From: an uncultured Muribaculaceae bacterium | GTDB lineage: Bacteria > Bacillota_I > Bacilli_A > RF39 > UBA660 | Length of the DNA stretch: 64,000 nt | Reading direction: 5' to 3' | Assembly: GCA_964513435.1 (NCBI GenBank) | Contig: CAZEMQ010000001.1 | Location: 5,883 to 69,882 of the forward strand | Shown: piece by piece, positions 1 through 64,000 of the stretch | Numbering within the stretch: position 1 is the stretch's first letter | Layout: every line of letters begins with the position of its first letter | The notes under the pieces: generated by a model | The model's input: the letters and a program-made list of their open reading frames with translations, nothing else | Database searches by the model: none | Told to the model about the DNA's origin: nothing | Made by a program: the position numbers and the translations under genes

Positions 1-21
1 AAGTAGCTTTTAAATAAAGGA

Positions 22-255
22 ATGTTTCCTAATGAGAAAAATAGAATATGGACAATGTGTCAAGCTACTTTACAAATGCTGGTAATGACTGTAGAGGAAG
101 CTGAAAAAGCTAAAATGACGAGTGAACAGTTCTTTTTATCATTCGAGAATGTAGTAAACAACATATCTGTAAAAGATCATAATGATACATCTAAGGGATT
201 AGATGAGTTTAAAAACAATTTGAACGATTTTAATGCCGATTCGGGAATATCCTGA
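22..255 (+). CDS. hypothetical protein
   Basis: ORF from the track; ends with TGA; no recognisable motif. Confidence 0.3.
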   Translation: MFPNEKNRIWTMCQATLQMLVMTVEEAEKAKMTSEQFFLSFENVVNNISVKDHNDTSKGLDEFKNNLNDFNADSGIS

Positions 256-273
256 ATCGGTATTTTACTTATT

Positions 274-924
274 ATGGAATTAAATAAACTTATTTCAAAA
301 CCACAATGTATTGATACTTATAAAAAAGTATCTAATTATTTAGGAAGTAAACTTGGAGAAATATTAATAGATATAGAAAAATTCTATTATAGCGATTTCT
401 GGGAATCTAGATTTAAAAGAAGATTAGCGGAAGAAGGATTAGAGTATAACCCAATTGAATTAGATAAAATATTAGGGGTTACTACTTTACTTAAAGAGAA
501 TAATGTATTTAAATTATTTGACAAAGATGAGAATAATAAAGGAGTATCTAATAAAGGTACTATGATAGCTCTTAATATAAATATGAGTATTGAATAGTCT
601 AATGATTCTCACATTAAGAATGTTATTATGCATGAATTTGGACACAGGCAATACAATTAGGAAGAGTTTCGTATAATAAAATACTTAAACAGTAAGATAT
701 TAAAATCCCCCTCCCCTATGGGTTTGGAAAGTGAATTAGATTATCAATACTTTACCAATAAAAATGAAATTCGTTAGAGAATAATTCCACTTGTTAAGGA
801 AATGTATGATAACGCATGGACACCTGAATAGATATATTATTTATCAGATAATTTAAGGCAAGATGATTTATATGATATGTATAGTAAAGCAGAAATTTTA
901 TATTGGTTAGAAAATATACTATAA
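274..924 (+). CDS. putative zinc-metallopeptidase-like protein, TAG-recoded (in-frame TAG at 595, 658, 775, 829)
   Basis: Track ORF 274..597 ends in TAG. The same frame stays open for ~110 more codons through 3 further TAGs to TAA at 922-924. It contains the HEFGH (HExxH) motif at ~630-645. Confidence 0.5.
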
Positions 925-964
925 TAGCCAGTCTTGGAATATTCCGAGATTGGCTATTTTGTTT

Positions 965-1672
965 TTATACAATATAATTATTCTGAGATTGTTCTCTTTC
1001 TTTTAAAAGTTTGTCTATTAGTTTTTGTTGTGCTTCAATCTTTTTGCTTAATTCAATAATATTTTCTGTATTTTGTTCTATCTTATTTTCATGTTCTTTT
1101 AGTTTCCAAATAATTGCTTGACCTAATTCAGCTAGTTTGAATAATTTAGTATCTGTTTTACAACCCGTTTCTATATCCCTATTTTTATTATCAACTGAAA
1201 CTAAATAATTTTCTTTTTTTAATTCCTGATTACACTTACGAATGCAAGATTCTGACATATTTATCTTATTAGCAAGATCATAATTAGAATACGAAATTTT
1301 CCCAAAGCCTTCTGTATCTTTGTACATATATTGTTGTGCAGCCACAAGATATGCTTTAGTAGTTGGAGTTAACGTTTGATTTTTTATGAATTCTGGACTA
1401 AAAGGTTCAAAAGTTTTATATTTACTAAATGTATAATAATTTCTACGTCCTTTTTTCTCTACTTTAATATAATCTTCTTTTACTAAGTTATCTATACATT
1501 TTTTAATTGTTGGAATACTAATTTTAGATTCTTCAGCAATTAAAGCTAATGATGGAAAACATCCATCTTTTCCGTTATGAGATTTAATCACTACATAAAC
1601 CAATTGATCAATTGGTTTTAAATTGTGATTTGACATTTCATTTGGTAATTGTGTGTGTTGTTTTGTTTCCAT
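965..1672 (-). CDS. tandem winged-HTH DNA-binding protein with C-terminal coiled coil (putative replication initiator or early regulator)
   Basis: Two HTH-like repeats and a K/E-rich heptad C-terminus. Divergent from the iteron/repeat region. Confidence 0.5.
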   Translation of the reverse strand: METKQHTQLPNEMSNHNLKPIDQLVYVVIKSHNGKDGCFPSLALIAEESKISIPTIKKCIDNLVKEDYIKVEKKGRRNYYTFSKYKTFEPFSPEFIKNQTLTPTTKAYLVAAQQYMYKDTEGFGKISYSNYDLANKINMSESCIRKCNQELKKENYLVSVDNKNRDIETGCKTDTKLFKLAELGQAIIWKLKEHENKIEQNTENIIELSKKIEAQQKLIDKLLKEREQSQNNYIV

Positions 1673-1675
1673 TAA

Positions 1676-1800
1676 AAATTTAAAATTTATATTCAGCTTT
1701 ACTTAGTTTTTGAGGCTTATATAGATTAGTCTTTAAATATATATTTAAAATTTTATCCTTCAAAATTTTATCAATTATTTTAACAAAATTTTTAATTATG
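1676..1800 (+). repeat. promoter/leader module copy 1 (AAATTTATATTCAGCTTTACTTAGTTTTTGAGG...TTCAAAATT...AATTATG)
   Basis: ~120-bp direct repeat shared with 2010..2170. Confidence 0.6.
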
Positions 1801-1982
1801 AAAACTGATGCGCATAGATTTTAATATACTGCGCACCAAATTGCATAATTTGCGCACCAGTTTTCAACTAACTATACTTAATACTATACTTAATCGTAAC
1901 TATACTTAAACGCCTGACGGCGATTTTTTCCTGTTTTAGTTTATCTGTAATGTACAGATTTTTACTTTATAAGGGATTTATA

Positions 1983-2330
1983 GAAAATTTTGTATGTTGT
2001 GAATGAGATTTTTAAAGTTTATATTCAGTTTTACTTAGTTTTTTCGAGGTGTGTCCCCTATCTTATTATATAGTGCCACACCCCAACTCTTATAGAGCCA
2101 AACTTAAATATATTTAAAATTTTATTCTTCAAAATTATAATATCGAATTTAACAAAAATTATGTGTTAAAAAGAGAATAAATTTTATATATGTTGTGGAT
2201 GAGGGAGTGATATATTAAAGTGCTATACGTGTTAAAAATTTTATATGTATTATAGATGTAAGAGTGCAAAATTCAATATGCATTTATATATTGAAAATTT
2301 TTATATATGTTATGGATGAAGGAGTGCATT
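1983..2330 (+). repeat. iteron array, four copies of ~AAATTTTATATATGTTGTGGATGAGGGAGTG
   Basis: Copies at ~1983, 2179, 2234 and 2294 with small variations. Confidence 0.55.
2010..2170 (+). repeat. promoter/leader module copy 2
   Basis: Near-identical ends to copy 1. Carries an internal GGTGTG..CACACC insertion. Confidence 0.6.
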
Positions 2331-2333
2331 TCT

Positions 2334-2360
2334 CCTTTGAACCCCCGGGGGTTTCAAAGG
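2334..2360. repeat. 27-bp GC-core palindrome CCTTTGAACCCCCGGGGGTTTCAAAGG
   Basis: Near-perfect inverted repeat with no loop. The only GC-rich block in the region. Confidence 0.6.
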
Positions 2361-2439
2361 GAAAATAACCTAGCCAAACGCTACTTACAACTACAAATAT
2401 TTAGGCGATATGTAAAAAATATCTGCATTACCAAGTGTT

Positions 2440-2560
2440 CAGCGTGAGCGTTCACTTGAAGAGTTCAGCGTGAAGTCGAACTATAAAAACTTCATGACTT
2501 TGTTCATTTCAAAGCAAATGAACTAAACTTGCGTGTTCACTAATGCAACACGAGACCTAA
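2440..2560 (+). promoter_or_regulatory. array of at least six GTTCA half-sites / small inverted repeats upstream of the first early gene
   Basis: GTGTTCAGCGTGAGCGTTCAC, GAGTTCAGCGTGA, GTTCATTTCAAAGCAAATGAAC, GCGTGTTCAC. Confidence 0.45.
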
Positions 2561-2572
2561 TACACTTAAATT

Positions 2573-3025
2573 ATGTTTACAGGTTTTGTTCCAGTACAAA
2601 ATGCAGAAGAAGTCGCAAAGAAATCGTTTGATTTATCGAACGGGACTTCACCGTTTCAACACGATGTTGAATTTACCGTTACGGGATGGGATATGCATTA
2701 TCGAACAGAGGACAATAGAGTAGTTCAAGGCTCGAGAGCATTACCGATTTTGAAAACTACTATCGGTGATTGTTTTATTTCAATGATTATTAAAGCGAAG
2801 GTTTCAGCAGATAGAAAGCTCGTTGAACCAAGCGGAACCTTTAATAAGAAAGTCAGAGAAATAATCATAGACAATCGAGGGAAATCTACTTACGACATTC
2901 TTAACGCGATTTGCGATGCGGCTAAAGACAAGAAAATTCGCGTTTCACGTGAATTTTATCCAGCATTGGCAAAAGACGGTAGGGAATATCCGGGCTACCT
3001 CGTTAATCTCAATTTCATAGACTAA
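2573..3025 (+). CDS. hypothetical early protein (GC-richer codon usage)
   Basis: First ORF downstream of the control region. Composition distinct from the bulk genome. Confidence 0.45.
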   Translation: MFTGFVPVQNAEEVAKKSFDLSNGTSPFQHDVEFTVTGWDMHYRTEDNRVVQGSRALPILKTTIGDCFISMIIKAKVSADRKLVEPSGTFNKKVREIIIDNRGKSTYDILNAICDAAKDKKIRVSREFYPALAKDGREYPGYLVNLNFID

Positions 3026-3091
3026 AGTCTATCGACCTAAGCAAGTCGATAAACTGCTTACTTTTAATCTAATAATCTAAATAATAAAACT

Positions 3092-3412
3092 ATGTTACTT
3101 CATACAAACACTCCGATAATAAATAGATTTTTTACCGCAGGTTACATGATTAATCATAAAATGGTAAAGAAGTTCTACAATATATTCAAAACTACTGAAT
3201 ATTTTACATTAGATGAAGATTTAATTAATATCTTAAAAGACAGCGAACTTGAAGAAGCGAAGAAAATAATTCGCTTAAATGATAGGAGGAAAGGGATAGG
3301 AATTGAATCTAATAACAGTGCTTTATATAGTTCTTCTGATGGGTTAAGAATAAACTACAATGATAAACATAGCAGACAATTACTTAATCCTGGAATTTAC
3401 TATGGAATTTAA
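3092..3412 (+). CDS. hypothetical protein
   Basis: ORF from the track. Confidence 0.35.
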   Translation: MLLHTNTPIINRFFTAGYMINHKMVKKFYNIFKTTEYFTLDEDLINILKDSELEEAKKIIRLNDRRKGIGIESNNSALYSSSDGLRINYNDKHSRQLLNPGIYYGI

Positions 3413-3418
3413 TAAAAT

Positions 3419-3456
3419 AAGGGTGTTCCTCGAAAGAGGTTCACCCCTTATCTTTT
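3419..3456 (+). terminator. rho-independent terminator
   Basis: GGGTGTTCCTC-GAAA-GAGGTTCACCC hairpin followed by a T-tract. Confidence 0.55.
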
Positions 3457-3713
3457 GAATACAAACGATACTATGTTGCACCAACTACACTATGTTGCAC
3501 CAATAACCTAGCCAAATATATTACCTAAATAACCTAGCCAAGTGTATAGGCAGCTATAATTACTTAGTGTATAAGGAATGTATACATTATACTATTATAG
3601 TATGCAACAATTTAATGATGAAATCATATATCTCACATCTAAAAAGAGAATATATCCTATTTTAATTATTAATCTTTAAAACCTTATGGTGTATAGGAAA
3701 CCGTATTTAAGAA

Positions 3714-4181
3714 ATGGCTAGTTTAGCAGTTGAAGAAAAAAGACAAATCGCAATGGGTGCAAAAGAAGTTAATTCTTTTGGTGGTGCAGTACGTTCTTTA
3801 GAGAACTCTGGTCTTGAGAAAGGTGATACATTCACTTTTCCAAAAACGTATGATAAAATTTATGAACGTGTGTTTGGAACCAATAAGGCTGCTTACATTT
3901 TAGTAGAAGTCGGTCCAGATAATGTTAAACCATTTTATCCGAGTACTTTTACAAAGTCCAGAACTATCTATAATGAGGATAAAACAAGTACTGGTCAAAG
4001 GGTGCATACAACTGGTACAGCAGCTGAGATTTTCCAGAAGTGTGCAACAATGGATGAAGGAATGCAGAAATTAGCTGGTAAAAAAGTGATTGTTTCTGAT
4101 GTTAAGACTATTCGTACTTTACGTTATGGAACAACAGATTTAATGAATGCTCAAATTCCTGTAATTGATTTAGTTGATTAA
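3714..4181 (+). CDS. hypothetical early protein (GC-richer, terminator-flanked)
   Basis: ORF, followed immediately by a strong terminator. Confidence 0.45.
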   Translation: MASLAVEEKRQIAMGAKEVNSFGGAVRSLENSGLEKGDTFTFPKTYDKIYERVFGTNKAAYILVEVGPDNVKPFYPSTFTKSRTIYNEDKTSTGQRVHTTGTAAEIFQKCATMDEGMQKLAGKKVIVSDVKTIRTLRYGTTDLMNAQIPVIDLVD

Positions 4182-4189
4182 TTATAACA

Positions 4190-4222
4190 AGAACTCCAGA
4201 TTATTCTGGAGTTCTTTTAAAC
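4190..4222 (+). terminator. rho-independent terminator
   Basis: AGAACTCCAGA-TTAT-TCTGGAGTTCT hairpin plus TTTT. Confidence 0.65.
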
Positions 4223-4230
4223 TTGCTTAA

Positions 4231-4404
4231 ACTATGATGACATTTCTTATTTTTTTATTTAAGATAATAATAAGTTGTATAATCTTATACTTTATATATT
4301 GGATGAGTGTAGGAGGTATGTTTGCTGGATTAATGGGACTTGTTATAGGTGTAGTTTTTCTTAATAATATATGGAGTGGTTCAGAAGAAGAACCTGGATT
4401 ATAA
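4231..4404 (+). CDS. small hydrophobic membrane protein (57 aa)
   Basis: Manual ORF MMTFLIFLFKIIISCIILYFIYWMSVGGMFAGLMGLVIGVVFLNN...; below the track size cutoff. Confidence 0.3.
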   Translation, partial: TMMTFLIFLFKIIISCIILYFIYWMSVGGMFAGLMGLVIGVVFLNNIWSGSEEEPGL

Positions 4405-4413
4405 CGTATTCTA

Positions 4414-4620
4414 TTGTATAGCAAAATCATGTTAATGAAGTGTATTTTAGGTCAAAAGATTGGAGATTCCTTGATTCTGGATGATGATGGGAATCTTCAA
4501 TCAATATATCCAGATGTATTTTATTCACGTAACATGTATGCTTATTGGCAATTAAAGAAAATGGGAGATTTTTGGGTAATAGTAAAGGTATTTAGGGTGA
4601 TAGATGAAAATGGCAGATAA
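4414..4620 (+). CDS. hypothetical protein
   Basis: ORF from the track. Confidence 0.3.
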   Translation: MYSKIMLMKCILGQKIGDSLILDDDGNLQSIYPDVFYSRNMYAYWQLKKMGDFWVIVKVFRVIDENGR

Positions 4621-4920
4621 AGTGTAAAATTTTGAGTTAAGCGAGCAAAATTTGAAAATTTTGAGTTTAGAGGCAGTTTTCATAATTGAGGCTGATACCT
4701 AAAGATTTGAAGTTCATGGGGGGGTGAAGTGAGAAAATTGAAGGCTAAGCCCCATCTTTAACCCTTTTCTTCAATTCAACTTTATAATTCATACGCCCTT
4801 GATAATCCCCACACATACATATCCAATTTAAAAACTTTCATCTTTAAAAAAATGTTTAACAGAATTATAAAATAGAATTATCAAAATAAAATAAGTAAAA
4901 AGTAACTATTTAAGAATAAA

Positions 4921-5136
4921 ATGAAAACTAAACAATGTTTTTATTTAATAGCTCATTGTATAGAAGCTAATAATCTTGTTGTTGATAAAATATTTCTTCA
5001 AAAATACGAAGCTGTTAAATATGGAAGAAAACTTGCTACGAATAATACTAATATATTAGTATATCTTTATGAACAAGAGATTACCCGAAAGGGAACTCTT
5101 GATTTTGTTACTGATTTAAAACCATTTGAAAAATGA
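4921..5136 (+). CDS. hypothetical protein
   Basis: ORF from the track. Confidence 0.3.
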   Translation: MKTKQCFYLIAHCIEANNLVVDKIFLQKYEAVKYGRKLATNNTNILVYLYEQEITRKGTLDFVTDLKPFEK

Positions 5137-5194
5137 ATGGATTACCAGAAAATATTTAATTAAGTAATTTAAAACCTCACAATGTATAGGATAA

Positions 5195-5413
5195 TTGTTA
5201 TATAAAATGAGACGTAGATTTAAAACATCAAGAGTTTGTAGCTCTGATAATTACAAATTATCTAGAAAACTAAGCAATGTTTCAAAACATGTACAAGTAA
5301 AAGAAAAACTTGTTATTAGAAAATATTATGTTAAGTGTTTTGACAAGTTAATAGAAATAACAGAAAACGAAGCAATTTGTATTTATAAATCTATAGAAAT
5401 TATAATAGAATGA
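5195..5413 (+). CDS. hypothetical basic protein
   Basis: ORF from the track. Confidence 0.3.
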   Translation: MLYKMRRRFKTSRVCSSDNYKLSRKLSNVSKHVQVKEKLVIRKYYVKCFDKLIEITENEAICIYKSIEIIIE

Positions 5414-5671
5414 GAACAAAAATTTATCTTACTGTTCCTGATTCATATATCCTTGGAATAGCATTTAATAAAATTGATAAAGGTTTTTCATTTGGTATTT
5501 GTCTGTTTAAAATAGCAATTGTGTTAGATTTTCAAAATAAATAAATTATGAAAGTAAATATTAGAACTGAAAAAATTGAAAGTATAACTTTAGGTACGGC
5601 TCTTGACGTAAGTACGGTAGGTATAACATTTTCCATTGGTTTATTTAAAATAGCAATCGCTTAGATATATT

Positions 5672-6046
5672 ATGGTAAATAAATATTTTAGTTATAATAG
5701 AGAGTTCAGAATTGATACAGTTAACAGTGTAGTCTTTTGTATACTACACTGTTACGTTCATTTTGATATGGAAAATGAAATAAGAAGGAAATTTCTACAA
5801 TTTGGAGATTTTGTTGTAAAGGCAAAAGCAAAATGTCATGCAAATGACAGCTTTGATCTTGAAAAAGGTAAAAGTATTGCCGAAAGTAGAGCTATTGCTA
5901 AAGCATATTCGTTAGTAATTAAATCTCTTAATTCTATATGTGAATACTATTTAAATAAATCAAATGAATTTGAAAATATAAAAAATAATTTTGAATTAGA
6001 GGAATCTAAAGAAAAATTACGTATATTTGAACTAACAAACTTGTAA
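5672..6046 (+). CDS. hypothetical protein
   Basis: ORF preceded by the repeated GTTTAAAATAGCAAT motif. Confidence 0.35.
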   Translation: MVNKYFSYNREFRIDTVNSVVFCILHCYVHFDMENEIRRKFLQFGDFVVKAKAKCHANDSFDLEKGKSIAESRAIAKAYSLVIKSLNSICEYYLNKSNEFENIKNNFELEESKEKLRIFELTNL

Positions 6047-6097
6047 CAAAAAGTTTCCTTTTATACTCAAAATATAAAAGGAAACTATTAAATAAAA

Positions 6098-6517
6098 TTG
6101 ATTATGGAATATATAAATAAAATTACATTAACATTAATGCTAATGTTAGCTACATTTAGTATATCTGCACAAACAATAAACTTTAGAACTACTAAATTTT
6201 CAAGTAATCAGTATAATACATATACACGAACATGGTCTGGATGGGAAGAATGGCAAGCATCTGATATGCTAATGACAATGGACATTAATAATGATGTTGT
6301 AATTATATATTCCCCAGTGACACAAGTGTATAAAATATACGAGATTAATAAAAACTTTTTAGATGCAAAAGGTAATTATCATGTTGAACTTAATTTTATA
6401 GACCAAGATTATGATAAAGGTATCATGCGATTAGTTCAAAGAAGTTCTGGCGCATCAGAAGTATATATAGAATTTAATAATGTCAAATGGTGTTATCGAG
6501 TAATAAAAATAAATTAA
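6098..6517 (+). CDS. secreted protein (N-terminal signal peptide)
   Basis: MIMEYINKITLTLMLMLATFSISAQ signal-like N-terminus. Confidence 0.4.
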   Translation: MIMEYINKITLTLMLMLATFSISAQTINFRTTKFSSNQYNTYTRTWSGWEEWQASDMLMTMDINNDVVIIYSPVTQVYKIYEINKNFLDAKGNYHVELNFIDQDYDKGIMRLVQRSSGASEVYIEFNNVKWCYRVIKIN

Positions 6518-6518
6518 A

Positions 6519-6992
6519 ATGAGTGCAAGTTATAATACAATAGTATACAATGTCAATTCTAACAAATTCGAGACTTACGATATTTTTCCGTATTTAATAG
6601 ATGAGTATAAAAAAGAAAGAAATAAACCTTATACATTTGAAGAATACCGAGAATTTATTTTCAGATGTGCTAAATATCAATGGTGGGGTAGATGTGAATA
6701 CGAAATAATACTTCGCGATTGGCCCAAAGGTAAAACGGAAGAAAAAATTGACGTTTATAAGCAAGTCTGTGATAACATCGACGCAATAACTGAATTATTT
6801 ATGACACACGTTGAAGAAAATCATAGATTCCTTACAAATTATCAAGTTGTAAAAGAGTCAGATTTATTATATTTGCGTAATAAACCTGGCTTTAATGAAC
6901 ATTCTTATCTTATACTCGATGAAGTAGGAATAGATGATTTTGGCGAATCTGCATATTTTGTTGATATTGAATGGTTAAATAGAAATCTATGA
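6519..6992 (+). CDS. hypothetical protein (C-terminus duplicated at 53701..53877)
   Basis: ORF; paralogous fragment elsewhere in the window. Confidence 0.4.
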   Translation: MSASYNTIVYNVNSNKFETYDIFPYLIDEYKKERNKPYTFEEYREFIFRCAKYQWWGRCEYEIILRDWPKGKTEEKIDVYKQVCDNIDAITELFMTHVEENHRFLTNYQVVKESDLLYLRNKPGFNEHSYLILDEVGIDDFGESAYFVDIEWLNRNL

Positions 6993-7014
6993 GCAAATTA
7001 TTTATTTTTGCATT

Positions 7015-7359
7015 ATGAATGTATTAACTTATATAATATCAAGAATAGTGTTCCTTTTAATAACCTTTTGGATGTTAAAAGGAACTACTTTTACAACTTA
7101 TTATGGTAAAACAATAGAAAATTCCTATGATGCGTCAGGATATTTGTTACTTATTATGTATATAATTATGTTAACACCTTATGTAGGAACATTTTTCTTT
7201 TTTATATGGATTATATGGTTTTTTATATGGTCTTTTGTTAAACCTCATGGGTGTTATAGGAGTTACATACTTATTACTCTTTCAGAAAATAATAGTCTAC
7301 ATAAAGTATTTATAATGATGCACAAAGTATTAAGATTACTAGAAAAACCAATAAAATGA
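7015..7359 (+). CDS. membrane protein (holin candidate)
   Basis: Hydrophobic helices; immediately upstream of the endolysin. Confidence 0.35.
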   Translation: MNVLTYIISRIVFLLITFWMLKGTTFTTYYGKTIENSYDASGYLLLIMYIIMLTPYVGTFFFFIWIIWFFIWSFVKPHGCYRSYILITLSENNSLHKVFIMMHKVLRLLEKPIK

Positions 7360-7847
7360 TGAGCAAATCGTTTGTTTTAATAGGCGTAATAGCATGGTTA
7401 TCAATTTCAATATGGTTATCGGTTATTACATATAAAGTATATAATCTAACTCATAAACCAGTAAATATTGAATTTGAACTAAAACTCAATGATAATTCTG
7501 AGTTTATGAAAGATTGGGAAGCTAATGTCACCAATATGCTTGCAGCTTGTACATATTATGACATTAAATGTCCCAAGATAGTTACAGCACAAGCCATATT
7601 GGAATCTGGTAACTTCAAGTCTAATGTATTTAAAAAGTATAATAACCCTTTTGGACTTTATAATAGTAAAACAAAAGATTATTTTAAGTTTGAACATTGG
7701 ACTGACGCAGTAGTAGCTTATAAAAATATGATTCAATATCGTTATAAAGAAGGAGATTATTATATATTTTTAAAAAAAACACGATACGCAGAAGATCCTA
7801 ATTATATAAATAAAGTAAAAGCAATAGAAAACAGTTTAAAAATATGA
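7356..7847 (+). CDS. endolysin, glucosaminidase domain with N-terminal signal-anchor
   Basis: AQAILESGNFKS...NNPFGL matches the mannosyl-glycoprotein endo-beta-N-acetylglucosaminidase family; N-terminal TM helix. Confidence 0.6.
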   Translation: MMSKSFVLIGVIAWLSISIWLSVITYKVYNLTHKPVNIEFELKLNDNSEFMKDWEANVTNMLAACTYYDIKCPKIVTAQAILESGNFKSNVFKKYNNPFGLYNSKTKDYFKFEHWTDAVVAYKNMIQYRYKEGDYYIFLKKTRYAEDPNYINKVKAIENSLKI

Positions 7848-8641
7848 ATGAAAATGAAATAAAAGAACTTTAGTCTATTCTAGTAGAACAAGGATTATTA
7901 AAAGAAAATGATATTGATGGAATAATGGGTCCAAAAACTAATTCAGCATTAAAAGAATATTAGAAATATAGAATACAAAACGATAAAGGATTTATTAATA
8001 ATACATTTCCTTATGGGTATAGTGATGACGATGAAGATACTGTGTTAGGAGTTATAACTAAATTAGGTAAAGCAATATTTGGAAAATCTAATAAAAGAGA
8101 AAAATTAGATGAATTTGTGTTACTTGATTTAAGTACTCCAGAAGGTATTAAAAGAGCCAAAGAATTACGATATATTTTTAATGAAAATTTTAAGGATTAG
8201 AATTTACCATTATCTTATTTACAAAATTCTGCTAGAGCCAGATATGATTTAAATGCTTTATATCAAGGAAAACCATAGATATTTTACACATTTATGATAA
8301 ATCCTGATTATAAATCTGTTTCTGCCGGAGATAGTCCAACATATATTTATAGAAATCCTATACTTCGTAAATAGCTACAAAGTGAGGCCAGAAGTTATGG
8401 TAAAAAACATGGTATTGGCATACACAATGTAGTTGGAGATCCACTTACTACATTTAATAATTATACAATAAATACCATGCACGAAGATGGATCTGGTAGA
8501 GTAATAGATATTTGGGATTTTTCTGGAGATATGTTTAATCCTTTTAAACGTAAAGTTGTAATAGGAGATACTATTCCACCTACTGCACCTTTAAAAAATA
8601 ACATCTCAATAAGAAAATCAAAGAATTAGAAATCAAATTAA
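7844..8641 (+). CDS. TAG-recoded lysis-associated protein with peptidoglycan-binding domain (6 in-frame TAG)
   Basis: ATG overlaps the upstream TGA (ATGA). 266-codon frame interrupted only by TAG. DGIMGPKTNSALKEY[TAG]KY fits PG_binding_1 with Gln at the TAG position. Confidence 0.55.
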
Positions 8642-8654
8642 AAATTTAATAGAC

Positions 8655-9140
8655 ATGGAGATTAATTTAGGTATTTTTCAGATTTTATGTGGACTTCTCT
8701 ACATTATTGGAGCACCGTTTGGATGGGATTATATGTACACATCAATCATTGTTTGTGTGTATCTTTGGCCTATCTTGTGTACATTATCGACATTGCCGAT
8801 TCTTTATTATGCGATAAGGAAATTTATACAAACTAAAAGAATTGTTTGGGGCGTTACAAGCTGTTTGTCTTTGGCATATACTTATATGTACGTTGCCTCT
8901 ACTTTTGTTTGCCACAAACTATGGGGATTAAATTATGAAGGTGGCTACAGATGGGCTTTTGCAGAAGTTGTAGATATTTTAAGACGGTGTGCAGTAATAT
9001 TACATACAACTTATGAAATGTTAAATATATTTATTTACGTAATCTTATTTGCGTTTATTATTGGTTTTAACCTGTTTATCACTTCTCTTCTAAAAAGAAG
9101 TTTTAATGAATATGAACTAAGAAATGATACTACTTTTTAA
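8655..9140 (+). CDS. multi-pass membrane protein
   Basis: Four or more hydrophobic segments. Confidence 0.4.
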   Translation: MEINLGIFQILCGLLYIIGAPFGWDYMYTSIIVCVYLWPILCTLSTLPILYYAIRKFIQTKRIVWGVTSCLSLAYTYMYVASTFVCHKLWGLNYEGGYRWAFAEVVDILRRCAVILHTTYEMLNIFIYVILFAFIIGFNLFITSLLKRSFNEYELRNDTTF

Positions 9141-9311
9141 TATATGAAAATTGATGATTATAATATACCAAATGCGTTGTTAGATGAAGAAATAATAAAT
9201 ATCTTAGAGTATGCTGAAGATGCTGAAGCTGATTATTGGATAGACTATTATAAATCTAATCCAATACAAGATTCTTAGAATTTTTAATTTATTAACTATT
9301 AATTTTTTGTT

Positions 9312-9491
9312 ATGAAAAGTTTATTATTTATTTTTGCTTTGATGTGTGGGATTTCATGTACAAATCCTACAAATTCTTCAAGTTCTGTTGAACAAACTGA
9401 TTTCTCTGAATCAACTACAATAGATTCTATTTACATCGAACCTATTGATTCAATAGTTGCAATAGATACAACTGTAGTAGATTCTCTGTAA
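9312..9491 (+). CDS. small secreted protein or lipoprotein (59 aa)
   Basis: Manual ORF MKSLLFIFALMCGISCTNPT... with signal peptide plus Cys. Confidence 0.3.
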   Translation: MKSLLFIFALMCGISCTNPTNSSSSVEQTDFSESTTIDSIYIEPIDSIVAIDTTVVDSL

Positions 9492-9663
9492 TATTTAAAA
9501 CTAGTTTATACAGAATCTGCACAAATGGTTAGTCCTTTATAGTTTTAAGGTAAACTTATCGCTATACGAACTGTATATTTATTCTCAATGTTATGTGATG
9601 CAGCTACATGAATGAGAAACTAGTTTTAAACTAATAGAGTATATAACAGATATTTTAATATAT

Positions 9664-10455
9664 AAATTATCGGGGCTGACGGGTTTTGACAGCGATAATG
9701 ATATAAGTAAGACGTGTAGAGCGCGATCTCTTTAAACGAAGAAAAACAATAAATGCAAACTACAACAAAGTAAGAATGGCTGCCTAAGCAGCTGGCTCAG
9801 TTAATGATATGTTGAGTCGGGTTACAGGAGAGACCTAGAAACAGAAGAGGTGTGCAGAAGAAGGATTATAGAGCCACTGCACTTAACTTGAAAGCCAAAG
9901 GTTAGTAAAGCTGAATCTCCTACTATTGTCTTTAAACAGAAGGGATGTGTGCCTGCGTGGTTGACTCACCACAAACACTCGTTTTCTGCTTTAGCGTTAA
10001 AAAGTAGGTGACGGAAGGTGCTTCAACGGAGCCTTCTAGTTTCTCCAAACTATAAATGGAGTGGTAGATGTTGACTGTTCTAGTCAGTCCTAGTTTGTTA
10101 ATATCATATAACTAAATAAGCTGAACCTCAACAGTTAAAAATAGAGACACACGTTATCTTATTTATTAAATATTGTTGGACGAGGGTTTAATTACGGACC
10201 AGTTAGATGGTGACATCTAATTAAAAATATCGGATGAATTCAGGGAACGCTAAAAATAAAGCTCAGAATCAGCTTTATTCATGCCAATCCTGAGCTAAGC
10301 ACAAGGTACACCTTGTGAAAGTGCAACGACTACCGGAGAAGTTTAGCCTTCTTAATCACCGGCTTGAGCGTCCGACATCTCATTTTGAGATGATGATATA
10401 GTCTAATCTTCTTCGAAAGAAGTATAAGAACATTTTGCGATTCCCTCCAGCTCCA
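9664..10455 (+). ncRNA. ssrA: tmRNA (ssrA), interrupted in the T-loop by a group I intron
   Basis: 5' GGGGCUGACGGGUUUUGACAGCG is a tRNA-like domain start. The resume codon GCA sits ~90 nt in; tag ORF GCA AAC TAC AAC AAA GTA AGA ATG GCT GCC TAA (9755-9787, ANYNKVRMAA). The 3' end GAGGG-TT/CGATT-CCCTC-CAGCTCC-A forms a T-arm and acceptor stem complementary to the 5' end. Confidence 0.7.
10189..10437 (+). other. group I intron (ORF-less, ~249 nt) within the tmRNA T-loop
   Basis: Conserved P AATTCAGGGAAC, Q AATCCTGAGC, R GCAACGACTACC and S GATATAGTCTAA elements in canonical order. The intron ends in G and the upstream exon ends in U. Confidence 0.65.
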
Positions 10456-10473
10456 CGAACTAATTATTTTAAT

Positions 10474-10857
10474 ATGACAACAATAGAAGAATTAGCTAAT
10501 AAAGCATTAGCTAAAAATCCAGAAGATAGAACATACGCAGATAGATATTATATCTGGAAATATGATCGTCTTAAAACAGGAATAAATCCCTACGATGAAG
10601 GTGAAGAAATAGAAATTTATGATGGAACCAAACTTGCTAATAATGAAATAAAGGATGGTTTTGGATGTGATTTTCCAGAGTGGTTTAGAGAATGTGGTAA
10701 ACACTTTGGAGAAAGAGTAAAACTTAAACACAGTAAAGAAGTTCAAACTCTCATAGGAATGTCTTATACGTATGTAGATTGCTATTATATCTTAGAATCT
10801 AACAATAGTAAAATATATACAAGTTGTGTAGAAAGTATAGAATTTTTAGGATATTAA
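10474..10857 (+). CDS. hypothetical protein (start moved to the internal ATG; the track ORF N-terminus overlaps the tmRNA 3' end)
   Basis: Track ORF 10435..10857. Confidence 0.4.
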   Translation: MTTIEELANKALAKNPEDRTYADRYYIWKYDRLKTGINPYDEGEEIEIYDGTKLANNEIKDGFGCDFPEWFRECGKHFGERVKLKHSKEVQTLIGMSYTYVDCYYILESNNSKIYTSCVESIEFLGY

Positions 10858-11117
10858 TTTTAAATTTATTAGAAATGAAAAAAGATTTAAGAGAAACTTG
10901 TATAAATTTGATTTTAGATAATTCTGAAATTAAAAATATTATTTGTTTAATGAGTAATGGTGAAGAATTTAGCGGAATAGTTGAAGGAATAAACGCAGAT
11001 ATTTCATGTCTTCTTTTACAAGCTATGTTAGACAGACCTTATCTTTATCCTATATTTAAAAATGCTGTAGAAACATATATAGAAATAAAATTAGAAAACA
11101 ATAATAAATTAAACTAG
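10824..11117 (+). CDS. hypothetical protein (ends in TAG, then 13 more sense codons to TAA)
   Basis: ORF; the C-terminus is ambiguous under TAG reassignment. Confidence 0.3.
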   Translation: MCRKYRIFRILILNLLEMKKDLRETCINLILDNSEIKNIICLMSNGEEFSGIVEGINADISCLLLQAMLDRPYLYPIFKNAVETYIEIKLENNNKLN

Positions 11118-11332
11118 TTGGTCAAAAGCTGCAAGATCGATTGTTAACCCACATATAGAATATTTGAGTGAGTCTCATCACTAACAAGTCCCATAGTTTT
11201 CAGTAATCTATAAACTGATGACTTTGCTCTACAGTATTTCAACAAGAAACATGTAGAAGTTGTGTCCTACTTTGAAGGATTGAATTATTATTATAAATAA
11301 AAAGGGACTGTTATTTATAAGGTAATTCTTTT

Positions 11333-11363
11333 AAGGTTCTCTATTAAGAGAACCTTTTTTTAA
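11333..11363 (+). terminator. rho-independent terminator
   Basis: AAGGTTCTC-TATTAA-GAGAACCTT plus a T7 run. Confidence 0.65.
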
Positions 11364-11379
11364 CTTTAAACTTGAAAAA

Positions 11380-11664
11380 ATGATTACATATAAAAATATT
11401 ACATTAAATGATGACAAAAAAGAATGTTTTGTTGATAAAAATCAAATAGAACTATCCAAAAATGAATATTTATTATTAAAATTTTTTATAGAAAATCAAA
11501 ACAAGATTTTTAGTAGAAGAGAATTATTAAATAACGTATGGAATAGTAATGTATCTTTAAGAGCTGTGGATACAGCTGTATCAAAATTAAGAAAAAAACT
11601 AGGAATGTCTGGTAACTTTATAAAAACAAGACTTGGATTTGGTTATGGAATTATAAATAATTAA
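11380..11664 (+). CDS. stand-alone OmpR/PhoB-type winged-helix DNA-binding domain protein
   Basis: SRRELLNNVWNSNVSLRAVDTAVSKLRKKLG...TRLGFGY matches the trans_reg_C pattern; no receiver domain. Confidence 0.55.
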   Translation: MITYKNITLNDDKKECFVDKNQIELSKNEYLLLKFFIENQNKIFSRRELLNNVWNSNVSLRAVDTAVSKLRKKLGMSGNFIKTRLGFGYGIINN

Positions 11665-11666
11665 AA

Positions 11667-11879
11667 ATGAAGAATTATAAACTTTATAATGTTGGAGATA
11701 TTGTTCAAATAATATTCTCTCATAGTGATGATCTTGGTAAAATAGGTAAAATAATAGAAGTTAGACCTTCTTTTTGTAAAATAGAAGTTGAAGGTTATCC
11801 AAAGCCGAGAAATCACACTTGGAATCAAGTTAAAAAAATCAATACAGATCAATTAGAAAAAATAGATCAACACGTTTAA
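11667..11879 (+). CDS. hypothetical protein
   Basis: ORF from the track. Confidence 0.3.
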   Translation: MKNYKLYNVGDIVQIIFSHSDDLGKIGKIIEVRPSFCKIEVEGYPKPRNHTWNQVKKINTDQLEKIDQHV

Positions 11880-11895
11880 CAATTAATTTTTTAAT

Positions 11896-13044
11896 ATGAA
11901 AAAATTTTTATTATTGTTAGTAGCAGTATTCACTGTAATTGGAATTAATGCACAAGAGTTAAGAATGCCTAAGTACAAATTTTTGGACAATTGGTCATTA
12001 TCTGCAGGAGTTGGGACAAATATGACATTTTCTGATGAGTATCAATCTATTAAACCTCAAAACTGGGGGCCAGAAATATGGCTATCTTTGAATAAAGATT
12101 GGACTCCAGTCTTAGGGAATAGATTTAGTATTGGTTGGGGACAAAATAATGTTTGTACGATTGGTGAATGGAACGGAACTAAAGATTTCTTACAACAATT
12201 AGCATTGAACCCAAATAGACTGAGTGCTAGTGTGGATTTTACTATCAACCCGTTAAATTTGTTTAGTTATAATTATGACCGAAGATTTAATGTTTTGGCG
12301 ATTGTTGGCGTAGGTTATGCTCACTTATTTGAGAAGTCAACTACAGTGGACGATGTTACTGCTTCATTAAAGAAGAATAATTTCTTAGTTCCTAAAGTTG
12401 GACTTCAAGTTAACTATAAAGTTTCCGATCCTATACTTGTATTTGTAGAGAGCAACTTCCGAGTATATGACGATAAACTGGATGGATTGGTTGCTGCAGC
12501 ACAATACGATGCTGATTTGACATTGACTGCTGGTATTACTTATAGATTCAAAAACCACGATGGATCAAGAGGATTTAATTATATTCTTTCCTATGATCAA
12601 GAACATATAGACGCGTTGAATGATGAGATAAATGACCTGAGAAAAAAGTTGGCAGCTAAACCTACAGAAGTTATAGTACATGATACAGTAACTGTAAATA
12701 CAGAAACTGTTAATAACATTTCTACCCCTATGACGATTAGATTTGTAGCTGATTCTTATGATGTTGCTGATGATCAATCAGCTAATCTAGAAAATCTTGC
12801 TACATTTCTAAAGGATAATGAATCAGTTAATGTATCTATTATAGGATATGCTGATGCTGAAACAGGAACTTCTGACTATAATCAACAACTTTCAGAAAAA
12901 AGAGCGGAAGCTGTAAAAGATATACTTGTAACAAAATATGGTATTGATTCCAGTAGATTGACAGTATCAGCTGAAGGTGATAAAGTACAACAATATTCTA
13001 CTAATAATTGGAATAGAGCTGTCATTATTACTTCCAATGTATAA
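11896..13044 (+). CDS. OmpA-family outer-membrane protein (signal peptide + C-terminal OmpA domain)
   Basis: MKKFLLLLVAVFTVIGINAQ signal. C-terminus IIGYADAETGTSDYNQQLSEKRAEAV...NRAV fits the OmpA_C consensus. Confidence 0.6.
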   Translation: MKKFLLLLVAVFTVIGINAQELRMPKYKFLDNWSLSAGVGTNMTFSDEYQSIKPQNWGPEIWLSLNKDWTPVLGNRFSIGWGQNNVCTIGEWNGTKDFLQQLALNPNRLSASVDFTINPLNLFSYNYDRRFNVLAIVGVGYAHLFEKSTTVDDVTASLKKNNFLVPKVGLQVNYKVSDPILVFVESNFRVYDDKLDGLVAAAQYDADLTLTAGITYRFKNHDGSRGFNYILSYDQEHIDALNDEINDLRKKLAAKPTEVIVHDTVTVNTETVNNISTPMTIRFVADSYDVADDQSANLENLATFLKDNESVNVSIIGYADAETGTSDYNQQLSEKRAEAVKDILVTKYGIDSSRLTVSAEGDKVQQYSTNNWNRAVIITSNV

Positions 13045-13053
13045 TGAAAATAG

Positions 13054-13081
13054 CAAGAGATGATATTTCATCTCTTGTTTT
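13054..13081 (+). terminator. terminator hairpin
   Basis: CAAGAGATGA-TATT-TCATCTCTTG plus TTTT. Confidence 0.5.
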
Positions 13082-13154
13082 GCCTCTGTGATGTAATGGA
13101 TTAGCATATTTCTCTTCTAAAGAAATCGTTAGAGTTCGAATCTCTACAGAGGTA
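13082..13154 (+). tRNA. tRNA-Arg (anticodon UCU)
   Basis: Cloverleaf: acceptor GCCTCTG/CAGAGGT, anticodon stem TTTCT/AGAAA, loop CTTCTAA, T-arm TAGAG-TTCGAAT-CTCTA. Confidence 0.75.
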
Positions 13155-13190
13155 CTTATATGTTCTAATAAATATTAAAATATAACTTAA

Positions 13191-14315
13191 ATGAATACAC
13201 CTAACGTTGTTTGGCTTAAGAATGATAGAATTCTTAAGCAGGTTGATGACACGATTCAGGTAGTTGATAAGTTACCTAAGCGTGTATACACTATGAACTT
13301 CAATCCGGATTGTCGTGAAATCTTCTTAGAGGATTTTGCTGATGAATTTCATTTTGATTTCAAGATTTACGGTATGGAATCGAGGTTGATAGAGCATATT
13401 ATGACTACCTTCGAGAATACAACCTCTAATCTTGGAATTTTGTTTAATGGAACTAAGGGAACTGGTAAAACTATCACTGCCAAGATTATAGCAAATAAAA
13501 CTAATCTTCCTGTAATTTTGATTAACGCTCCATACCCTGGACTTGCTGATTTTATTTCTAAAATTAACAGTTCTTGTGTATTATTCTTTGATGAATTTGA
13601 GAAGAATTTCGATACAGAAAAAGGGCATGATCTTGAACTTCTGTCCGTAATGGATGGTGTATTCAATAGTCCTTACAGAAGAGTGTTTCTCTTGACTGCG
13701 AATAAACTGTATATCAATGAGAACTTCATTGGTCGTCCGTCAAGAATCAGATATAAGAAGTCATTCGAAAATCTATCCACGGATGTAATCATGGAATACT
13801 TGGACGATTGTTTGAAAGACAAGAGTAAGGTACAGGAGGTACTCACCTTCATTGACTCCCTAGCTATATCTACTATTGATATTCTTAAGACTATAGTTGA
13901 GGAGCTTAACATTCACAAGTGTTCTATCAATGATTTCAAGAACTTCATAAACGTAGAACAAGCAAAATATTCCTATTTAGTTCAATATTGTTATTATGAC
14001 GTGAATGAAAAAAATTCTATTGCCATCTTCAGGAACACTTTAGCTAAGGTTGGAACTAAGGACAAAGACGGTGATGGTGGAGAATATACGCTTGATGAAA
14101 ATGATCTCGATATTTATCGTGTACGAGTAGGCTCGATGATCGCTGCAGACTTGTTAAAGATTGGAGATCCGTTTGGAGGCTACGGCTTAGTAGTCGAATC
14201 TCTTACCGCAGATGGTATCCTTGTAACCGAAACAAAAGAAGGTAGTAGGTATTACTTCAAGATATGCAACTTGGAAGACAGACCTTCACTGTATAGAGGT
14301 GGTCTTGCATTCTGA
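13191..14315 (+). CDS. AAA+ ATPase (clamp-loader-like?)
   Basis: Walker A GTKGTGKT; Walker B LFFDEFE. Confidence 0.5.
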   Translation: MNTPNVVWLKNDRILKQVDDTIQVVDKLPKRVYTMNFNPDCREIFLEDFADEFHFDFKIYGMESRLIEHIMTTFENTTSNLGILFNGTKGTGKTITAKIIANKTNLPVILINAPYPGLADFISKINSSCVLFFDEFEKNFDTEKGHDLELLSVMDGVFNSPYRRVFLLTANKLYINENFIGRPSRIRYKKSFENLSTDVIMEYLDDCLKDKSKVQEVLTFIDSLAISTIDILKTIVEELNIHKCSINDFKNFINVEQAKYSYLVQYCYYDVNEKNSIAIFRNTLAKVGTKDKDGDGGEYTLDENDLDIYRVRVGSMIAADLLKIGDPFGGYGLVVESLTADGILVTETKEGSRYYFKICNLEDRPSLYRGGLAF

Positions 14316-14353
14316 TAAATTATTAAGTGCTAGGAGTGTTCTTAGCACTTTAT

Positions 14354-14439
14354 GCTGAGATGGCGGAATTGGTAGACGCATCAGAATTAAAATCTGATGG
14401 GCAGTAATGCCCGTGTGGGTTCGAGTCCCATTCCCAGTA
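14354..14439 (+). tRNA. tRNA-Leu (anticodon UAA), long variable arm
   Basis: GCTGAGA-TG-GCGGAATTGGTAGACGC...; anticodon loop ATTAAAA; T-arm GTGGGTTCGAGTCCCAT. Confidence 0.75.
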
Positions 14440-14456
14440 CTAATACTTAAAGAATT

Positions 14457-14660
14457 ATGAATAGAATTGATGCAAATTTAAAATTGTTAGAGATTCTTAG
14501 AGAAACTCTGTGTAAAAATCCAGAACTTAGATTTATTCAAGCTCTCTGGTATTTAAACATTATAGATTTCAATTCAATGGAAAAGATGTCTGGACAAATA
14601 ATAGATAGGTTTTATGAAGAACCTGTTAATACTCTTAAAAGAATAGGATATGGTGAATAA
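14457..14660 (+). CDS. hypothetical protein
   Basis: ORF from the track. Confidence 0.3.
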   Translation: MNRIDANLKLLEILRETLCKNPELRFIQALWYLNIIDFNSMEKMSGQIIDRFYEEPVNTLKRIGYGE

Positions 14661-14814
14661 GGGTTTGTAGTAACCAGAAGCTCCACTCCTGAAACCCCTT
14701 GCCTATTTACAATGCATACGGTCCACGACGTAATGTCAAGAGCGCAGTTAGGGAGCTTATTTGAATATTGAAGTTAATTAAATAAATTATTTTTTATAAT
14801 TTAATTTAGTAAAT

Positions 14815-15078
14815 GTGAAACAGGAAACTTTTATATGTCAATGTAACAGTATAGAACATCAATTAACCTATACTTATTTTGAAGATGAAAACGGAAGTGA
14901 AATTTATGTAACAGTTCATCTAGTCCCAGATACTTTTTGGCAACGTGTGAAAAAAGGTATTAAATATATTTTTGGATACAGATCTCAATATGGAGATTTT
15001 GATGAATTTATATTTAAAAAAGAAGATGCAGATAAACTCCAAATGATTGTTGATTATCTAAAAAATAGTGGAAATTGA
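14815..15078 (+). CDS. hypothetical protein
   Basis: ORF from the track. Confidence 0.3.
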   Translation: MKQETFICQCNSIEHQLTYTYFEDENGSEIYVTVHLVPDTFWQRVKKGIKYIFGYRSQYGDFDEFIFKKEDADKLQMIVDYLKNSGN

Positions 15079-15168
15079 TATAGCTCACCATATTGTAGAA
15101 TAAAAGAGAACACATTTGGAGAAAGTAGAGATGTAGTAGAATTATTGTTGTAAATAAAGTTAATTAAA

Positions 15169-15594
15169 GTGGATTATGTAATATATACAGATGGAGCTTA
15201 TAGTTATTCTAGAGATAAAATGGGTATTGGATTAGTAATACTTAAAAAATCCAAGCTAATTCTGAAATACTCAAAAATGTTTATAGGAGGAACTAACAAT
15301 CAAGCCGAATTGCTGGCAATAATTATTAGCTTAAAACTTATAAAAAGACCTATAAATTCCTTGTTGATTATTTCTGATAGTATGTATTGCATCGGTTGTA
15401 TATCTCTAGGTTGGAAAAGAGAAAAAAATGTAAAATTCTGGGAATTATTTGATAAAGAATTTACTAGAGTTAAATTGTTATGTCCAAATATTGAGTTTAA
15501 ACATACAAGAGGGCATCAAAATAATAATTCCGATGATGGTAAATGGAATAATATTGTTGATAAACTTGCTAAAGAAGCCTCGTATCGTATATAA
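15169..15594 (+). CDS. rnhA: ribonuclease H
   Basis: YTDGA, NNQAELLA, ISDSMY and HTRGH...DKLA match RNase HI catalytic motifs. Confidence 0.6.
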   Translation: MDYVIYTDGAYSYSRDKMGIGLVILKKSKLILKYSKMFIGGTNNQAELLAIIISLKLIKRPINSLLIISDSMYCIGCISLGWKREKNVKFWELFDKEFTRVKLLCPNIEFKHTRGHQNNNSDDGKWNNIVDKLAKEASYRI

Positions 15595-15605
15595 AAATAA
15601 ATATC

Positions 15606-16001
15606 ATGAAATTAAGAAATTCTCCTAATAAAAGATTAATAAAAAAAATTATACAGTTTAAACCTTATGATTATGGTTTTCTATTAGAATTAGAAAAAGA
15701 ATGTCTTTTAAATATGTATAATTTTTTTATTAGTGATAATACACATCTTGCAAATTCAGAGGAAGTTGCTAAGGATATTAAACTTGCTTTGAAACTATTA
15801 GAAATTGTTTTAGATGATGAATCTCTAGTTAAAACTTCACAAGGATATATTTATACTAAATATGTAAACACTAGAAATCAAAAAAGATTTATTAAGTATT
15901 ATTATAATACCGCTTTTCATCAAATGAGTTTACGTGAAACTAAAGCATGGTATTTATATAATAAATTGAGATATTACAAATTATTTACATTTTGGGATTA
16001 A
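15606..16001 (+). CDS. hypothetical protein
   Basis: ORF from the track. Confidence 0.3.
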   Translation: MKLRNSPNKRLIKKIIQFKPYDYGFLLELEKECLLNMYNFFISDNTHLANSEEVAKDIKLALKLLEIVLDDESLVKTSQGYIYTKYVNTRNQKRFIKYYYNTAFHQMSLRETKAWYLYNKLRYYKLFTFWD

Positions 16002-16150
16002 AATAATTATGAAACACAAGAAACGTTTAAAAAATCTCGAACTGGCTAAAGTCTGGTGGGACAAACAAAGTGAAGAATATAAACGTGCAACTACCCGTCC
16101 TGGTGGTATAAACCAAAGAGTAGTTACTGGAAAACAATAAAGTTTGAATT

Positions 16151-16432
16151 ATGGTTATAGAAGAAAAAGATTTTAGATTAACTCCAATTAACGATCACAG
16201 TCCGTTGTTTGATTTGGAATTGTTATATACAATTAAACCAAAAAACAAAGAAATTAGAGAAGAGTTCAAAAACGTAGCTTATGGTGTAGGACTTGATTAT
16301 GCAATTCAAAAAATAGCTCATTTTCGAGTTAATAATAAGCATAGAGAAGAAGCTATAAGTTTAGTAGCATATATCGAAAAATTCAAAAAAGAACTAGAAC
16401 TGGTGAAAGACATATGCAAAGGACTGAAGTAA
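16151..16432 (+). CDS. hypothetical protein
   Basis: ORF from the track. Confidence 0.3.
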   Translation: MVIEEKDFRLTPINDHSPLFDLELLYTIKPKNKEIREEFKNVAYGVGLDYAIQKIAHFRVNNKHREEAISLVAYIEKFKKELELVKDICKGLK

Positions 16433-16887
16433 AAAATATTGTTAAACGTTTAAATCATTTATGTAAATGTTTACATGATATGTACGATATTAATTATGGA
16501 GGATGCTGTTATGTAGCATATATAATAGCAAAACATCTTGATTTACTAGGTATAAAATATAATTTAGTAGTATGTGATGATCTAAAAAGAAACGAAAAAG
16601 AAATAAATCTTGAAGTACATAATAAAGTTAAAAATTGTAATTATAAAACATCTGTAGTGAATTGCACTTGTAATCATTATTGTATTAATATAATAGGAGT
16701 TGGGCATATAAATAGAGGTAAATGTAAATATCCACATAAATATTTTATTAAAAATATTGACAATGCTCATATAAAATGGATTTACAATAATGGTTCATGG
16801 AATGAACGATATGACAAGAAAAGGAATAAAATTGTTAGTAATATGATTAATAATTTCTTTAAAGAATATGAAGAAAATAATTTATAA
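16414..16887 (+). CDS. hypothetical Cys-rich protein
   Basis: ORF with multiple Cys/His pairs. Confidence 0.3.
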   Translation: MQRTEVKNIVKRLNHLCKCLHDMYDINYGGCCYVAYIIAKHLDLLGIKYNLVVCDDLKRNEKEINLEVHNKVKNCNYKTSVVNCTCNHYCINIIGVGHINRGKCKYPHKYFIKNIDNAHIKWIYNNGSWNERYDKKRNKIVSNMINNFFKEYEENNL

Positions 16888-16987
16888 TTCTAGTAAAGTG
16901 ACGAAATGTCCAAGATGTAAAGAATCAACAAAACATTTCCTATATATATAAAATTTATAAATGTTCATTTTGTAATAATATACACGC

Positions 16988-17422
16988 ATGAAAAAGAAAA
17001 TAAAAAAAATTGATGACGACAAAGTAAATGTTTATGACGATGATTTGATGATCGAACTTGGTTTGAGATGTCCTAAATTTATTCCAAGAGATGAAAGTTT
17101 ATGGACAAAAACTGAAAAAGAGAAAAAAATCTTGAAGAAAGAACGTTGTAGACATAAAGGGAAAATGCACTTTCATTCTATACCATATAAAAGTATTCCA
17201 GTAGAAGCTAAACTTATAGTTTATCTAAAAAAGAATAACATTTTTCCTCGTACTACATACTCAACTAAATGTTTACAAAGTGATATAAATAACATCCTTT
17301 CTAAATATTATGTACAGAACAGTAAAGATAAACGTGAAGAATGTTTGATAGTTAAATATAAATATAATGATATAGAGTACAGACCAGATGAACGACCAGT
17401 CTGGACAAACTTATCTGTATAA
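16988..17422 (+). CDS. hypothetical protein
   Basis: ORF from the track. Confidence 0.3.
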   Translation: MKKKIKKIDDDKVNVYDDDLMIELGLRCPKFIPRDESLWTKTEKEKKILKKERCRHKGKMHFHSIPYKSIPVEAKLIVYLKKNNIFPRTTYSTKCLQSDINNILSKYYVQNSKDKREECLIVKYKYNDIEYRPDERPVWTNLSV

Positions 17423-17720
17423 CGGATTTAGAATATCTATTCTTCCATATTTCTTGTACGAAATATGTATAAGTAAATATTGGAAGGATAGATATTGTGT
17501 TATAGGAACTAAATTTTATAAATCGAATAAACCTCTAACAATTAAAAATTATAGAATATTTAAGCGTTACGAGGATCACATAATAGAAAAAACAATTTCT
17601 TTACTAGCAGTTCCTAATAGTTTTATAGAAGAAAATAATATACAAACTTATACAACTAAAAAGAAAAATGGAAAAAATGATAGAAGAAAAAGTAGAAGTA
17701 TTACAAGATCGCATCATTGA
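17388..17720 (+). CDS. hypothetical protein
   Basis: ORF from the track. Confidence 0.25.
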   Translation: MNDQSGQTYLYNGFRISILPYFLYEICISKYWKDRYCVIGTKFYKSNKPLTIKNYRIFKRYEDHIIEKTISLLAVPNSFIEENNIQTYTTKKKNGKNDRRKSRSITRSHH

Positions 17721-18159
17721 TTTTGCAGGAATGGAACATCCTTTTGTTTTAGCAGCTCTTGTTGAAGAACGACATCTTAGTTTAGGTTTATCTATTTGTC
17801 ATCCAGATGACAAATTTGATGAAAAAGTAGGAATATTAAAAGCTATTGGTAGAGCTAGATATAATCCAGTAGCCATTACGGTTGGTAAAAAAGGTTATCT
17901 TGAAATTACATTAATCAGGGCTTTTCTAAATCAAGAATCAGAGTACATAAAAAGAAATCCAGAAGCATTTATACCTGGATATAAAGAAGCTAAGGAAAAA
18001 TACATGAAGAAAAAGGAAATGGAATCCATTAAGAATAATTTTTCTGAAATTGAAAGAATTGTTGTAGAAAAATGTATAGAAAATCCTAAATTCCTAGATA
18101 ACGTTGATAGATATTTAACATGGATAAATCGGAAAAAATGCAAACAAAGTGGAAAGTAA
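17668..18159 (+). CDS. hypothetical protein
   Basis: ORF from the track. Confidence 0.3.
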   Translation: MEKMIEEKVEVLQDRIIDFAGMEHPFVLAALVEERHLSLGLSICHPDDKFDEKVGILKAIGRARYNPVAITVGKKGYLEITLIRAFLNQESEYIKRNPEAFIPGYKEAKEKYMKKKEMESIKNNFSEIERIVVEKCIENPKFLDNVDRYLTWINRKKCKQSGK

Positions 18160-18476
18160 TTCTAATTATATCGATAATAGTAAATCTTATTTTAATGTTC
18201 ATTTTATCTAATGTGTCAAGGGGTACTTCAGTTAGTAATCATATATATATAGAAAAAATAGATTCATTAGAAGAAGAGCTTAACGTTTTGCATAAAAAAA
18301 GAGATTCCATTAGATATATAGTTGATACTATAACTATTAAAATAAATACTAATAATGAAAATTATGAAAAAGCTCTTGATACTATTTTTTCTAATTCTGT
18401 TGACGATGACTACTTGTTTTTCACAGAATATATTGAACAAAATAAATCAAGATTCTACGATAGTAATAACGACTGA
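18120..18476 (+). CDS. membrane-anchored hypothetical protein
   Basis: N-terminal TM helix. Confidence 0.3.
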   Translation: MDKSEKMQTKWKVILIISIIVNLILMFILSNVSRGTSVSNHIYIEKIDSLEEELNVLHKKRDSIRYIVDTITIKINTNNENYEKALDTIFSNSVDDDYLFFTEYIEQNKSRFYDSNND

Positions 18477-18768
18477 ACAAGTAAAAGTTGCAAATTTAAT
18501 TTTTGTAGAACATCAAAAACTTTCAGTTGAAAATGAATTACTTTCAGAACAAATCCTAAATTATAAACAAGAAATAGAATTAACAGCAATCCAAGACTCC
18601 ATTAGAATATTAGAGTTAGATAATTATAAAGAATCCTTAAAAAATTGTAGCGTTCAGACACAGGAATTGAGGGGAGAATTAGCAAAAAAAGATAAGCAAC
18701 TTTTGATATGGAAAATTGGAGGTATTACTGTAAGTGTAGGTATGTTGATTGGATTATTATTAAAATGA
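18355..18768 (+). CDS. secreted/coiled-coil protein with C-terminal TM helix
   Basis: Signal-like N-terminus, heptad repeats, C-terminal hydrophobic segment. Confidence 0.3.
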   Translation: MKIMKKLLILFFLILLTMTTCFSQNILNKINQDSTIVITTEQVKVANLIFVEHQKLSVENELLSEQILNYKQEIELTAIQDSIRILELDNYKESLKNCSVQTQELRGELAKKDKQLLIWKIGGITVSVGMLIGLLLK

Positions 18769-18910
18769 AACAGAAAGTTAAAAAAGATGAATTTGGAGTA
18801 AAAATAAAATATCCCGATAGAACTTGTAAAAAATGTAAAAAATACCCTTGTTTTCTTGGAATAGAAAAGTGTGTTTCTAATTTTGCAGCTTATGGGTGTA
18901 GATTGTTTAT

Positions 18911-19219
18911 ATGACTACATTATGTGAATTAATGGCTAAATGCGAAGATTATGGTTATGTAAATTATATTTTTAAAATATTAGAACTTGATGAGATTAAA
19001 AGGTTGGGGACTAAATATATTTTGGTTACTCAATTTCGTAATTGGGATCATAGATCAATTAATATAGGAGAAGTTGGATATTTAACTTTCTCTGAAATTA
19101 AAGCTGGGATTGATAAATGGTTTAATGGAGCAGAAATGATTCCTTATAATTATGATATGATTCAGTTTATTAAATTCATTTCAAAACCAGTAAAAGATGA
19201 AAATAAGTATATAATATAA
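18911..19219 (+). CDS. hypothetical protein
   Basis: ORF from the track. Confidence 0.3.
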   Translation: MTTLCELMAKCEDYGYVNYIFKILELDEIKRLGTKYILVTQFRNWDHRSINIGEVGYLTFSEIKAGIDKWFNGAEMIPYNYDMIQFIKFISKPVKDENKYII

Positions 19220-19254
19220 ATAACTTTAAAGTTTAACTAAAATAAAATAGAAGT

Positions 19255-20127
19255 ATGAGTAGCGTAATGAAAGACAAAATTATGGAAGCTATAGAAGCTA
19301 AAAACAATGACATTAAATCTTTTGTTTGGAAACTTGCAAAAAAATCAGATGGAACACAAGAAGAAATTAAATTAGTAGATGCAACTTCAGAACAACTTCA
19401 ATCATTTTATGATCATTGTATTTCTATGCTTTATAGTAAAGATAAAGTAAATCCCGGTAGATATACATTACTAAAAATAATAGAAGAACAAAGAGAAAAA
19501 TGTAATTTAGAGTTATTTCTTCGTAAATTAGAATCTGGAGAATTATGCGCTGATAAAAAACCTTATCCTCGTTATCTGTATATACAAGATATTAGGACAT
19601 TAGTAAAATTTAGAAAAGATGAATTTCCAGAAGATGAATTAGATAAAATTTCTATATCAGCAGCGGCTGGGAGATTACCAAGAGAATATGAAAGAATATC
19701 TATTAAAGATATAATTGAATCTCCCGAATCACTAGGATTTATAGATACTAAACATATTACGTTTAGTTTTATTTTAAACATGGGTATTTGTTTAACTCCG
19801 TCTGAAATGAGAGAGTTTAACGAAAAAGATGAAAATGGTAATGTTAGAAATAAATTAGAAGTAGTAAAAGAACGTTTAAATCTTAAACCATCAATTCATT
19901 TAATCGTTAAACCAGCAGGATTAAATTTTAATGAACTCAGAGCGATGCTTAATCTTAAATCTAAAAAATATACAGATCTTAGTACAGATCAATTAATTGC
20001 GTTAAGAAATAAAGTATTATTTAAATTAGAAGATGAAGTGCGCTATCATATAAAACAGTGGGAATTGAGAATGTATCAAATTGAGCTTGTAGCTAAAGAA
20101 AAAGGTATTGAGCTTGAGACAAAATGA
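19255..20127 (+). CDS. hypothetical protein
   Basis: ORF from the track. Confidence 0.3.
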   Translation: MSSVMKDKIMEAIEAKNNDIKSFVWKLAKKSDGTQEEIKLVDATSEQLQSFYDHCISMLYSKDKVNPGRYTLLKIIEEQREKCNLELFLRKLESGELCADKKPYPRYLYIQDIRTLVKFRKDEFPEDELDKISISAAAGRLPREYERISIKDIIESPESLGFIDTKHITFSFILNMGICLTPSEMREFNEKDENGNVRNKLEVVKERLNLKPSIHLIVKPAGLNFNELRAMLNLKSKKYTDLSTDQLIALRNKVLFKLEDEVRYHIKQWELRMYQIELVAKEKGIELETK

Positions 20128-20274
20128 TAAAATAAAGATGTTATACTAATGTATACTCTATTTTTCTTTTATCTTTGAACAAAATGATACTCTATGTCGT
20201 TAATTGTAATAAGGATGAAATGTTTGGGAATTTTATTAGATAAACTTATAGTTAAAGAAAAGGTATTGAATTGA

Positions 20275-22619
20275 TTGAAGCGAATGAATAGAGATGAAAG
20301 ACAAACTTTATGTATTAAAAGATGGATAAACACTAAAGGACGCGCAAGCATTGTTGCAGCCACTGGATTTGGGAAGAGCTACGTTGGATTACGAATTATT
20401 CGAGGAATTATATCTAAGAAACGTGATTGCAAGGTTATAATTGTAGTTCCAACTATTACTTTAAAAGAGCAATGGACTAAATCAATTGATAAATGGGGAT
20501 TTACTCTTAATTGTGATATACAGGTTATAAATACTTCTATTAATAAAGAGCAAAATTGTGACTTATTAATAATTGATGAATGTCATACTGCGAATGCTGA
20601 TACTTTTAAACAAGTATTTGAAAAAATAAAGTATAGATGGATTCTTGGTCTTACAGCTACATTTGAGAGAATTGATGGTAAGCACGAAATATGCAGTAAG
20701 TATTGTCCAGTATGTGATACAATTTCAATAAATGAATGTTTAGAGAATGGTTGGGTTTCTCCTTTTAAGGAATATCAAGTTATTATTGATGTGGATGACA
20801 TTAATATTTATAAAGGATACAGTAAAGAATTTACTAAGTCTTTTGAATTTTTTGGGTTATGTGGCCCCTATTATTAGTAATAATAGAAAACCCTTTGAAA
20901 ATCTGAACCCCCATTTACATTTTGTTTTGTGTGTAAAATTTAGTAAATTTGTATTATAAATATTGACTAAATTTTAAAACTATGACTGAAAAAGAATTAG
21001 AAAAATTAAAAACATTAGAAAAATGGGAAACAGATAACCAAGGTTTAATTAAAGGAGATTGGAAATTACTAGAAGTATATAAAGAAATAAAAAAGCCTCA
21101 TCAAAAATATTGTATTATAGAATGTATTCATTGTGGTGAGACTAGATTAGTTTTGTATTACAATTTTCTAAAAAAAGAGTCCCCAAGACCATGTACTAAA
21201 TGTGGTGGAAAATGGATCACTTGGGGCAAATCTATGGTTGGCAAAATTGTAGGACATTATAAAATACTTAAATACATTGAGTGTATTAAAAGAATTTCTA
21301 ATAACAAGATAGATGTTTTCTTTAAAGTATAGTGTATATATTGTGGAGATATTAAAGAGAGAGAATTATATAACAAATCTAATTGGAATAGATATAAATT
21401 ATGTCCAAAATGTCCTAGAAGAAGAAACGATTATTATACTGTTAGATATAAAGAATATCAAAACGGAGCTAAATCTAGAAATTTAGCATGGAATCTTTCT
21501 TTAGAAGATTTTATTAAAATTAGTACTAGTAATTGTTTTTACTGTGGAGCAGAAGCCTAGGTACAAAATAGAGTACAACATGGTTGCTTAGTATCTTTAG
21601 AAGGAAATTTTAATGGAATTGACAGAGTAGATTCTAATTATGGATATACTGTAGATAACTGTGTTCCATGTTGTTCTCATTGTAATATGATGAAAATGCA
21701 CTATACAAAAGAAGAATTTTTATCTTAGATTTATAAAATATATCTTCATTCAATTAAACAAGGTCAAGAGACTATCGAAAACACATCTAATGATGGAAGT
21801 GAGTAGAGTACATTACAAGCTAATGGTAATGGAAGCGGAGGGTGTCCTATAAAGGATAATGAGATAGTCCAATCTATATAGTAATATATAGCAGTTCATA
21901 AGAGAACGTATATAACGTTGCGAGTTATATAGAATATAAATGTCGACTGGAACAAAGTAAATTCTTGTCTTGGTAAAGATGGATATAAATACCGTTATCA
22001 ACTAAGTAAGGAAATGTGTCCTAATGATGAGGAGAAAAGAAAAAACATGATGAAAAACATTACTTATCATGCAACTAACTTTATGCGTGTTCTTCAAGCT
22101 AGAAAATCATTTATCAATAATCATCCAAAGAAATTAGAAATAGCTAGAAAAATTATTGAAGCTAGACCTAATTCTAAAATTATTACTTTTAGTAATAGTA
22201 TAAAAATGGCTGAATCTATTGGAATAGGCCCTGTCTATTCTGGAAAAGATAGTAAGAAAAAAGGCAGAATTACGCTTGAAGAATATATTAATGGTAATTA
22301 TCAAGTTCTAAATACAATAAGAAAAGCAGATGCTGGTCTTGATATTCCGTCTATTTCTGTTGCTATAATTATAGGTACAGATAGTAGTAAAATTAGAGCA
22401 ATACAACGCCTTGGACGTACTTGTCGTTTTGAAGAAGACAAACGTGCTGAGATTTTTAACATCATTATTAATAATAGTGTGGAATTATCTTGGTTTGCTA
22501 ATTCACATCCAGATAATAACTATATTACAATAGACGAAAATGGACTTGATCAAGTCTTGAAAGGAGAAGAGCCTAAACTATATACTAAAAAGGTAAAGGA
22601 TTTTCAATTTAGATATTAA
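20275..22619 (+). CDS. SF2 (DEAD/DEAH-like) DNA helicase, interrupted: exon 1 20275..~20860, exon 2 ~21990..22619
   Basis: N part carries motif I ATGFGKS, motif II IIDECH and motif III LTATFER. C part carries motif V TIRKADAGLDIP and motif VI QRLGRTCR. A ~1.1-kb insertion lies between them. Confidence 0.6.
20861..21990 (+). mobile_element. putative group I intron carrying an HNH homing-endonuclease gene
   Basis: Splits the helicase. An R-like element TATTGACTAAA lies upstream of the HEG and an S-like element AATGAGATAGTCC downstream. Boundaries approximate. Confidence 0.5.
20982..21884 (+). CDS. HNH homing endonuclease, TAG-recoded (5 in-frame TAG)
   Basis: Track ORF 20982..21332 ends in TAG and the frame continues. 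CxxC...CxxC zinc ribbon, then NGIDRVDSNYGYTVDNCVPCCSHCNMMK as in the HNH_3 family. Confidence 0.6.
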
Positions 22620-22731
22620 ATTTATAACAAAATACCAGAACTTTTAAAGCCGTATGTAATTAATAAAGATTCGAGAGAATCATACACTATTGCAGTTTGT
22701 AGATATATTTAACTATATAACTATAAACTGA

Positions 22732-23349
22732 ATGTTAAATCTTACAACTAATTTAGAAAATGAAATCTCTTTATTAAAGAAGTATAAAATTACTTCTAAT
22801 GAATTAATGTTTATAAGAACTCTTCTTATTTTACAAGATGAGGAAAATGAGAACCTATTTAAAGATTATATAGAAAGTTTAAGAGAATGTAATATAAAGT
22901 TAAGAGATATATTAATTTCATTACAACAGAAAGGAATTATATTAAAAAGTTTTAAAATTCCAACGGAAGGAACAAGATTTAACCCACATGAAATACCAAT
23001 TAATAAAATATTTATAAAAACATTGTATAAAAGTTCTTTTAAACTCGGAAAAGAATTATTTGAAAAATATCCACAATCGTGCATTATAAATGGAAATATT
23101 GTCATGCTGAGATCAGTATCTAAACATTTTAATTCGTTAGAGGATTGTTATTATAGATATGGAAAAAACATCGGATGGAATGAAGAAAAACATAAAAAGA
23201 TAATAGAACTTCTAGAATGGGGTAAAGAAAATAATATAATTCAACAGTCATTATCATCATTTGTTATAAATAATGCTTGGTTAGATTTAGAAGCTATTAA
23301 AAATGGCAATTCTAGTAATTATAACTTTGAAAACATTAAGATGCTATGA
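22732..23349 (+). CDS. hypothetical protein
   Basis: ORF from the track. Confidence 0.3.
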   Translation: MLNLTTNLENEISLLKKYKITSNELMFIRTLLILQDEENENLFKDYIESLRECNIKLRDILISLQQKGIILKSFKIPTEGTRFNPHEIPINKIFIKTLYKSSFKLGKELFEKYPQSCIINGNIVMLRSVSKHFNSLEDCYYRYGKNIGWNEEKHKKIIELLEWGKENNIIQQSLSSFVINNAWLDLEAIKNGNSSNYNFENIKML

Positions 23350-24419
23350 TTACTGAGTCGTTAATAGAAGCTATCGACAGAGGACGTGAGGGGAAAGAAC
23401 AAGGTATTAGTATCGGACTACCAAAATTGGAACAATATATAGATGGAGTATGTAAAGGAGTATACACACTTACTATGGCTGAAAGTGGAGTAGGTAAATC
23501 CAGTTTTATGCTTTATTCTTATGTGTATAGACCTCTTATTGATCATTTGGATGATAATAAACTGCGAATAAGTATATTCTCATTAGAAATGAATGCAAAT
23601 ATGCTTATGGCTAAATTACTTTCTACTTATATATTTGAACATTATAATGTTAGATTAAGTATAAAACAATTATTATCTGTACAAAGAGGTTTTAGATTAA
23701 ATGACAATTGTTATAAAATTGTACAAGAGTGTATTCCTTGGATGAAAAAAGTTGAATCTGTACTTACCATCTATGATAAAAGTGCTACAGCAAACTTTAT
23801 ATATAAAAGTTTGTTAAATGAACTTAATAATAGAGGTAAGTTTATAGAAACTGAACATCGAAAAATATATATTCCGAATGATCCTAATTTAACCCATATT
23901 GTTATTGTTGATCATATTGGTAGAATTATGCCTAGTGCAGGTTCTACATTAAAACAAGAAATGGATTTAGCTTCTAAGTATTTATATTCTTTAAAAAATA
24001 GATGTAATATTACTCCTATTGTCATTCAACAGATGAATAGAAGTATTCAAAGCATGGATCGTAGGAAAGAATCAATGATAACACCTTTAACCTCGGATGC
24101 AAAGGATACTAATGCTACAATTGAAGATGCAGAATCAATATTAGCTATATTTTCTCCAGATAAAGCTAAACTTAGTACATATAAAGGATATGACATAAAA
24201 GAGTTAGGCGATTCGTTTAGAAGTATTCATGTATTGAAATCTAGATATGGTGAAGCTAATGTTGAAGATGCTGTTTACTACGATGGTAAATGTAACAAAT
24301 GGATTGAATTACCACGAGCTAATGAAATTAATGATTACGAAAAGTATAAAAATCCTAGATGGTATTTAGAAAAAGATAAAGAAGATAATGAAAAACAAAA
24401 TTTTGATTTTACAATATGA
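23346..24419 (+). CDS. DnaB-family replicative helicase (RecA-like domain)
   Basis: Walker A ESGVGKSSF, Walker B IVIVDHIG, arginine finger region. Confidence 0.55.
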   Translation: MITESLIEAIDRGREGKEQGISIGLPKLEQYIDGVCKGVYTLTMAESGVGKSSFMLYSYVYRPLIDHLDDNKLRISIFSLEMNANMLMAKLLSTYIFEHYNVRLSIKQLLSVQRGFRLNDNCYKIVQECIPWMKKVESVLTIYDKSATANFIYKSLLNELNNRGKFIETEHRKIYIPNDPNLTHIVIVDHIGRIMPSAGSTLKQEMDLASKYLYSLKNRCNITPIVIQQMNRSIQSMDRRKESMITPLTSDAKDTNATIEDAESILAIFSPDKAKLSTYKGYDIKELGDSFRSIHVLKSRYGEANVEDAVYYDGKCNKWIELPRANEINDYEKYKNPRWYLEKDKEDNEKQNFDFTI

Positions 24420-26670
24420 GTATAGTATTACCAAGTAAACCTATTCCTAGTGTTACACAAGATCCTAAGAATTTGATAATATATGGTATGCCAAAGATTA
24501 ATACTAGTCGAGCAGTTTAGGAATAAACTGTGTTAAATGGGCAAAAACGGTGAACCTCTTATATTTCTTTTTTAACATAATTTACCTACTATAATTCACT
24601 ATAAATATTTAAATTTGTATAATTAAATTTTTAATTATGCAAATAAATAGAAATAAGTATTCAATTGAATTTTATAACGAATGTGCGAAATATATTAATG
24701 AAGGACATTCGTTAAAGGAATGTGCAAATAAGTATAATATAAATTATACTACACTTAGATAGAATTTAACAAAATTAGGTCTAAGAAAACCCAATAGAGT
24801 AGGGAAGATTAATAAAACGGTTAGTTTTAATGAAAATTATTTTGATAATATAGATAATCATAATAAAGCATATTATCTAGGATTATTAATGTCTGACGGA
24901 TATATTTGCAAAACACCATATTCATTTCAAGTTGGAATTTCTTTACAAAAAGAAGATTCTTACATTTTAGAGAAATTAAAGGAAGAAATGAAATCTACTG
25001 CTAAAATATCTGAATATAAAAATTCTAATAAAATTGTATTTACAGGTAGTGAACATTTATTCAATGTGCTAAAATCTTATGGTTTTAGTGAAAATAAATC
25101 TCATAAAGATTATACAATTCCTAACATACCTAGACAATTTATTAATTCTTTTGTTAGAGGATATTTTGACGGAGATGGTTGTATTACTATTAAGTCTACT
25201 GGTTATGTTGTCATATCCATATGTTGTAATTCTAAAATATTTTTAGATTCTTTATGTAATGTATTAACTAATGAGTTTGATATTCCTGACATTAGAGTGA
25301 AACAAGAGCAAGGAAAAAGAAAAATCCATTATATGTTCTATATATTACAAAAAAGAGTAATCAACTATTGTTTAAAGACTTTATATATCAAAGTGATGAA
25401 ATAAAACTAATTAGAAAATATGAGAAATTTAAGAAAATACCGTGCTAACTTAAATAATTGCGAAAGGTATTTAAGTAGTGTAACGCGTAGTAGTTGAATA
25501 AATATAATACTGCCAAGAGTGTCCACATCCCAACTGAAATAAGTGGATGAAAATGTACGCTGAGCTGGTCTGAATTGACAGACGTATCTTTTTAAAAGTA
25601 TGAGAGAAATCTCCAGAATTTAGAGATAAAAAGCTCTAAAGATAACATAACTGTGGAAAGACAACCATTTTATCAACATTAGAAGATAATTTATTATTAG
25701 ATTTTGAAGATGGATCTGATTATGTAAATGCACTTAAAGTTAAAATACATAATCTTAATGAATTTGGAGAATTATGTAAAGCATTAAATGAATCTGAACA
25801 TAAATATAGATTCATTACAATTGATACAGTAACTGCATTGGAAGATTTTGTAAAACCATTGGCATTAAATATGTACAAAAAAACTCCTGCTGGAGCGGGA
25901 TATGTTGGCGATATTATAAATGCACCAATGGGAGCAGGCTATGGATTTATAAGACAGGCTATTGAATACGTAATAGACAAATTAGCATCATATACAACTA
26001 ATATTATATTAGTAGGACACGTAAAAGACAAAACTATTACTTCATTAGAAGGTAAGGAGCTAGGCTCTGTTAAAGATTTCGACTTAACTGGTAGAATGTT
26101 AAAATAATTTTGCCGTTCTTAAAAGTGATTTTAAGAATAATGACGGGGTAATATCGGAGAAGGCTAAAAATTGGATAGATTTACATAAAAATGTAGATTT
26201 CACAATTCATGCTAATTCCGAGATAAGTACAGAAACTAAAGAGTCTGTACCATCGTAACGCATAGGTATTGAATCTGAAAAATCAGAATATAATATACCC
26301 AAGAGTATCCCGCATCTTTCATATAAGATGAAAATATATGCTGAGCTGGTCTGAATTGACAGAAGGTAAGTTAATTACGGGTTAATTAACCATGAGAGAA
26401 ATCTCCAGAATTTAGAGATAAAAAACTCTAAAGATAACATAACTGAAAACAGGTCGAATATTAGCTAGTAAGAGCGATGCTATCGGGTTTGTGTATCGCG
26501 ATTCAGAGAGTAATTTATGTATTAATTTTGAAACTAATGGTATTGCTTCAGCGGGTGCGAGACCTGCACATTTAGCAAATAAAAAAATAGTTGTAGCAGA
26601 AAGACAGGAAGATGGAAGTTTTATTTCACATTGGGAAAGAATTTATCCAAGTCTTAAAAGTGATAAATAA
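24416..26670 (+). CDS. Sak4-like (AAA_24) recombination ATPase, three exons (24416..24498, 25654..~26092, 26446..26670)
   Basis: Spliced Walker A ...LIIYGMPKI|GKTTIL is reconstituted across intron 1. Exon 3 gives ...ARPAHLANKKIVV...; SSB gene downstream. Confidence 0.55.
24499..25653 (+). mobile_element. group I intron 1 in the Sak4-like gene, carrying a LAGLIDADG HEG
   Basis: Exon 1 ends in U and the intron ends in G. P-like AATAATTGCGAAAGG; 3' core shared with intron 2. Confidence 0.55.
24637..25404 (+). CDS. LAGLIDADG homing endonuclease with N-terminal HTH, TAG-recoded (TAG at 24760)
   Basis: LGLLMSDGY and RGYFDGDGCI are the two LAGLIDADG motifs. The frame is continuous from ATG 24637 through the TAG. 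Confidence 0.6.
26093..26445 (+). other. group I intron 2 in the Sak4-like gene (ORF-less)
   Basis: A ~170-bp 3' core near-identical to 25480..25653 (...ATGCTGAGCTGGTCTGAATTGACAGA...GAGAGAAATCTCCAGAATTTAGAGATAAAAA.CTCTAAAGATAACATAACTG). The 5' boundary is uncertain. Confidence 0.5.
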
Positions 26671-27254
26671 TGATTAAGGAAACGTTTACAGTAAAATTAA
26701 CTTATGAAATGTCGGTAGATTCTGACACTGGTAATATTATAGAAACAAAATTAATAAGTAGAGAAATAGATAACTCTGATATAAAACCAAAAACTTCTAA
26801 AAAGAAAATAGAAGATTCTGATACAGAACCTAAGTTATATATAGAAAATAATAAATATAGACTTAATAATGCTGCTATTAAATTAATGAATATTAATAGT
26901 GGTGATAAATTGTCTATAACTTATGAACAAGGAAAAAATGAAGTTTTCCCTATTATAGCACTAAGTGAGGTTTTAGGAGAACGAGATGGTAATAAATTAA
27001 CTAAATCTAATACTGTTATATTGAAAGGCGCAAAGTATGAAGCTCTTTCAAAATATGGTACAGAATTTACAATACTTACTCATCCAAACAAAGAGAATGT
27101 ATTCATACTAAATTCAGGGAAAATTCCAGAAGTTTTAGAAGGTGATGAAAATATATATGCTGAAGATGATATTTTCGATTTAGATATTAAAGATATGGTA
27201 GAAGATGAATCAGATATAACTGAAATTGATTCAAATTTTTTTAAACTAGACTAA
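26670..27254 (+). CDS. hypothetical acidic protein
   Basis: ORF from the track. Confidence 0.3.
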   Translation: MIKETFTVKLTYEMSVDSDTGNIIETKLISREIDNSDIKPKTSKKKIEDSDTEPKLYIENNKYRLNNAAIKLMNINSGDKLSITYEQGKNEVFPIIALSEVLGERDGNKLTKSNTVILKGAKYEALSKYGTEFTILTHPNKENVFILNSGKIPEVLEGDENIYAEDDIFDLDIKDMVEDESDITEIDSNFFKLD

Positions 27255-27257
27255 TTT

Positions 27258-27956
27258 ATGAGTGAATTTAATTTTTCGTTGGATAATGCACAAATTTCTT
27301 CAAAATCTGGTAATTATTTTAAATTTTATACTATTAACAAGATTAATAAAATTAGTGCCGAAATGGCTAACGGTACCACTTCTGACGGAAAAGAATGGAA
27401 AGCAGTAGATATTACTTTTAAAGGTGATGAAGGAGAGCATAGAGAAAGATATTTTATACCAGCTACTGTAGATGAAGGTGTTACCAGAGCTACTTTTGCC
27501 AATGGAGGTGAATCTCCATCGCCTTATGAAATATTGAAACAATTAGCTGTTCATGTTCTTGGAACTTATTCAACAGAAGCATACGATAAGTTTGTATTGT
27601 ATTGTAAGAAGATAAAAAATATGGATCAATTCGTTAGTGGATTTATAAAACTATTGAATGATGCGCCATCTAAAGAATTGTATTTAAAAGTAGTTGGTAA
27701 AAATTCTAAAGGAACTATATATGCAAAACTTCCAAAACCATGTGGTATTGAAAAAGATGCAGATGGAAATTTCACGGATAAAACTTTTCCTATTAACTTT
27801 TTAAGTGAAAAACCATTAACTTTTACTGCTTACGAAGAAAAAGAAAGAGCAAAATTAAGTAATGCTAAGCCAACTGAAATGGACTCAAATGTGGAAACGA
27901 ATACTGATACTAATGAAAATAATGATGATGAAGAAATAGATTTTAGTCTTTTATAA
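27258..27956 (+). CDS. single-stranded DNA-binding protein
   Basis: Acidic C-terminal tail DDEEIDFSLL resembles the SSB DDDIPF tip; position next to the annealing ATPase. Confidence 0.45.
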   Translation: MSEFNFSLDNAQISSKSGNYFKFYTINKINKISAEMANGTTSDGKEWKAVDITFKGDEGEHRERYFIPATVDEGVTRATFANGGESPSPYEILKQLAVHVLGTYSTEAYDKFVLYCKKIKNMDQFVSGFIKLLNDAPSKELYLKVVGKNSKGTIYAKLPKPCGIEKDADGNFTDKTFPINFLSEKPLTFTAYEEKERAKLSNAKPTEMDSNVETNTDTNENNDDEEIDFSLL

Positions 27957-27976
27957 TAAAATAAATCAAAACTTAT

Positions 27977-29011
27977 ATGGGTTTTGATTTTAAAATACAC
28001 CCTATACTTTCTTCCGAATATATATTGTCTAAAATTTCGGAAGAGAGTATATTTAGTTTTTATTTAGGAATCAGTTTGTATAAAAAAGGGTTATTCTGTA
28101 GTCCTTTACGTAATGATAAACACCCTACTTGTTCTATATATAGAAATAGAAAAGGTAAATTAATTTTTAAGGATTTTGGAACTGGACAATATTTGGATTG
28201 CTGGAATTTAGTAATGACTTTGTTTAATTGTAGTTATCATGAAGCATTAAAAATTATAGCAAAAGATTTCGGATTAACAAGTGAATCTGAAGTTAAAAGA
28301 AAAGCAGTTCCTACAAATATTAAAATAAAGAAAAATGAAATTGCTAAAATACAAGTTCAAATTAAAGATTTTTCTGATATAGAATTAAAATGGTGGAAAA
28401 AATATGGAATTACACTAGATATACTTAAAAAGTTTAACGTTTACTCATGTAAATATGTTTTTTTAAATGGTAATATCATATCTGAATCTAAACAACATTG
28501 TCCAATATATGGTTATTATGGAGGTAAAATAAATAAAAATGGTGAAAAAATTGAATTATGGAGATGTTATTTCCCAAAGAGAAAAGAATATAGATTTATT
28601 GGAAATTATCCGTCAAAGAAAATACAAGGTTATAATCAACTTCCTAAAAACGGAAAATTGTGTGTAATTACAAAAAGTATGAAAGATTGTTTATCAATGT
28701 ATTCTTGTGGAATAACAGCCATCGCACCATGTTCAGAAAATTCATTTATTTCGGATACGGTATTGAAAGATTTAAAAAAGAGATTTAAGTATATTGTGGT
28801 TTTTTACGATAACGATATTCCTGGAATCCTTAATATGAGAAAAATTAGAAAAAAATATCCAGAATTAAATTTTTTTTTCATACCTAAAAAATATGAAGCT
28901 AAGGATTTTTCTGACTTTTATGCAAAATATGGAAGAAAAAAAACTTTAGAAATGATTAAATATTATATTCAAGAATTAAAAATATCAGGAAATAAAAATC
29001 TTGAAAATTAA
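27977..29011 (+). CDS. DNA primase (zinc-binding N-terminus + TOPRIM)
   Basis: CSPLRNDKHPTCS zinc-finger-like segment; TOPRIM signature GKLCVITKSMKDCL...VFYDNDIPG. Confidence 0.5.
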   Translation: MGFDFKIHPILSSEYILSKISEESIFSFYLGISLYKKGLFCSPLRNDKHPTCSIYRNRKGKLIFKDFGTGQYLDCWNLVMTLFNCSYHEALKIIAKDFGLTSESEVKRKAVPTNIKIKKNEIAKIQVQIKDFSDIELKWWKKYGITLDILKKFNVYSCKYVFLNGNIISESKQHCPIYGYYGGKINKNGEKIELWRCYFPKRKEYRFIGNYPSKKIQGYNQLPKNGKLCVITKSMKDCLSMYSCGITAIAPCSENSFISDTVLKDLKKRFKYIVVFYDNDIPGILNMRKIRKKYPELNFFFIPKKYEAKDFSDFYAKYGRKKTLEMIKYYIQELKISGNKNLEN

Positions 29012-29894
29012 AATAAATAAATGTAAAATGATTATTCTCAACCCTAAAATAGAACTGTTAGAACAAGGAGATAACATCGTTTCCCACGTTGCTCGTTGTG
29101 CCCGTGTTTGTTATGATAAAGAAACTGGTAATAATGATGAAAGATTATATAACGATTTGATTAAAAGAAAGCATTTCAGCGTCTTTAGGCACGTAAGTTA
29201 TTATGCCATTGTGCCCGCTGATAATATGTATAGTAGAACACATATGACCACAATGTGTGAAAGATACCTATCATGCCCTTATATAAGCATTAAATATCAC
29301 AATAGCGCATATTATATTGCTACTAATGGTAATTTCGTGCTTGACAACAAAGGAGCTGTAATATATGATATATTAAATAGGTATCAAGTTTCTCCTGAAG
29401 AGTTTGCTAATACAGAAGTAGGTCACTCCATGATGCGCTATACTTTTAAAATTATCACTCAAATTAGTACTTCTCGTGAGTTAAATCGCGTATCTCCTAA
29501 TAATATCACTGAACTTTCAAGCAGGTACGTTGATCTAAAGAATGGAACTATATGTAGACCACACTGGATGACAGAAGAAGAAGCTAACGATTGGAATAAA
29601 GGCAACTATAGCCTATTAAAACAAGCTACATGTTATTATGCAATACAATGTGCTTCAGTTTTTGAAAGTTATGAAGAATTAATAAACGAATATAATTTCA
29701 AGCGTGAAGATGCTCGTGGTGTTCTTCCTCTTGATACTGCTACTAAAGTTATCTATACATATTCTATTGAAGAATGGACAGACATTATTAATAAACGCGT
29801 CAATATGATTACTGGTCGTGCTCACGAAAATGCTAAAATTGTTATCAATATGGTTAAAAGTGAACTTGAAGGATTAGGTTATGAATTTAAATAA
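29001..29894 (+). CDS. thyX: flavin-dependent thymidylate synthase ThyX
   Basis: FRHVSYY and ISTSRELNRVSP...SSRY resemble the ThyX RHR/SxR motifs. Confidence 0.55.
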   Translation: MKIKINKCKMIILNPKIELLEQGDNIVSHVARCARVCYDKETGNNDERLYNDLIKRKHFSVFRHVSYYAIVPADNMYSRTHMTTMCERYLSCPYISIKYHNSAYYIATNGNFVLDNKGAVIYDILNRYQVSPEEFANTEVGHSMMRYTFKIITQISTSRELNRVSPNNITELSSRYVDLKNGTICRPHWMTEEEANDWNKGNYSLLKQATCYYAIQCASVFESYEELINEYNFKREDARGVLPLDTATKVIYTYSIEEWTDIINKRVNMITGRAHENAKIVINMVKSELEGLGYEFK

Positions 29895-29899
29895 AAAAT

Positions 29900-30046
29900 A
29901 TGTATAAGAATTTATATAAACCAGCAGGTTCTGAGACTACATTTTCTTTAGTCGCTTCTTATGTTTATGACACAATAGAACTTCTTGAAACTTATACTGA
30001 TAAAAATGGGCGTATTGCTATTAAAGAAATTGAATGGGAGGAATAG
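29900..30046 (+). CDS. small protein (48 aa), paralog of ~56880..56970
   Basis: Shares ...IAIKEIEWEE with the second copy; ends TAG..TAG-TAA. Confidence 0.3.
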   Translation: MYKNLYKPAGSETTFSLVASYVYDTIELLETYTDKNGRIAIKEIEWEE

Positions 30047-30226
30047 ATATGTGGATAGTAAGAGATAGAAAAGGTATTTTATATCTATATGAAAATAAAC
30101 CAACAAAGATAAATGAACTGTGGATTTCCTATGGTGGTTCTAGAATGAAACTTTTCTTGGGTTATCCTTGTTTTTCTGATGTTAAGTATGAAGATGAAGA
30201 ACCAAAAGAAGTAATATTGAAAGTCG

Positions 30227-30814
30227 TTGAGAATCATGAAAGTAATATTTCTTGATTTCGATGGAGTCATCTCAACACAACGGATGAGATATCACCTGGA
30301 TGAAGAGAAAATGCTTCTCGTAAAAGAGATATGCGATAAGACGGGTGCTAAGATTGTAATTACTTCAAGCTGGAGAAGACACACACTTGAAGATACTATA
30401 AGGCATATCACTTCAAAAGAGGAAGAAAAAGGACGCATTCCATTTCTTATGCCTGAACTTATAGTAGGTATAACAGAACGGATATATGCTTTTCCATATA
30501 CTAACAAAGAAAAGCATTATAGAGTTCCACGAGGAGTTGAGATAGACATCTATCTAAAGAACAACAGGGATATAGAAAATTATGTCATCTTGGACGATGA
30601 TAATGATATGCTTGTTGAACAACTTCCTCATTTTATCCAAACTCATCCTATTAAAGGAATATTGAAAGAGGATGTGGAAAAAGCTATACGCTTATTAACA
30701 CAAAAAATAGAAGTTGATAAAATAAAGTTTTCGGGTGAATTTCCAAAAACTGAATGGTATAAAGAATTTTACGAAAATAAAAGTTTAGGTGAAATTATAG
30801 AAATAAAGGATTAA
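30227..30814 (+). CDS. HAD-superfamily hydrolase (nucleotidase-like)
   Basis: FLDFDGVI motif I; KIVITSSW. Confidence 0.45.
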   Translation: MRIMKVIFLDFDGVISTQRMRYHLDEEKMLLVKEICDKTGAKIVITSSWRRHTLEDTIRHITSKEEEKGRIPFLMPELIVGITERIYAFPYTNKEKHYRVPRGVEIDIYLKNNRDIENYVILDDDNDMLVEQLPHFIQTHPIKGILKEDVEKAIRLLTQKIEVDKIKFSGEFPKTEWYKEFYENKSLGEIIEIKD

Positions 30815-30850
30815 AGTTCTGTTAAGAGATTTTTAACTGATTGATTTATA

Positions 30851-31441
30851 ATGGAAAGAAAGATAGGAGAGATGTTTACCATGAATTGTAAAATTTATAT
30901 TGTGAAAGAAGGACATGGTTGCTTGGATTGTGCTTTCTACACCAACCCTTTGTCGTGTCGCGAATTTTACAAAGAAATAGGAAATTGTTCTTGTATAAAA
31001 AGAAAAGATGGAAGAAGTCTGAATTTTGAAGAAGTATTAAAAATAAAAGATATTGTTATGAAACCATTTAATTTAGAAAAAGCGAAAGCAGGTAAACCTG
31101 TATGTACAAGGAAAGGGTATCCTGTAAGGATTATTTGTTTTGACAGGGTTAATGATGAAAGTCCTATAGTCGCACTTATAACAACGGATGACGGTACAGA
31201 AACTATTGTTTGTTATAATAAGAATGGGATGGCTTATGGTACACTTGATAAAAAACATTCGCTTAATTTGATGATGAAACCTGAAAAGAAACAAGGGTGG
31301 ATAAATGTGTATCGGATTAAAAAAGTAGGTAGTGAACTTGCCTCTTTTACATATATTTATCCTACAAAGGAAGAGGCATTAGAATGTGCAGCTGAAAACA
31401 ATAGATATATAGGCACATTTCCGTTTGAATGGGAGGAGTAA
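30851..31441 (+). CDS. hypothetical Cys-rich protein
   Basis: ORF from the track. Confidence 0.3.
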   Translation: MERKIGEMFTMNCKIYIVKEGHGCLDCAFYTNPLSCREFYKEIGNCSCIKRKDGRSLNFEEVLKIKDIVMKPFNLEKAKAGKPVCTRKGYPVRIICFDRVNDESPIVALITTDDGTETIVCYNKNGMAYGTLDKKHSLNLMMKPEKKQGWINVYRIKKVGSELASFTYIYPTKEEALECAAENNRYIGTFPFEWEE

Positions 31442-31483
31442 ATTATAACAAACGAACAAATAGAAGAAGCAGCAATTAATTGT

Positions 31484-31726
31484 ATGAATAATCCTATATA
31501 TAATTCTGCCTTTATATTTTTTAAAGAAGGTGTAAAATGGGGATTGACGCATCAATGGATAAATATCAAAGACGAACTCCCAACTGAGGGTAAATATGTT
31601 TTAATTACAGATAAATTTTATAGAATTCACATAGGATATAGGGTAGAAAATACATGGGAAGATAGATATGGTAACGATATCGACGCTACTCATTGGATGC
31701 CTATACCAAAACTTATGGAAAGTTAA
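31484..31726 (+). CDS. hypothetical protein
   Basis: ORF from the track. Confidence 0.3.
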   Translation: MNNPIYNSAFIFFKEGVKWGLTHQWINIKDELPTEGKYVLITDKFYRIHIGYRVENTWEDRYGNDIDATHWMPIPKLMES

Positions 31727-32021
31727 GAATATGAGTAATATATGCAATAATACATTTTTTGCTTGTTCGGAAGACAGACAAAATATTGATACGATAATTA
31801 ACTTCTTCCATGATTGGCACTTTGCCGATATAGAAGATTCTGGAGATAGTGTAGATGTTTATTTTGAATCTAAATGGTATTTTCCAGAAGAAGAAATGGA
31901 AAAACTATATGAAGCTATCCCTAATAAAGAAGATATTTATATGCGATGTTTAAGTGTAGAATATGGTGTAATGTATCATTCTCTATGGGAATGTGGTACG
32001 GATGGATGGAAAGAAGTTTAA
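31668..32021 (+). CDS. hypothetical protein
   Basis: ORF from the track. Confidence 0.3.
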   Translation: MVTISTLLIGCLYQNLWKVKNMSNICNNTFFACSEDRQNIDTIINFFHDWHFADIEDSGDSVDVYFESKWYFPEEEMEKLYEAIPNKEDIYMRCLSVEYGVMYHSLWECGTDGWKEV

Positions 32022-32256
32022 AATGAATAATATTGTTATATGTCCAGATGGATTTATTTGGTTTATTATAGGAAAAGATTTAGCCAAAGCTGTATATGAT
32101 GTTAGTGATATAATATTATTTAAAATATATCCTGATGGAAGTGATGCGATGGTAGAAAACTATGAAGATTTTATAAAACATGATGGAGATTTTGGTATAG
32201 AAATCGGTTATATACAAGATCTACAAAATAAATTACAAAATATTTTATCAAAATGA
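31993..32256 (+). CDS. hypothetical protein
   Basis: ORF from the track. Confidence 0.3.
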   Translation: MVRMDGKKFKMNNIVICPDGFIWFIIGKDLAKAVYDVSDIILFKIYPDGSDAMVENYEDFIKHDGDFGIEIGYIQDLQNKLQNILSK

Positions 32257-33389
32257 CATTAGAAGAAAAATATAATGGATGGAAAGAAATATTTAATAAA
32301 TATTTCATTTACCTGGGAGAATCTAGTGAACGTGCATCTTATATACCATTAGAAAGTGTAAATTTTGATAACAAAACTGGCACAGTTGGAGACGGCACTA
32401 TTAATCTATCTGTTTATCTTCAGTATGCTTATACAAGTTTGCTATTAGATGAAGATGATGGAACAAATTTAGCAAATGGTCTATTGACATTACAAAGGCT
32501 TATAGATAGTTGTTATGATTATTTTGTTGAAAAAGAGCCTAATGTTTATTTTGTAAAAGAACCTGGATTCTTTTTAAGAGATGACATTAAGTCATCAGAT
32601 GCTAATTTGTTTAATCTTGATTCTATAGTTGGAAGTTATAGTAGATGTATTGAGGGTATAGAAGAAGATCCCTGTCATTCAGCTTTTACATCACAAGATC
32701 AGAATTGGTGGTTATTGCCAATTTTGAGTTTTTTAAAGGAAGAGTATCCTATTGCTAATGATATTGGATATAATATATTTAAATTTGTAGTGGACAATAA
32801 ACATACAATATATAATCCGTATTATAGTGCCATATATCACAATTGGACTTATGTTCCAGATTTGAATAGTAATTATTGGGAACGTATAGATGACAGAAAT
32901 AATAATTTGAAATACAAAGTAAAAGTAAAAAGAGGAGCAAACAATTGGTATTTTTCATATGGGTTTAAAAAGGCTTTTAACACATTTGGAGGAGATTCCA
33001 AAACATTTTGGAGTAGTTTGTGGTATAAACCTTTTATTTTCTTAGCAGATCACATTTGGGAACCTATATTAAATTTATTCAATGGTACTATTAAAAATAC
33101 ATCATATTACTCAATGGCTATAGGTGCAAATGCTTGGTATGACTTTTCTAATCATGACAAAAGAATAGTCAAAAGGTTTAATAAAGCATTAAAAAACGGA
33201 GAAGTTTTCATGCCACAATTAGTATTTTTAACAGATCGTGTAGAAGATATTGATTGTGATTTGTTGAAAGATTGGTTATGTAATTATTCTGAACCGACTG
33301 AAAATGGTACTATAGAAAGTCCTTTGACGTTTATGCTACTTTATAATTGGTATAAATATTATACAACAGGTTTTAGTATGATAAAGTAA
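32253..33389 (+). CDS. hypothetical protein (378 aa)
   Basis: ORF from the track. Confidence 0.35.
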   Translation: MTLEEKYNGWKEIFNKYFIYLGESSERASYIPLESVNFDNKTGTVGDGTINLSVYLQYAYTSLLLDEDDGTNLANGLLTLQRLIDSCYDYFVEKEPNVYFVKEPGFFLRDDIKSSDANLFNLDSIVGSYSRCIEGIEEDPCHSAFTSQDQNWWLLPILSFLKEEYPIANDIGYNIFKFVVDNKHTIYNPYYSAIYHNWTYVPDLNSNYWERIDDRNNNLKYKVKVKRGANNWYFSYGFKKAFNTFGGDSKTFWSSLWYKPFIFLADHIWEPILNLFNGTIKNTSYYSMAIGANAWYDFSNHDKRIVKRFNKALKNGEVFMPQLVFLTDRVEDIDCDLLKDWLCNYSEPTENGTIESPLTFMLLYNWYKYYTTGFSMIK

Positions 33390-33391
33390 AT

Positions 33392-33679
33392 ATGGCTGAA
33401 TTAAAAGAACTTTACTTAAAGGTAATAAATCAACAATCTACTACAATAGAAGATTTGACAGAACTTATAGGACAGATTAGTGAAAAAATGAATTTAAATG
33501 TAGATATAAGTAAAACTGTACAAGCTATATTGGGAGGATTACCTATATTAGATTGTATAATAGAAATAATAGAGAAAAATCCAACTAAAATGGGATTTCA
33601 AGTAATAAAAATCTACGATAAAGCTAGCCAGTATACTATGGGTAGAAAATTATTAAAAATAATATGTCATGATATATAA
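33392..33679 (+). CDS. hypothetical protein
   Basis: ORF from the track. Confidence 0.3.
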   Translation: MAELKELYLKVINQQSTTIEDLTELIGQISEKMNLNVDISKTVQAILGGLPILDCIIEIIEKNPTKMGFQVIKIYDKASQYTMGRKLLKIICHDI

Positions 33680-33777
33680 ATTAAACATACCTACATTTAT
33701 AGGTTTTATAACAGCAATTCCGAAATGGAAATATTACTACACTAGTACAAGAAATATAAAATTTAATGATTATTTGA

Positions 33778-34557
33778 ATGATACGAGTGATTACAATAAG
33801 TGATCTTCACGGTAATCTACCAAAAATAGATGATTCTGCAGATATAATGATAATTGCTGGAGACATTAGTCCGTTAAATATTCAAGGTTTTGATAACTTA
33901 ATGAAAGAATGGATATATGATGAATTTATTTCTTGGATAAATGATCTAAATGTAGAAAAAGTATTTTTAGTAGCTGGAAATCACGATTTTTTCTTTAGAA
34001 AGATTAAAAAGAAAGAGTTAGATAAATTACAGAGTATAACTAATTCTAAATTAATTTATCTAGAAAATACAACTATCGAATATATAGATAAAAATAAAGA
34101 AGTGTGGACTATATTTGGAACACCATATTGTCATAAATTCGGTAATTGGCCTTTTATGATAAGTGATGAATTACTGGCAGAAAAATTTAAAGAAATTCCA
34201 AATAAAATTGATATTATAATATCTCACGATCCTCCTTATGGAGTAGGTTTACACGATTGTAGTCTACAAAATCCTTATTCTAGTGCAGTAGGGCCACTAC
34301 ATCTTGGAAATAAACCATTACGTAATAGGATTAGTGAAATTGATTTTGGAATTTTAATAGCTGGACATATTCATTCTGGAGATAAAAATATTACAGAATT
34401 TGGAAAAGGTAGAGTTGTTAATGTAAGTATATTAGATGAACATTATAATTTAAACTACCCAGCATTAATAATGGAAATAGAGAAACATGATGGTCATATC
34501 TCTTGTATTAACAGTAGTTCTTACGATATTAAAGGTATATTTAAAAGTACCAATTAA
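33778..34557 (+). CDS. calcineurin-like metallophosphoesterase
   Basis: DLHG, GDIS, GNHD and GHIH motifs. Confidence 0.55.
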   Translation: MIRVITISDLHGNLPKIDDSADIMIIAGDISPLNIQGFDNLMKEWIYDEFISWINDLNVEKVFLVAGNHDFFFRKIKKKELDKLQSITNSKLIYLENTTIEYIDKNKEVWTIFGTPYCHKFGNWPFMISDELLAEKFKEIPNKIDIIISHDPPYGVGLHDCSLQNPYSSAVGPLHLGNKPLRNRISEIDFGILIAGHIHSGDKNITEFGKGRVVNVSILDEHYNLNYPALIMEIEKHDGHISCINSSSYDIKGIFKSTN

Positions 34558-34907
34558 TTGGATTTTAGTATTTAGTCCATTGTTAATAACAATACTTATA
34601 TATTTTGCAATAATATTAATTTTATTTATAGGATTTTTATTTATATTTTAAAAATGAACAAAGAACAAATACTCAATACTATAAAAAAGTTAGGTAGAAG
34701 TCAAGGATTTTATTCTAGATTATATAATGCTCTTATAAATGGAGAAGGTGATGACTTTTTAAATGAATTAGAAAAACAAAATTTTAAAGATTCTGTCGAT
34801 TTAGTTTTATATCTTGAATCATAAAAATTTTAACTTATAAAATTATATAAGTAGATAAGAAGTAATTTTTTAGTAACTTACTGATTTTCAACAAATTACG
34901 TGATTTT

Positions 34908-34948
34908 TTAGTCTGTGTACACAGATACGTAGTCTGTCCAGACAGACT
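34908..34948. promoter_or_regulatory. tandem palindromic operator (TCTGTGTACACAGA and AGTCTGTCCAGACAGACT)
   Basis: Perfect 14-bp palindrome and adjacent hairpin sharing AGTCTGT, ~90 bp upstream of winged-helix paralog A. Confidence 0.45.
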
Positions 34949-35033
34949 TTGAGTTTTTCCAAAAAGATTCGTAGTACTTATTTTTTAGACTACCAAAAAA
35001 TTTAGTATCTTTGTAATATAAAATTTAAGTATT

Positions 35034-35474
35034 ATGATAACAAGGGAAAATATCGTTTTAGGAGAAGGTGGTGAAATCATATCAGCAGACATAACCACTA
35101 TAAAGAAAGTTTCTTCAGAGGAATTTTGTCAAGTCTATTTAGAAGATAACGCAGATTTTTATAAACTAACTAAGGCTGAGTCAAACGTTTTAGCTGTCTG
35201 TTGGTATGTATCAACTTATTATGAAGATAATAAACAATTACCAGGAAATAAAGTGTATTGTGATAAATCTTTTGTAGATTTGTGTATAAGAAAAACAGGA
35301 TTGAAACAAAGTACAATAAAAAACGCTTTAACTAGTTTAGTTAAAAAGGAAATGCTTTGGAAGGATAAAGAATATAAATCAATATATTATTTAAATCCAA
35401 AACTATTTTTCAAAGGTAAGTTGTCTGATAGAACAAAAGTTATTAAACATTATGTTGAATATCGAATTGCATAG
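35034..35474 (+). CDS. winged-helix DNA-binding protein, paralog A (paralog B at 59256..59735 on the minus strand)
   Basis: ~45% identity to paralog B (EEFCQVYL..., YYLNPK.FFKGKL.DRTK); ends TAG-AAA-TAA. Confidence 0.5.
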   Translation: MITRENIVLGEGGEIISADITTIKKVSSEEFCQVYLEDNADFYKLTKAESNVLAVCWYVSTYYEDNKQLPGNKVYCDKSFVDLCIRKTGLKQSTIKNALTSLVKKEMLWKDKEYKSIYYLNPKLFFKGKLSDRTKVIKHYVEYRIA

Positions 35475-35550
35475 AAATAAAAGTTAAACTAGAAGAATTA
35501 AAAAAGAAACTTGAAACTAAAAATACTTATATAATATGAAAAAGAATTAG

Positions 35551-36096
35551 ATGCTTGATACATCGGTAAGAATAACTTACAAATCCGGAGAAGTAAAAGA
35601 ATTTCCAACATTAGAAGAAGCTAGTAAAATAACAGGATTGTCTACATCAGCTATCAAAATCAGATGCAATAAATCCAGACAAGGAGGTTCAAATAAGAAA
35701 GATGGAATTACTTGTATGTGGATAGATGATCATACATTTAGGCATTATCAAGCCAAAAAAAGCAAAAATAAAGGAAATTCGTGGGAAACTGAAATAGTTG
35801 AAAATTTAAACTCAATAGGATATAAAGTTTGCCGTAGTGCTGGAGAATCAAAAAGACTTGATAACAATAAAGTTGATATTTCAAGTTTAGAAGGTGATTT
35901 AGAAATAGCAATTCAAGCCAAATATACTCAAAATTTACCAAATTATTTTAAATTAAGAGAAAGTTGCACTGATCCTAGACCTTTTTGTCTTTTATGGAAA
36001 AAAGTAGGAGATATTGGAAGTATAAGCGAAGGAAGTGTAGCAATTGTTCCAATTAATTTTTTCTATGAATTATTAAAAACATATCACAATAAATGA
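35551..36096 (+). CDS. putative free-standing homing-endonuclease-like protein (NUMOD/IENR-type DNA-binding N-terminus + PD-(D/E)xK-like C-terminus)
   Basis: N-terminus VRITYKSGEVKEFPTLEEASKITGLSTSAIKIRCNKSRQGG resembles HEG DNA-binding modules; VDI...EGDLEIAIQAK is a D..ExK motif. Confidence 0.35.
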   Translation: MLDTSVRITYKSGEVKEFPTLEEASKITGLSTSAIKIRCNKSRQGGSNKKDGITCMWIDDHTFRHYQAKKSKNKGNSWETEIVENLNSIGYKVCRSAGESKRLDNNKVDISSLEGDLEIAIQAKYTQNLPNYFKLRESCTDPRPFCLLWKKVGDIGSISEGSVAIVPINFFYELLKTYHNK

Positions 36097-36289
36097 ATGA
36101 ATATATAATTCCGATTTATAATAAGAATTCGGAGAAAGTCTTTATTAAAAAATATTTAGCAAGATCCCTTAGTAATTGTAAAGACAAAGTAATGGAGGAT
36201 TTTCAATGTTATGATTTAGATTGGGATGATTTTGTTGATGAAATGAGTAATGAATATGTGTTTGGAAAAATACAAGATATAGAAGAATT

Positions 36290-36832
36290 ATGAAATTAAA
36301 AATAAGTCTAGATATTGATGATACAATATGTGATTGGCGAGGGGAATATTTAAATAAATTTGGTAATCCAAAAACAGATACGGAAATTACCAAAAATGTA
36401 CGTAATAAACTCATGAGTGATAAAACGTTTTGGTTAAATTTACCAGTAATAAGACGACCTGATTTTACACCGAGACAATATACTACATCAAGATCAATTC
36501 GTAAAACTTGGACTAAAGAATATTTAAAGAATAATAATTTTCCAACTGCTCCTGTATATCAAGTACTAAGTTATAATCTAAGTAAAATGTCAAAAATAAG
36601 AATGGGAGGATGTGATGTACATGTTGACGATTCTATTAATGTATTCATTGATTTAAACTTAAATGGAGTTCCTTGTCTTTTAATAGATTCTAAGAATAAC
36701 CAAAATTGGGGTCCAATCGGAAGAATCTTTAGTCTTAATAAAGACGAAATAGAGGATTGTTATTTTTTATTCAAAAATACAATGTTTAAATATTTTAAAG
36801 ATATTGTTGATGAATTTAGAAGAATTGAATAA
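36290..36832 (+). CDS. 5'(3')-deoxyribonucleotidase-like HAD hydrolase
   Basis: ISLDIDDTICDW motif I. Confidence 0.45.
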   Translation: MKLKISLDIDDTICDWRGEYLNKFGNPKTDTEITKNVRNKLMSDKTFWLNLPVIRRPDFTPRQYTTSRSIRKTWTKEYLKNNNFPTAPVYQVLSYNLSKMSKIRMGGCDVHVDDSINVFIDLNLNGVPCLLIDSKNNQNWGPIGRIFSLNKDEIEDCYFLFKNTMFKYFKDIVDEFRRIE

Positions 36833-37838
36833 AATAAAGATAGTTCCTTTACTTGATACTTTAAGATTGGAAAAAATAGATGATGAGGTTTATTTTAGTC
36901 CAATGTATAAAAACTATATAAGTAATTCAAGATTATCATTAATAGATCCGAAGAAAGATGGTTCACCTGAAAAATTTTTTAACGGATTTCAATCTACATA
37001 TAATGCTAGCTTTCAATTAGGTGACGCTATACATAAATTAGTATTACAACCTGAAAGATATAAATTAGCAGAAGGTATATATAAGCCAACAGCCAAATTA
37101 GGATTGTTAGCGGATAGAATATATAATATATGTAAAGGAGAACTACCCACAGTAGATATAATAAACAGAGAAGCAAAAGTAGTTGATTATTATAAAGGAA
37201 ATTTAAATGAAGAACAAATAAAAAATGTTCTCAATAAAAGTTCTGTTTATTGGCAACAAAGAAGGCTTTTTGAGAGTACTTATGATGAGAGTAAGGAATT
37301 GATATATTTAGACGAAAAAATGTCTCAGACTGTACTAAATTGTGTTATACAAGTGAATTATAATAAGTATTTTCAAGAGTTATTACAACCAACGGGATTA
37401 ATAAAAAATCCAATTTCTGAAAATGAACAAGCATTTTTGTTAGACATTAAAATAGAAATGCCTAATAAAGATGATTTTACACTTAGATTTAAAGCTAAAA
37501 TTGATAATTTTACTGTAGATCTTGAATCAAATTCAGCTGTAGTAAATGATTTAAAAAGTATTGGACGAATTTTATCAGAATTTGATAATAATGTAATAAA
37601 GTACAATTACACAAGGGAGATAGCGATATATTCTTGGTTATTGAATCTATATTGTCAAAAAGAGTATAATATATCTCCAAATATGTTTGGAAATTTCTTG
37701 GTAGTATCAACTATACCTAATTACTATACTAAGATAAGAAAAATGACTAAGACAGATTTTAAAAATGGATGGAATGAGTTTAAATACCTACTTAGGTTAG
37801 TAAGTTACTATTATAGTAAAGGATATGAATTTGTTTGA
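36804..37838 (+). CDS. hypothetical protein (344 aa)
   Basis: ORF from the track. Confidence 0.3.
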   Translation: MLMNLEELNKIKIVPLLDTLRLEKIDDEVYFSPMYKNYISNSRLSLIDPKKDGSPEKFFNGFQSTYNASFQLGDAIHKLVLQPERYKLAEGIYKPTAKLGLLADRIYNICKGELPTVDIINREAKVVDYYKGNLNEEQIKNVLNKSSVYWQQRRLFESTYDESKELIYLDEKMSQTVLNCVIQVNYNKYFQELLQPTGLIKNPISENEQAFLLDIKIEMPNKDDFTLRFKAKIDNFTVDLESNSAVVNDLKSIGRILSEFDNNVIKYNYTREIAIYSWLLNLYCQKEYNISPNMFGNFLVVSTIPNYYTKIRKMTKTDFKNGWNEFKYLLRLVSYYYSKGYEFV

Positions 37839-38172
37839 TGAAGAAAATTTGTCATACGAAAAACTTAAATACATATATGAGAAATATTTTAGTTTAGGAA
37901 ACTTAAATGTGGACGGTAACAATAAACTGGCTTTAATTTCTTTAATATGTTATTTGACAGAAAAGTTAAAATCAAAAAGTCCGAATGTCACCCATTATAA
38001 AGTGATTTATAAAATAGCATCTAAAAAACTTCCAGATGATATAATAGAACGTTTAGCAATTATATGTGAAGATTTTTCATATAATACTAAACAATTTCCA
38101 AATTTTGGAGTTGAGGATAAAAAAATACCAGAGAAAATAGAAGAAATTCTATTAACTTGGACACCGTTTTAA
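37825..38172 (+). CDS. hypothetical protein
   Basis: ORF from the track. Confidence 0.3.
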   Translation: MNLFDEENLSYEKLKYIYEKYFSLGNLNVDGNNKLALISLICYLTEKLKSKSPNVTHYKVIYKIASKKLPDDIIERLAIICEDFSYNTKQFPNFGVEDKKIPEKIEEILLTWTPF

Positions 38173-38334
38173 AATAGACAAATCGTTAACATTTTTTAAT
38201 GAAATAACAAATACTAACGATTTGGTGTATTTTGTAAAGTCGATATATTTGCAGTACAAAATAGAAGAGATTAATGATAGATTAAAAGATGATAATATGA
38301 ATTAATGTTTTAATAAATAAAAATACTGATAAAT

Positions 38335-38886
38335 ATGACACAAATTTTGAATTTTAAGAAAATGGAAGTAGTTGGAGCAAGTAAAGAAGAAGCATTAGCG
38401 AAAGCTCCGTTTGACATTATGGGTGACGCAACACAGGCATATAAAAATTGGTTGAAGAAACAAACCAATGGTGTAACAGATTATGATAAGAAACAGTTTA
38501 TGATTGACTATCTTGGTAAGAAATCTAAAAATGTAGCCGGTGTTGGATTTTCAATTACTGTTGATCCAGCAGTAGCCGATACAAGGGAACGTCCTTATCA
38601 AATCAGTGATCACAAAAATACACAAGGTGCTCGTGAATGGAAAACCATCTATCAAATTAAAGATGATGTTACAGGTGCTGTGATAGCAGAAACTGATGAA
38701 ACTAAAGCTAAAGCAAAAGAAATTGCTAAGAAGCTATATGTAGAACAAGGATATAAAGGAAATGCAACTTGCTACTATACTAAGCAAGTAGTTAAAGGTG
38801 AACCTGTTGCATTTAAAATTGATTATACACCATCTAAAAGTTCTCGCGCAGGTACGTACATTGTGTTTGGCATAACGCGAGACTAA
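38335..38886 (+). CDS. hypothetical abundant protein (GC-richer, strong terminator)
   Basis: ORF with atypical composition; terminator immediately downstream. Confidence 0.4.
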   Translation: MTQILNFKKMEVVGASKEEALAKAPFDIMGDATQAYKNWLKKQTNGVTDYDKKQFMIDYLGKKSKNVAGVGFSITVDPAVADTRERPYQISDHKNTQGAREWKTIYQIKDDVTGAVIAETDETKAKAKEIAKKLYVEQGYKGNATCYYTKQVVKGEPVAFKIDYTPSKSSRAGTYIVFGITRD

Positions 38887-38909
38887 TAAAAATATTATAT
38901 AAATTTTCT

Positions 38910-38946
38910 ATAGCTATCTGTTTTAATAAACAGATAGCTATTTTTG
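38910..38946 (+). terminator. rho-independent terminator
   Basis: ATAGCTATCTGTT-TTAATAA-ACAGATAGCTAT plus TTTTT. Confidence 0.65.
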
Positions 38947-38976
38947 TTTTAAAGGTGTAACAACTTAATTTTAAAA

Positions 38977-40479
38977 TTGTATAGGACAATAAAAAGTATG
39001 AAACATAAAACCGTAAATAAATATATTAAAATTTTAAAAGAAATAAAGAGTAGTGGTAAGAATATTACAGGGTATTGTAAGGGTAATAAACAATTATACA
39101 ATGCAATAACAACTGCGATTTATAATGCCAAAAAGAATACAACTGTAGAGAATGTAAAAGAATTAATAGACTTATATGACAGTGTAAGGAAACACAAAGC
39201 ATATGAAGTTGATTATATTAGAGATAATGATGGTAAAATAAAAGAATATCGAGTAACTGTAAATGTACAAGATAGTATTCCTTTTACCACAATATTATCG
39301 AGAAGTGATGCGGAAACAATATTTGGACTTTATACCTATTATGGTAGTAATATAACTGCACGTAATGTAACTAATGAATTTCCAAAATATACACTAGCTG
39401 AAATTAAGAAGATATTTAGAGCCTTTCGCTTATATAAAGATTCTATTTGGGCACCACCTCATCTTATAGAAGAATATACTGTAGAAGAATTAGCTAATTA
39501 TAGAATGCAGTTGAAAGAAAGAGCTGCATTTAAATATGCTGATTATAGACAAGAGAGAGACTTTAAGAATGTGATTAATAAGTTAGCTGACAAAATTAAT
39601 AAATTAGAAGATACTAGAAGTTTTGTTAAAAACTTAATTGATAATAAAATAGATTTTGAAAAATCTGAAATAATTACAAATCATAGTGAATTTCATACTA
39701 CTGGAATTATTTGTTTAAGTGATTTGCATATCGGAGCATTTAATCAACCAGAAGGATATTTAGATTTACCAGCATACACCGAAAATGAAATTAATAGAAG
39801 ATTAGATTATATAGTAAATGTAATCAATCTAAAAAATTGGGATAAAATAATTATTTTAAATCTTGGTGATAATATAGATTCTTATAGAAAGATGACCACT
39901 TCAATGACACATGAATTACCATGTGTATATACTGATAGAGAAATTGGAAATATGTATCTTAGAATTATGATGCGATTTTTCAATAGCATTAAAAATAGAA
40001 ATGTAGAATATATTTCTATAGGAAGTGGAAATCATTCTGGATCAGTAGGATATTTATTAGATGTAGCTTTAGCTTATCAACTCAAATCCGAATTTAAAAT
40101 CAATGGATATGTATCTGATAAAGAAATAAATTCATTCGATGTAAACGGTATTTCGTTTATTTATTTACACGGACGTAGTGAAGCAATTAAAGGACAAAAG
40201 AAACCATTTCCCTTAAATTTAGATATGAAAACACAATGTTGGTTTAATGATTTCTTTTCTGAAACAGATCTTCAATTAAATAAACGAAAAGTTATACTTA
40301 AAGGAGATTTACATCAATATTCCATAAATAGCGTAGCATCATTTGATTATATCAATTGTCCAAGCATTTATGGAAGTAGTACATACATCGTCAGTAATTA
40401 TGGAAATACACCTTGGGGGTGTGTATATATCGAAATAGATCAACAAGGAAATTATACAACTGGTTTAATTAGAGAATAA
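38977..40479 (+). CDS. metallophosphoesterase-family protein (Mre11/SbcD-like nuclease?)
   Basis: LSDLHIG, GDNID and GSGNHSG motifs within a 500-aa protein. Confidence 0.4.
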   Translation: MYRTIKSMKHKTVNKYIKILKEIKSSGKNITGYCKGNKQLYNAITTAIYNAKKNTTVENVKELIDLYDSVRKHKAYEVDYIRDNDGKIKEYRVTVNVQDSIPFTTILSRSDAETIFGLYTYYGSNITARNVTNEFPKYTLAEIKKIFRAFRLYKDSIWAPPHLIEEYTVEELANYRMQLKERAAFKYADYRQERDFKNVINKLADKINKLEDTRSFVKNLIDNKIDFEKSEIITNHSEFHTTGIICLSDLHIGAFNQPEGYLDLPAYTENEINRRLDYIVNVINLKNWDKIIILNLGDNIDSYRKMTTSMTHELPCVYTDREIGNMYLRIMMRFFNSIKNRNVEYISIGSGNHSGSVGYLLDVALAYQLKSEFKINGYVSDKEINSFDVNGISFIYLHGRSEAIKGQKKPFPLNLDMKTQCWFNDFFSETDLQLNKRKVILKGDLHQYSINSVASFDYINCPSIYGSSTYIVSNYGNTPWGCVYIEIDQQGNYTTGLIRE

Positions 40480-40496
40480 ATTAAAACATTTACATT

Positions 40497-40691
40497 ATGA
40501 AAACTAAAAAGTCAACAAAAAATTTAAAGAATTCTAAGAATTTTTATTCATTTGAAAATTATAAGCCAAATAAAAACTCAGTTCCCGTAACTTATAAAGG
40601 AACTAAGTATTTATCTAAAGCTCAATGTATGGCATTAGAAGGAATTACTCGTAAAGAATTAGATGCTTATTTAAAAGAAGAAACCGTCTAA
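40497..40691 (+). CDS. hypothetical basic protein
   Basis: ORF from the track. Confidence 0.3.
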   Translation: MKTKKSTKNLKNSKNFYSFENYKPNKNSVPVTYKGTKYLSKAQCMALEGITRKELDAYLKEETV

Positions 40692-40702
40692 TCCTGTTAA
40701 TA

Positions 40703-41080
40703 ATGAATTCTGAAGTTTACGCTGTAATAGAATACGGAGGGGAATATGAAGATAAATGGGAACATATTGTTGGAATATGTTCTACTTTTGAAGTAGCTAA
40801 TGAACTAAAAAATAAAGTTGAAGAAATTCACAATCCTGTTTCAACAATTAGTATGGAAGAATGGGAAGATATGATGGATCGTTTGTGCGAAGCTGAAGAG
40901 GATGGATTTCAATATGAGGACTTAGCTAGTGGATTAAAAGCGTTATTTCCAGAATATTCTGAAGAAGAACTTAGAAATGCTGTAAATAAATACGATTATT
41001 ATCGAAGTTGGTGTGGAGTTAAAATACAAGAAGTAGATTTTTATCATGAATTACCTAATACGATTGATACATGGAGCTAA
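40703..41080 (+). CDS. hypothetical acidic protein
   Basis: ORF from the track. Confidence 0.3.
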   Translation: MNSEVYAVIEYGGEYEDKWEHIVGICSTFEVANELKNKVEEIHNPVSTISMEEWEDMMDRLCEAEEDGFQYEDLASGLKALFPEYSEEELRNAVNKYDYYRSWCGVKIQEVDFYHELPNTIDTWS

Positions 41081-41841
41081 CAATTAATGAACTTTTGCAA
41101 GGAAAACCGACGATTATAAAGGATAAAGAATATTTTAGTACTGAACAATACGTTACTCCTTTTTTAGAAAGGATGTCTAAGTTTACTGATAATTTTATTA
41201 TACAAGCTAAGACTCCTAATCAAATAAGTCTTACAGAAAAAGAAAAAGATGTTATATTCAATAGAGTATGGATTCAAGCTGTATTACCGGATGAATATGC
41301 TTTTGAAAATCATAAAGAAAGTATAAGTTTGTTATATGCTCTTGATACTCGTAAGCCAGTAGTGAAAATTTTCAGAAATGCCTTAAACTCAGCGTGTCTC
41401 AACATGTGTGTCTGGAATCCTGACTTTATGAGTGTTCAAGAATTAGAACCAGAGCGTCCCATTAAGTATAAGTCGTTAGATAGATTGCTCGAATTAACAG
41501 ATAATACAAAAAGTATATTAACGAATTTATCAAATACAGAAGTGCCTTATAATACAGAGTACATTAATGAGATGTTAGGATCTTGGATAAGAAAATCCAT
41601 GAATTTACATTATGATAATGGATTTGGTAAGGTAAAACTTGCAACTAGTTCTTCTATAGATGCGTATAAATTGCTATATGAAGATGATAAATCTCAATAT
41701 TATGTAAAACCTGGTAATTCAACATCTATGTTTAACGTGTATAATGCACATACACAAGTTCTTACTAATGATACTCGTGATATTGTAAATAAATTTGAGA
41801 AATGTTATTTAATAGGTAGAATTTTAGGTATTTTAAATTAA
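41071..41841 (+). CDS. hypothetical protein
   Basis: ORF from the track. Confidence 0.3.
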   Translation: MELTINELLQGKPTIIKDKEYFSTEQYVTPFLERMSKFTDNFIIQAKTPNQISLTEKEKDVIFNRVWIQAVLPDEYAFENHKESISLLYALDTRKPVVKIFRNALNSACLNMCVWNPDFMSVQELEPERPIKYKSLDRLLELTDNTKSILTNLSNTEVPYNTEYINEMLGSWIRKSMNLHYDNGFGKVKLATSSSIDAYKLLYEDDKSQYYVKPGNSTSMFNVYNAHTQVLTNDTRDIVNKFEKCYLIGRILGILN

Positions 41842-41885
41842 TTTGATACATTCGTAAATTAATCTTATCTTTGTAAGATTAATTA

Positions 41886-43184
41886 ATGAAATATTGTATG
41901 ATAAAAGTAAGAAAAAGAAATGGAAATCTTGTACCTTTTGAAGTGCATAAAATAGAAAATGCCCTTCAAAAGGCTTTTCTATCTTGTAATTATAAGATAG
42001 ATAAATCTATAATAGAAGAAATTGCAAGCAATGTTAGTATCTGGAATGAGATCAGTGTAGAGGATATTCAAGATCAAGTAGAGGAGCTGTTGATGGATTA
42101 TGATTTCCCATCAGTTGCTAAGTCTTATATTCTTTATAGAGCTAAACATAGTGAAGCTAGATTTATTAAAGAGAGAATAGATTATATGAATAAATATAGT
42201 CTATCTAGTGATAATGCAGCTACTTCTTCAGAGACAGATGCCAACGCTAATGTTACTATGAAGAATGTTGCTAATCTAGAAGGAGAAGTATACAAGACTA
42301 CTAATAGAATTATTCAAAGACAAAGAATAAAGGATAAGTTATCTGAACTCTTTCCAGAGATAGCTAAGCAATATGAAAAAGATCTTGAAAACTATATAAT
42401 TTACGCACATGATGAGTCGCAGACTCCTACCCCGAAGGCATATTGTATGGCTGCGACTTTATATCCTTTAATGCTTGAAGGAACAGGCAGTATTGATGGG
42501 ATAACCCCTTCAGCACCTAATGACATTCAATCTTTTAGTGGACAAGTAACCAATTTAATGTTTCTACTGTCTTCACAAGTTCGTGGAGCAGTGGCAATGG
42601 GTGACTATATAATAGCTTTAAATTATTATGTAATTAAAGAGTTTGGAACTAGTTGGTATGAAAAACTAAATGCTATAGTAACCTCAGAGTATTCTATAAA
42701 TAAACGTACTATTAAAGATAGTATTAGGAAAGGAATGAAACAATTTATTTATGGAATAAATCAACCAGCTGGTAATAGAAGCTACAATAGTCCTTTCAGT
42801 AATTTAAACTTCTTTGATAAATATTATTATGAAGCTCTTTTTGATGAATTTTATTATCCTGACGGAACAAAACCTGAATGGAAAGCAATAGACTGTTTAC
42901 AAAGAATGTTTATGGAATTACTTAGAGAGTTAAGATTAATTAAACCCCTTACATTTCCTGTAACTTCTGTATGTATGTTACATGATAATCATGATTGTTT
43001 AGATCAAGAATGTAAGAAATGGGTTGCTGAAGAATGGGCTAAAGGTAGTAGTTTCTTTCTATATCTAAGCAATAATCCAAATTCAGTATCTAGTTGTTGT
43101 AGAGTACAAAATGAAATAACTGAGAATACATTTAGCTCTACTACAGGAATGACTGGGGTCAAGTCATGGCCCTTATGTGCTTAA
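41886..43184 (+). CDS. nrdD: anaerobic ribonucleotide reductase NrdD, N-terminal piece (ATP-cone + core)
   Basis: VRKRNGNLVPFEVHKIENAL is an ATP-cone; this piece ends ...TGMTGVKSWPLCA-TAA. Confidence 0.6.
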   Translation: MKYCMIKVRKRNGNLVPFEVHKIENALQKAFLSCNYKIDKSIIEEIASNVSIWNEISVEDIQDQVEELLMDYDFPSVAKSYILYRAKHSEARFIKERIDYMNKYSLSSDNAATSSETDANANVTMKNVANLEGEVYKTTNRIIQRQRIKDKLSELFPEIAKQYEKDLENYIIYAHDESQTPTPKAYCMAATLYPLMLEGTGSIDGITPSAPNDIQSFSGQVTNLMFLLSSQVRGAVAMGDYIIALNYYVIKEFGTSWYEKLNAIVTSEYSINKRTIKDSIRKGMKQFIYGINQPAGNRSYNSPFSNLNFFDKYYYEALFDEFYYPDGTKPEWKAIDCLQRMFMELLRELRLIKPLTFPVTSVCMLHDNHDCLDQECKKWVAEEWAKGSSFFLYLSNNPNSVSSCCRVQNEITENTFSSTTGMTGVKSWPLCA

Positions 43185-43787
43185 TTGTCAAATCGGACAA
43201 TGTTACAAAGAAATAATTTTATTTATATTACTTTGGTAGTTATAATATTTTATTACCTTTGTAGCATCGGTGAAGCCTAAGTTAGAAGTAATATGGTAAT
43301 ACCGAGCTAAATTAAAGAAGGTATGGATAAAACGGGTAGAAGGAGTTAAAATGAAAGACATATGGGAATCTTATAAAGAGTTATACTCGTTAAGTAGGTT
43401 TAGAAAAGTAGTATTAGGTTATATTTATACTAATATTCCTATGCCCAAGAGAACTAATAAATGTCAAAAAAGAAAGATACTGACAAAAGATGAAGTATCG
43501 TTTATAAGACAGAAATACAGTGATGGTTATAAAATAATGGAAATTATAAGAAAGTGGTTTCCTAATATTTCCGAATCTACTGTAAGTCAAATAGTTCATA
43601 ATAAAAGCTATACCAAAATTTAATATGCGTGGAGGTCATTCCCTAAGTGATGAGCAGGGAAGTAGGGCTACTATTGATACGTAGCAGAGTTTTAAGAAAT
43701 GAAGCTCTTGAAAACCGAAATAGCACACCTATATGTTATATAGGAAGATATGACCCATATTTTATAGAAATATAAAAAGTACTATGT
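43185..43787 (+). other. intervening sequence 1 in nrdD (intron or HEG-mediated gene split), with a degenerate HEG remnant
   Basis: ATGACTGG is duplicated at both junctions. The S-like element AGATATGACCC is present. Confidence 0.4.
43351..43623 (+). CDS. HEG-remnant DNA-binding protein (NUMOD/HTH-like)
   Basis: ILTKDEVSFIRQKYSDGYKIMEIIRKWFPNISESTVSQIV resembles homing-endonuclease C-terminal DNA-binding modules. Confidence 0.35.
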   Translation: MKDIWESYKELYSLSRFRKVVLGYIYTNIPMPKRTNKCQKRKILTKDEVSFIRQKYSDGYKIMEIIRKWFPNISESTVSQIVHNKSYTKI

Positions 43788-44333
43788 ATGACTGGTAGTT
43801 GTAATGTGATTACTCTTAATATTAATAGGATTATTCAAGACTTTTGCAGAACAAATATGCTGGTAAATCTTGATGGAGAACTTGTTTCTCCTATTAATAA
43901 TGTTTATAAGTGGGAAGATGAACTCAAAAGGTATTTGACTACTATACTGGAGAGAGTCTACAAATACCATATAGCCTTCAAGACTATACTCTATGAACTT
44001 GAAGATAGAGGAATGTATAGCAGTTCTAATGCTGGATATATATTTTTAAAGAAACTATATTGTACAATAGGAGTTATAGGGTATTGTGAAGCTGCAGAAT
44101 TTCTCGGGTATGAAATAAATAATAATCCCGAGTACAAGAGCTTTCTAAAGTTAATATTTGAGACTATACAAGAGCAGAATAAGAAAAATTCTATACACGA
44201 TAAGAAACGTCCTTTTGTATTCAATTTGGAAGCGATCCCTAAACTCTCTGGGGATGTAAAATCTCTTTTGATTGACTCGGAACTCCTTTTAAGAGGACAA
44301 CGAGGCGCAAGCAACTTAATGTGTGCAGCGTGA
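43788..44333 (+). CDS. nrdD: NrdD middle piece
   Basis: MTGSCNVITLNINRI resembles the NrdD (G)xxxxTLNLPRI motif. The frame opens at 43776. Confidence 0.55.
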   Translation: MTGSCNVITLNINRIIQDFCRTNMLVNLDGELVSPINNVYKWEDELKRYLTTILERVYKYHIAFKTILYELEDRGMYSSSNAGYIFLKKLYCTIGVIGYCEAAEFLGYEINNNPEYKSFLKLIFETIQEQNKKNSIHDKKRPFVFNLEAIPKLSGDVKSLLIDSELLLRGQRGASNLMCAA

Positions 44334-44529
44334 CAGACTAAGTAAAGAGAATCTTATTAAATATATGTGAATATGTTTATAATAAGGTATGCAATAGTCG
44401 AGACTTGATAGTAATATCAAGAGATTAATAGAAATATTAATCCGTCTAACATAAATATAATTTTTACTTTGAATTATGTGTTAGATCATCCTTCACCGAT
44501 TGAAGAATAAGAAATATAATAAATAAATT
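44334..44529 (+). other. intervening sequence 2 in nrdD (~200 nt, ORF-less)
   Basis: The C-terminal exon frame opens after TAA at ~44528, with no canonical start codon until TTG 44695. Confidence 0.35.
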
Positions 44530-45030
44530 TAATTCTTCAGAAGGAGCGTAATAGAATCGGGAGAAAATTTAGCAGTCAAACTGTATCAGAAAGACAAAGA
44601 AGATGGCTACTGGGTTCCAGAAGATCAAAACTTATATAGCAGTTACTTCTTTAAGCAATGGGATCCAGATATATCTGTTCTTGATAAGTTAAATTTGCAT
44701 GGCAGAGACATAAATATGTATTGTGGAGGAGGTCAGGCATGTCATTTACATTTAGATGAACATTTAAGTTATCAGCAATATATCAAATTGATAGATTATG
44801 CTGTAAATATTGGATGTAATTACTTTACGTTTAATATACCTATGTCTGAATGTAAGGATTGTGGGCATGTTATAAATGCTCCCATACAAGAATGTCCTAA
44901 ATGTCATAGTAAAAATATAGACTGGTGGGTACGAATAATCGGGTTTTTAAGGCCTATAAGTTCTTATAGTAAGGAAAGACGAATAGAAGCAAGCCACCGT
45001 GTATATAATCATGGAATAACAGAAGTATAA
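44530..45030 (+). CDS. nrdD: NrdD C-terminal piece (zinc ribbon + glycyl-radical motif)
   Basis: CKDCGH...CPKCHS followed by RIIGFLRPIS (glycyl radical). Confidence 0.55.
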
Positions 45031-45530
45031 TGCTTAAATACATTGAAACTCAAGTCACATTCAGTGAGGTTCCAGATGAAATTACTCTCTGTATAAATAT
45101 TACAGGATGTAAAATAGGATGCAAGGGATGCCACTCGCCTTATTTAGCAGAAGATATAGGAAAACCTTTAAATAAAAATGAAATAGAAGAGTTAATTAAA
45201 AGAAATGATGGAATTACCTGTATAGCTTTTATGGGTGGTGATTCCGATCCATTTTTAGTAGATTGTCTTGCTGAACATATTAAAACTTGGTATTATCCTA
45301 TAAAAACAGTTTGGTATAGTGGAAAACAAGAACTTAGTGATAAAATTCATTTACAATGGTGGGATTTCATTAAACTTGGACCTTATATTAAAGAACTAGG
45401 GCCTTTAACTAGTAAAACAACTAATCAAAGATTTTATAGTGTAGAACACAGAGAAGATAAGCATTGGTTAATAGATAGGACTGGGGAATTATTTTGGAAC
45501 GAATTTAAAACTCAACTATATGAAATATAA
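45030..45530 (+). CDS. nrdG: anaerobic RNR activating enzyme NrdG (radical SAM)
   Basis: CKIGCKGCHSPY is a CxxxCxxC cluster. Confidence 0.6.
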   Translation: MLKYIETQVTFSEVPDEITLCINITGCKIGCKGCHSPYLAEDIGKPLNKNEIEELIKRNDGITCIAFMGGDSDPFLVDCLAEHIKTWYYPIKTVWYSGKQELSDKIHLQWWDFIKLGPYIKELGPLTSKTTNQRFYSVEHREDKHWLIDRTGELFWNEFKTQLYEI

Positions 45531-46008
45531 AGTAGTAATGTATAAAGACGCAGTAAAATTAGAAAAAGGATTAAATGAGATGTATAATGATGGGTACACA
45601 CCTGAATTTGTAATGCGCTCATCGAACGGATATATAACTGTAGTATATAGTAAATCATGAAAGAAGGTACAGTTTTATCATTAAAAATAAAAGATGTGGA
45701 AGTAAAAGCTATATTGCCATATTCAGATGTTGATCTTAACGAATTATTCGACTTGTTTAAAGGTTTATTAGTAGCTCATACTTTTACAGAGGAACAAATT
45801 GATAAATTTTTAAATAATAGCGATAGTTAATTATGAAAATAATAGCAGAAATGTTATTATTATTTTCCTTTATTAAGTTTATTGTATTTCTAAGATGTTA
45901 TGATATTGTAAATAAAAATCCAGATTTATATAAGAAAGATACATTGGTTATTGCTACAATATTATCAGATATAGCATTAGGGATAATATGTAGCTTAAAT
46001 ATAATACT

Positions 46009-46281
46009 ATGACAGAAGTATTTATTGTATATAACGATGATAAACAAATCGAAAAGGTTAAGGAGATTCATAATGAATCCTTAACCTTTCATTTTATAAA
46101 CACAAATGACGGAAAAGGGAAAAAGGAAGGATTAAAATTAAAGAATTACTGGGCAGCTAAACTAGAACCTTTTGCTATAATCTTACAAAATGGAAAACCA
46201 ATTAAGGCATTCTATTCAGAGTATGAAAATATAATAGATAAACTATATAACTATTTAGTAAATAAAAAATATGAGACATAA
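46009..46281 (+). CDS. hypothetical protein
   Basis: ORF from the track. Confidence 0.3.
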   Translation: MTEVFIVYNDDKQIEKVKEIHNESLTFHFINTNDGKGKKEGLKLKNYWAAKLEPFAIILQNGKPIKAFYSEYENIIDKLYNYLVNKKYET

Positions 46282-46477
46282 TTTATCAGGAATTTATATA
46301 TTTGATCAATTAGAAGGAGATAATAAAAAGAAACCAACTTGTATAGAAGATTGTAATAAAGATACTAGACAAGAATGGTTAGAATCTTTAGATAGAGAAG
46401 GTTTAATTAGAGTTATTGATAGACTTTGTGAAGTTGTACATGGTCTCGGAGAACAATTTCAAATTTACGGAGAATGA
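46271..46477 (+). CDS. hypothetical protein
   Basis: ORF from the track. Confidence 0.3.
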   Translation: MRHNLSGIYIFDQLEGDNKKKPTCIEDCNKDTRQEWLESLDREGLIRVIDRLCEVVHGLGEQFQIYGE

Positions 46478-46523
46478 GATATTTAGTAATAGATAATATA
46501 TTTCAACCCAAAACTTATATTGT

Positions 46524-46781
46524 ATGATAAATTGTACACCTAAACCAGTAAAAAGAAAAGCAATACAATTCAAGTCTGAAAATATTCTAGAAATTACTAA
46601 TTTAATTGGTAATAAAAACTTAAATTATCATTTAAATCAGTGTTTAGTTAATACAAAAAGACATGATTGGCAGAATGTAAATGATGGTGACTATTTAATA
46701 TTTGATGAAGATAACAGACTTTTAAAAGTATTGAATTATAAAGATTTTATTGATAACTATAATATAGAAGAAAGTTTATGA
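46524..46781 (+). CDS. hypothetical protein
   Basis: ORF from the track. Confidence 0.3.
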   Translation: MINCTPKPVKRKAIQFKSENILEITNLIGNKNLNYHLNQCLVNTKRHDWQNVNDGDYLIFDEDNRLLKVLNYKDFIDNYNIEESL

Positions 46782-47296
46782 TTATACCTATTTATAACAA
46801 TTCTAATAACAAGAATCCGGAATACGTCTGCTCAACTGACGCTGGATGTGATTTAAGAGCAGATTTTAGTAGAATATCTCCAGACAAACCTTTAAAAATC
46901 TATGGTGAAGGTGAAATAATTTTTAAAGGAGAGGAGCATTCTACTACTTTACTTAGATTAGAACCAATGGCTAGAGCAATAATTCCAACAGGATTATTTG
47001 TAGCCATTCCAGAAGGATATGAAATCCAGATTAGACCTAGAAGTGGACTTGCTATAAAGAAAGGATTAAATTTAATTAACTGTATAGGCACTATTGATAG
47101 TGGGTTTAGGTCTGAGATTGGAATTCCTGTTGTAAATCAAGGGTTTGAAACAATTTGGATTGAAGATGGGGAAAGAATTGCTCAAGCTGTACTTAATAAA
47201 TTTGAAAAAATTGAATGGCAAAATAAAAGTTTAGGTGAAATTCAGTCTATTGGTATTGATAGAGGTGGTGGATTCGGAAGTTCTGGGACAAAATAA
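46778..47296 (+). CDS. dut: dUTP diphosphatase
   Basis: STDAGCDL (motif 1), PRSGLA (motif 2), GTIDSGFRSEIG (motif 3). Confidence 0.6.
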   Translation: MIIPIYNNSNNKNPEYVCSTDAGCDLRADFSRISPDKPLKIYGEGEIIFKGEEHSTTLLRLEPMARAIIPTGLFVAIPEGYEIQIRPRSGLAIKKGLNLINCIGTIDSGFRSEIGIPVVNQGFETIWIEDGERIAQAVLNKFEKIEWQNKSLGEIQSIGIDRGGGFGSSGTK

Positions 47297-47304
47297 TTGT
47301 TAAT

Positions 47305-47670
47305 ATGGGATTAGATTTATTTTTCTATAAGATGAAAACCAAAGAAGTTGGATATTTTAACAAAGTGAATTTCCTAATTCCCTTCTTTGAAAGTCAACTT
47401 GGGTATAAGATAAGGAATTTTTGTAAGGTGAAGATTTACAAGGAGGATGCTGAAGAACTTCTGAGAAGATGTAACACTATACTGGATGACCATAGTAAAG
47501 CTGAAGAACTACTTCCTACACAGGAGGGATTCTTCTTTGGAAGTACTGATTATGATGAGTACTATTTTGAGGATGTTGAAAGTGTTAGAGATTACGTGAA
47601 GGATACTTTGCTTCCAGAGTTTGATAAGTTAGGCTCTAATGAAAGTATTCAATTTGAAATTTGGTACTAA
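47305..47670 (+). CDS. hypothetical protein
   Basis: ORF from the track. Confidence 0.3.
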   Translation: MGLDLFFYKMKTKEVGYFNKVNFLIPFFESQLGYKIRNFCKVKIYKEDAEELLRRCNTILDDHSKAEELLPTQEGFFFGSTDYDEYYFEDVESVRDYVKDTLLPEFDKLGSNESIQFEIWY

Positions 47671-47673
47671 ACA

Positions 47674-47970
47674 ATGATAACAGAAGAACAATTCGTTGAA
47701 CTTATTTTAAATTATATAAAACAATATAAAAGAATAAACGAAGTTGAAAAGACACTTAGAATACCAATATGGGAATGTGATATAATGGAATATGGTGATA
47801 AATTATTTGACACAATTATACAATTTTCGTTTAAAGAGTATGCTAGAAATGAAATTTATTCTTGGTTATTTAAAATATTATATTCCCATTTTAGCATTTC
47901 TGATACAAACGAAACTTTAATTGAAAATATAAAAGGTTTTTGGGAAATAGTAAAAAACTACAGAAAATGA
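47674..47970 (+). CDS. hypothetical protein
   Basis: ORF from the track. Confidence 0.3.
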   Translation: MITEEQFVELILNYIKQYKRINEVEKTLRIPIWECDIMEYGDKLFDTIIQFSFKEYARNEIYSWLFKILYSHFSISDTNETLIENIKGFWEIVKNYRK

Positions 47971-48383
47971 AAAATTACGCTGTTATTTTTGACTGTCTAG
48001 CAAAAGATGGAGCTGATATAGACGCAATTTATGTAATGAACGAATCGGAATTAGATGAGTTGAAAAATGAACTCAAAGTAATTCAAAAGTTAAGGAAAAG
48101 TTATGCTGATTATTTTCCAGAGGGGGTGTTTGGAGATTTAGCTGATTGGAATGTTATTAGAGATGTACTTTATCAGGCTTCATACGTTGATGAAGCAAGT
48201 AAAAATTCATTCAATGATAAATTACATAAAGATTGGATTGATTCTTTATCAGATGATGATTTTCAAATGTTTGAAAGTTTTAATGATAGGCTTCCTTATG
48301 ATCTTTTTAGTGATACCGATTCTATATTATCTATAAGATTGTATGAATTAAAAGATACACCTCCAATCAATTTATATGATTAA
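47940..48383 (+). CDS. hypothetical acidic protein
   Basis: ORF from the track. Confidence 0.3.
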   Translation: MGNSKKLQKMKNYAVIFDCLAKDGADIDAIYVMNESELDELKNELKVIQKLRKSYADYFPEGVFGDLADWNVIRDVLYQASYVDEASKNSFNDKLHKDWIDSLSDDDFQMFESFNDRLPYDLFSDTDSILSIRLYELKDTPPINLYD

Positions 48384-48389
48384 AAATTA

Positions 48390-49598
48390 ATGATTACTTA
48401 TTTATTAGGAAAATCATCTACTGGAAAATTTAGATTTGCTGTAATTACTTGGGATGAAGAATGGAAAGAACCTGAACATGGATTTCTTATTATTAGAGAA
48501 TATGGCCAAGTGAAAGGTAAAACTACAAAAGCTCCAGAAATATGGATAAAAGTAGGAAAAGCAGGAAGAACTCACAGAGAGCAAACTATTTTACAATATA
48601 ATCATTTAGTTAAAGAATATACAGATAAGGCATACAAAATTGTAGAAAAACATCCAAATGAATACTCTTTAGAAGAACTTAATGAGATTTATGGTGATGT
48701 TAAAATGCGTGGAGATACTGTAAAACCCATGTTAGCCAAACAAGAATCGGCTGTAACAAATCGTAAAATCTTTGAAGATAGAGATTGGTACGGAAGTCGA
48801 AAAGTAAATGGAGTTAGAGCTTTAATATTTTATGATGGGGAAAGAATAAGAACTGCTTCTAGAGGTGCTACTAATTATGATTTAGCTATATATCATATTA
48901 TAACTCATCCGTTATTAATACAATTTTTTAAAAATCATCCCAACGTAATATTAGATGGCGAAATTTATAAATATGGAGAAAGTCTTAATAAAATTTCTGG
49001 AATATGTAGATCCCAGAAAACAATAGAAGATGGAAAAGATTTAGAATTTTATTGGTATGATATAGCCGATTTAGAACTCTCATTTTCCGAAAGATATATT
49101 CTTATGCAAAAATGGAGTAAAGAGCTACAACTGTCTGAATTTAATCCAGAAAGACATCTTTCAGATGATACTCTTCATATACAATTTCTGCCACACGTAC
49201 TTACAAGAGGATTTGATAATATGAAAAAATTACATGATGGATATGTTTCTGAAGGGTGGGAAGGTTTGGTAATCAGACAAGCTGAATCTAAGTATAAACC
49301 AGGTACACGTTCTAATGATTGGATTAAGATAAAAGAGTATTTTGAAGCAGAATATCCGATAGTAGGTCTTTCCGAAGGATTAAGAGAAGAAGATATGTGT
49401 TTTATATTAGAAACTCCGAATGGTCAAAGATTTAATTGTAAACCTATGGGTGACAGAGAACAAAAACAATGGTATCGAAAACATTTAGATAAACTTATAG
49501 GTAAACTTTTAACAATAAAATATTTTGAAATGTCAGGTGTTGAAGGTTCTGAGATTCCCCAACAGCCTGTTGGAATTTGCATACGTGATTATGAATAA
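48390..49598 (+). CDS. ATP-dependent DNA (or RNA) ligase
   Basis: Motif I SRKVNGVR, III ILDGEIY, IV EGLVIRQ, V DWIKIK. Confidence 0.5.
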   Translation: MITYLLGKSSTGKFRFAVITWDEEWKEPEHGFLIIREYGQVKGKTTKAPEIWIKVGKAGRTHREQTILQYNHLVKEYTDKAYKIVEKHPNEYSLEELNEIYGDVKMRGDTVKPMLAKQESAVTNRKIFEDRDWYGSRKVNGVRALIFYDGERIRTASRGATNYDLAIYHIITHPLLIQFFKNHPNVILDGEIYKYGESLNKISGICRSQKTIEDGKDLEFYWYDIADLELSFSERYILMQKWSKELQLSEFNPERHLSDDTLHIQFLPHVLTRGFDNMKKLHDGYVSEGWEGLVIRQAESKYKPGTRSNDWIKIKEYFEAEYPIVGLSEGLREEDMCFILETPNGQRFNCKPMGDREQKQWYRKHLDKLIGKLLTIKYFEMSGVEGSEIPQQPVGICIRDYE

Positions 49599-49615
49599 TA
49601 AATATATTATAAATT

Positions 49616-49921
49616 ATGGTAACTAAAACATTTTATAACGTTAAAATTGGACACATTAAGGATTTTTATATAGATGAAATAATAACAGCCAAAGAATTGG
49701 ATGTATTGTGTCCAGAATATGAGAAACCTATTACTGAAAATAATTCTTTTGATAGTATGCACAAATACATGGATATTGTAACCCTTAATGTGTTTGTTAC
49801 TGCAATTAAAAAGGCACTGTCATCTAACGTGATAGAAAACTATGTAGAAGGTGAGTGGGTTCTGATAGAATATCTAGATGATCTTAATTATGAATTTAAA
49901 AATAAGAATAGTGATTTTTAA
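49616..49921 (+). CDS. hypothetical protein
   Basis: ORF from the track. Confidence 0.3.
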   Translation: MVTKTFYNVKIGHIKDFYIDEIITAKELDVLCPEYEKPITENNSFDSMHKYMDIVTLNVFVTAIKKALSSNVIENYVEGEWVLIEYLDDLNYEFKNKNSDF

Positions 49922-50778
49922 TGAAAAGTTTTAAAATCACTCAATCTATAACTGATAGACAAGATGCCTCTTTGGGATTATATTTCAAAGAGGTATCCAA
50001 ATTATCAATGTTGGATCCTGAAGAGGAAATTGTAGTTGCCAGAAGAGCAAAAAATGGAGATGAAAAAGCTATACAAGAATTAGTGAAAGCAAATCTTAGA
50101 TTTGTTATATCCGTTGCTAAACAATATCAAGGGAAAGGTTTACCCTTAGTAGATTTAATACAAGAGGGAACTATTGGATGTGTTCAAGCAGCTAAAATGT
50201 TCGATCCCGATAGAGGATTCAGATTTATCTCTTATGCTGTGTGGTGGATAAGACAATCTATAATGAAAGCATTATCGGATTATCGAAATCTTGTTAGACT
50301 TCCAACAAATCAAATCTCACATTTAAATAAACTAAATAGAGTTAGTGAAAAATTTGAACAATTAAATGGAAGAATTCCATCGACAACGGAATTAGAAAAA
50401 GAAACAAACATAGACTCAAGTAAAATAAATAAAATATTATCATTTAATAAAAAAACAGTTTCGTTAGAAAAATCCCTCAGTTGTGATGAAAATGTAACAC
50501 TGTTAGATATAATTCCTAACGATGATGTAATTGATCCAGACGATTCGTTAAATCAAACTGATCTTGAAAATATATTTGAGTTTATACTAACTAAACTTTC
50601 ATACAGAGAAAGAGATATTTTGAGAATGTCTTTTGGTATAGGGATAGAACCGTTATCAAATAAAGAAATAGCTGAACGCTTTGATCTTGGAACAGAAAGA
50701 GTTCGACAAATATTACAAGATTCTTTGAGTTATATTAGAAAACACTATTCAAAGGAATTAAAAATATATTGTGAATAA
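49921..50778 (+). CDS. sigma-70 family RNA polymerase sigma factor
   Basis: Region 2 DLIQEGTIGCVQAAKMFDPDRGFRFISYAVWWIRQSI; region 4 HTH at the C-terminus. Confidence 0.55.
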   Translation: MKSFKITQSITDRQDASLGLYFKEVSKLSMLDPEEEIVVARRAKNGDEKAIQELVKANLRFVISVAKQYQGKGLPLVDLIQEGTIGCVQAAKMFDPDRGFRFISYAVWWIRQSIMKALSDYRNLVRLPTNQISHLNKLNRVSEKFEQLNGRIPSTTELEKETNIDSSKINKILSFNKKTVSLEKSLSCDENVTLLDIIPNDDVIDPDDSLNQTDLENIFEFILTKLSYRERDILRMSFGIGIEPLSNKEIAERFDLGTERVRQILQDSLSYIRKHYSKELKIYCE

Positions 50779-51133
50779 AATGAACTTAAATGAATTTAGA
50801 ACATTAAGAAAACCTTTTTATATCCATCCAGAAACTTTATTAATTAAGTTTCCCAGACAAAAACATCTGGATAGTTCTTGCGCGGAATGGTTCAGTGACG
50901 AAAATATTCCTTTTTTACATACAATTAGAGGATATTATAATGAAGAGGATAATTATGTAATGTTATATACTAATGATTTTGAAACACCAGATATTAGTAT
51001 AAAATTCTTAACATACATTTTTGAATATTTTCCTAATATAGATTGGATTGGTATAGGGTGTATTAAAGGAAAGGAAGGTGAAATATGGAGTCCAAAAATG
51101 AAAATACAAAGAACAAATGTTAATAAGAAATAA
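50771..51133 (+). CDS. hypothetical protein
   Basis: ORF from the track. Confidence 0.3.
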   Translation: MNKMNLNEFRTLRKPFYIHPETLLIKFPRQKHLDSSCAEWFSDENIPFLHTIRGYYNEEDNYVMLYTNDFETPDISIKFLTYIFEYFPNIDWIGIGCIKGKEGEIWSPKMKIQRTNVNKK

Positions 51134-53673
51134 GATTGTTATTGTATATGATATAGAATTATTTCCCAATGTTTTTTATTGCACATTAAAAGAAACAGAA
51201 TCAAATAAAAATGTTTCATTAGAAATTTCAAATCGAAAAAACGACATACACAAAATAATTAATTTTTTTCATAGAGTTAAAACAAAAGTAAACTCTAGAA
51301 AAGAAATTAAAGATAAATATATATTTTGTGGATATAATAATATACACTACGATAATGTTATAATTAATTATATAATTGCTAATCGAGAACGATTAATAAA
51401 TTGTAATTATGCACAAATATGTGCTGAATTATTTGAATTAAGTAATCAAATTGTTAATTCTGGAGACGGTATTCAATCTTGGTATAAATGGAAACATCTT
51501 ATTTATTTTGACACTTTAGATTTACTCACAATGTTGTTTTCTCAAAAACTTAGAGTAGGTTTAAAATCTATGCAAGTAACAATGCAATATTCAAATGTTC
51601 AAGAATATGAAGGTGATTTCAGTAAACCATTACCAGATTCTGAAATTCCAAAGATGGCTGCATACAATATCAATGACGTTGAGAGTACAACAGAATTATT
51701 AAACAGATGTAAATCGGATATTGATTTAAGACTTAATATTGAAGAAGAATACAATATTGATGTTTTAAATAAAGATGGGGTGAATATTGGAATGCAAATT
51801 ATTGCACAAAAATATTTGGAAAAAACTAAATTAAAATGGAAAGATATTAAAGATTTACGAGATCCGTGTGATGTTATAGATCTTAATCAAATAATTTTAC
51901 CATTTATCAAATTTGATAATCCGATTTTACAAGATGTATTAATAGAACTTAAAAAACAAAAAGTATCTCCAGGTAGAAAAGGTTACGAACGACATTTTCT
52001 ACTAGATAATGTTGAATATACCATAGGAGTGGGTGGTATTCATAGTGTAAATACACCTGATATATTCAAATCTGATGAAAATTGGGTAATTTCAGATATT
52101 GATGTTGCGTTAATACATTGGCGCAAGTAAAACAAACTAAATTGCGGGAACATTCTTAGAGCTTTTGTTACCAACTTATAATAGTAATATATAAGGGCAA
52201 AACTAATCACTTTGATAAGGTAAAAAGACAAAAGATTGGATAATCCGCAGCCAAGTTACCTATTTTAGGTAAAAGGTTCACAGACTATTCCTTTATGGAA
52301 GTAGGGTATAAGTGACGTTTATATCCGAAAAAGTTTGAATTTATTTTGGGAGCTAGCATTACATACTTTTAGATAAAGACGAACTAGCCTTAAAAGGAAT
52401 GTATCAAAATAAATTATGATATAGTCGATAATGAGTCGAAAGATTCATACACACGAGTAAACGTCTTAGTGTGTGAGAAAAGCGATGTATCCCAGTCTTA
52501 TAATAGAACATAAATTTTATCCACCTCAATTAGGAGAAGCGTTTTTACATATTTATTCTAAAATTAGAGAAGAAAGAGTAGAAGCTAAACATAAAGGATT
52601 TAAAACAAAAGATGCTACATTGAAGTTAGCCTTAAACGGGTTGAATTTTCGTTTCAGCTCCTTCATCCAGGGATGGATGATGTAAACAAACCAAAATCGG
52701 TGAAAGTCTGGAATGATAATACCGAGGTAATTGTAGAAACTAAAGAGTCTACAACACCGTACAGCATAGAGACTGAACCTGATTAGTCAGAATAAAATGT
52801 CTCCACGAGTGGTTTGATCTAGAACAGAATAAAATATATGCGGATCTATAACGAATTAATAAGTTATAGAAGTATGGGATAAAAAACCTGTACGATAACA
52901 ACAATGTGAGTGGCATGCTTCAAAATGAGTATAGCTTTTGTTATTCTCCCATTACAGCTATGAAAGTTAGAATAAATGGACAATTAATGTTATTAATGTT
53001 AGCAGAACGGTTAATTAACATTGGTTGTAAGGTCTTAAACGCAAATACGGATGGAATCTTTGTATTAAGATCTCGTTCTGAAGAAAAAATGTTTCAACAG
53101 GTTTGTAGGGAATGGGAAAAATTAACCAAACTTACACTTGAAGAAGATAAATTTGAAGCCTTTTATCAATTTGCTATTAATGATTATCTTGCGATTAAAG
53201 AAGGATATAGTAAAACTAAAAATCCAAAACTATTAAAGAAAAAAGGATTATTTATAGATACTGTATCTTTAGGGAAAGGAATGAATGCAATAATTATTCC
53301 AGAGGCAATTAATAAATATCTTGCAGATAATATTCCGTTAAAAGAAACCATATATAATTGTAAAGATATTAGTAAATTTTTAACTTTTCAGAAAGTGGCA
53401 AAAACCTTTTCTGTGGAATATAATGGTAAATTAATTACTCATATAAATAGATATTATGTATCAACTGATGGGTATAGTCTTTATAAATGTAAAGTCAATA
53501 CAAAAGGAGAAAGAAGTGGATATATAAATATGTTAAAAGGATATGGAGTAACTATAACAAACAATCTTGATGAAATAAAAGAATTTCCGAATAACGTTAA
53601 TTATAATTATTATATCACAGAAGCTAATAAAATAATCACAAAACTTAAACAAAAACAGTTAAGTTTGTTTTAA
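51117..53673 (+). CDS. family-B DNA polymerase, three exons (51117..52110, 52483..~52640, ~52888..53673)
   Basis: Exo motifs YDIELFPN, YNNIHYDNV and YNINDVES. Spliced motif A DIDVA|SMYPSLII; motif B region KLALNG|LYD; DTDG motif C variant in exon 3. Confidence 0.6.
52111..52482 (+). other. group I intron (ORF-less, 372 nt) in the DNA polymerase
   Basis: P AAATTGCGGGAAC, Q AATCCGCAGCC, R GGTTCACAGACTAT and S ATGATATAGTCG are all near-consensus. Exon 1 ends in U, the intron ends in G, and splicing restores motif A. Confidence 0.7.
52641..52890 (+). other. second intervening sequence in the DNA polymerase (~250 nt, type unresolved)
   Basis: Exon 2 terminates at TAA 52683 after motif B begins. 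The exon 3 frame opens at ~52870 and completes motif B. Core intron elements are not clear. Confidence 0.35.
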
Positions 53674-53700
53674 AACCTATTAATTAATAAAAAGTTTAAA

Positions 53701-53877
53701 TATGAAGGGAATAGAAAGAACCAATTACAATATAATAAGGTGGCCTGAAAGCCAACTTCTAATGGACAAGCCCGGATTCGAAGAACATTCATACCTGATA
53801 AATGACGAGAAAGGTTTGGATGATTTCGGCAGCTCTGCTTTCTTCGTTGAAAGCGAATGACTTGCCCCAACAAGAAA
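53701..53877 (+). pseudogene. duplicated C-terminal fragment of the 6519..6992 gene
   Basis: KPGFEEHSYLINDEKGLDDFGSSAFFVESE versus KPGFNEHSYLILDEVGIDDFGESAYFVDIE. Confidence 0.4.
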
Positions 53878-53909
53878 GGGAAGGAATTACCAACTAAAAA
53901 GAAATAAAT

Positions 53910-54695
53910 ATGGAAAAGAAATTTGAGATGACCGACAAATTTATTGTCAATTCTTTTGGCATCAAACTGTTTCAGATTAAATGTATTCGCAAAATCAAGT
54001 ATGCTGAAGCAGGTGAGTTGGGCGGATATATTGAGCATGAAGATAATTTGAGCCATGATGGAAATGCCTGGATTTGTAATGACGCACAGGTTTTTGACAA
54101 TGCAAAGGTTTACAACAATGCACTAATTCACGGTCGTGCAATGATTTATGGCAATGCAAGGGTCAGTGGCAATGTAGGGGTTTATGACAATGCACAGGTT
54201 TTTGGACGTGCAGATGTTTATGGCAATGTAACAATCTGTAATACTGCACAAGTCTTTGATCAAGCAGAGGTTTATAGTTACACAAATGTTCTTGATTCTG
54301 CGAAAATATATGGTCATGCTAGTGTGGGAGGTATTACAATCATCTATGAATTCGCAAATATCTGCGGTAATGCGATTGTAAAAGGTAATGCACGCATATG
54401 TGGTAATGCAAATATCTGTGGTAATGCGATTATAAACGGCAACGCACACATATGTGGTAATGCAAATATCGAAAATAATGACCAACATTGTGGCTTTGAT
54501 TATTTTGGCAGTCAGCTAAGGCACACCCATGCTTATATCACCAAAGACAAAGGAGTAGAGGTGAAATGTGGATGTTTTTGTGGTAGTATAGAAGAATTTG
54601 AACGAAGGGTTGAAGAAACGCATGGGGACTCAAAGTATGGGCGTGAATACAAGGCAATGATAAATCTTATTAAGATAAAATTTAACTTAAAATAA
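53910..54695 (+). CDS. hexapeptide-repeat (left-handed beta-helix-like) protein with C-terminal Cys-rich tail
   Basis: ~25 tandem xGNAxV hexads; GC-richer than the surrounding sequence. Confidence 0.5.
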   Translation: MEKKFEMTDKFIVNSFGIKLFQIKCIRKIKYAEAGELGGYIEHEDNLSHDGNAWICNDAQVFDNAKVYNNALIHGRAMIYGNARVSGNVGVYDNAQVFGRADVYGNVTICNTAQVFDQAEVYSYTNVLDSAKIYGHASVGGITIIYEFANICGNAIVKGNARICGNANICGNAIINGNAHICGNANIENNDQHCGFDYFGSQLRHTHAYITKDKGVEVKCGCFCGSIEEFERRVEETHGDSKYGREYKAMINLIKIKFNLK

Positions 54696-54699
54696 GAAA

Positions 54700-55002
54700 A
54701 TGTTAACAGAACAACAATTAAATCAAATAGATAATATAATGGACAATTTTGATTTTCATAAAGTGTACAAAGTTATGAAATATCTTAATTGGGAGTGGTA
54801 TAATTCAAAAATTGAAATGACGTTAATACCAAATGAATGTGATATTAGAATTCATGCTAGAGAAATGTTAAAATCTTTATTTGAAAAAGAATTATGTTCT
54901 GTTGAATGTGGTGGATTCCGTGCAACAAAATATGATGAATTTGTTAAATTAGAGTTTATAATTACTAGTTGTGAAAGTTATAATGAATTATGGTACACTT
55001 GA
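54700..55002 (+). CDS. hypothetical protein
   Basis: ORF from the track. Confidence 0.3.
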   Translation: MLTEQQLNQIDNIMDNFDFHKVYKVMKYLNWEWYNSKIEMTLIPNECDIRIHAREMLKSLFEKELCSVECGGFRATKYDEFVKLEFIITSCESYNELWYT

Positions 55003-55577
55003 GAACTTGGGGAAACAAATGGTATAAAAATCTTATAGCAGTATCTATAGAAAATCCATTTAAAACTTGGTGGAGAGCTAAAAAATATTTTAAATTTCCA
55101 GATATAACTATTAATTTTGGTTGGCATCCATACCACTATCCATATGCTACTTCTTATTGGAGAGGAAAAATACTCGATATAAACATACATGATTTATATT
55201 GGAAAGATAAATTTAATAGTCCAAGACATGAGAGAAATCCACTAATCTATATTTGTTTATTTAGTAGAATTTCTTTATGGATTGTATTTGGAAAACACTA
55301 TTATAATGAATTTGGAAAAAAACAAGATGGATCTTTAGAATATTGGGAATATATTTTAAAACATCTTTACTACGCTAAGAATAAAAACTTAAAATGTTAT
55401 TCTTGTTGGACAACTGATTCTAGATTGTATAAACATATATCTAAATACGGAAATAAAAAAGATGGTAGTGAAGACGAAATTGTACCATATAAAATGATAG
55501 TACCTACTGTGTCGATGTCTTTAAACAAGAAAGGGATTAAAAAATTAATGGAAGAATTAAACTTATACGTGAAATGA
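54990..55577 (+). CDS. hypothetical Trp/Tyr-rich protein
   Basis: ORF from the track. Confidence 0.3.
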   Translation: MVHLRTWGNKWYKNLIAVSIENPFKTWWRAKKYFKFPDITINFGWHPYHYPYATSYWRGKILDINIHDLYWKDKFNSPRHERNPLIYICLFSRISLWIVFGKHYYNEFGKKQDGSLEYWEYILKHLYYAKNKNLKCYSCWTTDSRLYKHISKYGNKKDGSEDEIVPYKMIVPTVSMSLNKKGIKKLMEELNLYVK

Positions 55578-55792
55578 ATTTTAGTTTAAATGAACAAGAG
55601 TGCAAAGAATGGAAACAGTTCTACGAAAAACATAAAGACTGTTGTTCAAAACTTTTAGGCAAAGATTCGTATTCTACTATTGGTGGAGAGTTTTCATTTA
55701 GATTCACTCCAACTGGATTGGGAGATCTTATTGAAATACAATGTAATTCTTGTAAAGAAACTAAAGACATAACTGATGTAAGTAACTGGTAA
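55574..55792 (+). CDS. small Cys-rich (zinc-ribbon-like) protein
   Basis: CKEW...CC...C..C pattern. Confidence 0.3.
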   Translation: MNFSLNEQECKEWKQFYEKHKDCCSKLLGKDSYSTIGGEFSFRFTPTGLGDLIEIQCNSCKETKDITDVSNW

Positions 55793-55797
55793 TATTT

Positions 55798-56115
55798 ATG
55801 AATAACTATGATTATCCAGTAGGAGCTGATACTCCTGATGCACCTTGGAACCAAAAAGATAATTCTGAGAAGGAAATTGAAGTCACAGTAAGTATAACTC
55901 TGAGCAAAACTCTTAAGATTAGAGTTAATGATTATCAGATTATAGATTCTGGAAAAGATGAAGATGGAGAGTATTTCGAGGATATTGATTATTCTTGCTG
56001 TGACCTTAAGAAAGCAGTTAAAGAACAGATACTTTTACCACAGCTTCAAGAAACTAAGGCATGGAAAGATCTCAAGGATTGGAATGTTGATGATTTTGAA
56101 GTAATACAAGAATAA
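55798..56115 (+). CDS. hypothetical acidic protein
   Basis: ORF from the track. Confidence 0.3.
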   Translation: MNNYDYPVGADTPDAPWNQKDNSEKEIEVTVSITLSKTLKIRVNDYQIIDSGKDEDGEYFEDIDYSCCDLKKAVKEQILLPQLQETKAWKDLKDWNVDDFEVIQE

Positions 56116-56127
56116 TTTGAAAATTAA

Positions 56128-56847
56128 ATGATAACAATAAAGATTAACCATAGTTATAAAAGTTTTAAGGAAGGAGAGGAGTTCAATCTGGACGTTTCTC
56201 CTTCTCACGTATTATTTATAACTGGTAATAATAGGACAGGAAAATCATCCATACTTAGAGGTATCAGAGGAATTAAAGATACTCTTAAAGAAGTTAATAA
56301 AGACTGTTGGGATGGTATGTGCTCGTCAGTTAATAAAAATGCTGCTTTAGAATTTCAAGCTAATGTTAGTATAGAGGGATTAGATCAATTTGATGAAGTA
56401 TTCTGTTTGGATAGAGTCACTGATGATCCTAATTCTTTTGAAGTTGCAGCTACCGCTAGTGGTTTAGTTGGTGGAGGGGGATTGTATTGTCAGAGAACAT
56501 CTGGAGGAGAAAAATCTCTAATAATGCTAGGTATGTTTGTTAAGAAAATTGCTAAGCATCATAAGCAAGGTAACAAAGCTCTAATTATTTTGGACGAAAT
56601 AGATAATGGACTTGACGTTAATTTACAAATAAAATTTGTTAAGGGTGTTAAGGATGCATTAGATAAAGTTATAAAAGAAGAATATTCTTTATTAATTGTT
56701 ACACATAACCCTCTTACAATTCTATCTAAAGATAATCAATTTAAATATAAGATATATGACATGAACCATAAATATACATTTGACTCAGGAGAGATGTGGT
56801 TTTATCTTAACACTGAAATGAAAATATCTTATAACGAGACTGATTAA
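56128..56847 (+). CDS. ABC/SMC-type ATPase (minimal Rad50/RecF-like NTPase)
   Basis: Walker A GNNRTGKSS, signature-like TSGGEKS, Walker B LIILDEID. Confidence 0.45.
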   Translation: MITIKINHSYKSFKEGEEFNLDVSPSHVLFITGNNRTGKSSILRGIRGIKDTLKEVNKDCWDGMCSSVNKNAALEFQANVSIEGLDQFDEVFCLDRVTDDPNSFEVAATASGLVGGGGLYCQRTSGGEKSLIMLGMFVKKIAKHHKQGNKALIILDEIDNGLDVNLQIKFVKGVKDALDKVIKEEYSLLIVTHNPLTILSKDNQFKYKIYDMNHKYTFDSGEMWFYLNTEMKISYNETD

Positions 56848-56991
56848 AACGTCTTTTGAAATAATTGAACAGCAACCTAAATTAGTTTTTGACTCGATAG
56901 AATTTCTTGAAACTTGTACTAACAATATGGAACAATACATTGCTATTAAAGAAATTGAATGGGAAGAATAAATTATAAATAAACAAGTATT

Positions 56992-57198
56992 ATGAAGTTT
57001 ACTAACAGAAAATCAGTACACGATGACCTAAAGAAGTACGATTACACAGCTAAAGATAATGACTTCATAGAGGTCACTGAATGGACTAATGGAGAGGGAA
57101 TTGATGTTACCGTAAATGACGATACTATAATATCTCTCACCTATGGACAGTTGGATGCAATAAATCATTTGCAGAACGTATTAAAATATAATGAATGA
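56992..57198 (+). CDS. hypothetical protein
   Basis: ORF from the track. Confidence 0.3.
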   Translation: MKFTNRKSVHDDLKKYDYTAKDNDFIEVTEWTNGEGIDVTVNDDTIISLTYGQLDAINHLQNVLKYNE

Positions 57199-57240
57199 GA
57201 CAATTTAATGTAATTGTAGAGGACATAAACTCCAAGCAGT

Positions 57241-57510
57241 TTGTGCCTTACGACGTTATTCCTTAAATTGATAAATAATGTAGAATCAAATATTATGGGA
57301 AGATATATAACAGAGATATTCTTATTTACACTGACAATAATTCTTTTATTACTAAAGGTATTTAATATAATAGTAATTGATTGGATATGGGTATTTAGTC
57401 CAATATGGATTCCTATATCAGTGATTACAGGAATGATATTAGTGTTTAGTATATTTTTTATTTTAATGTTGTTAGTTAGTGTAGCAATATCTATAATTAA
57501 AGGAGTATAA
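57241..57510 (+). CDS. small membrane protein (3 TM)
   Basis: Hydrophobic throughout. Confidence 0.35.
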   Translation: MCLTTLFLKLINNVESNIMGRYITEIFLFTLTIILLLLKVFNIIVIDWIWVFSPIWIPISVITGMILVFSIFFILMLLVSVAISIIKGV

Positions 57511-57570
57511 TAATTATTAATAGGAATTTAGATTTTTAAAATTAGTTAATTCTGTAAATAAATAATAAAT

Positions 57571-57762
57571 ATGTATATAGTAAGAGACGAAGGAAGCAAT
57601 AAATTATTCTTGTATGAAAAATTTCCAGAAAAATACATAGGTGCTGATAAAAAGATAAGATGGAGGGTTAAATTCTGTAGTGCTATGGAATTAAATAAAG
57701 AACTTTTTCCAGAAGTAGATCATCTTACTCCAGTAAAAGTAAAACTTACATTAGACCGTTAA
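57571..57762 (+). CDS. hypothetical protein
   Basis: ORF from the track. Confidence 0.3.
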   Translation: MYIVRDEGSNKLFLYEKFPEKYIGADKKIRWRVKFCSAMELNKELFPEVDHLTPVKVKLTLDR

Positions 57763-57775
57763 AATTGTTTATAAC

Positions 57776-58267
57776 ATGCTGATAAACATCGATGAGTTAA
57801 TTAAAGAAGTTATGAAGTCAAAAAATAAAGATGAACTTCGTGCTTATAAAAATTTAAAAGCTGAAATTCAGCTTTTAAAGACAGCTAAGAATGCTAAACC
57901 CTACGATGAAGCATCTGAAATTCAATTAATCTCCAAAATGTGTAAACGACTAGAGGAGGATATTAAAGGCTTCTCTGAGGCGCATAGAGAGGACTTGGAG
58001 TTGGAATGTAGGAATGAATTGGAAGTGCTGAAAAAATTGCTTCCAGAGCCTGCAAATGAGTCAGATATATATTCTTTTATAGAGGACGATGAAGAATATT
58101 TTGAAAAATATTGGGTTACTGATTTTATTGATGATGGTGAAGCTACTTATATGAAAATACAGATCCCTAAAAAAGAAATGGGAAACGCAATTAAATATTT
58201 AAAATCTATATTTCCTCAAGCAGATGGTAAATTAATTTCTAATATTGTTAAGAAATATGTCTTCTGA
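57776..58267 (+). CDS. hypothetical protein
   Basis: ORF from the track. Confidence 0.3.
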   Translation: MLINIDELIKEVMKSKNKDELRAYKNLKAEIQLLKTAKNAKPYDEASEIQLISKMCKRLEEDIKGFSEAHREDLELECRNELEVLKKLLPEPANESDIYSFIEDDEEYFEKYWVTDFIDDGEATYMKIQIPKKEMGNAIKYLKSIFPQADGKLISNIVKKYVF

Positions 58268-58574
58268 AAAAATTCCCGTGATCAGTATTCCCAAAGAATT
58301 ATTTTATAAACTTAGAAAAATTGGAATCATAGATGATAGTAATACAAGGGATTATAATGTTGGAACAAGTAATTATAGTAATCATATAATACAACCTTGG
58401 TCTATATGGAAGGATTATAACTTAAATCCTTGGGATGCTGACATTATTAAAAGAGTTCTTAGAACTAAAAAAGAATCTGGAAAGAGTGAGATTGAATCCA
58501 GAATTATGGACTATGAGAAAATAATACACATCTGTAAAGAAAGAATACGTCAATTAAACTTAAAAATGGAATAA
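58245..58574 (+). CDS. hypothetical protein
   Basis: Last gene of the plus block. Confidence 0.3.
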   Translation: MLRNMSSEKIPVISIPKELFYKLRKIGIIDDSNTRDYNVGTSNYSNHIIQPWSIWKDYNLNPWDADIIKRVLRTKKESGKSEIESRIMDYEKIIHICKERIRQLNLKME

Positions 58575-58623
58575 AATATAGATATCGGATTAAGTGATAC
58601 AATAACTTATATAATTAATACTG

Positions 58624-58671
58624 AAGCCTCGAAAATTAGGATTCGTCCTAAGTTTCGAGGCTTATTTTTTT
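58624..58671. terminator. bidirectional rho-independent terminator between convergent blocks
   Basis: GAAGCCTCGAAA...TTTCGAGGCTT with a T8 run on the plus strand and an A-run on the minus strand. Confidence 0.65.
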
Positions 58672-59275
58672 AAATTATATAAGGGTTTGGTTTAGTCTGA
58701 TTTTTCAAATTATTTAATTCTCTTTGTAAAGATTCTATTAATTTGTTTTTCTGTTTATCTTCTTCTTTCCATTTTCGTAATTCTTCTTTTATTTCTTCAT
58801 TATTTTCGTCCTGTTTTCGTAATTTTTCTTCCATTTGTCTGATTTGTTCAGTATTACTGTTAATTCGATCTTCATGATTTAAATATTCTTGTTCTAAGTT
58901 TCTGTTTTTTATTTCTAAATTTGTTATGTAACATTTTAAACTATTATTATCATCCTTTAATTTTTTAATAATATTTTCTTTTTCCATTTCACTAGGTAAT
59001 TGAATATTATTAAACAATTCAATTATAAATTCGTCATACAACATCCATTCTCTATGATGAATTTTAGAAGAAAGTAAATTATGCAAATAAGATTCATCTT
59101 GTCTGTTACCTTCTCTTGTAGAAATAAATTCAAAATCTGGATTTTCAGTGTGATAACTATTTTCTCTATTTTCTAAATTATTTGTGAAACCTATTTTAAG
59201 ATATTCTCTTGATTTTATAAGATATAACATAATATTAGTAATTTTATTATATATTTTAACTAAATTGATATTCAA
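58670..59275 (-). CDS. coiled-coil protein
   Basis: Long heptad/charged C-terminus. Confidence 0.35.
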   Translation of the reverse strand: MNINLVKIYNKITNIMLYLIKSREYLKIGFTNNLENRENSYHTENPDFEFISTREGNRQDESYLHNLLSSKIHHREWMLYDEFIIELFNNIQLPSEMEKENIIKKLKDDNNSLKCYITNLEIKNRNLEQEYLNHEDRINSNTEQIRQMEEKLRKQDENNEEIKEELRKWKEEDKQKNKLIESLQRELNNLKNQTKPNPYII

Positions 59276-59735
59276 TAGTTCTCTTTATTAGTTTAGTTCT
59301 ATCTCCTAATTTACCTTTAAAGAAATATTTTGGATTTAAATAATATACTCCTTTACTTTTATCTTTAATCAACATACCTTTTTTAACTAATGAACTTATT
59401 GCATTTTTAATAGTTCCTTCTTTTAATCCAGTACGTTGAATTACTTGTTCTTTAAAAAATCCATTATAAGTAATCATATTCCCAATCATATCTGTTTTTT
59501 CATCTTTATAATAATTAGAAAATAACCAACATTGAATAAGAACTCTATATTCAGAACCAGTTAAATTACTAAAATCTTCACTATCTTTCAAATATACTTG
59601 GCAAAATTCTTCCGCGTTTACTTTTTTAACTATAGTTTGTTCTGCCGTTATAATTTCTCCAAATTCATTTACTTTAACATTTTCCTTAGTAATCATATCA
59701 ATACCTTTTATTTTTACAAATATAACATTAATCAC
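59256..59735 (-). CDS. winged-helix DNA-binding protein, paralog B
   Basis: Paralog of 35034..35474. Confidence 0.5.
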   Translation of the reverse strand: MINVIFVKIKGIDMITKENVKVNEFGEIITAEQTIVKKVNAEEFCQVYLKDSEDFSNLTGSEYRVLIQCWLFSNYYKDEKTDMIGNMITYNGFFKEQVIQRTGLKEGTIKNAISSLVKKGMLIKDKSKGVYYLNPKYFFKGKLGDRTKLIKRTIEYQFS

Positions 59736-59990
59736 AAAAATAATTACTACAAGTAATGTTAAAAAGTCTTAATAATCATATTTATCTGTGTCAGTAATTA
59801 TATAATGACTAACTACTCATTTAAATACACACTTAGTCATTATATAATGACTTAAAAACAATCTAATTTATTGATTATCAATGAGTTATAAACAATTCTC
59901 TTCTTATCTTTTCTAATGAATTATTATGAAAATTGTCATCTTATTTTGAGAACTATAATATACAAGTTTTAGTACACAACTAAACTTAAA

Positions 59991-60024
59991 CCGTCTGACA
60001 CTATTTCAGACGATCTCAGACACT
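59991..60024. promoter_or_regulatory. GTCTGA..TCAGAC palindromic operator upstream (minus-strand sense) of paralog B
   Basis: CCGTCTGACACTATTTCAGACGATCTCAGACAC. Half-site related to the GTCTGT..ACAGAC sites upstream of paralog A. Confidence 0.4.
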
Positions 60025-60111
60025 TTCATACCAAAGTTGATAACTTCATTATTTTCAATAATAAATGTCTAAAACAGTCTAAAAATAAGTCAAAAATATT
60101 TATAAAAATTT

Positions 60112-60168
60112 AGCCCTTTATTTACATTTTACATTACGTAATTTGTAGATAAAGGGCTTATTTTTTTT
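60112..60168. terminator. terminator-like hairpin with T-run
   Basis: AGCCCTTTA...TAAAGGGCT plus T8; long loop. Confidence 0.3.
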
Positions 60169-60357
60169 AAATTATATAGTAAAAATCTGTTCTATCTTGG
60201 ATATTTAAATCTTTTGCATTACACTAGAAATCTCCATTGTAAAATATAAGATTATTAATAGCATAATCCCATTTAAAATATCCTTCAAAATTAGGAAGTT
60301 TTCCTAATTTTCCTTCTTTAGTTTTATTACATAATTCAGTGTATGTCATAACTAATT

Positions 60358-63300
60358 TTATGTTCCAAATGTACCACCTTCTCTCTTAGTTCTAAACATA
60401 TCTGGTTTAATTGCATCTAATACAGGTTTAATCTATTTTAAACCTCCTGATGTTTTAACTATTCCATCCCAGAGATCTTCTTCACCTGTAAGAACTTTTA
60501 TACCTTGGTTAGTCATTCTAGCTCCCCATTCAAAAGAAAAAGGTGTCCATTGTCCAAGTGGTCCACCGATAGATTCTATCGCATTAAAATCCATAAATGA
60601 ATTTTTTACAGCCATTACAGCAATATTTGCAGCAGTAATACCTAGACCAGTAACAACATCTCTATTTTTTATATTATCTTCTTTTAATTCTTTTAACCAA
60701 TCTGCTAATAATGCACCGATTATTGATCCTCCTATCAACCACATTGTTAAATCATAACCAGCCTATTTTATGTTACTTCTGTATGCTCTTCTGAGGTTTT
60801 CATCCTGATTATTCCAAGTAGCATCCCAACCTTGTTTAAAAGATCCAGCATTTTTACTATTTATAACTAATTCCGCAAATGTAGCCATAATTCCTTCTTG
60901 CCAAAGCCCTTTCCACTACATTACAGGAGCTATAGTTTGCATTCCTCTTCTGATTATTTCATCTTCACTTAAAGGAGGTTCATTATAAAGGATATTACCA
61001 CTCTAGTCTACCTGATAGTAATATTTTACAGTTTTTCTTTCTCCTGTATTTCTATCAATTATTGTTTCAGTATAATGTTCCCAGTTTCCTCTAAGACGTA
61101 CACCTCCAGATTGTAAATACTAATTCTTTTTACCAGACCAATATGTTTTAAATTGCAACCACATACTTCCTGCTAATGTAGACATTATTAAGGATCTTTT
61201 TTCGTGAGAATAATATCCATAAATATCATCAGCAAGTGATTTCATACTTTCAGCTTCTTTATTAGTATATGCTCTAGGTAGAGGTTGTGGATTAGACATA
61301 TCTAATTTAAATAAAGTTCCGTCTTTGTTTCTGGTACGCTCTGCTTCAAATTGTTTTGCTACAGCGTAATATAACGATCTCTATTCGTTATACTTGGGAT
61401 CAGATACCCTACCGTTAGCAAATGCCTCAAATCTTTTATCCTTTTTCCAGTCGTATATCAACTCTCCTTTTTCATTTATATGATGCGCATAATAACAGCC
61501 ATCTCCTAACATCTAAGCAATAAAAATAGTCATTCTATTATAATAATCTGGTCTAGAAGCAAATTTAAATAACATATTTGTAAAATTCCAAATACCTTTT
61601 CTAGAAGTACTTATTTTATCCACATAAGTATTCATATCTATGTCATTTAATCCGAATAATTCATTAAATGCAGAACATAAAGTTGGAGTATCTGAAAAGT
61701 GACTTAAATCAGAATAAACTATCTTTAATGCTTTTTTGAAATTATTAAAAGTAAAAGAATCTTTTCCATCGGGTTTTCTAATCATTAAACTTATATCGAC
61801 CCATAATCCTTGTAAAGGCTAATAAATAGCTTGTACTGGAGCAAATGCTAAGGTAGCTTTTGATGCTGCGGATTTAATCAATCCTAGTTTGTTAGCAAGA
61901 CCTTGCAATTTTGGATCTACTATAGATTGATTAAAGATCTTATTTCTAATATAATTATTAATGTATTCCATATCTTTACTGAATACATTGTTCTATATAG
62001 ATCCTTGTGTTGCAAGATGAATCATAGCTGCTTTTATCATAGGAAATACTCCATCTACATTATCTTTTATAGAATATGCAAACAAGTGTTTATATAATAA
62101 TGTTTCTAGATTGTGTTCAAGATTTTCAATACCTAATGACTTAATTTTATCTAATCTTCGAGCTTCATTTTCTCCTCCATCAAATAAATTAGTCATAGTA
62201 AATAATATTTGTGAATCTTGCTAGTCACTAGTCTCAACTTCGGCATTGAAAATTCCCTCTAACTTTTCCCTAGCTTTTTTAAATGCAACAGATGGCATAA
62301 GATACCTTAATTTACCTTTTAATGCAGATAATAATCCTACTGTAGAAACCAATGAATCATCACTACCCCTAGCTAATGGAACTCGATAATATCTTACATC
62401 ATCTGTTTCTTTCATTTTCTAAAGCTCTTCATCTGTCATAAGGGGATACCTATTTTTATTTATCTTATATAGACAATACTCTAAAAATTCTCTTTCAGCT
62501 CCTTGTAACCTATTAGGATTTTTAAACATAAAATCTCCATCAGCTGTTACTTCTGTCATATTTTCATATAATGAAACTTGATTTCCTATCGTCCTTTCTT
62601 CTAACTTACCAAAACTTTTCTATCTTTTTAAGTTTCTTATTAGCCTAGTAATTTCCACTTTTTCTTTTTGCATTTCATCACGTACATTTTGATAAGCCTA
62701 CGTTGTAAGCTAAGTAACTAAATTTAAAGTTTCACTGTTCATGTTTCCTGGATTATCAAAATATGTTCCAGACCAACCATCTTTAAATATCATGATACTT
62801 TCAATCCATTTATCATGGTCAGACAACTACTGTCTAAATTTTATTCCATTAGCTTCAGCGATTGCAAATAAAATTGCATTATGTAAAGAAACTTCTTTGG
62901 AGTTTATTTCTGCTTGATTTGTGTATATTTTGTCTAGATAATTATATCCAGTTCTACTAGTTGTTACAGTGTTAAGTATTGATAATACTTTATTCAAAGC
63001 TGCTATTTTATCAGGAGCACTAGCATCTATATTTTCATCAAGAACTGTTCTACATTCTCTTAAAGATGATAATTTTCGATAACTATCTCTCCATCCATAA
63101 TTATCACCCTCTGTCATTATATGATCGAATAACATTCTACACTATTCGTACATTGTAGCAAATTTGATAGTTCCATCAGAAATCTTATTATTCTAAACTC
63201 TATGGTGTTTGTTTAACTCCGTCCAACAGTATAATAACTATTCATTTGTTACCAATAATCCATCACCAAATTTAGGATTAACTATACGTACATTACCAAC

Positions 63301-64000
63301 TGTATATCCTTCTATACCAGACATCTAATTAATTAGAAGTAATGTTTCCATTAATTCTATGTTCCCATTTACTGCTTCTAACATCATTGAATTAGATCTG
63401 GATTTTTGTGCAACATCGGGTTCATAAGATCCTGTTAATAAAGTTCTATTCTTCAATGGATTATCTTTACTTAGATATTTTCTATAATTAGTTTTTAAGT
63501 TATTAGTACTAACTCTAATAAAATCTATTTGTTTAGGATAAAATCCATCTTTTGTTTTTAATGTTAATATTCCGAATGATTCTAACAGTTCGTTATCTAA
63601 AATTTCCCAAGTTCCATTACAATACGGAGATAAGTTATCACGTAACCAATACATTTCTCTATCAGTAGATCTAAACTTAGGAGAAGGGAAGTCTACACTT
63701 TTTATTCCATTTTTTATAGCTTCGTTTATAGCACGCTTAATATCTGCTGTATATCTAAGTCTATTAGCAGGCTAACTTTGCATAAATTTTGTTACTTTCT
63801 AAACAAACTCAGGTTCTGAATTAGCTGTTATAGGACTACTACCATCAGATAAAGATAATGTGAATATATTATTTTCGTCAGGAGTCAATTTTTTCCACTG
63901 TTTAAGCATTTTAATTACTTCATCTTGTGTAATTTCACGAACAGATGAATAATCAGGAAACCATTCACTCATAATATCTTTAACTTGCTACGTAGCTTCT
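60358..64000 (-). CDS. very large TAG-recoded late/virion protein (partial, continues past the window end; possibly tape-measure or injection protein)
   Basis: One continuous minus-strand frame >1200 codons long. It is broken only by TAG (>20 in-frame, e.g. revcomp CTA at 60433, 60763, 60916, 61003, 61120, 61381, 61513, 61819, 61993, 62221, 62419, 62620, 62698, 62710, 62827). It ends with TAA at 60358-60360. The six minus-strand track ORFs are consecutive segments of it. Confidence 0.55.

Follow-up and report, generated by a model that had tools for sequence, protein, structure and literature searches.

Our analysis indicates that the DNA studied here, a window of 64,000 nucleotides, belongs to a phage with two reading conventions, in which TAG would act as a translational gate for late genes that the phage opens with its own tRNA(CUA). 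We put the probability of this explanation as a whole at roughly 0.92. The window makes up roughly half the genome of a crAss-like gut phage, which probably belongs to the Zeta group, a placement drawn from gene content and from the TerL of a relative. The window itself contains no TerL; the TerL fragment of relative L025 found its named matches solely in crAss-like, Flavobacterium and Azobacteroides phages (~30% identity) and shared 43-53% identity with unannotated gut contigs. Compared with the published description of the Zeta group (PMC7886860), the same gene traits were seen, namely a replication block, a giant-protein block with PDDEXK and a high density of introns. Late-gene recoding of TAG to Gln (code 15) has been reported in crAss-like phages by Yutin et al. 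2021 (PMC7886860) and Babkin et al. 2025 (PMC12386605), above all for the Zeta group, which makes the basic finding a known one. Code 15 in crAss-like phages has been confirmed by metaproteomics (PMC9523058).

Six genes of the window are recoded, with 39 in-frame TAG, no TAA and no TGA in 2,309 codons, as against no TAG in the 14,251 internal codons of the remaining 104 genes (Fisher p = 3e-34). TAG accounts for 41% of the Gln-family codons in the recoded genes; the other 104 genes use CAA or CAG 359 times and TAG never. A sequence-only reading made earlier had listed five TAG-interrupted frames, and their coordinates and TAG counts (4, 6, 5, 1 and 22) were reproduced, all five being free of in-frame TAA and TGA. 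Its statement that all other genes lack TAG holds for the internal codons of the 104 genes but overlooked a sixth recoded gene (60167-60349, minus strand). Background stops are common in this DNA (28.5% GC): TAA and TGA make up 9.4% of off-frame codons, and off-frame stops are 49% TAA, 28% TGA and 23% TAG. The chance of a frame staying open past its first TAG was 2e-5 for g274 (274-924), 1e-11 for g7844 (7844-8641), 1e-8 for the HNH gene (20982-21884) and 2e-52 for the big gene (60358-63999, minus strand).

These frames might alternatively be pseudogenes or decaying selfish genes, with each TAG a plain nonsense mutation and no single protein translated across the pieces. Two of the genes do encode homing endonucleases (HNH and LAGLIDADG), a class prone to decay, and the LAGLIDADG gene has its single TAG at an uninformative column. 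However, decay at 28.5% GC predicts mostly TAA, together with TGA and frameshifts, whereas all 39 interruptions are TAG; moreover, comparison with 100 to 337 homologues shows the frames to be full length, and they remain open in relatives even as the TAG sites vary. We therefore regard decay as very improbable. The sense reading of TAG is of consequence chiefly for annotation: under the standard code the late genes fall apart into dozens of spurious pieces (one window gene has 22 stops, and a neighbouring gene in a relative has 76), and the window should be called with TAG = Gln.

The largest recoded gene (60358..64000, minus strand) comprises the C-terminal 1,213 codons of a giant protein of ~1,596 aa, with 22 TAG and a terminal TAA; the PD-(D/E)XK domain of this protein is at its N-terminus, beyond the window edge. 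It has 100 full-length homologues, and its TAG codons align with CAA, CAG or TAG in relatives L002-L005. In the close relative L001, the genes adjoining the homologue carry 29, 6, 17 and 11 TAG. The overlooked gene (60167..60349, minus strand) is a conserved ORF of 60 aa with one TAG, at codon 42. Its C-terminus (...DFYYII, then TAA) is kept beyond the TAG in L001-L005, and among its relatives TAG occurs at different codons, one of them aligned to a Gln of the window copy. At the other end of the window, g274 (274..924, plus strand) encodes a conserved 216-aa protein with an HExxH motif (HEFGH) and four TAG (595-597, 658-660, 775-777 and 829-831). Among its 337 equal-length homologues, columns 129 and 168 are Q in 116/120 and 117/120, counts that are partly circular. 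The gene is the last of a recoded block that begins left of the window, and its homologues in L020 and L023-L026 adjoin recoded virion genes. Between g274 and the suppressor tRNA described below lies a 77-aa ORF without TAG (22..255, plus strand); a TAG is present upstream of the start of this ORF, at window positions 4-6.

The remaining three recoded genes are embedded among early genes. The first, g7844 (7844..8641, plus strand; 265 aa, six TAG), is directly 3' of a TAG-free glucosaminidase gene (7356-7847) and has an N-terminal PG_binding_1 domain; it likely functions in the cell wall or in lysis. An HNH endonuclease ORF of 300 aa (20982..21884, plus strand), with four internal TAG and a terminal TAG-TAA, is lodged in a split SNF2/ResIII helicase gene, between one half at 20284-20880 and the other at 22014-22619, and its phrog_1035 match, over residues 116-274, spans three TAGs. 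The LAGLIDADG endonuclease ORF (24637..25404, plus strand; 255 aa) has one TAG, at codon 42. Its profile match begins at residue 14 and loses 8 bits without the part before the TAG, and the codon-42 column does not discriminate between residues. Read-through of this TAG is the weakest of the recoding cases, and the codon may be a plain nonsense mutation. Recoding is kept in the clade, with up to 32 TAG in each of the neighbour genes in L001 and L020 and nine in the TerL of L025.

Glutamine is indicated as the inserted residue by codon-level alignment, likelihood and a Pfam scan. At the DNA level, the codons aligned to TAG across phages were TAG (21%), CAA (16%), CAG (8%) and GAA (8%). This alignment set the big gene against its counterparts in four or five IMG/VR relatives, which have 27-34 TAG apiece in that gene, and is independent of database translations; counting residues in database proteins is partly circular, those proteins having been called with TAG = Q. 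The maximum-likelihood residue for TAG was Gln, 204 ln units over Glu and ~285 over Arg and Lys, and Leu and Tyr were outside the six best-fitting residues. Aligning the TAG positions to homologues, as had been proposed as a check, matched them to CAA and CAG codons, with Gln as the best fit. When residues were substituted at codons 10 and 40 of g7844, PG_binding_1 scored 29.4 bits with Gln, 21.4 with Lys, 15.9 with Tyr and 15.3 with Leu; the Pfam gathering score of 23 was exceeded with Gln only, all other residues reaching at most 21.4 bits. Codon 145 of g7844 falls in an invariant-Gln column, where homologues carry CAA or CAG, one homologue being standard-code, and in a homologue readable with table 11 a g7844 TAG has CAG as its counterpart. 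The claim that the PG_binding_1 TAG sits at a conserved Gln is therefore well founded, with Gln giving the top Pfam score by 8 bits and CAA or CAG in the homologue column.

Decoding as another residue, whether Leu, Tyr or Ser via a class-II-like suppressor or Lys or pyrrolysine, could be argued from three features: the tRNA(CUA) of L020 has a 16-nt hairpin in its variable region and a total of 88 nt, as in class II tRNAs; ARAGORN labels CUA tRNAs 'Pyl' and calls the split gene described below Lys-CUU in intron mode; and Leu predominates in homologues at two of the 22 TAG columns of the big gene. The likelihood margins and the Pfam scores for Lys, Tyr and Leu all run against this, however, and the Lys-CUU call is contradicted by the CUCUAA loops of intact homologous tRNAs, leaving a residue other than Gln only a slim chance. 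The evidence supports TAG as a sense codon for Gln within a defined subset of genes, an assignment that the sequence-only reading had called probable.

The standard-code-compatible block (2573..58574, plus strand) has no internal TAG save in the three embedded recoded genes. It encodes an AAA ATPase, a split helicase, DnaB, primase, ThyX, a split NrdD and ligase, and further a sigma-70-like factor, a split DNA polymerase and exonucleases. This early/late partition, which had been likened to that of recoded gut phages, matches published descriptions (10.1101/2021.08.26.457843, PMC7886860). The accompanying claim that every gene end checked is TAA or TGA, apart from two apparent TAG terminators, needs amending: six of 104 early genes, otherwise free of TAG, meet a TAG as their first in-frame stop (5548-5682, 9144-9287, 10875-11147, 20284-20880, 29900-30061 and 35034-35480, all on the plus strand), followed by TAA 0-9 codons later. 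Because 61% of ordinary stops likewise have TAA or TGA within 9 codons (Mann-Whitney p = 0.06), this spacing is only marginally non-random, and read-through of those TAGs is not implied.

That no window gene ends on TAG without a nearby TAA would also fit a genome-wide reassignment, in which the host itself has a TAG-sense code and there is no early/late switch. Such a host would nevertheless have to be reconciled with the uneven use of TAG, at 41% of the Gln-family codons in recoded genes but absent from 14,251 internal codons holding 359 CAA or CAG elsewhere, with six early genes whose conserved frame ends precisely on a TAG, and with a tRNA(CUA) of the phage's own; the hosts of published crAss-like phages use the standard code (10.1101/2021.08.26.457843). 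We find this alternative scarcely credible. Among the 34 window ORFs of at least 181 aa scanned against Pfam, there was no match to release-factor, GlnRS or pyl-related families, which agrees with the earlier statement that the window has no release-factor gene. Pyrrolysine decoding of UAG was considered and rejected, with Lys 287 ln units below Gln and no pyl-related match in the same scan.

The sole tRNA genes of the window, as had been noted, are Arg-UCU (13082-13155, plus strand) and Leu-UAA (14354-14440, plus strand); they flank the AAA ATPase gene, and neither is a suppressor. The decoding machinery had been expected beyond the window, and a tRNA(CUA) is indeed located 273-1,345 nt left of window position 1, on contig L031, which is 100% identical to window positions 1-324. 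On L031 the 5' and 3' halves of the tRNA flank an HNH ORF, and the conserved hairpin element stands upstream of the 5' half. An intact tRNA(CUA) is present in relatives L020 and L023-L028; its distance upstream from the g274 homologue is 240-380 bp in L023-L026 and ~1 kb in L020 and L027. The suppressor tRNAs have U1.G72 and A73 and modest similarity to tRNA-Gln; amino-acid identity is unreadable from tRNA sequence, and the tRNA(CUA) is presumably charged with Gln by GlnRS. The 'Pyl' label that ARAGORN gives to CUA tRNAs reflects the anticodon alone. The genome is at least 130 kb long, of which ~66 kb were examined, and further copies of tRNA(CUA), RF2 and GlnRS may be encoded in the rest.

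In this genome an intron of ~1 kb splits the tRNA(CUA) gene within the anticodon, between U35 and A36, and the intron's 271-aa HNH ORF starts 14-15 nt past the 5' splice site. In-silico splicing at CUCU|...G|AAA gave ARAGORN-valid tRNA(CUA) in L031, L030 and L032. The intron-mode call of Lys-CUU, which was discarded, requires an intron ending in A. The intron looks like group I: a U precedes the 5' splice site, the terminal nucleotide is G, a P3/P7/P8/P9 core can be read from the sequence, and its R and S elements differ little from those of an Rfam-validated group I intron in the window. Compensatory changes between intron copies occur in P3 (UCUCUCU/AGAGAGA vs UCCCUCU/AGAGGGA) and P9 (CCAU/AUGG vs CCG/CGG), a covariation that comes from two distinct copies and is thin support. 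Against the Rfam group I covariance model, the L031 intron gave no match at E up to 10, and the L030 intron scored a non-significant 10.5 bits (E = 2.9), in an alignment that agrees with the proposed P3 and R/P3'. Group I introns are known in bacterial tRNA anticodon loops, in cyanobacterial tRNA-Leu(UAA) and Azoarcus tRNA-Ile (reviewed in PMC3984707). The intron described here shares with them the anticodon-loop site, the U before the 5' splice site, the terminal G, the P3-P7-P8-P9 core and the R and S elements, and differs in its 271-aa HNH ORF, its phage amber suppressor host gene and the lack of a significant Rfam match.

We lean, by a small measure, towards the view that the suppressor tRNA is a split gene carrying a mobile, HNH-encoding group I intron in its anticodon, that the code switch needs self-splicing, and that the intron has invaded at least three tRNA(CUA) genes. 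Its occurrence in at least three different tRNA(CUA) genes would mean that it homes to the suppressor anticodon loop. If this is true, an intron-split tRNA explains why standard tRNA finders miss the suppressor in some clearly recoded crAss-like genomes; if the intron fails to splice, this suppressor copy is dead and another source is needed. No description of an intron-split suppressor tRNA was found in PMC7886860, in PMC12386605 or by full-text search, and it may be new. Located just outside the window, it is a possible addition to what is published, and it supplies a testable explanation of why suppressor tRNAs seem to be missing, a problem raised in PMC7886860 and PMC12386605.

Taken together, these observations suggest how the phage could use two conventions. 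Since the replication and nucleotide-metabolism genes have no internal TAG, they should be readable by the unmodified host translation apparatus. A second set uses TAG as a major glutamine codon; in the window this set consists of the minus-strand giant-protein block, g274, the peptidoglycan-binding protein and the two homing endonucleases, and in relatives recoding extends to the terminase and virion genes, whose place is left of the window. Full-length protein from these genes would be made only after the phage tRNA(CUA) accumulates, presumably in competition with host RF1, and TAG would therefore serve as a gate, postponing the expression of late, lytic and selfish genes. Given the intron, the suppressor would have to be spliced before acting, which adds a possible extra control step to the code switch. 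The phage is a further clean case of stop-codon gating of such genes, a strategy already published.

The architecture is the one described for other recoded phages (bioRxiv 10.1101/2021.08.26.457843, PMC7886860, PMC12386605). With the Zeta group it shares a low-GC gut phage genome (contigs of the window's relatives are 117-175 kb); a replication block of DnaG primase, DnaB and SNF2 helicases, AAA+ ATPase, Thy1 and RNR; a giant-protein block with in-frame stops and a PDDEXK nuclease domain; and numerous introns and homing endonucleases. TAG is likewise confined to late genes, early-gene TAG ends are soon followed by TAA, and the suppressor tRNA is sometimes 'undetectable'; in contrast, the suppressor tRNA of this genome is intron-split. 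Unlike the phages of PMC9523058, this one is known from sequence alone, and a 'code change module' (RF2, aminoacyl-tRNA synthetase) was not seen in the ~66 kb examined. It shares with them standard-code-compatible early genes, recoded structural and lysis genes, its own suppressor tRNA and recoded homing endonucleases within early genes; in Agate phages, an intron endonuclease is preferentially recoded with TGA (PMC9523058).

Listing the frames delimited by TAA or TGA only, together with a gene model built on simple codon usage (110 genes covering 85% of the window, at 28.5% GC), reproduced all five TAG-only frames claimed by the sequence-only reading. These are 274-924 (plus strand, 4 TAG), 7844-8641 (plus, 6 TAG), an HNH endonuclease gene at 20982-21884 (plus, 5 TAG, the last directly before TAA), a LAGLIDADG gene at 24637-25404 (plus, 1 TAG) and a large gene at 60358-63999 (minus strand, 22 TAG in 1,213 codons); none has an internal TAA or TGA. 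That list was one gene short, as a sixth recoded gene with a single TAG lies at 60167-60349 on the minus strand, and its C-terminus past the TAG is conserved in five relatives. TAA and TGA make up 9.4% of off-frame codons in the window; at that rate, the probability that the five frames stay open past their first TAG by chance ranges from 2e-5 to 2e-52. With every interruption a TAG and the frames conserved, pseudogenisation, in which the TAGs would simply mark decaying genes, can be excluded for all but one of the six. In total, 39 TAG occur in the 2,309 codons of these six genes, versus none in 14,251 internal codons of the other 104 genes (Fisher p = 3e-34). This complete avoidance of internal TAG contradicts a host-wide code in which TAG is a sense codon.

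The large minus-strand frame represents the C-terminal three quarters of a protein of about 1,596 aa with 100 full-length homologues. Across its 22 TAG columns, Gln accounts for 46% of homologue residues versus a background of 4.8%, a partly circular tally in that the database proteins were called with TAG as Gln. Such calling is evident because the DNA of the closest homologue (P0001) fails to translate under table 11 and contains 32 TAG. P0001, P0106 and P0113, which are 98% identical matches, are all encoded on one NCBI contig of 130,273 bp. The same circularity partly affects 274-924, where two of the four TAG columns are almost invariantly Gln among 337 same-length homologues, and both tallies were therefore replaced by DNA-level alignments. 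The large gene carries 27-34 TAG in each of four IMG/VR relatives (61-62% identity), and in the codon-level alignment TAG faces TAG (21%), CAA (16%), CAG (8%) or GAA (8%) in the other genomes. A likelihood test was performed in which TAG was masked and the aligned residues were compared with each amino acid's substitution profile from the same alignment. Gln ranked first, 204 ln units over Glu and about 285 over Arg and Lys. Megablast against GenBank phages gave no match to this gene, and tblastn returned distant, unannotated records only.

For 7844-8641, a homologous standard-code gene (L019) reads CAG where the window has TAG at codon 10, and the invariant-Gln column at codon 145 contains TAG in the window, CAG in L019 and CAA in another homologue. 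The Pfam PG_binding_1 profile was also rescored with each of nine residues placed at codons 10 and 40. Gln gave 29.4 bits, ahead of Lys at 21.4, Glu at 21.2 and the remaining residues at 15-20, and was alone in exceeding the gathering score of 23, which bears out the earlier claim that TAG occupies a conserved Gln position in this domain. Both the likelihood test and this Pfam scan contradict an assignment of TAG to Leu, Tyr, Ser, Lys or Pyl. A PDB sequence search with the peptidoglycan-binding N-terminus gave chance matches only. In the HNH gene, the profile match runs across three of the TAGs. The single TAG of the LAGLIDADG gene sits in a variable column, where a substitution scan does not discriminate; the profile match starts upstream of the TAG and drops by 8 bits when the upstream portion is removed, and this is the one line of evidence suggesting that the codon is read through here.

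It had also been claimed that TAG is never a terminator, on the basis of two cases. We found six otherwise TAG-free genes in which the first in-frame stop is TAG. TAA follows within 0-9 codons in each, but this spacing differs only marginally from that after ordinary stops (p = 0.06), with TAA or TGA present within nine codons after 61% of ordinary stops in this AT-rich DNA. At p = 0.06 only, selection for TAA as a backup stop soon after TAG ends is not claimed. A safer statement is that TAG in early genes is confined to the frame's very end, where it matters little whether it is read as stop or Gln. TAG at the very end of early frames has likewise been noted for Zeta crAss-like phages (PMC12386605).

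The TAG-free block occupies the plus strand from 2.5 to 58.5 kb. It encodes an AAA ATPase, a split SNF2/ResIII helicase (20284-20880 and 22014-22619, with the HNH ORF between the halves), DnaB, a DnaG-type primase, ThyX, a split anaerobic ribonucleotide reductase NrdD (41886-43184 and 43788-44333), an ATP-dependent ligase, a sigma-70-like factor, a split DNA polymerase (51117-52130 and 52915-53673, profile positions 51-357 and 414-654) and exonucleases. The gaps in the three split genes are presumably introns; none was detected at the Rfam threshold in 20284-22619, 41886-44333 or 51117-53673. The recoded set comprises a giant-protein block at the right end, 274-924 with its HExxH motif, the peptidoglycan-binding protein, whose gene adjoins a glucosaminidase gene, and the two homing endonucleases, both embedded within the early block. 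In relatives, the giant-protein block continues with a 354-aa gene and then one of at least 2,980 aa with 76 TAG, while recoded virion-associated peptidoglycan hydrolases and a recoded large terminase lie left of the 274-924 homologue. Taken together, these functions support the proposed partition into early genes versus late plus selfish ones. A TAG-free LAGLIDADG gene (L001 5466-6557, minus strand, right of the window) interrupts the giant gene in the closest relative; the giant gene is uninterrupted in L003 (at least 2,980 aa, 76 TAG). Some homing endonucleases of this lineage are thus not recoded.

The phage resembles published crAss-like phages of the Zeta group, which reassign TAG or TGA in late genes (PMC7886860; PMC12386605), in its replication genes, in a giant-protein block that has in-frame stops and a PDDEXK domain, in how densely introns and homing endonucleases occur, in its low GC and in the size of relatives' contigs (117-175 kb). 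The named matches of a TerL fragment from a relative (L025) are crAss-like, Flavobacterium and Azobacteroides phages at about 30% identity, beside unannotated gut contigs at 43-53%, which suggests a crAss-like terminase. The phAss-1-like siphoviruses (PMC10607447) were rejected as the clade, given their 28-36 tRNAs and tape measure of >3,000 aa and the apparently crAss-like TerL of the relative. A regulatory model that includes recoded intron endonucleases in early genes (bioRxiv 10.1101/2021.08.26.457843) and metaproteomic support for code 15, the TAG-as-Gln table, in crAss-like phages (PMC9523058) have been published as well as the Zeta-group work, and the TAG-recoding finding, which is correct, is therefore already known. 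The window also encodes an OmpA-family protein (11896-13044, plus strand) whose N-terminal domain is a beta-barrel and whose start resembles a signal peptide, which suggests a Gram-negative (Bacteroidota-type) host.

The only tRNAs in the window are tRNA-Arg(UCU) and tRNA-Leu(UAA), and no Pfam match to a release-factor or GlnRS family was obtained among the 34 larger ORFs scanned. In related contigs, tRNA(CUA) lies 240-380 bp upstream of the 274-924 homologue (L023-L026) or about 1 kb upstream (L020, L027); L027 has a second copy downstream of this gene, where L028 has its only detected copy. None was found within 10 kb of the large gene in L001-L007 or beside the AAA ATPase gene of L008 and L010, the closest relatives. 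A conserved hairpin element of the form GCAGG-N7-CCTGC stands just before the tRNA in L020 and L023-L025. Alignment with the relatives places window coordinate 1 just downstream of the tRNA(CUA) position. Related contig L022 does not reach left of the window, and the leftward link was found through a 77-aa ORF of the window. This ORF is present exactly in L031, a 2,234-nt contig whose last 324 nt are identical to window 1-324.

Standard ARAGORN reported no tRNA in L031. At 566-1638 of this contig (-1345 to -273 in window coordinates, immediately to the window's left), after the hairpin element, is a tRNA(CUA) split between U35 and A36. Its 5' half ends ...ACGGUCUCU and its 3' half is AAAACCGA...CGGGGCGAC; the roughly 1 kb between them contains a TAG-free ORF for a 271-aa HNH endonuclease. 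If the halves are joined after CUCU and after the terminal G of the intron, the loop reads CUCUAAA and ARAGORN accepts the cloverleaf as tRNA(CUA). ARAGORN's call of Lys-CUU for the split tRNA was rejected. The same intron is present in two further tRNA(CUA) genes with different exons, in L030 (splice junctions near 1146 and 2145) and in L032, a 282-kb contig (8536-9608, reverse strand). Identity between copies is 91-98% in the non-coding 3' part versus 80-84% in the ORF. The 3' part contains, in order, P3, J3/4, P4-P6, R, P3', P8, S and P9, with compensatory changes in P3 (UCUCUCU/AGAGAGA versus UCCCUCU/AGAGGGA) and P9, and the R and S elements are near-identical to the ones in the window's Rfam-validated group I intron. 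The Rfam group I search gave no match for the L031 copy and a non-significant 10.5 bits, in the same register, for L030. These sequence features suggest a group-I-like intron that may be self-splicing. No suppressor tRNA with a mobile intron in its anticodon was found in PMC7886860, PMC12386605, 10.1101/2021.08.26.457843, PMC9523058 or full-text literature searches. Some clearly recoded crAss-like genomes lack a detectable suppressor (PMC7886860; PMC12386605), and intron-split tRNAs could be one reason for such 'missing' suppressors.

A conserved element of about 40 nt with the hairpin GCAGG-TGAAATT-CCTGC (L031 541-561; L020, L023-L025) lies directly 5' of the suppressor tRNA in every relative examined, with a possible role as terminator, promoter-associated element or processing signal. 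In L020 (8918-9990 of a 128-kb ENA scaffold), the tRNA(CUA) is 88 nt long, with a 16-nt hairpin inserted in the variable region that gives it a class-II-like shape; a GIY-YIG endonuclease gene follows directly, flanked by a 16-nt duplication of the tRNA 3' end (AATCCTAGCGGGGCAA). This odd suppressor shows that tRNA shape alone is an unsafe guide to identity. A tRNA with a UUA anticodon, which would read TAA, is carried by larger and more distantly related phages that have the AAA ATPase gene or the tRNA intron in common (L015 1105-1175, on a 361-kb IMG/VR contig; L032 5256-5326, reverse strand); L032 has this tRNA as well as its intron-split tRNA(CUA). The window itself contains a probable phage-encoded tmRNA at 9679-10425 (plus strand; Rfam 46.1 bits versus a gathering score of 47, E = 4e-15). 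ARAGORN reported none here; the tag frame reads ANYNKVRMAA, then TAA, and the T-loop contains a group I intron with good support at 10180-10425 (95 bits).

Follow-up and report, generated by a model that had tools for sequence, protein, structure and literature searches.

The intergenic gap of ~900 bases at about 1673-2572 of the window (the whole 64,000-nucleotide stretch of DNA that was analysed), which belongs to a large crAss-like phage genome, probably represents a plasmid-style replication origin lying beside its own initiator gene, with a separate promoter-like region and a folded leader RNA that lead into the first early gene. We favour a division of the area into two independent units, of which unit A (965-1929) would be an origin-type cassette and unit B (~2179-2572) the head of an early operon. 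An earlier note on this DNA had read the area as a replication origin combined with an early promoter and operator switch, and all of its elements were recovered at or near the positions it gave, although several had been described too generously. The presence of iterons beside a divergent tandem winged-helix gene and of an adjoining early-promoter-like region has stood, whereas the use of 31-bp repeats as initiator sites and of a GTTCA array as a DNA operator has not. The cassette lies at the head of a block encoding helicase, primase, a clamp-loader-like ATPase, ligase, and polymerase. The features of unit A and the two replication genes considered below are as follows.

965..1672, minus strand: Rep-like initiator candidate gene, 235 aa, with two winged-helix domains and a long C-terminal helix
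1720..1799: A+T block (88-93% A+T) between the initiator gene start and the iterons
1799..1814, minus strand: inverted iteron copy TGAAAACTGATGCGCA, candidate autoregulation operator
1809..1866, plus strand: three TGCGCA-core iterons, with cores starting at 1809, 1830, and 1851 at an exact 21-bp spacing
1871..1909, plus strand: three ACTATACTTAA 11-mers, candidate unwinding or single-strand loading element
1911..1929, plus strand: short GC dyad CGCC-TGAC-GGCG followed by a six-T run
23346-24419: DnaB-like helicase, phage-encoded
27977-29011: primase, phage-encoded

The GC-skew analysis proposed in the earlier note was run and gave no inflection at the gap; the skew tracks gene orientation, and its only real switch in the 64-kb window is at ~58.6 kb. 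GC skew is uninformative here as an origin indicator because it follows the coding strand. A DnaA-box cluster was also considered and rejected, as the gap holds a single 8/9 match (2194-2202) and the window-wide count of 30 against 24 expected is at chance level.

The initiator candidate gene

The product of the gene at 965..1672 had been described as a tandem winged-helix protein, and the AlphaFold2 model agrees, with two winged helices followed by a long C-terminal helix (pLDDT 85.9, confident). The best Pfam match of this protein is HTH_36 (8e-13), and its best PHROG matches are to replication-initiation, O-like, and DnaD-like families. When the model was compared with the PDB using Foldseek, the best 42 matches were all to RepE54, the iteron initiator of mini-F (E ~1e-5, 212-228 aligned columns), among them structures of RepE54 bound to iteron DNA or to single-stranded DNA of the unwinding element; the RepE fold match is moderate (TM 0.45-0.50). 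More distant fold matches among predicted viral structures carry the annotations replication initiator, protein O, and COG5527. Pfam Rep_3 (PF01051) was absent from the 20 families reported at E <= 0.1, and tblastn with the winged-helix protein returned no match among phages and a single weak partial match among plasmids. The gene contains no in-frame TAG, whereas recoded genes have ~1.8% TAG codons and ~4 would be expected per 235 codons, and this difference therefore suggests early-type expression.

The best sequence matches of the protein among solved structures are to TubR (E 1.4e-4) and AspA, in the first domain only, and they would suit an alternative in which the repeats are a plasmid-like centromere for partition, with a winged-helix protein of the TubR or AspA type bound to them. 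That alternative is barely conceivable, given the weakness of these E-values and the match of the whole-protein fold to RepE. Moreover, no gene for a partition NTPase (TubZ, ParA, ParM) adjoins the locus here or in the relatives read, and the genes alongside encode small proteins that match no family in Pfam or PHROG.

Iterons and their co-variation with the protein

For the binding sites of this protein, the earlier note chose the wrong repeats; the likely candidate sites are the TGCGCA-core repeats at 21-bp spacing, which were a minor item there. Three TGCGCAC repeats had been listed for 1801-1860, and three TGCGCA cores are indeed present, but the first of them reads TGCGCAT. There are two full direct iteron copies (1830-1845 and 1851-1866), and TGCGCAC was found twice in the 64 kb, never outside the array, versus 0.36 occurrences expected. 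The repeats lie 137-194 nt outside the initiator gene, and inverted half-repeats adjoin the start of that gene. The inverted arms at 1799-1814 and 1851-1866 are 16 nt each and 94% complementary, and a half-iteron palindrome occupies the same place in relatives; for example, GGTGCGAA-TGA-TTCGCACC is found in L004.

Relatives were obtained by exact DNA-pattern scans, and their repeats keep the helical phasing, with intervals of 21 bp in 48 of 64 cases and of 20-23 bp in 62 of 64. The 21-bp repeats diverge between lineages, whereas the 11-mers beside them are nearly invariant. The protein and the repeats co-vary: the first-domain recognition helix SIPT pairs with a TT[GT]CA half-site in 8/8 classes and the helix SINT with a TGATA half-site in 8/8 classes (kinship between classes being ignored in both counts), and the second-domain helix ES..R[KR]CN pairs with a [TG]CGCAC half-site. 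The two halves of the repeat assort independently, each tracking one recognition helix.

Conserved 11-mers and adjoining elements

The three-copy repeat that had been reported at 1870-1905 is real, with exact copies of ACTATACTTAA at 1871, 1883, and 1899 that are the sole exact copies in the window. In IMG/VR and metagenome contigs, ~25 distinct iteron classes have the 11-mer triple directly against their last iteron, and the triple is nearly invariant across lineages whose iterons have diverged completely, with gaps between the 11-mers that range from 1 to 7 nt among lineages. A literature search on the 11-mer gave nothing relevant, and a blastn search of phages with the 11-mer region found nothing. 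Counting linkage only in loci with at least 900 nt upstream of the motif, the triple is accompanied by a divergent winged-helix gene within 260 nt in 31 related loci; among 17 two-copy chance matches, none has such a divergent gene. The pattern scan of genome contigs gave five matches without a winged-helix gene, four of them with two 11-mers only, and the genome-contig match L027 is an unrelated tandem array. With these five matches treated as chance or unrelated repeats, the 11-mer motif looks phage-specific.

The 11-mers are only moderately A+T-rich, and the most meltable DNA lies on the opposite side of the iterons, at 1720-1799. This block is the least stable duplex of the region (nearest-neighbour values of -37.6 to -38.5 kcal per 40 bp) and ranks among roughly the 1% least stable segments of the window. 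It contains predicted -10-like hexamers on the minus strand and probably holds the promoter of the initiator gene; it is also an alternative candidate for the unwinding site.

Direct repeats immediately 5' of a core promoter are usual for activators, and two sigma-70-like pairs on the plus strand, TTTTCA-18-TATACT and TTAATA-17-TATACT, coincide with the last iteron and the 11-mers. The winged-helix protein might be a transcription regulator only, for which the phased repeats would serve as operator or activator sites controlling its own promoter or a rightward promoter at the 11-mers, and its NCBIfam matches, which are only sub-threshold and only to transcription regulators, agree with several Pfam matches in pointing to MarR-, GntR-, and MntR-type regulators, all under cut-off. 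We consider this unlikely. The full-length fold goes to RepE and not to two-domain regulators, of which SarS reaches a TM of only 0.24, and the PHROG matches of the protein are replication initiators. In addition, a transcript from the 11-mers would run into the GC dyad and the T tract after 20-30 nt, and 11-mer gaps of 1-7 nt among lineages fit poorly with a fixed promoter geometry.

The GC dyad and its T-rich tail follow the third 11-mer in 12 of the 25 distinct classes, with stem sequences that differ, and might mark the end of a short plus-strand non-coding RNA running over the iterons and 11-mers and serving as a primer or as an origin-activating or regulatory RNA. Such an RNA could coexist with the origin model, and in the crAss-like phage phi14:2 a very high level of transcription has been reported for long intergenic regions close to the early genes (bioRxiv 10.1101/2020.03.07.982082). 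It is nevertheless very unlikely, as the stems have only 3-5 bp and the element is missing in half of the classes, no Rfam match was obtained, and complementary targets in the window are not above chance.

The cassette also resembles lambda cosB in layout, where three R sites adjoin the gene of the winged-helix protein Nu1. A packaging site, on which the winged-helix protein would act on the variable repeats in the manner of a small terminase and the conserved large terminase would handle the 11-mers, would account for invariant 11-mers next to fast-changing repeats, and its location, with a TAG-recoded block ending on one side and the early genes starting on the other, would be suitable. This explanation is highly improbable in view of the protein itself, which has no terminase family among its Pfam, PHROG, or fold matches and whose gene, unlike the recoded genes, is without TAG recoding, and in view of the scanned flanking genes, which match no terminase family in Pfam or PHROG. 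Similarly, the motif occurs at varied internal positions in large contigs, with no consistent contig end there.

Promoter-like region, leader RNA, and first early gene

Rightward of the putative origin, the remainder of the gap consists of the following features.

1983..2336, plus strand: promoter-like leader-start motif AAATTTT..ATGTT..GATGAGGGAGTG in four copies, at 1983, 2179, 2236, and 2296
2010..2160: partial duplicate of 1676-1795, including a very A+T-rich block; phage-specific
2334..2360, plus strand: GC-rich hairpin directly 3' of the motif
2364..2378, plus strand: AATAACCTAGCCAAA box, with further copies at 3502 and 3528, upstream of the early gene that comes next
2432..2559, plus strand: structured RNA leader of ~130 nt with six helices, holding all six GTTCA sites
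2432-2458, 2438-2452, 2471-2494, 2502-2523, and 2532-2552: leader helices, with a closing helix at 2459-2465 / 2554-2559
2573..3025, plus strand: first early gene, 150 aa, matching no known family

Near-identical modules of 120-160 bp had been described in this area. There are two matching blocks, of 24 nt (1688-1711 / 2020-2043, 96%) and 53 nt (1739-1791 / 2108-2160, 83%), but unrelated segments of ~25 nt and ~62 nt intervene between them, and the modules are not near-identical over their full length. The duplicate at 2010-2160 was not found in L002, L004, or L012; its duplex at 2100-2139 is as unstable as that at 1720-1799.

What had been called four iterons of ~31 bp are four copies of 31-41 nt with only 63-73% identity to the reference copy, for which Tandem Repeats Finder gave a 57-nt period, 2.5 copies, and 72% matches. 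The copies align with single copies in L004, L008, L013, L022, and L023, and only the last of them (2296) has a conserved context. A profile of the motif matches within the window only at this region and gives one match per related locus. The 31-bp repeats were rejected as initiator iterons, being extra copies of a promoter-like motif that is single in each related genome, and they are not initiator sites because the motif persists in relatives without a winged-helix gene at this place.

The palindrome at 2334-2360 was confirmed as an essentially loop-less hairpin, with arms of 13 and 14 nt and a one-base bulge. It is kept in five relatives, in which 4 of 12 pairs are compensatory and some are G-U pairs, constituting weak evidence. 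The AACCTAGCCAA box follows the hairpin in unit B; the AATAACCTAGCCAAA box has three matches versus 0.72 expected and is conserved 3' of the hairpin in L004, L012, and L023.

The leader is supported by strong RNA covariation. RNAalifold predicted 38 pairs, 13 of them compensatory, and 94.7% of the leader cells are paired versus 30-39% with the partners slid, while the covariance model recovered an untrained copy at L002:5457-5630 with 156 bits. Comparison of the leader with Rfam 15 gave chance-level matches only (E >= 0.5, far under the gathering scores). The cluster of GTTCA sites is likewise real, since 2437-2539 holds five copies on the plus strand and one in inverted orientation, amounting to 6 in 103 nt versus ~1 per 600 nt window-wide; it does not hold up as a DNA operator, five of the six copies not being conserved in relatives. 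GTTCA was rejected as an operator motif, as the copies sit in plus-strand RNA stems that are kept by compensatory changes and G-U pairs. Homologues of the first early gene follow the leader in L002, L004, L012, L022, and L023, the leader always being present, and its 3' end lies ~14 nt before the start codon of that gene.

Independence of the two units

Units A and B vary independently of each other among the relatives. In L022 and L023, the motif, hairpin, leader, and early gene are present and the cassette is missing at this place, and in L002 the leader is 2.4 kb away from the cassette. The cassette may not be the sole or an essential origin because it is missing at this position in some relatives. 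A megablast search with positions 1-6000 found no counterpart among GenBank phages, and a single-protein search of IMG/VR for related loci gave nothing for either flanking protein. The reading of contig ends as genome termini was rejected, as the locus edges are those of storage blocks and their positions vary.

Proposed mechanism

In the proposed mechanism, the divergent gene at 965..1672 would make a RepE-like initiator with two winged helices, whose monomers would bind the TGCGCA-core repeats two helical turns apart, one winged helix reading each repeat half. Autoregulation would act through the inverted iteron copy by the gene promoter, where the initiator would repress its own gene. Once its sites were occupied, the array would melt the neighbouring duplex at one of two places, the ACTATACTTAA 11-mers or the A+T-rich block on the opposite side, and the phage DnaB-like helicase and primase would be loaded at the opened DNA. 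Unit B reads in the order motif, GC hairpin, AACCTAGCCAA box, folded leader, and first early gene; its promoter-like motif is amplified to four copies in this phage, and the folded leader presumably controls the translation or stability of the first early gene. The analysis shows the repeats and their phasing, the neighbouring position of the gene, the predicted fold of its product, the co-variation of protein and repeats, the covariation in the RNA, and the separateness of the two units; binding, unwinding, origin firing, promoter activity, and the role of the leader are inferred.

A bolder and decidedly tentative proposal is that the ACTATACTTAA triple may be a sequence-specific loading signal, read as a single strand by a conserved replication part (the helicase, the primase, or a conserved part of the initiator). 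The gene, iterons, and 11-mers might then form a portable replicon module, which large crAss-like phages would swap, duplicate, or re-target through independent change of the two helices and the two iteron halves.

Significance and comparison with known systems

According to a 2023 review, how the Crassvirales replicate their genomes is not exactly known (PMC10136315), and beyond one interval predicted by Ori-Finder (PMC12386605), no other origin statement for the group was found in the literature. If the present reading is true, the cassette is the first concrete origin candidate for a group of uncultured phages that is poorly understood. Should it prove to be an origin, it would also provide a testable pair of initiator and site for a clade of uncultured phages of 130-200 kb, a minimal-replicon candidate for genetic tools, and, with ~25 matched variants of helix and half-site, a natural series for the winged-helix recognition code. 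The covarying leader of ~130 nt, which has no entry in Rfam, is in turn a candidate for a new cis-regulatory RNA acting on early phage genes.

In iteron plasmids, short repeated motifs, iterons, operator, and initiator gene follow one another in that order, and the same order of parts is seen here, with a candidate operator. The cassette further resembles mini-F ori2/RepE and the RepA systems of pPS10 and pSC101 in the tandem winged-helix fold of its candidate initiator, in having 3-4 helically phased direct repeats of ~21-22 bp next to the initiator gene, and in an inverted half-repeat on the promoter side of the gene, the promoter being a predicted one here. It differs from these plasmids in that the Pfam Rep_3 signature is absent, an extra long C-terminal helix is present, there is no DnaA-box cluster, the short repeats are invariant across lineages with fully diverged iterons, and the carrier is a phage of ~130 kb with its own helicase and primase. 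The interpretation in the earlier note is partly supported overall, and the cassette would be a variant of the iteron origin.

In lambda, the iterons are part of the O coding region, and the host helicase is brought in by O via P. The present system shares with O and ori-lambda an N-terminal HTH_36/O-like domain and a phage-encoded initiator predicted to bind iterons, but its repeats lie outside the initiator gene and the phage has its own helicase. The 13-mers of RK2 oriV are bound in single-stranded form by TrfA, and RepE has been resolved with single-stranded DNA of the unwinding element (PDB 8ac8, 8aan; PMC10602881). Short repeated motifs adjoin the iteron array here as well, and the fold matches include these RepE complexes; as a difference, the 11-mers are not the most A+T-rich segment, and their single-strand role is a candidate one.

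Among crAss-like phages, the zeta crAss-like phage Lera has an origin interval predicted by Ori-Finder (PMC12386605), which, as here, is placed at the junction where the block of nucleic-acid-metabolism genes begins. The interval in Lera is software-predicted only, and an initiator, iterons, and a conserved motif such as those found here are not described for it (PMC12386605). In the crAss-like phage phi14:2, long intergenic RNAs near the early genes are highly transcribed (bioRxiv 10.1101/2020.03.07.982082). The present gap is likewise long, non-coding, and located at the early end of its crAss-like genome, a likeness by position only, and the RNA here is a covarying leader tied to one specific gene.

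Two units between the winged-helix gene and the early operon

The 900-nt gap that separates the minus-strand gene 965..1672 from the plus-strand early genes, which begin at 2573, had been described in an earlier note as typical of a phage replication origin combined with an early promoter and operator switch, and all of the repeats listed there are present in the window sequence. The main elements are as follows:

965-1672, minus strand, winged-helix gene (235-aa product)
1720-1799, block of 88-93% A+T
1809-1866, TGCGCA-core iterons
1871-1909, three ACTATACTTAA 11-mers
2334-2360, GC hairpin
2432-2559, plus strand, leader RNA

The region appears to merge an initiator-plus-repeat cassette (965-1929) with an early-operon head (about 2179-2572), since the two occur apart in related phage loci. 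In L022 and L023, found via the leader sequence, a homologue of ORF 256-924 is followed directly by the promoter-like motif, GC hairpin, leader and first early gene, with no winged-helix gene, iterons or 11-mers at this junction. L002 has the cassette, but 2.4 kb away from the leader and the gene behind it. For 965-1929 the proposal of an origin is probably correct, but the wrong repeats and binding sites had been chosen for it, and the right-hand half is a separate unit with a promoter-like motif and an RNA leader. To the left of the cassette, a strong terminator hairpin (923-958) lies at the end of a recoded gene, which stops at 924. An intergenic part of the related locus L004 (7600-7690, minus strand) contains a fragment of about 70 nt of the gene matching ORF 256-924 (window 700-770), which suggests a past rearrangement at that junction.

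In two relatives (71% and 61% protein identity), the DNA next to the winged-helix gene retains 21-bp direct repeats immediately followed by a triple ACTATACTTAA. Public collections searched with two adjacent 11-mers as the query pattern yielded 14 IMG/VR contigs (13-204 kb, most 146-204 kb) and 53 metagenome contigs. The gene was tallied in those loci whose sequence extends 900 nt or more upstream of the motif.

Table. Third 11-mer and divergent winged-helix gene within 260 nt
Third 11-mer present: gene, 31 loci; no such gene, 9 loci
Third 11-mer absent: gene, 4 loci; no such gene, 17 loci

The 17 two-copy, gene-less loci look like chance matches, and among the nine triple-11-mer exceptions are tandem arrays of an unrelated kind and a pair of loci with the gene 1.3 kb away.

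Phage context and TAG recoding

The window is A+T-rich (G+C about 28%), and megablast of positions 1-6000 revealed no close relative among the phages in GenBank. Several replication proteins (DnaB-like helicase, DnaG-type primase, clamp-loader-like ATPase, ATP-dependent ligase and a DNA polymerase fragment) are encoded in the plus-strand block that runs from 2573 to about 58,500. The primase shares 35-37% identity with crAss-like phage primases and 51-55% with unannotated 'Bacteriophage sp.' entries from human faeces. The GC skew, proposed earlier as a check on the origin, has no inflection at the region; it tracks gene orientation, and its only switch is at about 58.6 kb. Four ORFs can be read only with TAG decoded:

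256-924, plus strand, 4 in-frame TAGs
7814-8641, plus strand, 6 in-frame TAGs
20967-21884, plus strand, 5 in-frame TAGs
60358-63999, minus strand, 22 in-frame TAGs

In-frame TAG is absent from most other window genes, including the entire replication block. Partial TAG decoding, the primase similarity and a 130,273-nt public contig carrying a protein identical to the 965..1672 product thus mark this phage as a large, partly TAG-recoded crAss-like relative. ARAGORN detected only tRNA-Arg(TCT) and tRNA-Leu(TAA) in window 1-64000 and no tRNA with the TAG-reading CTA anticodon, which relatives carry near homologues of window genes 22-924 (L022:6299-6376; L023:3860-3931) or about 0.5 kb downstream of the winged-helix gene (L004:9193-9266); a suppressor tRNA may therefore sit just beyond the window's left edge.

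Several ORFs have further features. ORF 256-924 contains a zinc-protease-like HEFGH motif. PHROG profile matches cover only positions 47-353 of 978 in the anaerobic ribonucleotide reductase (ORF 41886-43184) and 51-357 of 663 in the DNA polymerase (ORF 51117-52130), and an intron, an intein or a homing-endonuclease insertion may interrupt these genes; in relatives, LAGLIDADG, NUMOD and GIY-YIG genes lie nearby. ORF 53910-54695 contains 18- and 54-nt tandem repeats at 54137-54470 (up to 90% matches), which suggests that it encodes a repeat-containing protein.

The initiator candidate

The 965..1672 product contains a Pfam HTH_36 domain (8e-13), and the PHROG families that it matches best are those of replication initiation, O-like and DnaD-like helicase-loader proteins. 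The confident AlphaFold2 model (63 homologues, pLDDT 85.9, pTM 0.76) predicts a pair of winged-helix domains plus a C-terminal helix of 40 residues. When compared with solved structures by Foldseek, the 42 best matches were all mini-F RepE54 (212-228 columns, E about 1e-5, TM 0.45-0.50), including 1rep and complexes with single-stranded DNA of the unwinding element. Among predicted viral structures, distant matches outside its own family were named replication initiator protein, replication protein O and COG5527. The strongest alternative, a pure transcription regulator with an operator array, finds sequence-level matches to regulators, all sub-threshold, but the whole-protein fold and the PHROG matches favour initiators and leave it unlikely. 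A partition centromere is suggested solely by weak TubR and AspA similarity and, with no NTPase gene nearby, is highly improbable.

The gene of the candidate initiator has no in-frame TAG, whereas about 4 would be expected in 235 codons at the recoded-gene average of about 1.8% TAG codons, which would place it in the early, unrecoded expression class. Metagenomes contain 104 clusters of winged-helix homologues on contigs of up to 175 kb. Some relatives carry the gene twice, close together (L016, L019), and family members P0005 and P0088 each lie on a 174,783-nt contig, probably the same one, so there may be more than one cassette per genome.

Iterons and 11-mers

The window TGCGCA cores are spaced exactly 21 bp apart; three TGCGCAC repeats had been reported, but the first core continues with T rather than C. 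Neither ACTATACTTAA nor TGCGCAC recurs exactly elsewhere in the 64-kb window. Of 64 repeat intervals in about 25 distinct classes of repeat, 48 are 21 bp and 62 are 20-23 bp. CTA-ACTATACTTAA always adjoins the last repeat, and on the gene-proximal side of the array the repeat, or its first half alone, is present in inverted orientation. The repeat sequence is wholly different between lineages (for example, TGACCGAGA.., GACCATTGGCTA.., TCAAAATTGATAG, AACTGCAAAATC.. and CTACCTATTAGC..) and changes together with the winged-helix protein. A first-domain helix starting SIPT accompanies TT[GT]CA in the second half of the repeat in 8/8 classes, and SINT accompanies TGATA, also in 8/8 (counts that ignore kinship), while the second-domain helix type ES..R[KR]CN accompanies [TG]CGCAC in the first half. 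The pairings are found in both combinations, and such independent assortment would be expected if two domains, as in RepE, read a bipartite site.

The 11-mers are almost invariant between lineages while their surroundings change, and their gaps range from 1 to 7 nt. This variable spacing fits a phased double-strand array less well than a loading or unwinding element, possibly read as single strands by a conserved component, which is the preferred reading. Their duplex stability is only moderately low; the most meltable DNA is the A+T block, on the opposite side of the iterons, which is also the part duplicated at 2100-2160. The near-identical duplicated modules reported earlier reflect a real duplication, but share only 24-nt (96%) and 53-nt (83%) blocks kept apart by unrelated inserts of about 25 and 62 nt. 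Invariant 11-mers next to variable repeats would be neatly accounted for by a packaging site read by a small-terminase-like protein, but the lack of any terminase signal among the protein's Pfam, PHROG and fold matches and the unrecoded class of the winged-helix gene make this very improbable. In 12/25 classes, a GC dyad and T run follow the third 11-mer; a short plus-strand RNA ending at this dyad is very improbable, and could coexist with the origin model.

The early-operon head

The supposed four copies of a 31-bp iteron are four repeats of 31-41 nt, only 63-73% identical to the reference copy, which align to a single motif, AAATTTT..ATGTT..GAGRGAGTRC. In L004, L022 and L023 the motif precedes the hairpin; L008 and L013 carry the motif as well, with no clear hairpin after it. 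A profile search returned only these copies in the window and one per related locus, so the motif would be a one-per-genome element at the leader start that is amplified in the window; it is read as a putative early promoter or transcript start. In L012, seven tandem 18-nt units (GTATATACGATGTGTGTT; 1380-1500, about 190-310 nt downstream of its 11-mers) occupy the exact place of the amplified motif.

The GC palindrome, noted earlier as loop-less, carries a one-base bulge and is retained as a hairpin in five relatives, with modest support (4/12 pairs compensatory). It is followed by a AACCTAGCCAA box, which is also found in L023 and recurs twice before the next early gene. Ahead of this second early gene (3714), the stretch 3461-3542 has a 19-nt direct repeat of the ACTATGTTGCACCAA type in two copies, along with another two AATAACCTAGCCAA boxes, and a terminator-like hairpin (3421-3447) lies just upstream of them.

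Six helices are predicted in the leader, and RNAalifold on five sequences gives 38 pairs, 13 retained via changes on both sides. In the leader alignment, 94.7% of cells are paired, compared with 30-39% when partners are slid 1-3 columns, and shuffling (n=500) reached the observed value in 0/500 for four of five measures and 1/500 for the fifth. The G-U pairs assign the structure to the transcript of the plus strand. Trained on the leader sequences, a covariance model recovered an untrained sixth copy in L002 (156 bits), directly ahead of the homologous early gene. The GTTCA sites, previously taken for an operator array, are indeed clustered (six in 103 nt compared with about one per 600 nt elsewhere), but all lie in RNA helices, and only the site in the last helix is kept. 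Neither the leader in Rfam nor the 150-aa first early protein in Pfam and PHROG had a relevant match.

Comparison with known systems

A review of Crassvirales states the replication mode as unknown (PMC10136315), and a paper on zeta crAss-like phages gives the origin only as an Ori-Finder interval (PMC12386605); iterons and a replication initiation protein go unmentioned both in the latter and in a metagenome survey from 2021. That 965-1929 functions as a replication origin is the somewhat favoured reading. Part by part, the cassette has the architecture of the mini-F, pPS10 and pSC101 iteron replicons. The candidate initiator is not a Rep_3 member by sequence and has an extra C-terminal helix relative to mini-F-type replicons, and DnaA boxes are absent from the cassette, with no DnaA-box cluster found in the region. 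The cassette is therefore described not as a family member, but as one that would work like an iteron origin of the mini-F type.

Follow-up and report, generated by a model that had tools for sequence, protein, structure and literature searches.

A probable intron-form tmRNA gene of a crAss-like phage, interrupted in its T-loop by a compact group I intron predicted to splice

The window (i.e., the whole stretch of 64,000 nucleotides that was analysed) carries at 9672-10455 what is very probably a phage-encoded tmRNA (ssrA) gene in the "intron form" already on record, interrupted by a 249-nt group I intron of subgroup IA type that is predicted to splice (Table 1). Exon 1 begins with the acceptor strand GGGGCUG (9672-9678), continues with a D-loop analogue, P2, the tag frame and a pseudoknot region that holds a long insertion, and ends with the 5' half of the T arm (GAGGG-UU); exon 2 supplies the remainder of the tRNA-like domain. 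On the unspliced DNA, the Rfam tmRNA model RF00023 (curated threshold, 47 bits; region 9000-11000, sensitive mode) matches 9679-10194 with 46.1 bits (E 1.3e-16); the 3' tRNA-like half is absent and the match runs directly into the intron. When 10188 is joined to 10438, a T arm, GAGGG-UUCGAUU-CCCUC, and an acceptor stem, GGGGCUG/CAGCUCC, are formed, the latter with the G3-U70 pair (G9674-U10452), and the intron is found to lie between bases 2 and 3 of the seven T-loop bases (UU/CGAUU). The spliced tmRNA would be about 536 nt, which is atypically long, with a 186-nt insertion relative to the RF00023 model. Its 3' CCA is not fully encoded (...CUCC-A-CGA), while two relatives, L031 and L032, do encode it; an encoded CCA is not universal among tmRNA genes.

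Table 1. Coordinates of the split tmRNA gene and of the structural elements of its intron in the window
Feature	Coordinates	Strand	Description and basis
tmRNA exon 1	9672..10188	+	RF00023 match; 88% identity to intronless L020
Tag frame	9755..9787	+	GCA resume codon, ANYNKVRMAA, UAA stop 9785-9787; ARAGORN on spliced construct
tmRNA exon 2	10438..10455	+	CGAUU (T-loop), CCCUC (T-stem), CAGCUCC (acceptor), discriminator A
Intron	10189..10437	+	RF00028; ends fixed by intronless alleles; covariation
P1	10185-10189/10196-10200	+	Exon GGUU plus intron U, with guide GGACC; sequence, centroid fold
P2 hairpin	10203..10220	+	7 bp, GUGA tetraloop; compensatory changes in 5/7 pairs
Catalytic core	10230..10404	+	Rfam alignment, coordinates, covariation
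P3	10230-10236/10369-10375	+	
P4 (P with Q)	10240-10245/10288-10293	+	UCAGGG/UCCUGA
P5	10249-10250/10283-10284	+	
P5a	10255-10263/10271-10279	+	
P6	10294-10295/10321-10322	+	
P6a	10300-10306/10311-10317	+	
P7 (R with S)	10328-10332/10399-10403	+	GACUA/UAGUC, plus A10326-U10404 across bulged C10327
P7.1	10333-10336/10359-10362	+	
P7.1a	10337-10341/10348-10352	+	
P8	10376-10382/10386-10392	+	
P9	10408..10428	+	7-bp stem, GAAA tetraloop; 6/7 pairs covary

The initial annotation had recognised the intron and left its host gene unnamed. A protein-coding host was considered and rejected: no frame that ends at the 5' splice site stays open for more than 23 codons, so a protein exon upstream is excluded, and no plus-strand ORF is present in 9492-10434, which takes in the 940 bases upstream. 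On the other side of the intron, the listed ORF 10435-10857 (+) starts at a TTG that overlaps the intron end and exon 2; its true start is likely the ATG at 10474, and its 127-aa product has no PHROG match. Scanning for sigma-70 promoters and terminators around the tmRNA gene was uninformative.

Intronless relatives were recovered with a pattern for the 5' part of the tmRNA, which led to 27 IMG/VR viral contigs of 44-270 kb, and with a second tmRNA pattern, which led to six metagenome contigs. The closest relative, on viral contig L020, has an uninterrupted tmRNA (97.2 bits with RF00023), to which the window gene, spliced in silico, aligns end-to-end with 88% identity (426/482). Across the junction, the spliced window and L020 are identical, with GGACGAGGGTT before it and CGATTCCCTCC after it, and their acceptor stems differ by a compensatory change (GGGGCUG/CAGCUCC in the window, GGGGAUG/CAUCUCC in L020). 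The boundaries 10189 and 10437 are exact, because only that cut gives the T arm of the intronless allele. The intron is absent from all of the complete relatives (26/26 from IMG/VR and 6/6 from metagenomes, i.e., 32/32), and the window holds the sole intron-bearing allele among the 33 genes of its tmRNA group. The tmRNAs of this phage group (the window, L002, L004-L030 and L157-L162) are long, at about 490-565 nt versus the 374 positions of the Rfam model, and a large insertion follows the tag. Two of the metagenome relatives, L157 and L160, have an odd T arm, GACGG-AGCGUUA-CCGUC, where the canonical one reads GGGUUCGAUUCCC.

The tag frame is kept in 35 genes (the window and 34 related ones) with amino-acid variation. 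The encoded tags include ANYNEVRMAA, ATYSEVRMAA, AEIAPVRMAA and ANNSVRLAA, among others, and end in -VRMAA or -VRLAA; the usual Bacteroides tag ends in -ALAA. Conservation of the resume codon, of the 10-codon frame and of the stop, with residue changes that preserve the C-terminal -V-R-M/L-A-A, indicates that selection acts on a translated tag.

The intron itself is ORF-less and has a G+C content of 38.6%. The Rfam group I intron model RF00028 (threshold, 50 bits) matches 10180-10425 over its full length with 95.4 bits (E 2.5e-23), the sole above-threshold group I match in the 64-kb window. The P, Q, R and S motifs lie at 10237, 10286, 10323 and 10395; each motif string occurs once in the window, on the plus strand and in the right order. 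The last base of exon 1, U10188, forms the U-G wobble of the 5' splice site with G10197 in P1 (10185..10200, loop AAUUAC), a wobble kept in 8/8 homologues. In P7, the pair G10328-C10403, next to the bulged C10327, is also invariant in 8/8 homologues and, by family membership, would be the guanosine-binding pair. P9 is followed by a 9-nt tail that ends in omega-G10437, the last base of the intron. Structure prediction, which had been proposed as a check, recovers P1, P2, P3, P4, P5/P5a, P6a, P7.1/7.1a and P8 in the centroid fold of 10182-10444, whose folding energy lies at z = -3.64 versus 200 shuffles. P7.1 and P7.1a are present and covary, and there is no P5abc; together with a GNRA-loop P2 and a short GAAA-loop P9, this is the layout of what we take to be subgroup IA. 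Three features of the window copy are weaker: its P1 has 5 bp versus 6 bp in most relatives, its P9 carries a 3-nt UAU bulge found in no relative, and its P10 is limited to C10438-G10196 and G10439-C10195, the A-U pair that comes next in relatives being an A-A mismatch here.

This core was examined by covariation in a MAFFT alignment of the window intron with seven introns at the identical T-loop position, i.e., those of cr128_1 (L001), of the 735-kb phage LR756501 (L003), of IMG/VR contigs L031, L032 and L036 and of MAG contigs L121 and L124. The test structure was written from the window and comprised P1, P2, P3, P4, P6, P6a, P7 (as a pseudoknot), P7.1, P7.1a, P8 and P9. Across the eight introns, 96.2% of the cells are paired, versus 36-43% when the 3' partners are slid by 1-3 columns, changes are found on both sides in 29 of the 64 pairs, and the observed values are reached by none of 500 shuffles. 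P3, P4, P6, P7 and P8 are 90-100% paired, with compensatory changes. The few unpaired cells in P8 and P9 are partly alignment error, because MAFFT shifts P8 of cr128_1 and P9 of the window out of register by 1-3 columns. The omega position is A (...UAUUUA/CGA) in four intron-form tmRNAs (L003 at 2759, L036 at 8382, L188 and L207), and the catalytic cores of these four introns are intact; in the published survey, omega is G in all intron-form cases (PMC11915505).

The Rfam match, the covariation in eight homologues and the reconstitution of the exons uphold the initial description of a compact group I intron with P, Q, R and S elements, in which P and Q form P4 and R and S form P7. Equally, the upstream exon ends in U and the intron in G, as had been proposed; the extent given for the intron, 10189-10437, is the sole cut that rebuilds the intronless T arm; and the reported lack of a homing endonuclease gene agrees with our finding no ORF of at least 30 aa within 10189-10434 on either strand. 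The region 52111-52482, suggested there for comparison as a polymerase intron, stays below the RF00028 threshold. The DNA polymerase is spread over three plus-strand ORFs (51117-52130, 52473-52685 and 52906-53673, in the region 51117-53673), and the gap at 52101-52448 does contain P-, Q-, R- and S-like strings; its RF00028 match is sub-threshold (46.1 bits, threshold 50; E 2e-10) and was seen only in a 901-base scan, being missed in the whole-window scans.

From this conservation of sequence and structure, we infer that the intron is splicing-competent. In the primary transcript, it would fold into P1-P9 and follow group I chemistry: an external guanosine, held at the P7 pair G10328-C10403, would attack the bond after U10188, positioned by the U10188-G10197 wobble, and the freed 3'-OH of U10188 would then attack the bond after omega-G10437, joining the exons. 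The ligated exons would read ...GACGAGGGUU up to the junction and CGAUUCCCUCC from it. Splicing would by this way restore the T arm GAGGG-UUCGAUU-CCCUC and an acceptor stem with the alanine identity pair G3-U70. After end processing and completion of the CCA, the tmRNA of about 536 nt would be charged with alanine and, together with SmpB, take part in the rescue of stalled ribosomes, with ANYNKVRMAA as the tag that it adds.

Judged by its sequence, the carrier of the tmRNA gene is a crAss-like gut phage. Over its N-terminal part, the DNA polymerase has its nearest matches in crAss-like phages (56% identity), ORFs tested downstream at 13-49 kb match phage families, and PHROG matches comprise fragments of a DnaB-like helicase, NrdD, DNA ligase, an exonuclease and an ATPase. 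The G+C content per 1-kb window is 22-35%, low on both sides of the tmRNA gene, which lies about 10 kb inside the 64-kb window. Related tmRNAs are located internally in viral contigs of 94-270 kb, and one is carried by cr128_1, whose crAss-like genome is complete at 95 kb. A megablast of positions 1-24000 of the window against the phage collection gave no match and no near-identical genome. The NrdD, DNA ligase and DnaB-like genes look fragmented, because their ORFs (41886-43184, 48390-49598 and 23346-24419) match only part of the PHROG profiles. At 60361-63999 (-), a frame of 1213 codons runs off the window end and contains 22 in-frame TAG and no TAA or TGA. It requires TAG read-through to stay open, which suggests that TAG may be reassigned in late genes, as described for crAss-like phages; the plus-strand genes change little under TAG read-through.

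The introns most similar to that of the window are those of L121 (85% identity) and cr128_1 (78%); the 5' exons of these two tmRNAs are only 48-50% identical to that of the window. Since similar introns thus reside in dissimilar tmRNAs and the 88%-identical L020 gene is intronless, the better reading is that the intron would have been gained recently and laterally, through the conserved T arm, rather than inherited from an ancient insertion. Its source would most likely be another phage tmRNA sharing the T-arm target. The proposal that the intron is either ancient or mobilised by a free homing endonuclease gene is accordingly not borne out: the 32/32 intronless relatives and the similar introns in different tmRNAs argue against the former, and the latter lacks a significant endonuclease homologue in the window. 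Endonuclease ORFs are present in two of the homologous introns: that of cr128_1 (L001 3243-3803, -; 8468-9028 of NC_055885) lies after P9 in antisense orientation, and that of L124 (5577-6140, +) lies in the loop of P8 in sense orientation. Their products are homologues with 42% identity (E 2e-36) from an HNH/EndoVII-like PHROG family; that the ORFs differ in place and orientation implies separate entries of the endonuclease gene into the intron in the two lineages. Searching the window for homologues of these two endonucleases gave none that is significant, the best tblastn hit (E 0.11) being in a free-standing HNH-like frame, at 21615-21755. Mobilisation in trans by a cognate free-standing endonuclease is thus possible and unsupported. 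A free-standing HNH/EndoVII-like frame, weakly similar to the tmRNA-intron endonucleases, lies at 20982-21730 (+), with the motif GIDRVDSNYGYTVDN, a Cys-rich N-terminus and an in-frame TAG at 21558. Most likely, the window intron lost its endonuclease gene or never had one.

ARAGORN, which serves as tmRNA finder in the phage-annotation pipelines consulted, such as Pharokka, reported no tmRNA on the raw window, on the unspliced region or on the plain spliced construct, even at a 90% threshold; lowering the threshold to 80% produced nothing but an artefactual "permuted" call, whose tag was correct. Shortening the internal insertion of the spliced construct by 120 nt or more made the program call a standard tmRNA, with its start at 9672 and ANYNKVRMAA as the tag, which indicates a length cap; identical deletions with the intron retained yielded no call. 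On unspliced intron-form loci, ARAGORN found the tmRNA in 0/6 cases, and after in-silico splicing alone it called four of eight intron-form tmRNAs. Among four intronless members, it called that of L020 (about 490 nt) and missed those of L002, L026 and L161 (about 540-565 nt). This constitutes an annotation blind spot, in which no intron-form gene is detected and the intronless versions of about 540-565 nt that were tried are missed as well. Phage tmRNAs such as that of cr128_1, whose RefSeq record annotates only the endonuclease in the region, stay unannotated because of it.

How far the gene can be taken as functional and as the phage's own depends on three other readings. The intron could be a splicing-dead relic and the tmRNA gene a pseudogene without a working T arm: P1 and P10 are weaker in the window than in any other copy of the set, its P9 bulge is unique, a sole intron-bearing allele among 33 could be a recent damaging insertion, and the four omega-A relatives imply that defective copies may exist. 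We nevertheless hold this to be very unlikely, since all of the conserved RF00028 core positions are intact, as are the U-G wobble at -1, omega-G and the G-C pair of P7, since tag frame, G3-U70 and complete pairing in T arm and acceptor stem are retained by the exons, and since the differences from relatives are compensatory, not random. Hardly credible at all is an origin of tmRNA and intron in the bacterial host, at a prophage attachment site, or in a mis-assembled contig. Indeed, prophages commonly use ssrA as their attachment site, proviruses often have a tmRNA gene at their side, and several IMG/VR matches at contig ends may be host genes; the window gene, however, is about 10 kb inside the window between flanks of low G+C, in the company of phage-family ORFs and a crAss-like polymerase, its relatives are interior to large viral contigs and occur in cr128_1, and neither its 536-nt length, which is atypical, nor tags ending in -VRMAA speak for a host gene.

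The remaining alternative concerns the role of the spliced RNA, which, instead of serving for rescue, might inhibit host trans-translation or act on it as a decoy, or might be a sensor, in the manner of the tag-less tmRNA of phage DS6A. A phage tmRNA that inhibits the host tmRNA is among the cases cited in PMC11915505, the tags of the phage group differ from the usual host type, and the extra 186 nt relative to the Rfam model is a large insertion. Such a role is unlikely, given that resume codon, 10-codon frame and stop are conserved, that the C-terminal -V-R-M/L-A-A is kept and that G3-U70 is kept too. A phage-borne rescue tmRNA that is matured by splicing is the reading that we retain.

The first intron-form tmRNA to be described was that of Clostridium botulinum (Williams 2002, as related in PMC11915505 and PMC2729099), whose 287-nt intron self-splices (PMC2729099). 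A survey has since assembled 883 unique intron-form tmRNA sequences, with a mean intron length of 293 nt over 843 founding sequences and endonuclease genes in 4% of the introns (PMC11915505). Among the T-loop subsites, 7 is common, and 2, 3 and 8 are rare; position 3 counts nine instances, all in the class Bacteroidia (PMC11915505). As read from the 1-8 numbering of that paper, UU/CGAUU is internucleotide position 3, which makes the window element a member of a known, rare class. In IMG/VR, a scan for an S element followed by the 3' half of the T arm gave 47 loci; 26 of the 47 have a matching 5' junction and position-3 introns of 217-248 nt, and ARAGORN accepts 11 of these 26 after in-silico splicing. 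The contigs measure 4-425 kb. The figure of 26 is an upper bound for phage-borne copies, because contig-end matches may be host ssrA beside proviruses. In bacterial genome contigs, a 15-base junction pattern gave at least 119 matches, mostly due to chance and no measure of frequency, and among the matches listed only L121 and L124 are real. On the 27-kb IMG/VR contig L031, a GOLLD RNA (RF02032, 330 bits, 2509-2918) lies about 1 kb from the intron-form tmRNA.

What is new here is an intron-form tmRNA in a phage, the gene form being already known from bacteria; our literature search found no paper on intron-form tmRNA in phages. These results extend to a phage a gene form previously described from bacterial genomes and show that crAss-like and huge phages harbour the rare position 3 class, which is present on at least 26 further IMG/VR contigs, some of them perhaps with host genes beside proviruses. 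They also offer a clear example of intron transfer between tmRNA genes that differ strongly, by way of the T arm that these share. Two wider ideas, which we judge doubtful when taken jointly, may be put forward. Phages (crAss-like and huge), and not Bacteroidia chromosomes, could be the main home and vehicle of position 3 introns; the few "Bacteroidia" entries of the tmRNA database would then be phage contigs binned into MAGs. As a possibility, the long, divergent-tag tmRNA might be carried because late-gene TAG reassignment would flood the cell with read-through, non-stop ribosomes, and the intron would in that case make tmRNA maturation depend on correct RNA folding.

The introns of T4 td and nrdB, Twort and SPO1 are phage group I introns of subgroup IA. 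The window intron is like them in its short-guide P1, GNRA-loop P2, compact P4-P6 without P5abc, P7.1 between P7 and the 3' strand of P3, and short GAAA-loop P9; those introns split protein genes, several of them with endonuclease ORFs, whereas the window intron splits a stable RNA. With the introns of tRNA anticodon loops, it shares a location in the loop of a tRNA-shaped RNA, where the regular exon structure fixes the splice sites, but its own loop is the T-loop, and its host RNA a tmRNA. Phage-borne ssrA is also known from the tmRNA genes of huge phages and mycobacteriophages, which are uninterrupted and were found by ARAGORN (PMC7162821; PMC11915505). The huge-phage study relied on ARAGORN, and the word "intron" is absent from its text (PMC7162821); the 735-kb phage LR756501 of that study carries an intron-form tmRNA that ARAGORN missed. 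The nearest known system is the intron form itself, with which the window gene shares the split T-loop, the -1 U in a U-G wobble, omega-G, a similarly short intron (249 nt) and the lack of an endonuclease gene, as in about 96% of those introns. Compared with the surveyed tmRNAs as the paper describes them, that of the window is unusually long (536 nt), and it uses the rare subsite 3 where C. botulinum uses the common subsite 7. Finally, the carrier is a bacterial chromosome there and, on our reading, a crAss-like phage here.

Follow-up and report, generated by a model that had tools for sequence, protein, structure and literature searches.

The window, by which we mean the whole 64-kb stretch of DNA analysed here, is very probably part of a large AT-rich gut phage whose SF2 helicase gene is split by a mobile group I intron, the latter encoding an endonuclease in which TAG stands for glutamine. 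The function of the helicase lies in replication and repair. A preliminary description had already proposed both a helicase gene split by such an intron and, within the intron, a TAG-recoded endonuclease of the HNH family. The split gene is borne out by the gapless alignment of the spliced product, by a covariance model built from relatives (R1) and by covariation; the recoded endonuclease is upheld by PHROG matches, by a PacI fold and by alignments at conserved glutamines. The coordinates are collected in Table 1.

Table 1. Features of the interrupted helicase gene and of its intron (positions in the window).
Feature	Position	Strand	Remarks
Helicase exon 1	20284..20857	+	Motifs I, II, III; Pfam ResIII/DEAD; gapless against uninterrupted homologs
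Group I intron (predicted)	20858..21942	+	1,085 nt; subgroup IA-like, P7.1 + P7.2; from boundaries, model R1 (146.3 bits) and covariation
P1	20854..20867	+	Exon GGGU (20854-20857) / guide GCCC (20864-20867); U20857-G20864 at the 5′ splice site
P2 hairpin, CUAUUAUU / AAUAAUAG	20868..20886	+	Ortholog structure; also aligned by model R2
5′ strands of P3, P4, P5	20891..20916	+	P3 CCCUUU 20891-96; P4 AUCUG 20901-05; P5 CCCAUUU 20910-16
Homing-endonuclease ORF (putative)	20982..21884	+	300 codons; stop TAA 21882-21884
3′ strands of P5, P4	21021..21050	+	P5 AAAUGGG 21021-27; P4 CAGAU 21031-35; within ORF codons 14-23
5′ strands of P6, P6a	21021..21050	+	P6 AC 21037-38; P6a GUUUAAUU 21043-50; within ORF codons 14-23
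3′ strands of P6a, P6; J6/7	21752..21776	+	P6a AAUUAAAC 21752-59; P6 GU 21763-64
R element, GUCAAGAGACUAUC	21763-21776	+	3′ of the nuclease domain, inside the read-through frame
P7 5′ strand, GACUAUC	21770-76	+	Part of the R element
P7.1	21784-95	+	CAUC/GAUG; in orthologs CAGC/GCUG, CACU/AGUG, UAUC/GAUA
Conserved motif, GAGUAGAGUAC	21801-11	+	
P7.2	21811-31	+	
P3 3′ strand, GGAGGG	21837-42	+	
P8	21844-57	+	
S element, GAGAUAGUC	21861-21869	+	3′ of the nuclease domain, inside the read-through frame
P7 3′ strand, GAUAGUC	21863-69	+	S element
P9, P9.1, P9.2	21874..21942	+	P9 21874-91; P9.1 21894-21907; P9.2 21909-31
Intron tail, GAAUAUAAAUG		+	Ends in terminal G 21942
Helicase exon 2	21943..22619	+	Motifs IV-VI; Pfam Helicase_C; stop TAA 22617-22619

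The endonuclease ORF is interrupted at 21330, 21558, 21726, 21804 and 21879, in each case by TAG; its 300 codons contain no TAA, TGA or frameshift in DNA of 28% GC. The translation matches PHROG 1035 (3e-18) and PHROG 3118 (1.4e-15), annotated as endonuclease VII / HNH, over regions that span the TAG sites, and a 300-aa protein in NCBI-derived data (P0241) is 100% identical to it. Its AF2 model has a pLDDT of 85.8 and is confident for residues 1-262. The only significant PDB match of this model is PacI (PDB 3ldy; Foldseek E 6e-4, probability 1.00; target-normalised TM 0.50 and 20% identity over the catalytic domain), to which there is also a weak sequence match. PDB sequence searches for HNH homologs returned nothing significant, and no Pfam or NCBIfam HNH model (HNH, HNH_3 and related) matched with E up to 10, so that the earlier label of HNH_3-type has to be dropped. 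The invariant residues are G212, I213, D214, R215, Y222, N226, C230, C231, C234, N235 and K238, and the catalytic and zinc-binding columns are intact. On the model and the alignments, the enzyme is predicted to be a PacI-like nuclease of the HNH (beta-beta-alpha-metal) class that bears zinc ribbons at its N terminus.

Within the endonuclease, two TAG sites correspond to Gln in orthologs from standard-code phages: TAG117 aligns with Gln in five orthologs and TAG249 with Gln in four of eight. TAG193 falls at a variable position. The same substitution is seen elsewhere in the window, where the gene at 274-924 has TAG at near-invariant Gln positions; its homolog at locus L132 has Gln where the window has TAG, and TAG where the window has CAA. 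These conserved-glutamine alignments show TAG to be a predicted glutamine codon in some genes of the phage. Among ORFs of at least 100 codons, TAA is the terminator in 52, TGA in 16 and TAG in five; three of these five are artefacts of recoding or of the intron, and the other two have TAA or TGA within 2-10 codons. The endonuclease is enriched in TAG (5 TAG vs 9 CAA/CAG, compared with 18 vs 343 elsewhere; Fisher p 8e-4); only two other genes of this 64-kb replication module are TAG-rich, and the rest of the module uses the standard code.

It is very unlikely that a real intron here carries a decaying endonuclease pseudogene, its TAGs being true stops and its only product a 116-aa N-terminal fragment. 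Such a reading would fit the tRNA complement of the window, which consists of tRNA-Arg(TCT) and tRNA-Leu(TAA); no suppressor tRNA(CUA) was found in these 64 kb, about half of a genome of roughly at least 130 kb, or in 20 related loci. It would also fit the variable position of TAG193 and the frequent loss of the endonuclease in this intron family (phage cr118_1, for example, retains only a remnant). Decay, however, would hardly have left TAG as the sole kind of interruption, the catalytic and zinc-binding columns untouched and the AF2 confidence high over the TAG sites, nor would it align TAG with Gln both in orthologs and in other genes of the phage lineage. Moreover, a second recoded lineage (L139/L140) repeats the pattern: its orthologs have five TAGs in the called frame, partly at codons other than those of the window, and neither TAA nor TGA occurs until the TAA that closes the frame.

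Turning to the helicase, the ORF at 20275-20877 matches Pfam ResIII (3.5e-23) and DEAD, the ORF at 22014-22619 matches Helicase_C (6.4e-12), and the two fall on adjoining stretches of the PHROG 16 profile (positions 283-459 and 470-606). The preliminary description had taken these two ORFs as the helicase halves; their domains stand, and their limits move to a start at ATG 20284 and to a second exon from 21943. The ATG is likely the true start, rather than TTG 20275, because the homologs begin MNRDERQ. Joined in frame, the exons encode a helicase of 416-419 aa. Its alignment to 1,760 homologs (416-430 aa) needs no gap, and the best match among them is 87% identical. Alignment to intronless homologs, which the preliminary description had recommended, places the insertion at 20857/21943.

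The splice sites, U20857/U20858 and G21942/U21943, were placed by protein alignment together with group I boundary rules. This is the sole in-frame junction with U at position -1 and G as the last base of the intron. Exon 1 ends one base into the Phe codon after FEFFG, and just past the 5′ junction the helicase frame runs into TAG and then TAA at 20875-20880. G21942 shares an alignment column with the last G of the intron in those relatives for which helicase motif VI pins down the junction. The predicted ligation (...GGG U + UC GAC...) would give the spliced junction GAATTTTTTGGGT/TCGACTGGAAC and restore Phe195, a residue conserved in at least 90% of homologs. Exact-match scans of IMG/VR and of JGI metagenome contigs found neither the spliced exon junction nor a subfamily motif, and a scan of IMG/VR did not find the 5′ junction.

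The 3′ part of the intron (21757-21940) is homologous to 202 phage records. One of these is an intron in the head-protein gene of phage Tuc2009, annotated “linked after excision of group I intron”, and homologous introns of a Staphylococcus phage (97.9 bits) and of an SPbeta-like phage (66.8 bits) pass Rfam RF00028. A group I covariance scan, as had been suggested, gave a divided answer. RF00028 has no match in 20700-22150, at its gathering score (50 bits) or with E up to 10. Model R1, which describes the 3′ core and was built from 64 relatives with the window excluded, matches along its entire length with 146.3 bits (E 6e-37), its tail ending ...AAAUG before UCGAC. The family model of the 5′ half, R2, aligned only P1-P3 of this intron, at 16 bits. 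The position of the ORF within L5 and L6a explains the RF00028 and R2 misses, which nevertheless count as direct tests that failed. Model R2 does detect the other introns of the window.

Covariation among eight orthologous introns points the same way. Across 77 pairs, 90.9% of cells can pair, against 35-45% when the partners are slid, and 40 of the 77 pairs show compensatory changes (16 ± 2.6 in shuffles, none of 500 reaching 40). The alignment contains the conserved core P3-P8 with its P3/P7 pseudoknot and the P4-P5-P6 domain. P3 is paired in 100% of cells, its six pairs being formed in all eight orthologs by six different sequence pairs, with compensatory changes in four of the six. Compensatory variants are found in P1 (GGAU/GUCC in ortholog L140), P5 (CCC/GGG vs UGC/GCA), P6 (AC/GU vs AU/AU) and P6a (five variants). 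Thus both an independent covariance model and ortholog covariation support assignment of the predicted RNA core to group I, and we infer that the helicase pre-mRNA is spliced.

P7.1 and P7.2 lie between P7 and the 3′ strand of P3. These extra helices define subgroup IA in the classification of Michel and Westhof. The R-like and S-like elements of the preliminary description, said to flank the endonuclease gene, do not hold, since the true R and S both lie 3′ of the nuclease domain; the upstream R-like TTGACTAAA at 20964 is merely a hairpin stem within the P5 loop (L5). P4 is short and AU-rich (5 bp, two of them G-C). Versions of this region drawn by eye, with P4 as CUGAA/UUUAG and P6 as UUUUGUUU/AAACAAGG, were wrong, as was another version from a constrained minimum-energy fold of P4-P6. 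The canonical AAUCAGCA motif survives in orthologs L142 and L143, about 47 nt inside the ORF, and from it the true P4-P6 strands could be recognised at 21021-21050. No convincing P10 pairing could be drawn. A 21-mer that covers P9.1 and runs just into P9.2 recurs in at least 120 IMG/VR loci.

Endonuclease and ribozyme overlap extensively. The ORF begins in the P5 loop, crosses the 3′ strands of P5 and P4 and the strands of P6 and P6a, and has its body in the P6a loop. The final 38 codons coincide with the core from P7 to P9, and this tail of the protein is predicted to be disordered. About one quarter of the paired core of the ribozyme is thus also coding (3′ strands of P5 and P4, P6 and P6a in codons 14-23; the 3′ strand of P6a to P9 in codons 257-300). 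In orthologs that use the standard code, the stop codon of the ORF is the UAG within GAGUAGAGUAC.

The preliminary description had mentioned as an alternative a free-standing homing-endonuclease gene between two separately translated helicase halves. On such a reading, the two polypeptides would reassemble and the RNA would not be spliced. Gene callers do report separate ResIII and Helicase_C ORFs here and at orthologous loci, the C-terminal half could start at ATG 22014, and Rfam gives no intron at the helicase position. This alternative is nevertheless contradicted, and we judge it very improbable, because 24 codons for which it provides no start are under purifying selection. Exon 2 begins 71 nt upstream of ATG 22014, and the codons in between (21943-22013) offer no ATG, GTG or TTG as a start, yet match an uninterrupted homolog at 83% identity, with dN 0.10 and dS 1.2. 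Their dN/dS of about 0.11 is that of both exons (about 0.12 for exon 1 against the closest intron-less homolog). Free-standing insertion also does not account for exon 1 homology that stops exactly at 20857, for a complete covarying group I fold in the insert, or for its canonical boundary bases, U and G. An intein or other element removed from the protein after translation, although inteins occur frequently in related crAss-like phages that are rich in introns (Yutin et al., PMC7886860), is refuted by the stops that the helicase frame meets at 20875-20880, by the different register of the endonuclease ORF and by the lack of any intein splicing motif or Pfam intein domain among those searched.

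An intron with a recoded endonuclease thus remains our preferred reading, and its distribution has the pattern of a mobile intron: one site is occupied in diverged hosts and empty in close relatives. L133, L136, L137, L139/L140, L142 and L143 have the same intron and endonuclease, inserted at this very codon position; L141 has the same arrangement of endonuclease and Helicase_C, its 5′ exon lying off the contig. Most of the 1,760 helicase homologs are without the intron. In P0001/L004, whose helicase is 87% identical, the site is empty; the L004-type intron-less site reads AAATCATTTGAATTTTTCGATTTTTCATGGGATAGAG, with the insertion point at AAATCATTTGAATTTTTCGAT/TTTTCATGGGATAGAG. By analogy with other phage intron endonucleases, the endonuclease is a putative homing enzyme acting on intron-less helicase alleles.

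We envisage the following cycle. The pre-mRNA would fold into an IA-type ribozyme comprising P1-P2, the P3/P7 pseudoknot, P4-P5-P6-P6a, P7.1, P7.2, P8 and P9-P9.1-P9.2. The ribozyme would excise itself, and exon ligation would yield the intact helicase. The endonuclease might then cut or nick intron-less helicase alleles of co-infecting relatives, and repair of the cut allele would copy the intron in. Since the ORF has five in-frame TAGs, the full-length enzyme can be made only if TAG is decoded as Gln. Decoding would presumably depend on a phage suppressor tRNA acting late in infection, and endonuclease output would be delayed relative to that of the early helicase.

One might go further and see in the code switch a timer that keeps splicing and homing apart on a single RNA, although we put this forward tentatively and think it rather doubtful. 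Ribosomes on the ORF must unfold the ribozyme because its core doubles as coding sequence. Early in infection, TAG would stop translation at codon 117, P7-P9 would stay free of ribosomes and the helicase mRNA could be spliced; late in infection, the suppressor tRNA would allow read-through and the nuclease would be made for homing. As a corollary, recoded phages would lose the natural stop of the family, and the lost stop would add a disordered tail of 21-25 aa coded by P7.2 to P9.

For annotation, the helicase ORFs should be joined as 20284..20857 + 21943..22619, and TAG should be translated as Gln in the ORF that contains five of them. Standard tools fail at this locus: Rfam misses the intron and table 11 fragments the ORF. 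The finding leaves current understanding unchanged. It is a clean case of mobile introns interacting with stop-codon reassignment, and it illustrates the extent to which an endonuclease ORF can expand into the core of a ribozyme with selection still acting on both. The presence of a TAG-rich endonuclease in a standard-code module is in keeping with a published idea, namely that recoding holds back “late” functions.

Earlier publications already describe recoded endonucleases within introns of early phage genes, as well as crAss-like phages that are both intron-dense and recoded, and the window is a further example. The passages on Agate phages in Borges et al. (bioRxiv 10.1101/2021.08.26.457843) describe a group I intron endonuclease, recoded and located in an early gene, and propose, for that clade, that the enzyme is produced only once the code has switched. 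In both systems, as far as those passages go, a stop-recoded gut phage has a self-splicing intron (a predicted one in our case) in a gene that is early or belongs to replication; the homing-endonuclease gene is enriched in the recoded stop, the host gene keeps the standard code and the consequence proposed is the same. They differ in that TGA is Trp in the Agate phages, whereas TAG is Gln here in another phage clade, and those passages include neither a helicase as host gene nor an intron structure.

The “Zeta” crAss-like phages are likewise intron-dense and recoded, with genomes of 145-192 kb (Yutin et al., PMC7886860); the window resembles intron-dense recoded crAss-like phages in having several introns and TAG read-through, and related contigs measure 130-179 kb. 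Introns of the crAss-like phages cr50_1, cr53_1 and cr118_1 (Suoliviridae) have the P9.1/P9.2 21-mer in common with ours and a 3′ core that is 70-76% identical, and their endonucleases are homologous to that of the window (about 36-42% identity). Unlike ours, they reside in DNA polymerase or ATPase genes and use the standard code, the ORF starting after P6 in cr53_1.

P7.1 and P7.2 are also found in other phage group I introns: those of Tuc2009 mp4 (with an HNH ORF), of Staphylococcus phage lysin genes and of the SPbeta type, and the T4 td-type IA introns. The 3′ cores of this group are 74-76% identical to that of the window, and an endonuclease ORF loops out from the core; two of the introns exceed the Rfam gathering score, and that of Tuc2009, a Lactococcus phage, is annotated as spliced. 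They differ from ours in host gene, host and standard code, and their ORF lies elsewhere, as in the Staphylococcus intron, where it is upstream of P3. At the protein level, PacI likewise belongs to the HNH / beta-beta-alpha-metal nucleases and has cysteine zinc sites, but it is a restriction enzyme of 142 aa that is not intron-encoded, whereas the protein of the window is extended at its N terminus by about 130 residues that include two CxxC...CxxC ribbons.

The window (about 28% GC, with nearly all genes on the + strand) carries a replication and nucleotide-metabolism module comprising a primase, a DnaB-like helicase, ligase, PolB-like polymerase, NrdD, thymidylate synthase and exonucleases. 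Two ORFs (table) fall on consecutive stretches of a single PHROG helicase profile (positions 283-459 and 470-606). The gap between them holds one frame, from ATG 20982 to TAA 21882, broken solely by TAG codons (21330, 21558, 21726, 21804 and 21879), and its read-through product matches the PHROG HNH and endonuclease VII families (3e-18 and 1.4e-15) across the TAG positions. The split helicase with a TAG-interrupted endonuclease in its gap, as given in the preliminary description, is therefore real. Very probably, the helicase gene is split by a group I intron encoding a TAG-recoded endonuclease.

Coordinates of features in the window (helix partners pair with strands in 21021-21050; R1 and R2, covariance models of the 3′ core and 5′ half of the intron family)
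Feature	Position	Strand	Details
HEXXH-motif protein gene	274-924		4 in-frame TAG
Peptidoglycan-binding-like protein gene	7844-8641		6 in-frame TAG; directly 3′ of glucosaminidase-like gene
Group I intron, no ORF	10172-10506		Rfam RF00028 95.4 bits at 10180-10425; R2 47.9 bits, R1 39.4 bits; ORF 10435-10857 next
tRNA-Arg(TCT)	13082-13155		
tRNA-Leu(TAA)	14354-14440		
Helicase N-half ORF	20275-20877	+	Pfam ResIII 3.5e-23, DEAD
P4 partner	20901-05		AUCUG
P5 partner	20910-16		CCCAUUU
Endonuclease ORF	20982-21884		5 in-frame TAG
P6a partner	21752-59		AAUUAAAC
P6 partner	21763-64		GU
Helicase C-half ORF	22014-22619	+	Pfam Helicase_C 6.4e-12
NrdD-like ORF	41886-43184		only part of its PHROG profile covered
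Weak R1 match	43666-43798		17 bits, E 0.0065; adjoins NrdD-like ORF
DNA polymerase gene	51117-53673		fragments 51117-52130, 52473-52685, 52906-53673
Group I intron in DNA polymerase gene, no ORF	~52076-52526		R2 33 bits, R1 44 bits
Possible second intron in DNA polymerase gene	~52632-52900		R2 17.5 bits, E 0.92

When 20275-20857 is joined to 21943-22619, the result is an open frame of 419 codons, whose true start is probably ATG 20284, because homologs begin MNRDERQ. A protein search with the joined sequence returned 1,760 homologs at E <= 1e-10; the best 120 are nearly all uninterrupted and 416-430 aa long, the top one (P0001) being 87% identical. Aligning the helicase to intron-less homologs, a check proposed in the preliminary description, placed the insertion, with splice sites at U20857 and G21942. 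There is no gap across the junction (window SFEFFG-F-DWNKVNSCLGKDGYKYRYQLSKE versus SFEFFD-F-SWDRVNSCLGKDGFKYRYQLSKE in P0001), the Phe spanning it is conserved in at least 90% of homologs, and this is the only gapless in-frame junction, among those that the alignment allows, with U ending the exon and G ending the intron. Alternatively, the helicase could be made as two independently translated halves, the second having an in-frame start codon at 22014. However, the 24 codons from 21943 to that first start codon show a dN of 0.10 and a dS of 1.2 against the DNA of an intron-less homolog (L004), and they can be translated only when joined to exon 1, which is the main argument against separate halves. 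The dN/dS in the same comparison is approximately 0.11 in either exon.

Rfam reports no group I intron in the helicase gap at E values up to 10, because the ORF, which begins in L5 and fills L6a with its body, breaks the core into three pieces. In 202 phage records, whose hosts differ widely, DNA immediately 3′ of an endonuclease gene is 70-80% identical to the stretch 21757-21940. Every relative locus examined has a gene split in the same manner as the helicase: the portal protein of Vibrio phage F88, the large terminase subunit of Psychrobacter phage D'Alembert, the lysin (amidase) of Staphylococcus phage IME1367_01, the DNA polymerase of crAss-like cr53_1 and cr118_1, and head protein mp4 of Lactococcus phage Tuc2009, annotated “linked ... 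after excision of group I intron.” Two of these relatives lie above the Rfam gathering score (97.9 and 66.8 bits). The closest relatives have in common a 21-mer across P9.1 and the first bases of P9.2, and an IMG/VR scan with it yielded at least 120 loci. RNAalifold applied to 64 non-redundant 3′ halves, with the window and its nearest relative left out, gave P7, P7.1, P7.2, P8, P9, P9.1 and P9.2; 24 of 38 pairs carry compensatory changes. In a covariance scan of the gap, as had also been proposed, R1, built from this alignment, matched 21742-21952 over the full model length (146.3 bits, E 6e-37), terminating ...GAAUAUAAAUG|UCGAC. P7.1 and P7.2 are a mark of subgroup IA group I introns, and their presence places the helicase intron there.

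R2 recognised two other introns within the window and, with filters off, only P1-P2-P3 in the helicase gap (16 bits). P4-P6 pairings drawn by eye were unconvincing, and were replaced via orthologs. L142 and L143, two loci with orthologous introns, keep the family's canonical P4′-P6 motif AAUCAGCA-ACCAAGG about 47 nt into the endonuclease ORF; its window counterpart, AAAUGGG-AAA-CAGAU-A-AC-CAA-G-GUUUAAUU (21021-21050), supplies the P5′, P4′, P6 and P6a strands. When eight orthologous introns were aligned with the two ORF-containing loops removed, 90.9% of cells in the full fold were paired, compared to 35-45% with partners slid 1-3 columns, and two-sided changes occurred in 40 of 77 pairs versus 16.0 +/- 2.6 in shuffles, none of 500 reaching that count. 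All eight introns form P3, for which six distinct sequence pairs occur. L134 has AU/AU in P6 in place of AC/GU, and P6a comes in five versions. For P5, CCC/GGG of the window is replaced by UGC/GCA in L137, and for P1, GGGU/GCCC by GGAU/GUCC in L140. The full secondary structure is backed by covariation, and the earlier reading of an intron-split helicase with a recoded endonuclease is supported.

Other introns and possible introns in the window are listed in the table; the weak R1 match beside the NrdD-like ORF may represent another, in nrdD.

In-frame TAG is absent from most window genes, and three TAG-rich genes hold 15 of the 23 found among the 74 ORFs counted. Long ORFs terminate in TAA (52), TGA (16) or TAG (5), three of the last being recoding or intron artefacts. 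At two TAG positions, homologs of the HEXXH-motif protein have a Gln that is nearly invariant; at the remaining ones they have Gln or Glu. CAA of the window is replaced by TAG in the DNA of a 59%-identical homolog (L132), and TAG of the window by a Gln codon. In the endonuclease, five standard-code orthologs have Gln opposite TAG117, and four of eight orthologs opposite TAG249. The recoded L139/L140 ortholog has, in the frame called for it, five TAGs and no other stop ahead of its terminal TAA; its TAG116 and TAG274 align with TAG117 and TAG275 of the window, the other three lying at different codons. From these comparisons, TAG is very probably decoded as Gln in the endonuclease and in some other genes of this phage. 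A 300-aa NCBI-derived protein is 100% identical to the read-through ORF, so a public annotation already reads TAG as Gln. Neither the window, which is only part of the genome, nor related loci yielded a suppressor tRNA; the only window tRNAs are tRNA-Arg and tRNA-Leu, with no tRNA(CUA).

The conserved core motif GAGUAGAGUAC contains a UAG (21804-21806), which is TAG275 of the ORF. In five standard-code orthologs this UAG is the natural stop, giving proteins of 274-278 aa; in recoded phages the frame continues for 21-25 codons through P7.2, P3′, P8, P7′ and half of P9 to TAA. An AlphaFold2 model of the endonuclease (45 homologs, mean pLDDT 85.8) is confident at residues 1-262 and falls below 50 from residue 263, the exact start of P7. 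The last 38 residues (codons 263-300; 21768-21884), encoded by ribozyme P7 to P9, are thus predicted to be disordered. The label “HNH_3” did not hold, as neither Pfam nor NCBIfam HNH models match. In PDB only one match is significant, that to PacI, a restriction enzyme of the HNH type (Foldseek E 6e-4, probability 1.00), and a weak sequence match to PacI agrees. Among the invariant columns are four CxxC pairs and the motif GIDR...Y...N.(V)..CC..CN.MK. The endonuclease is a PacI-like nuclease of the beta-beta-alpha-metal type, with zinc ribbons at the N terminus.

A protein search with the read-through ORF found homologs 45-67% identical, on contigs ordered helicase N-half, endonuclease, helicase C-half. 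The same insertion point, one base into the codon following FEFFG, is filled in L133, L136, L137, L139/L140, L142 and L143; L141 has the same endonuclease and Helicase_C arrangement, its 5′ exon being off the contig. In L134 (Logan SRR33881033 contig) the orthologous intron and endonuclease lie 17 nt downstream, after FDFDKV rather than FEFFG+1, which suggests that the insertion site shifted inside the same target region. The site is empty in most helicase homologs, including P0001. Members of this intron family occupy motif VI (~aa 352; nine loci) of the same helicase family in other phages, and other insertions lie near motif I (~aa 33) in L001, with a LAGLIDADG ORF, and in L024 and L102. 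Such a pattern is typical of homing into conserved motifs, and the helicase-intron endonuclease presumably cleaves its target. The loci listed for invasion of the helicase at other sites are L091, L024, L102, L125, L128, L045, L060, L120 and L111 (IMG/VR) and L001 (MT835492). In L091 the intron has a GIY-YIG ORF whose only in-frame stops are three TAGs. In L136 (4440-6828) the split helicase gene is followed by two GIY-YIG ORFs, and a second interruption seems to lie in the C-terminal part of the helicase.

The finding helps annotation, and would not surprise a specialist, its kind being already known. CrAss-like phages of 145-192 kb have many group I introns and TAG or TGA read-through (Yutin et al., PMC7886860); the related contigs here measure 130-179 kb. 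Metatranscriptomes have confirmed splicing for 37 of 76 group I introns predicted in jumbo gut phages with Bacteroides or Phocaeicola as presumed hosts (PMC12880540). In Agate phages an early-gene group I intron endonuclease favours recoded TGA, and in-frame stops are proposed to postpone the endonuclease to late infection (Borges et al., 10.1101/2021.08.26.457843); here, in contrast, the codon is TAG and the host gene a helicase. For the helicase intron we infer splicing, and such code-switch timing may apply. Two aspects may have received less description so far: the extent of overlap between ORF and ribozyme core, and the fact that recoded hosts lose the UAG that is the family's natural stop.
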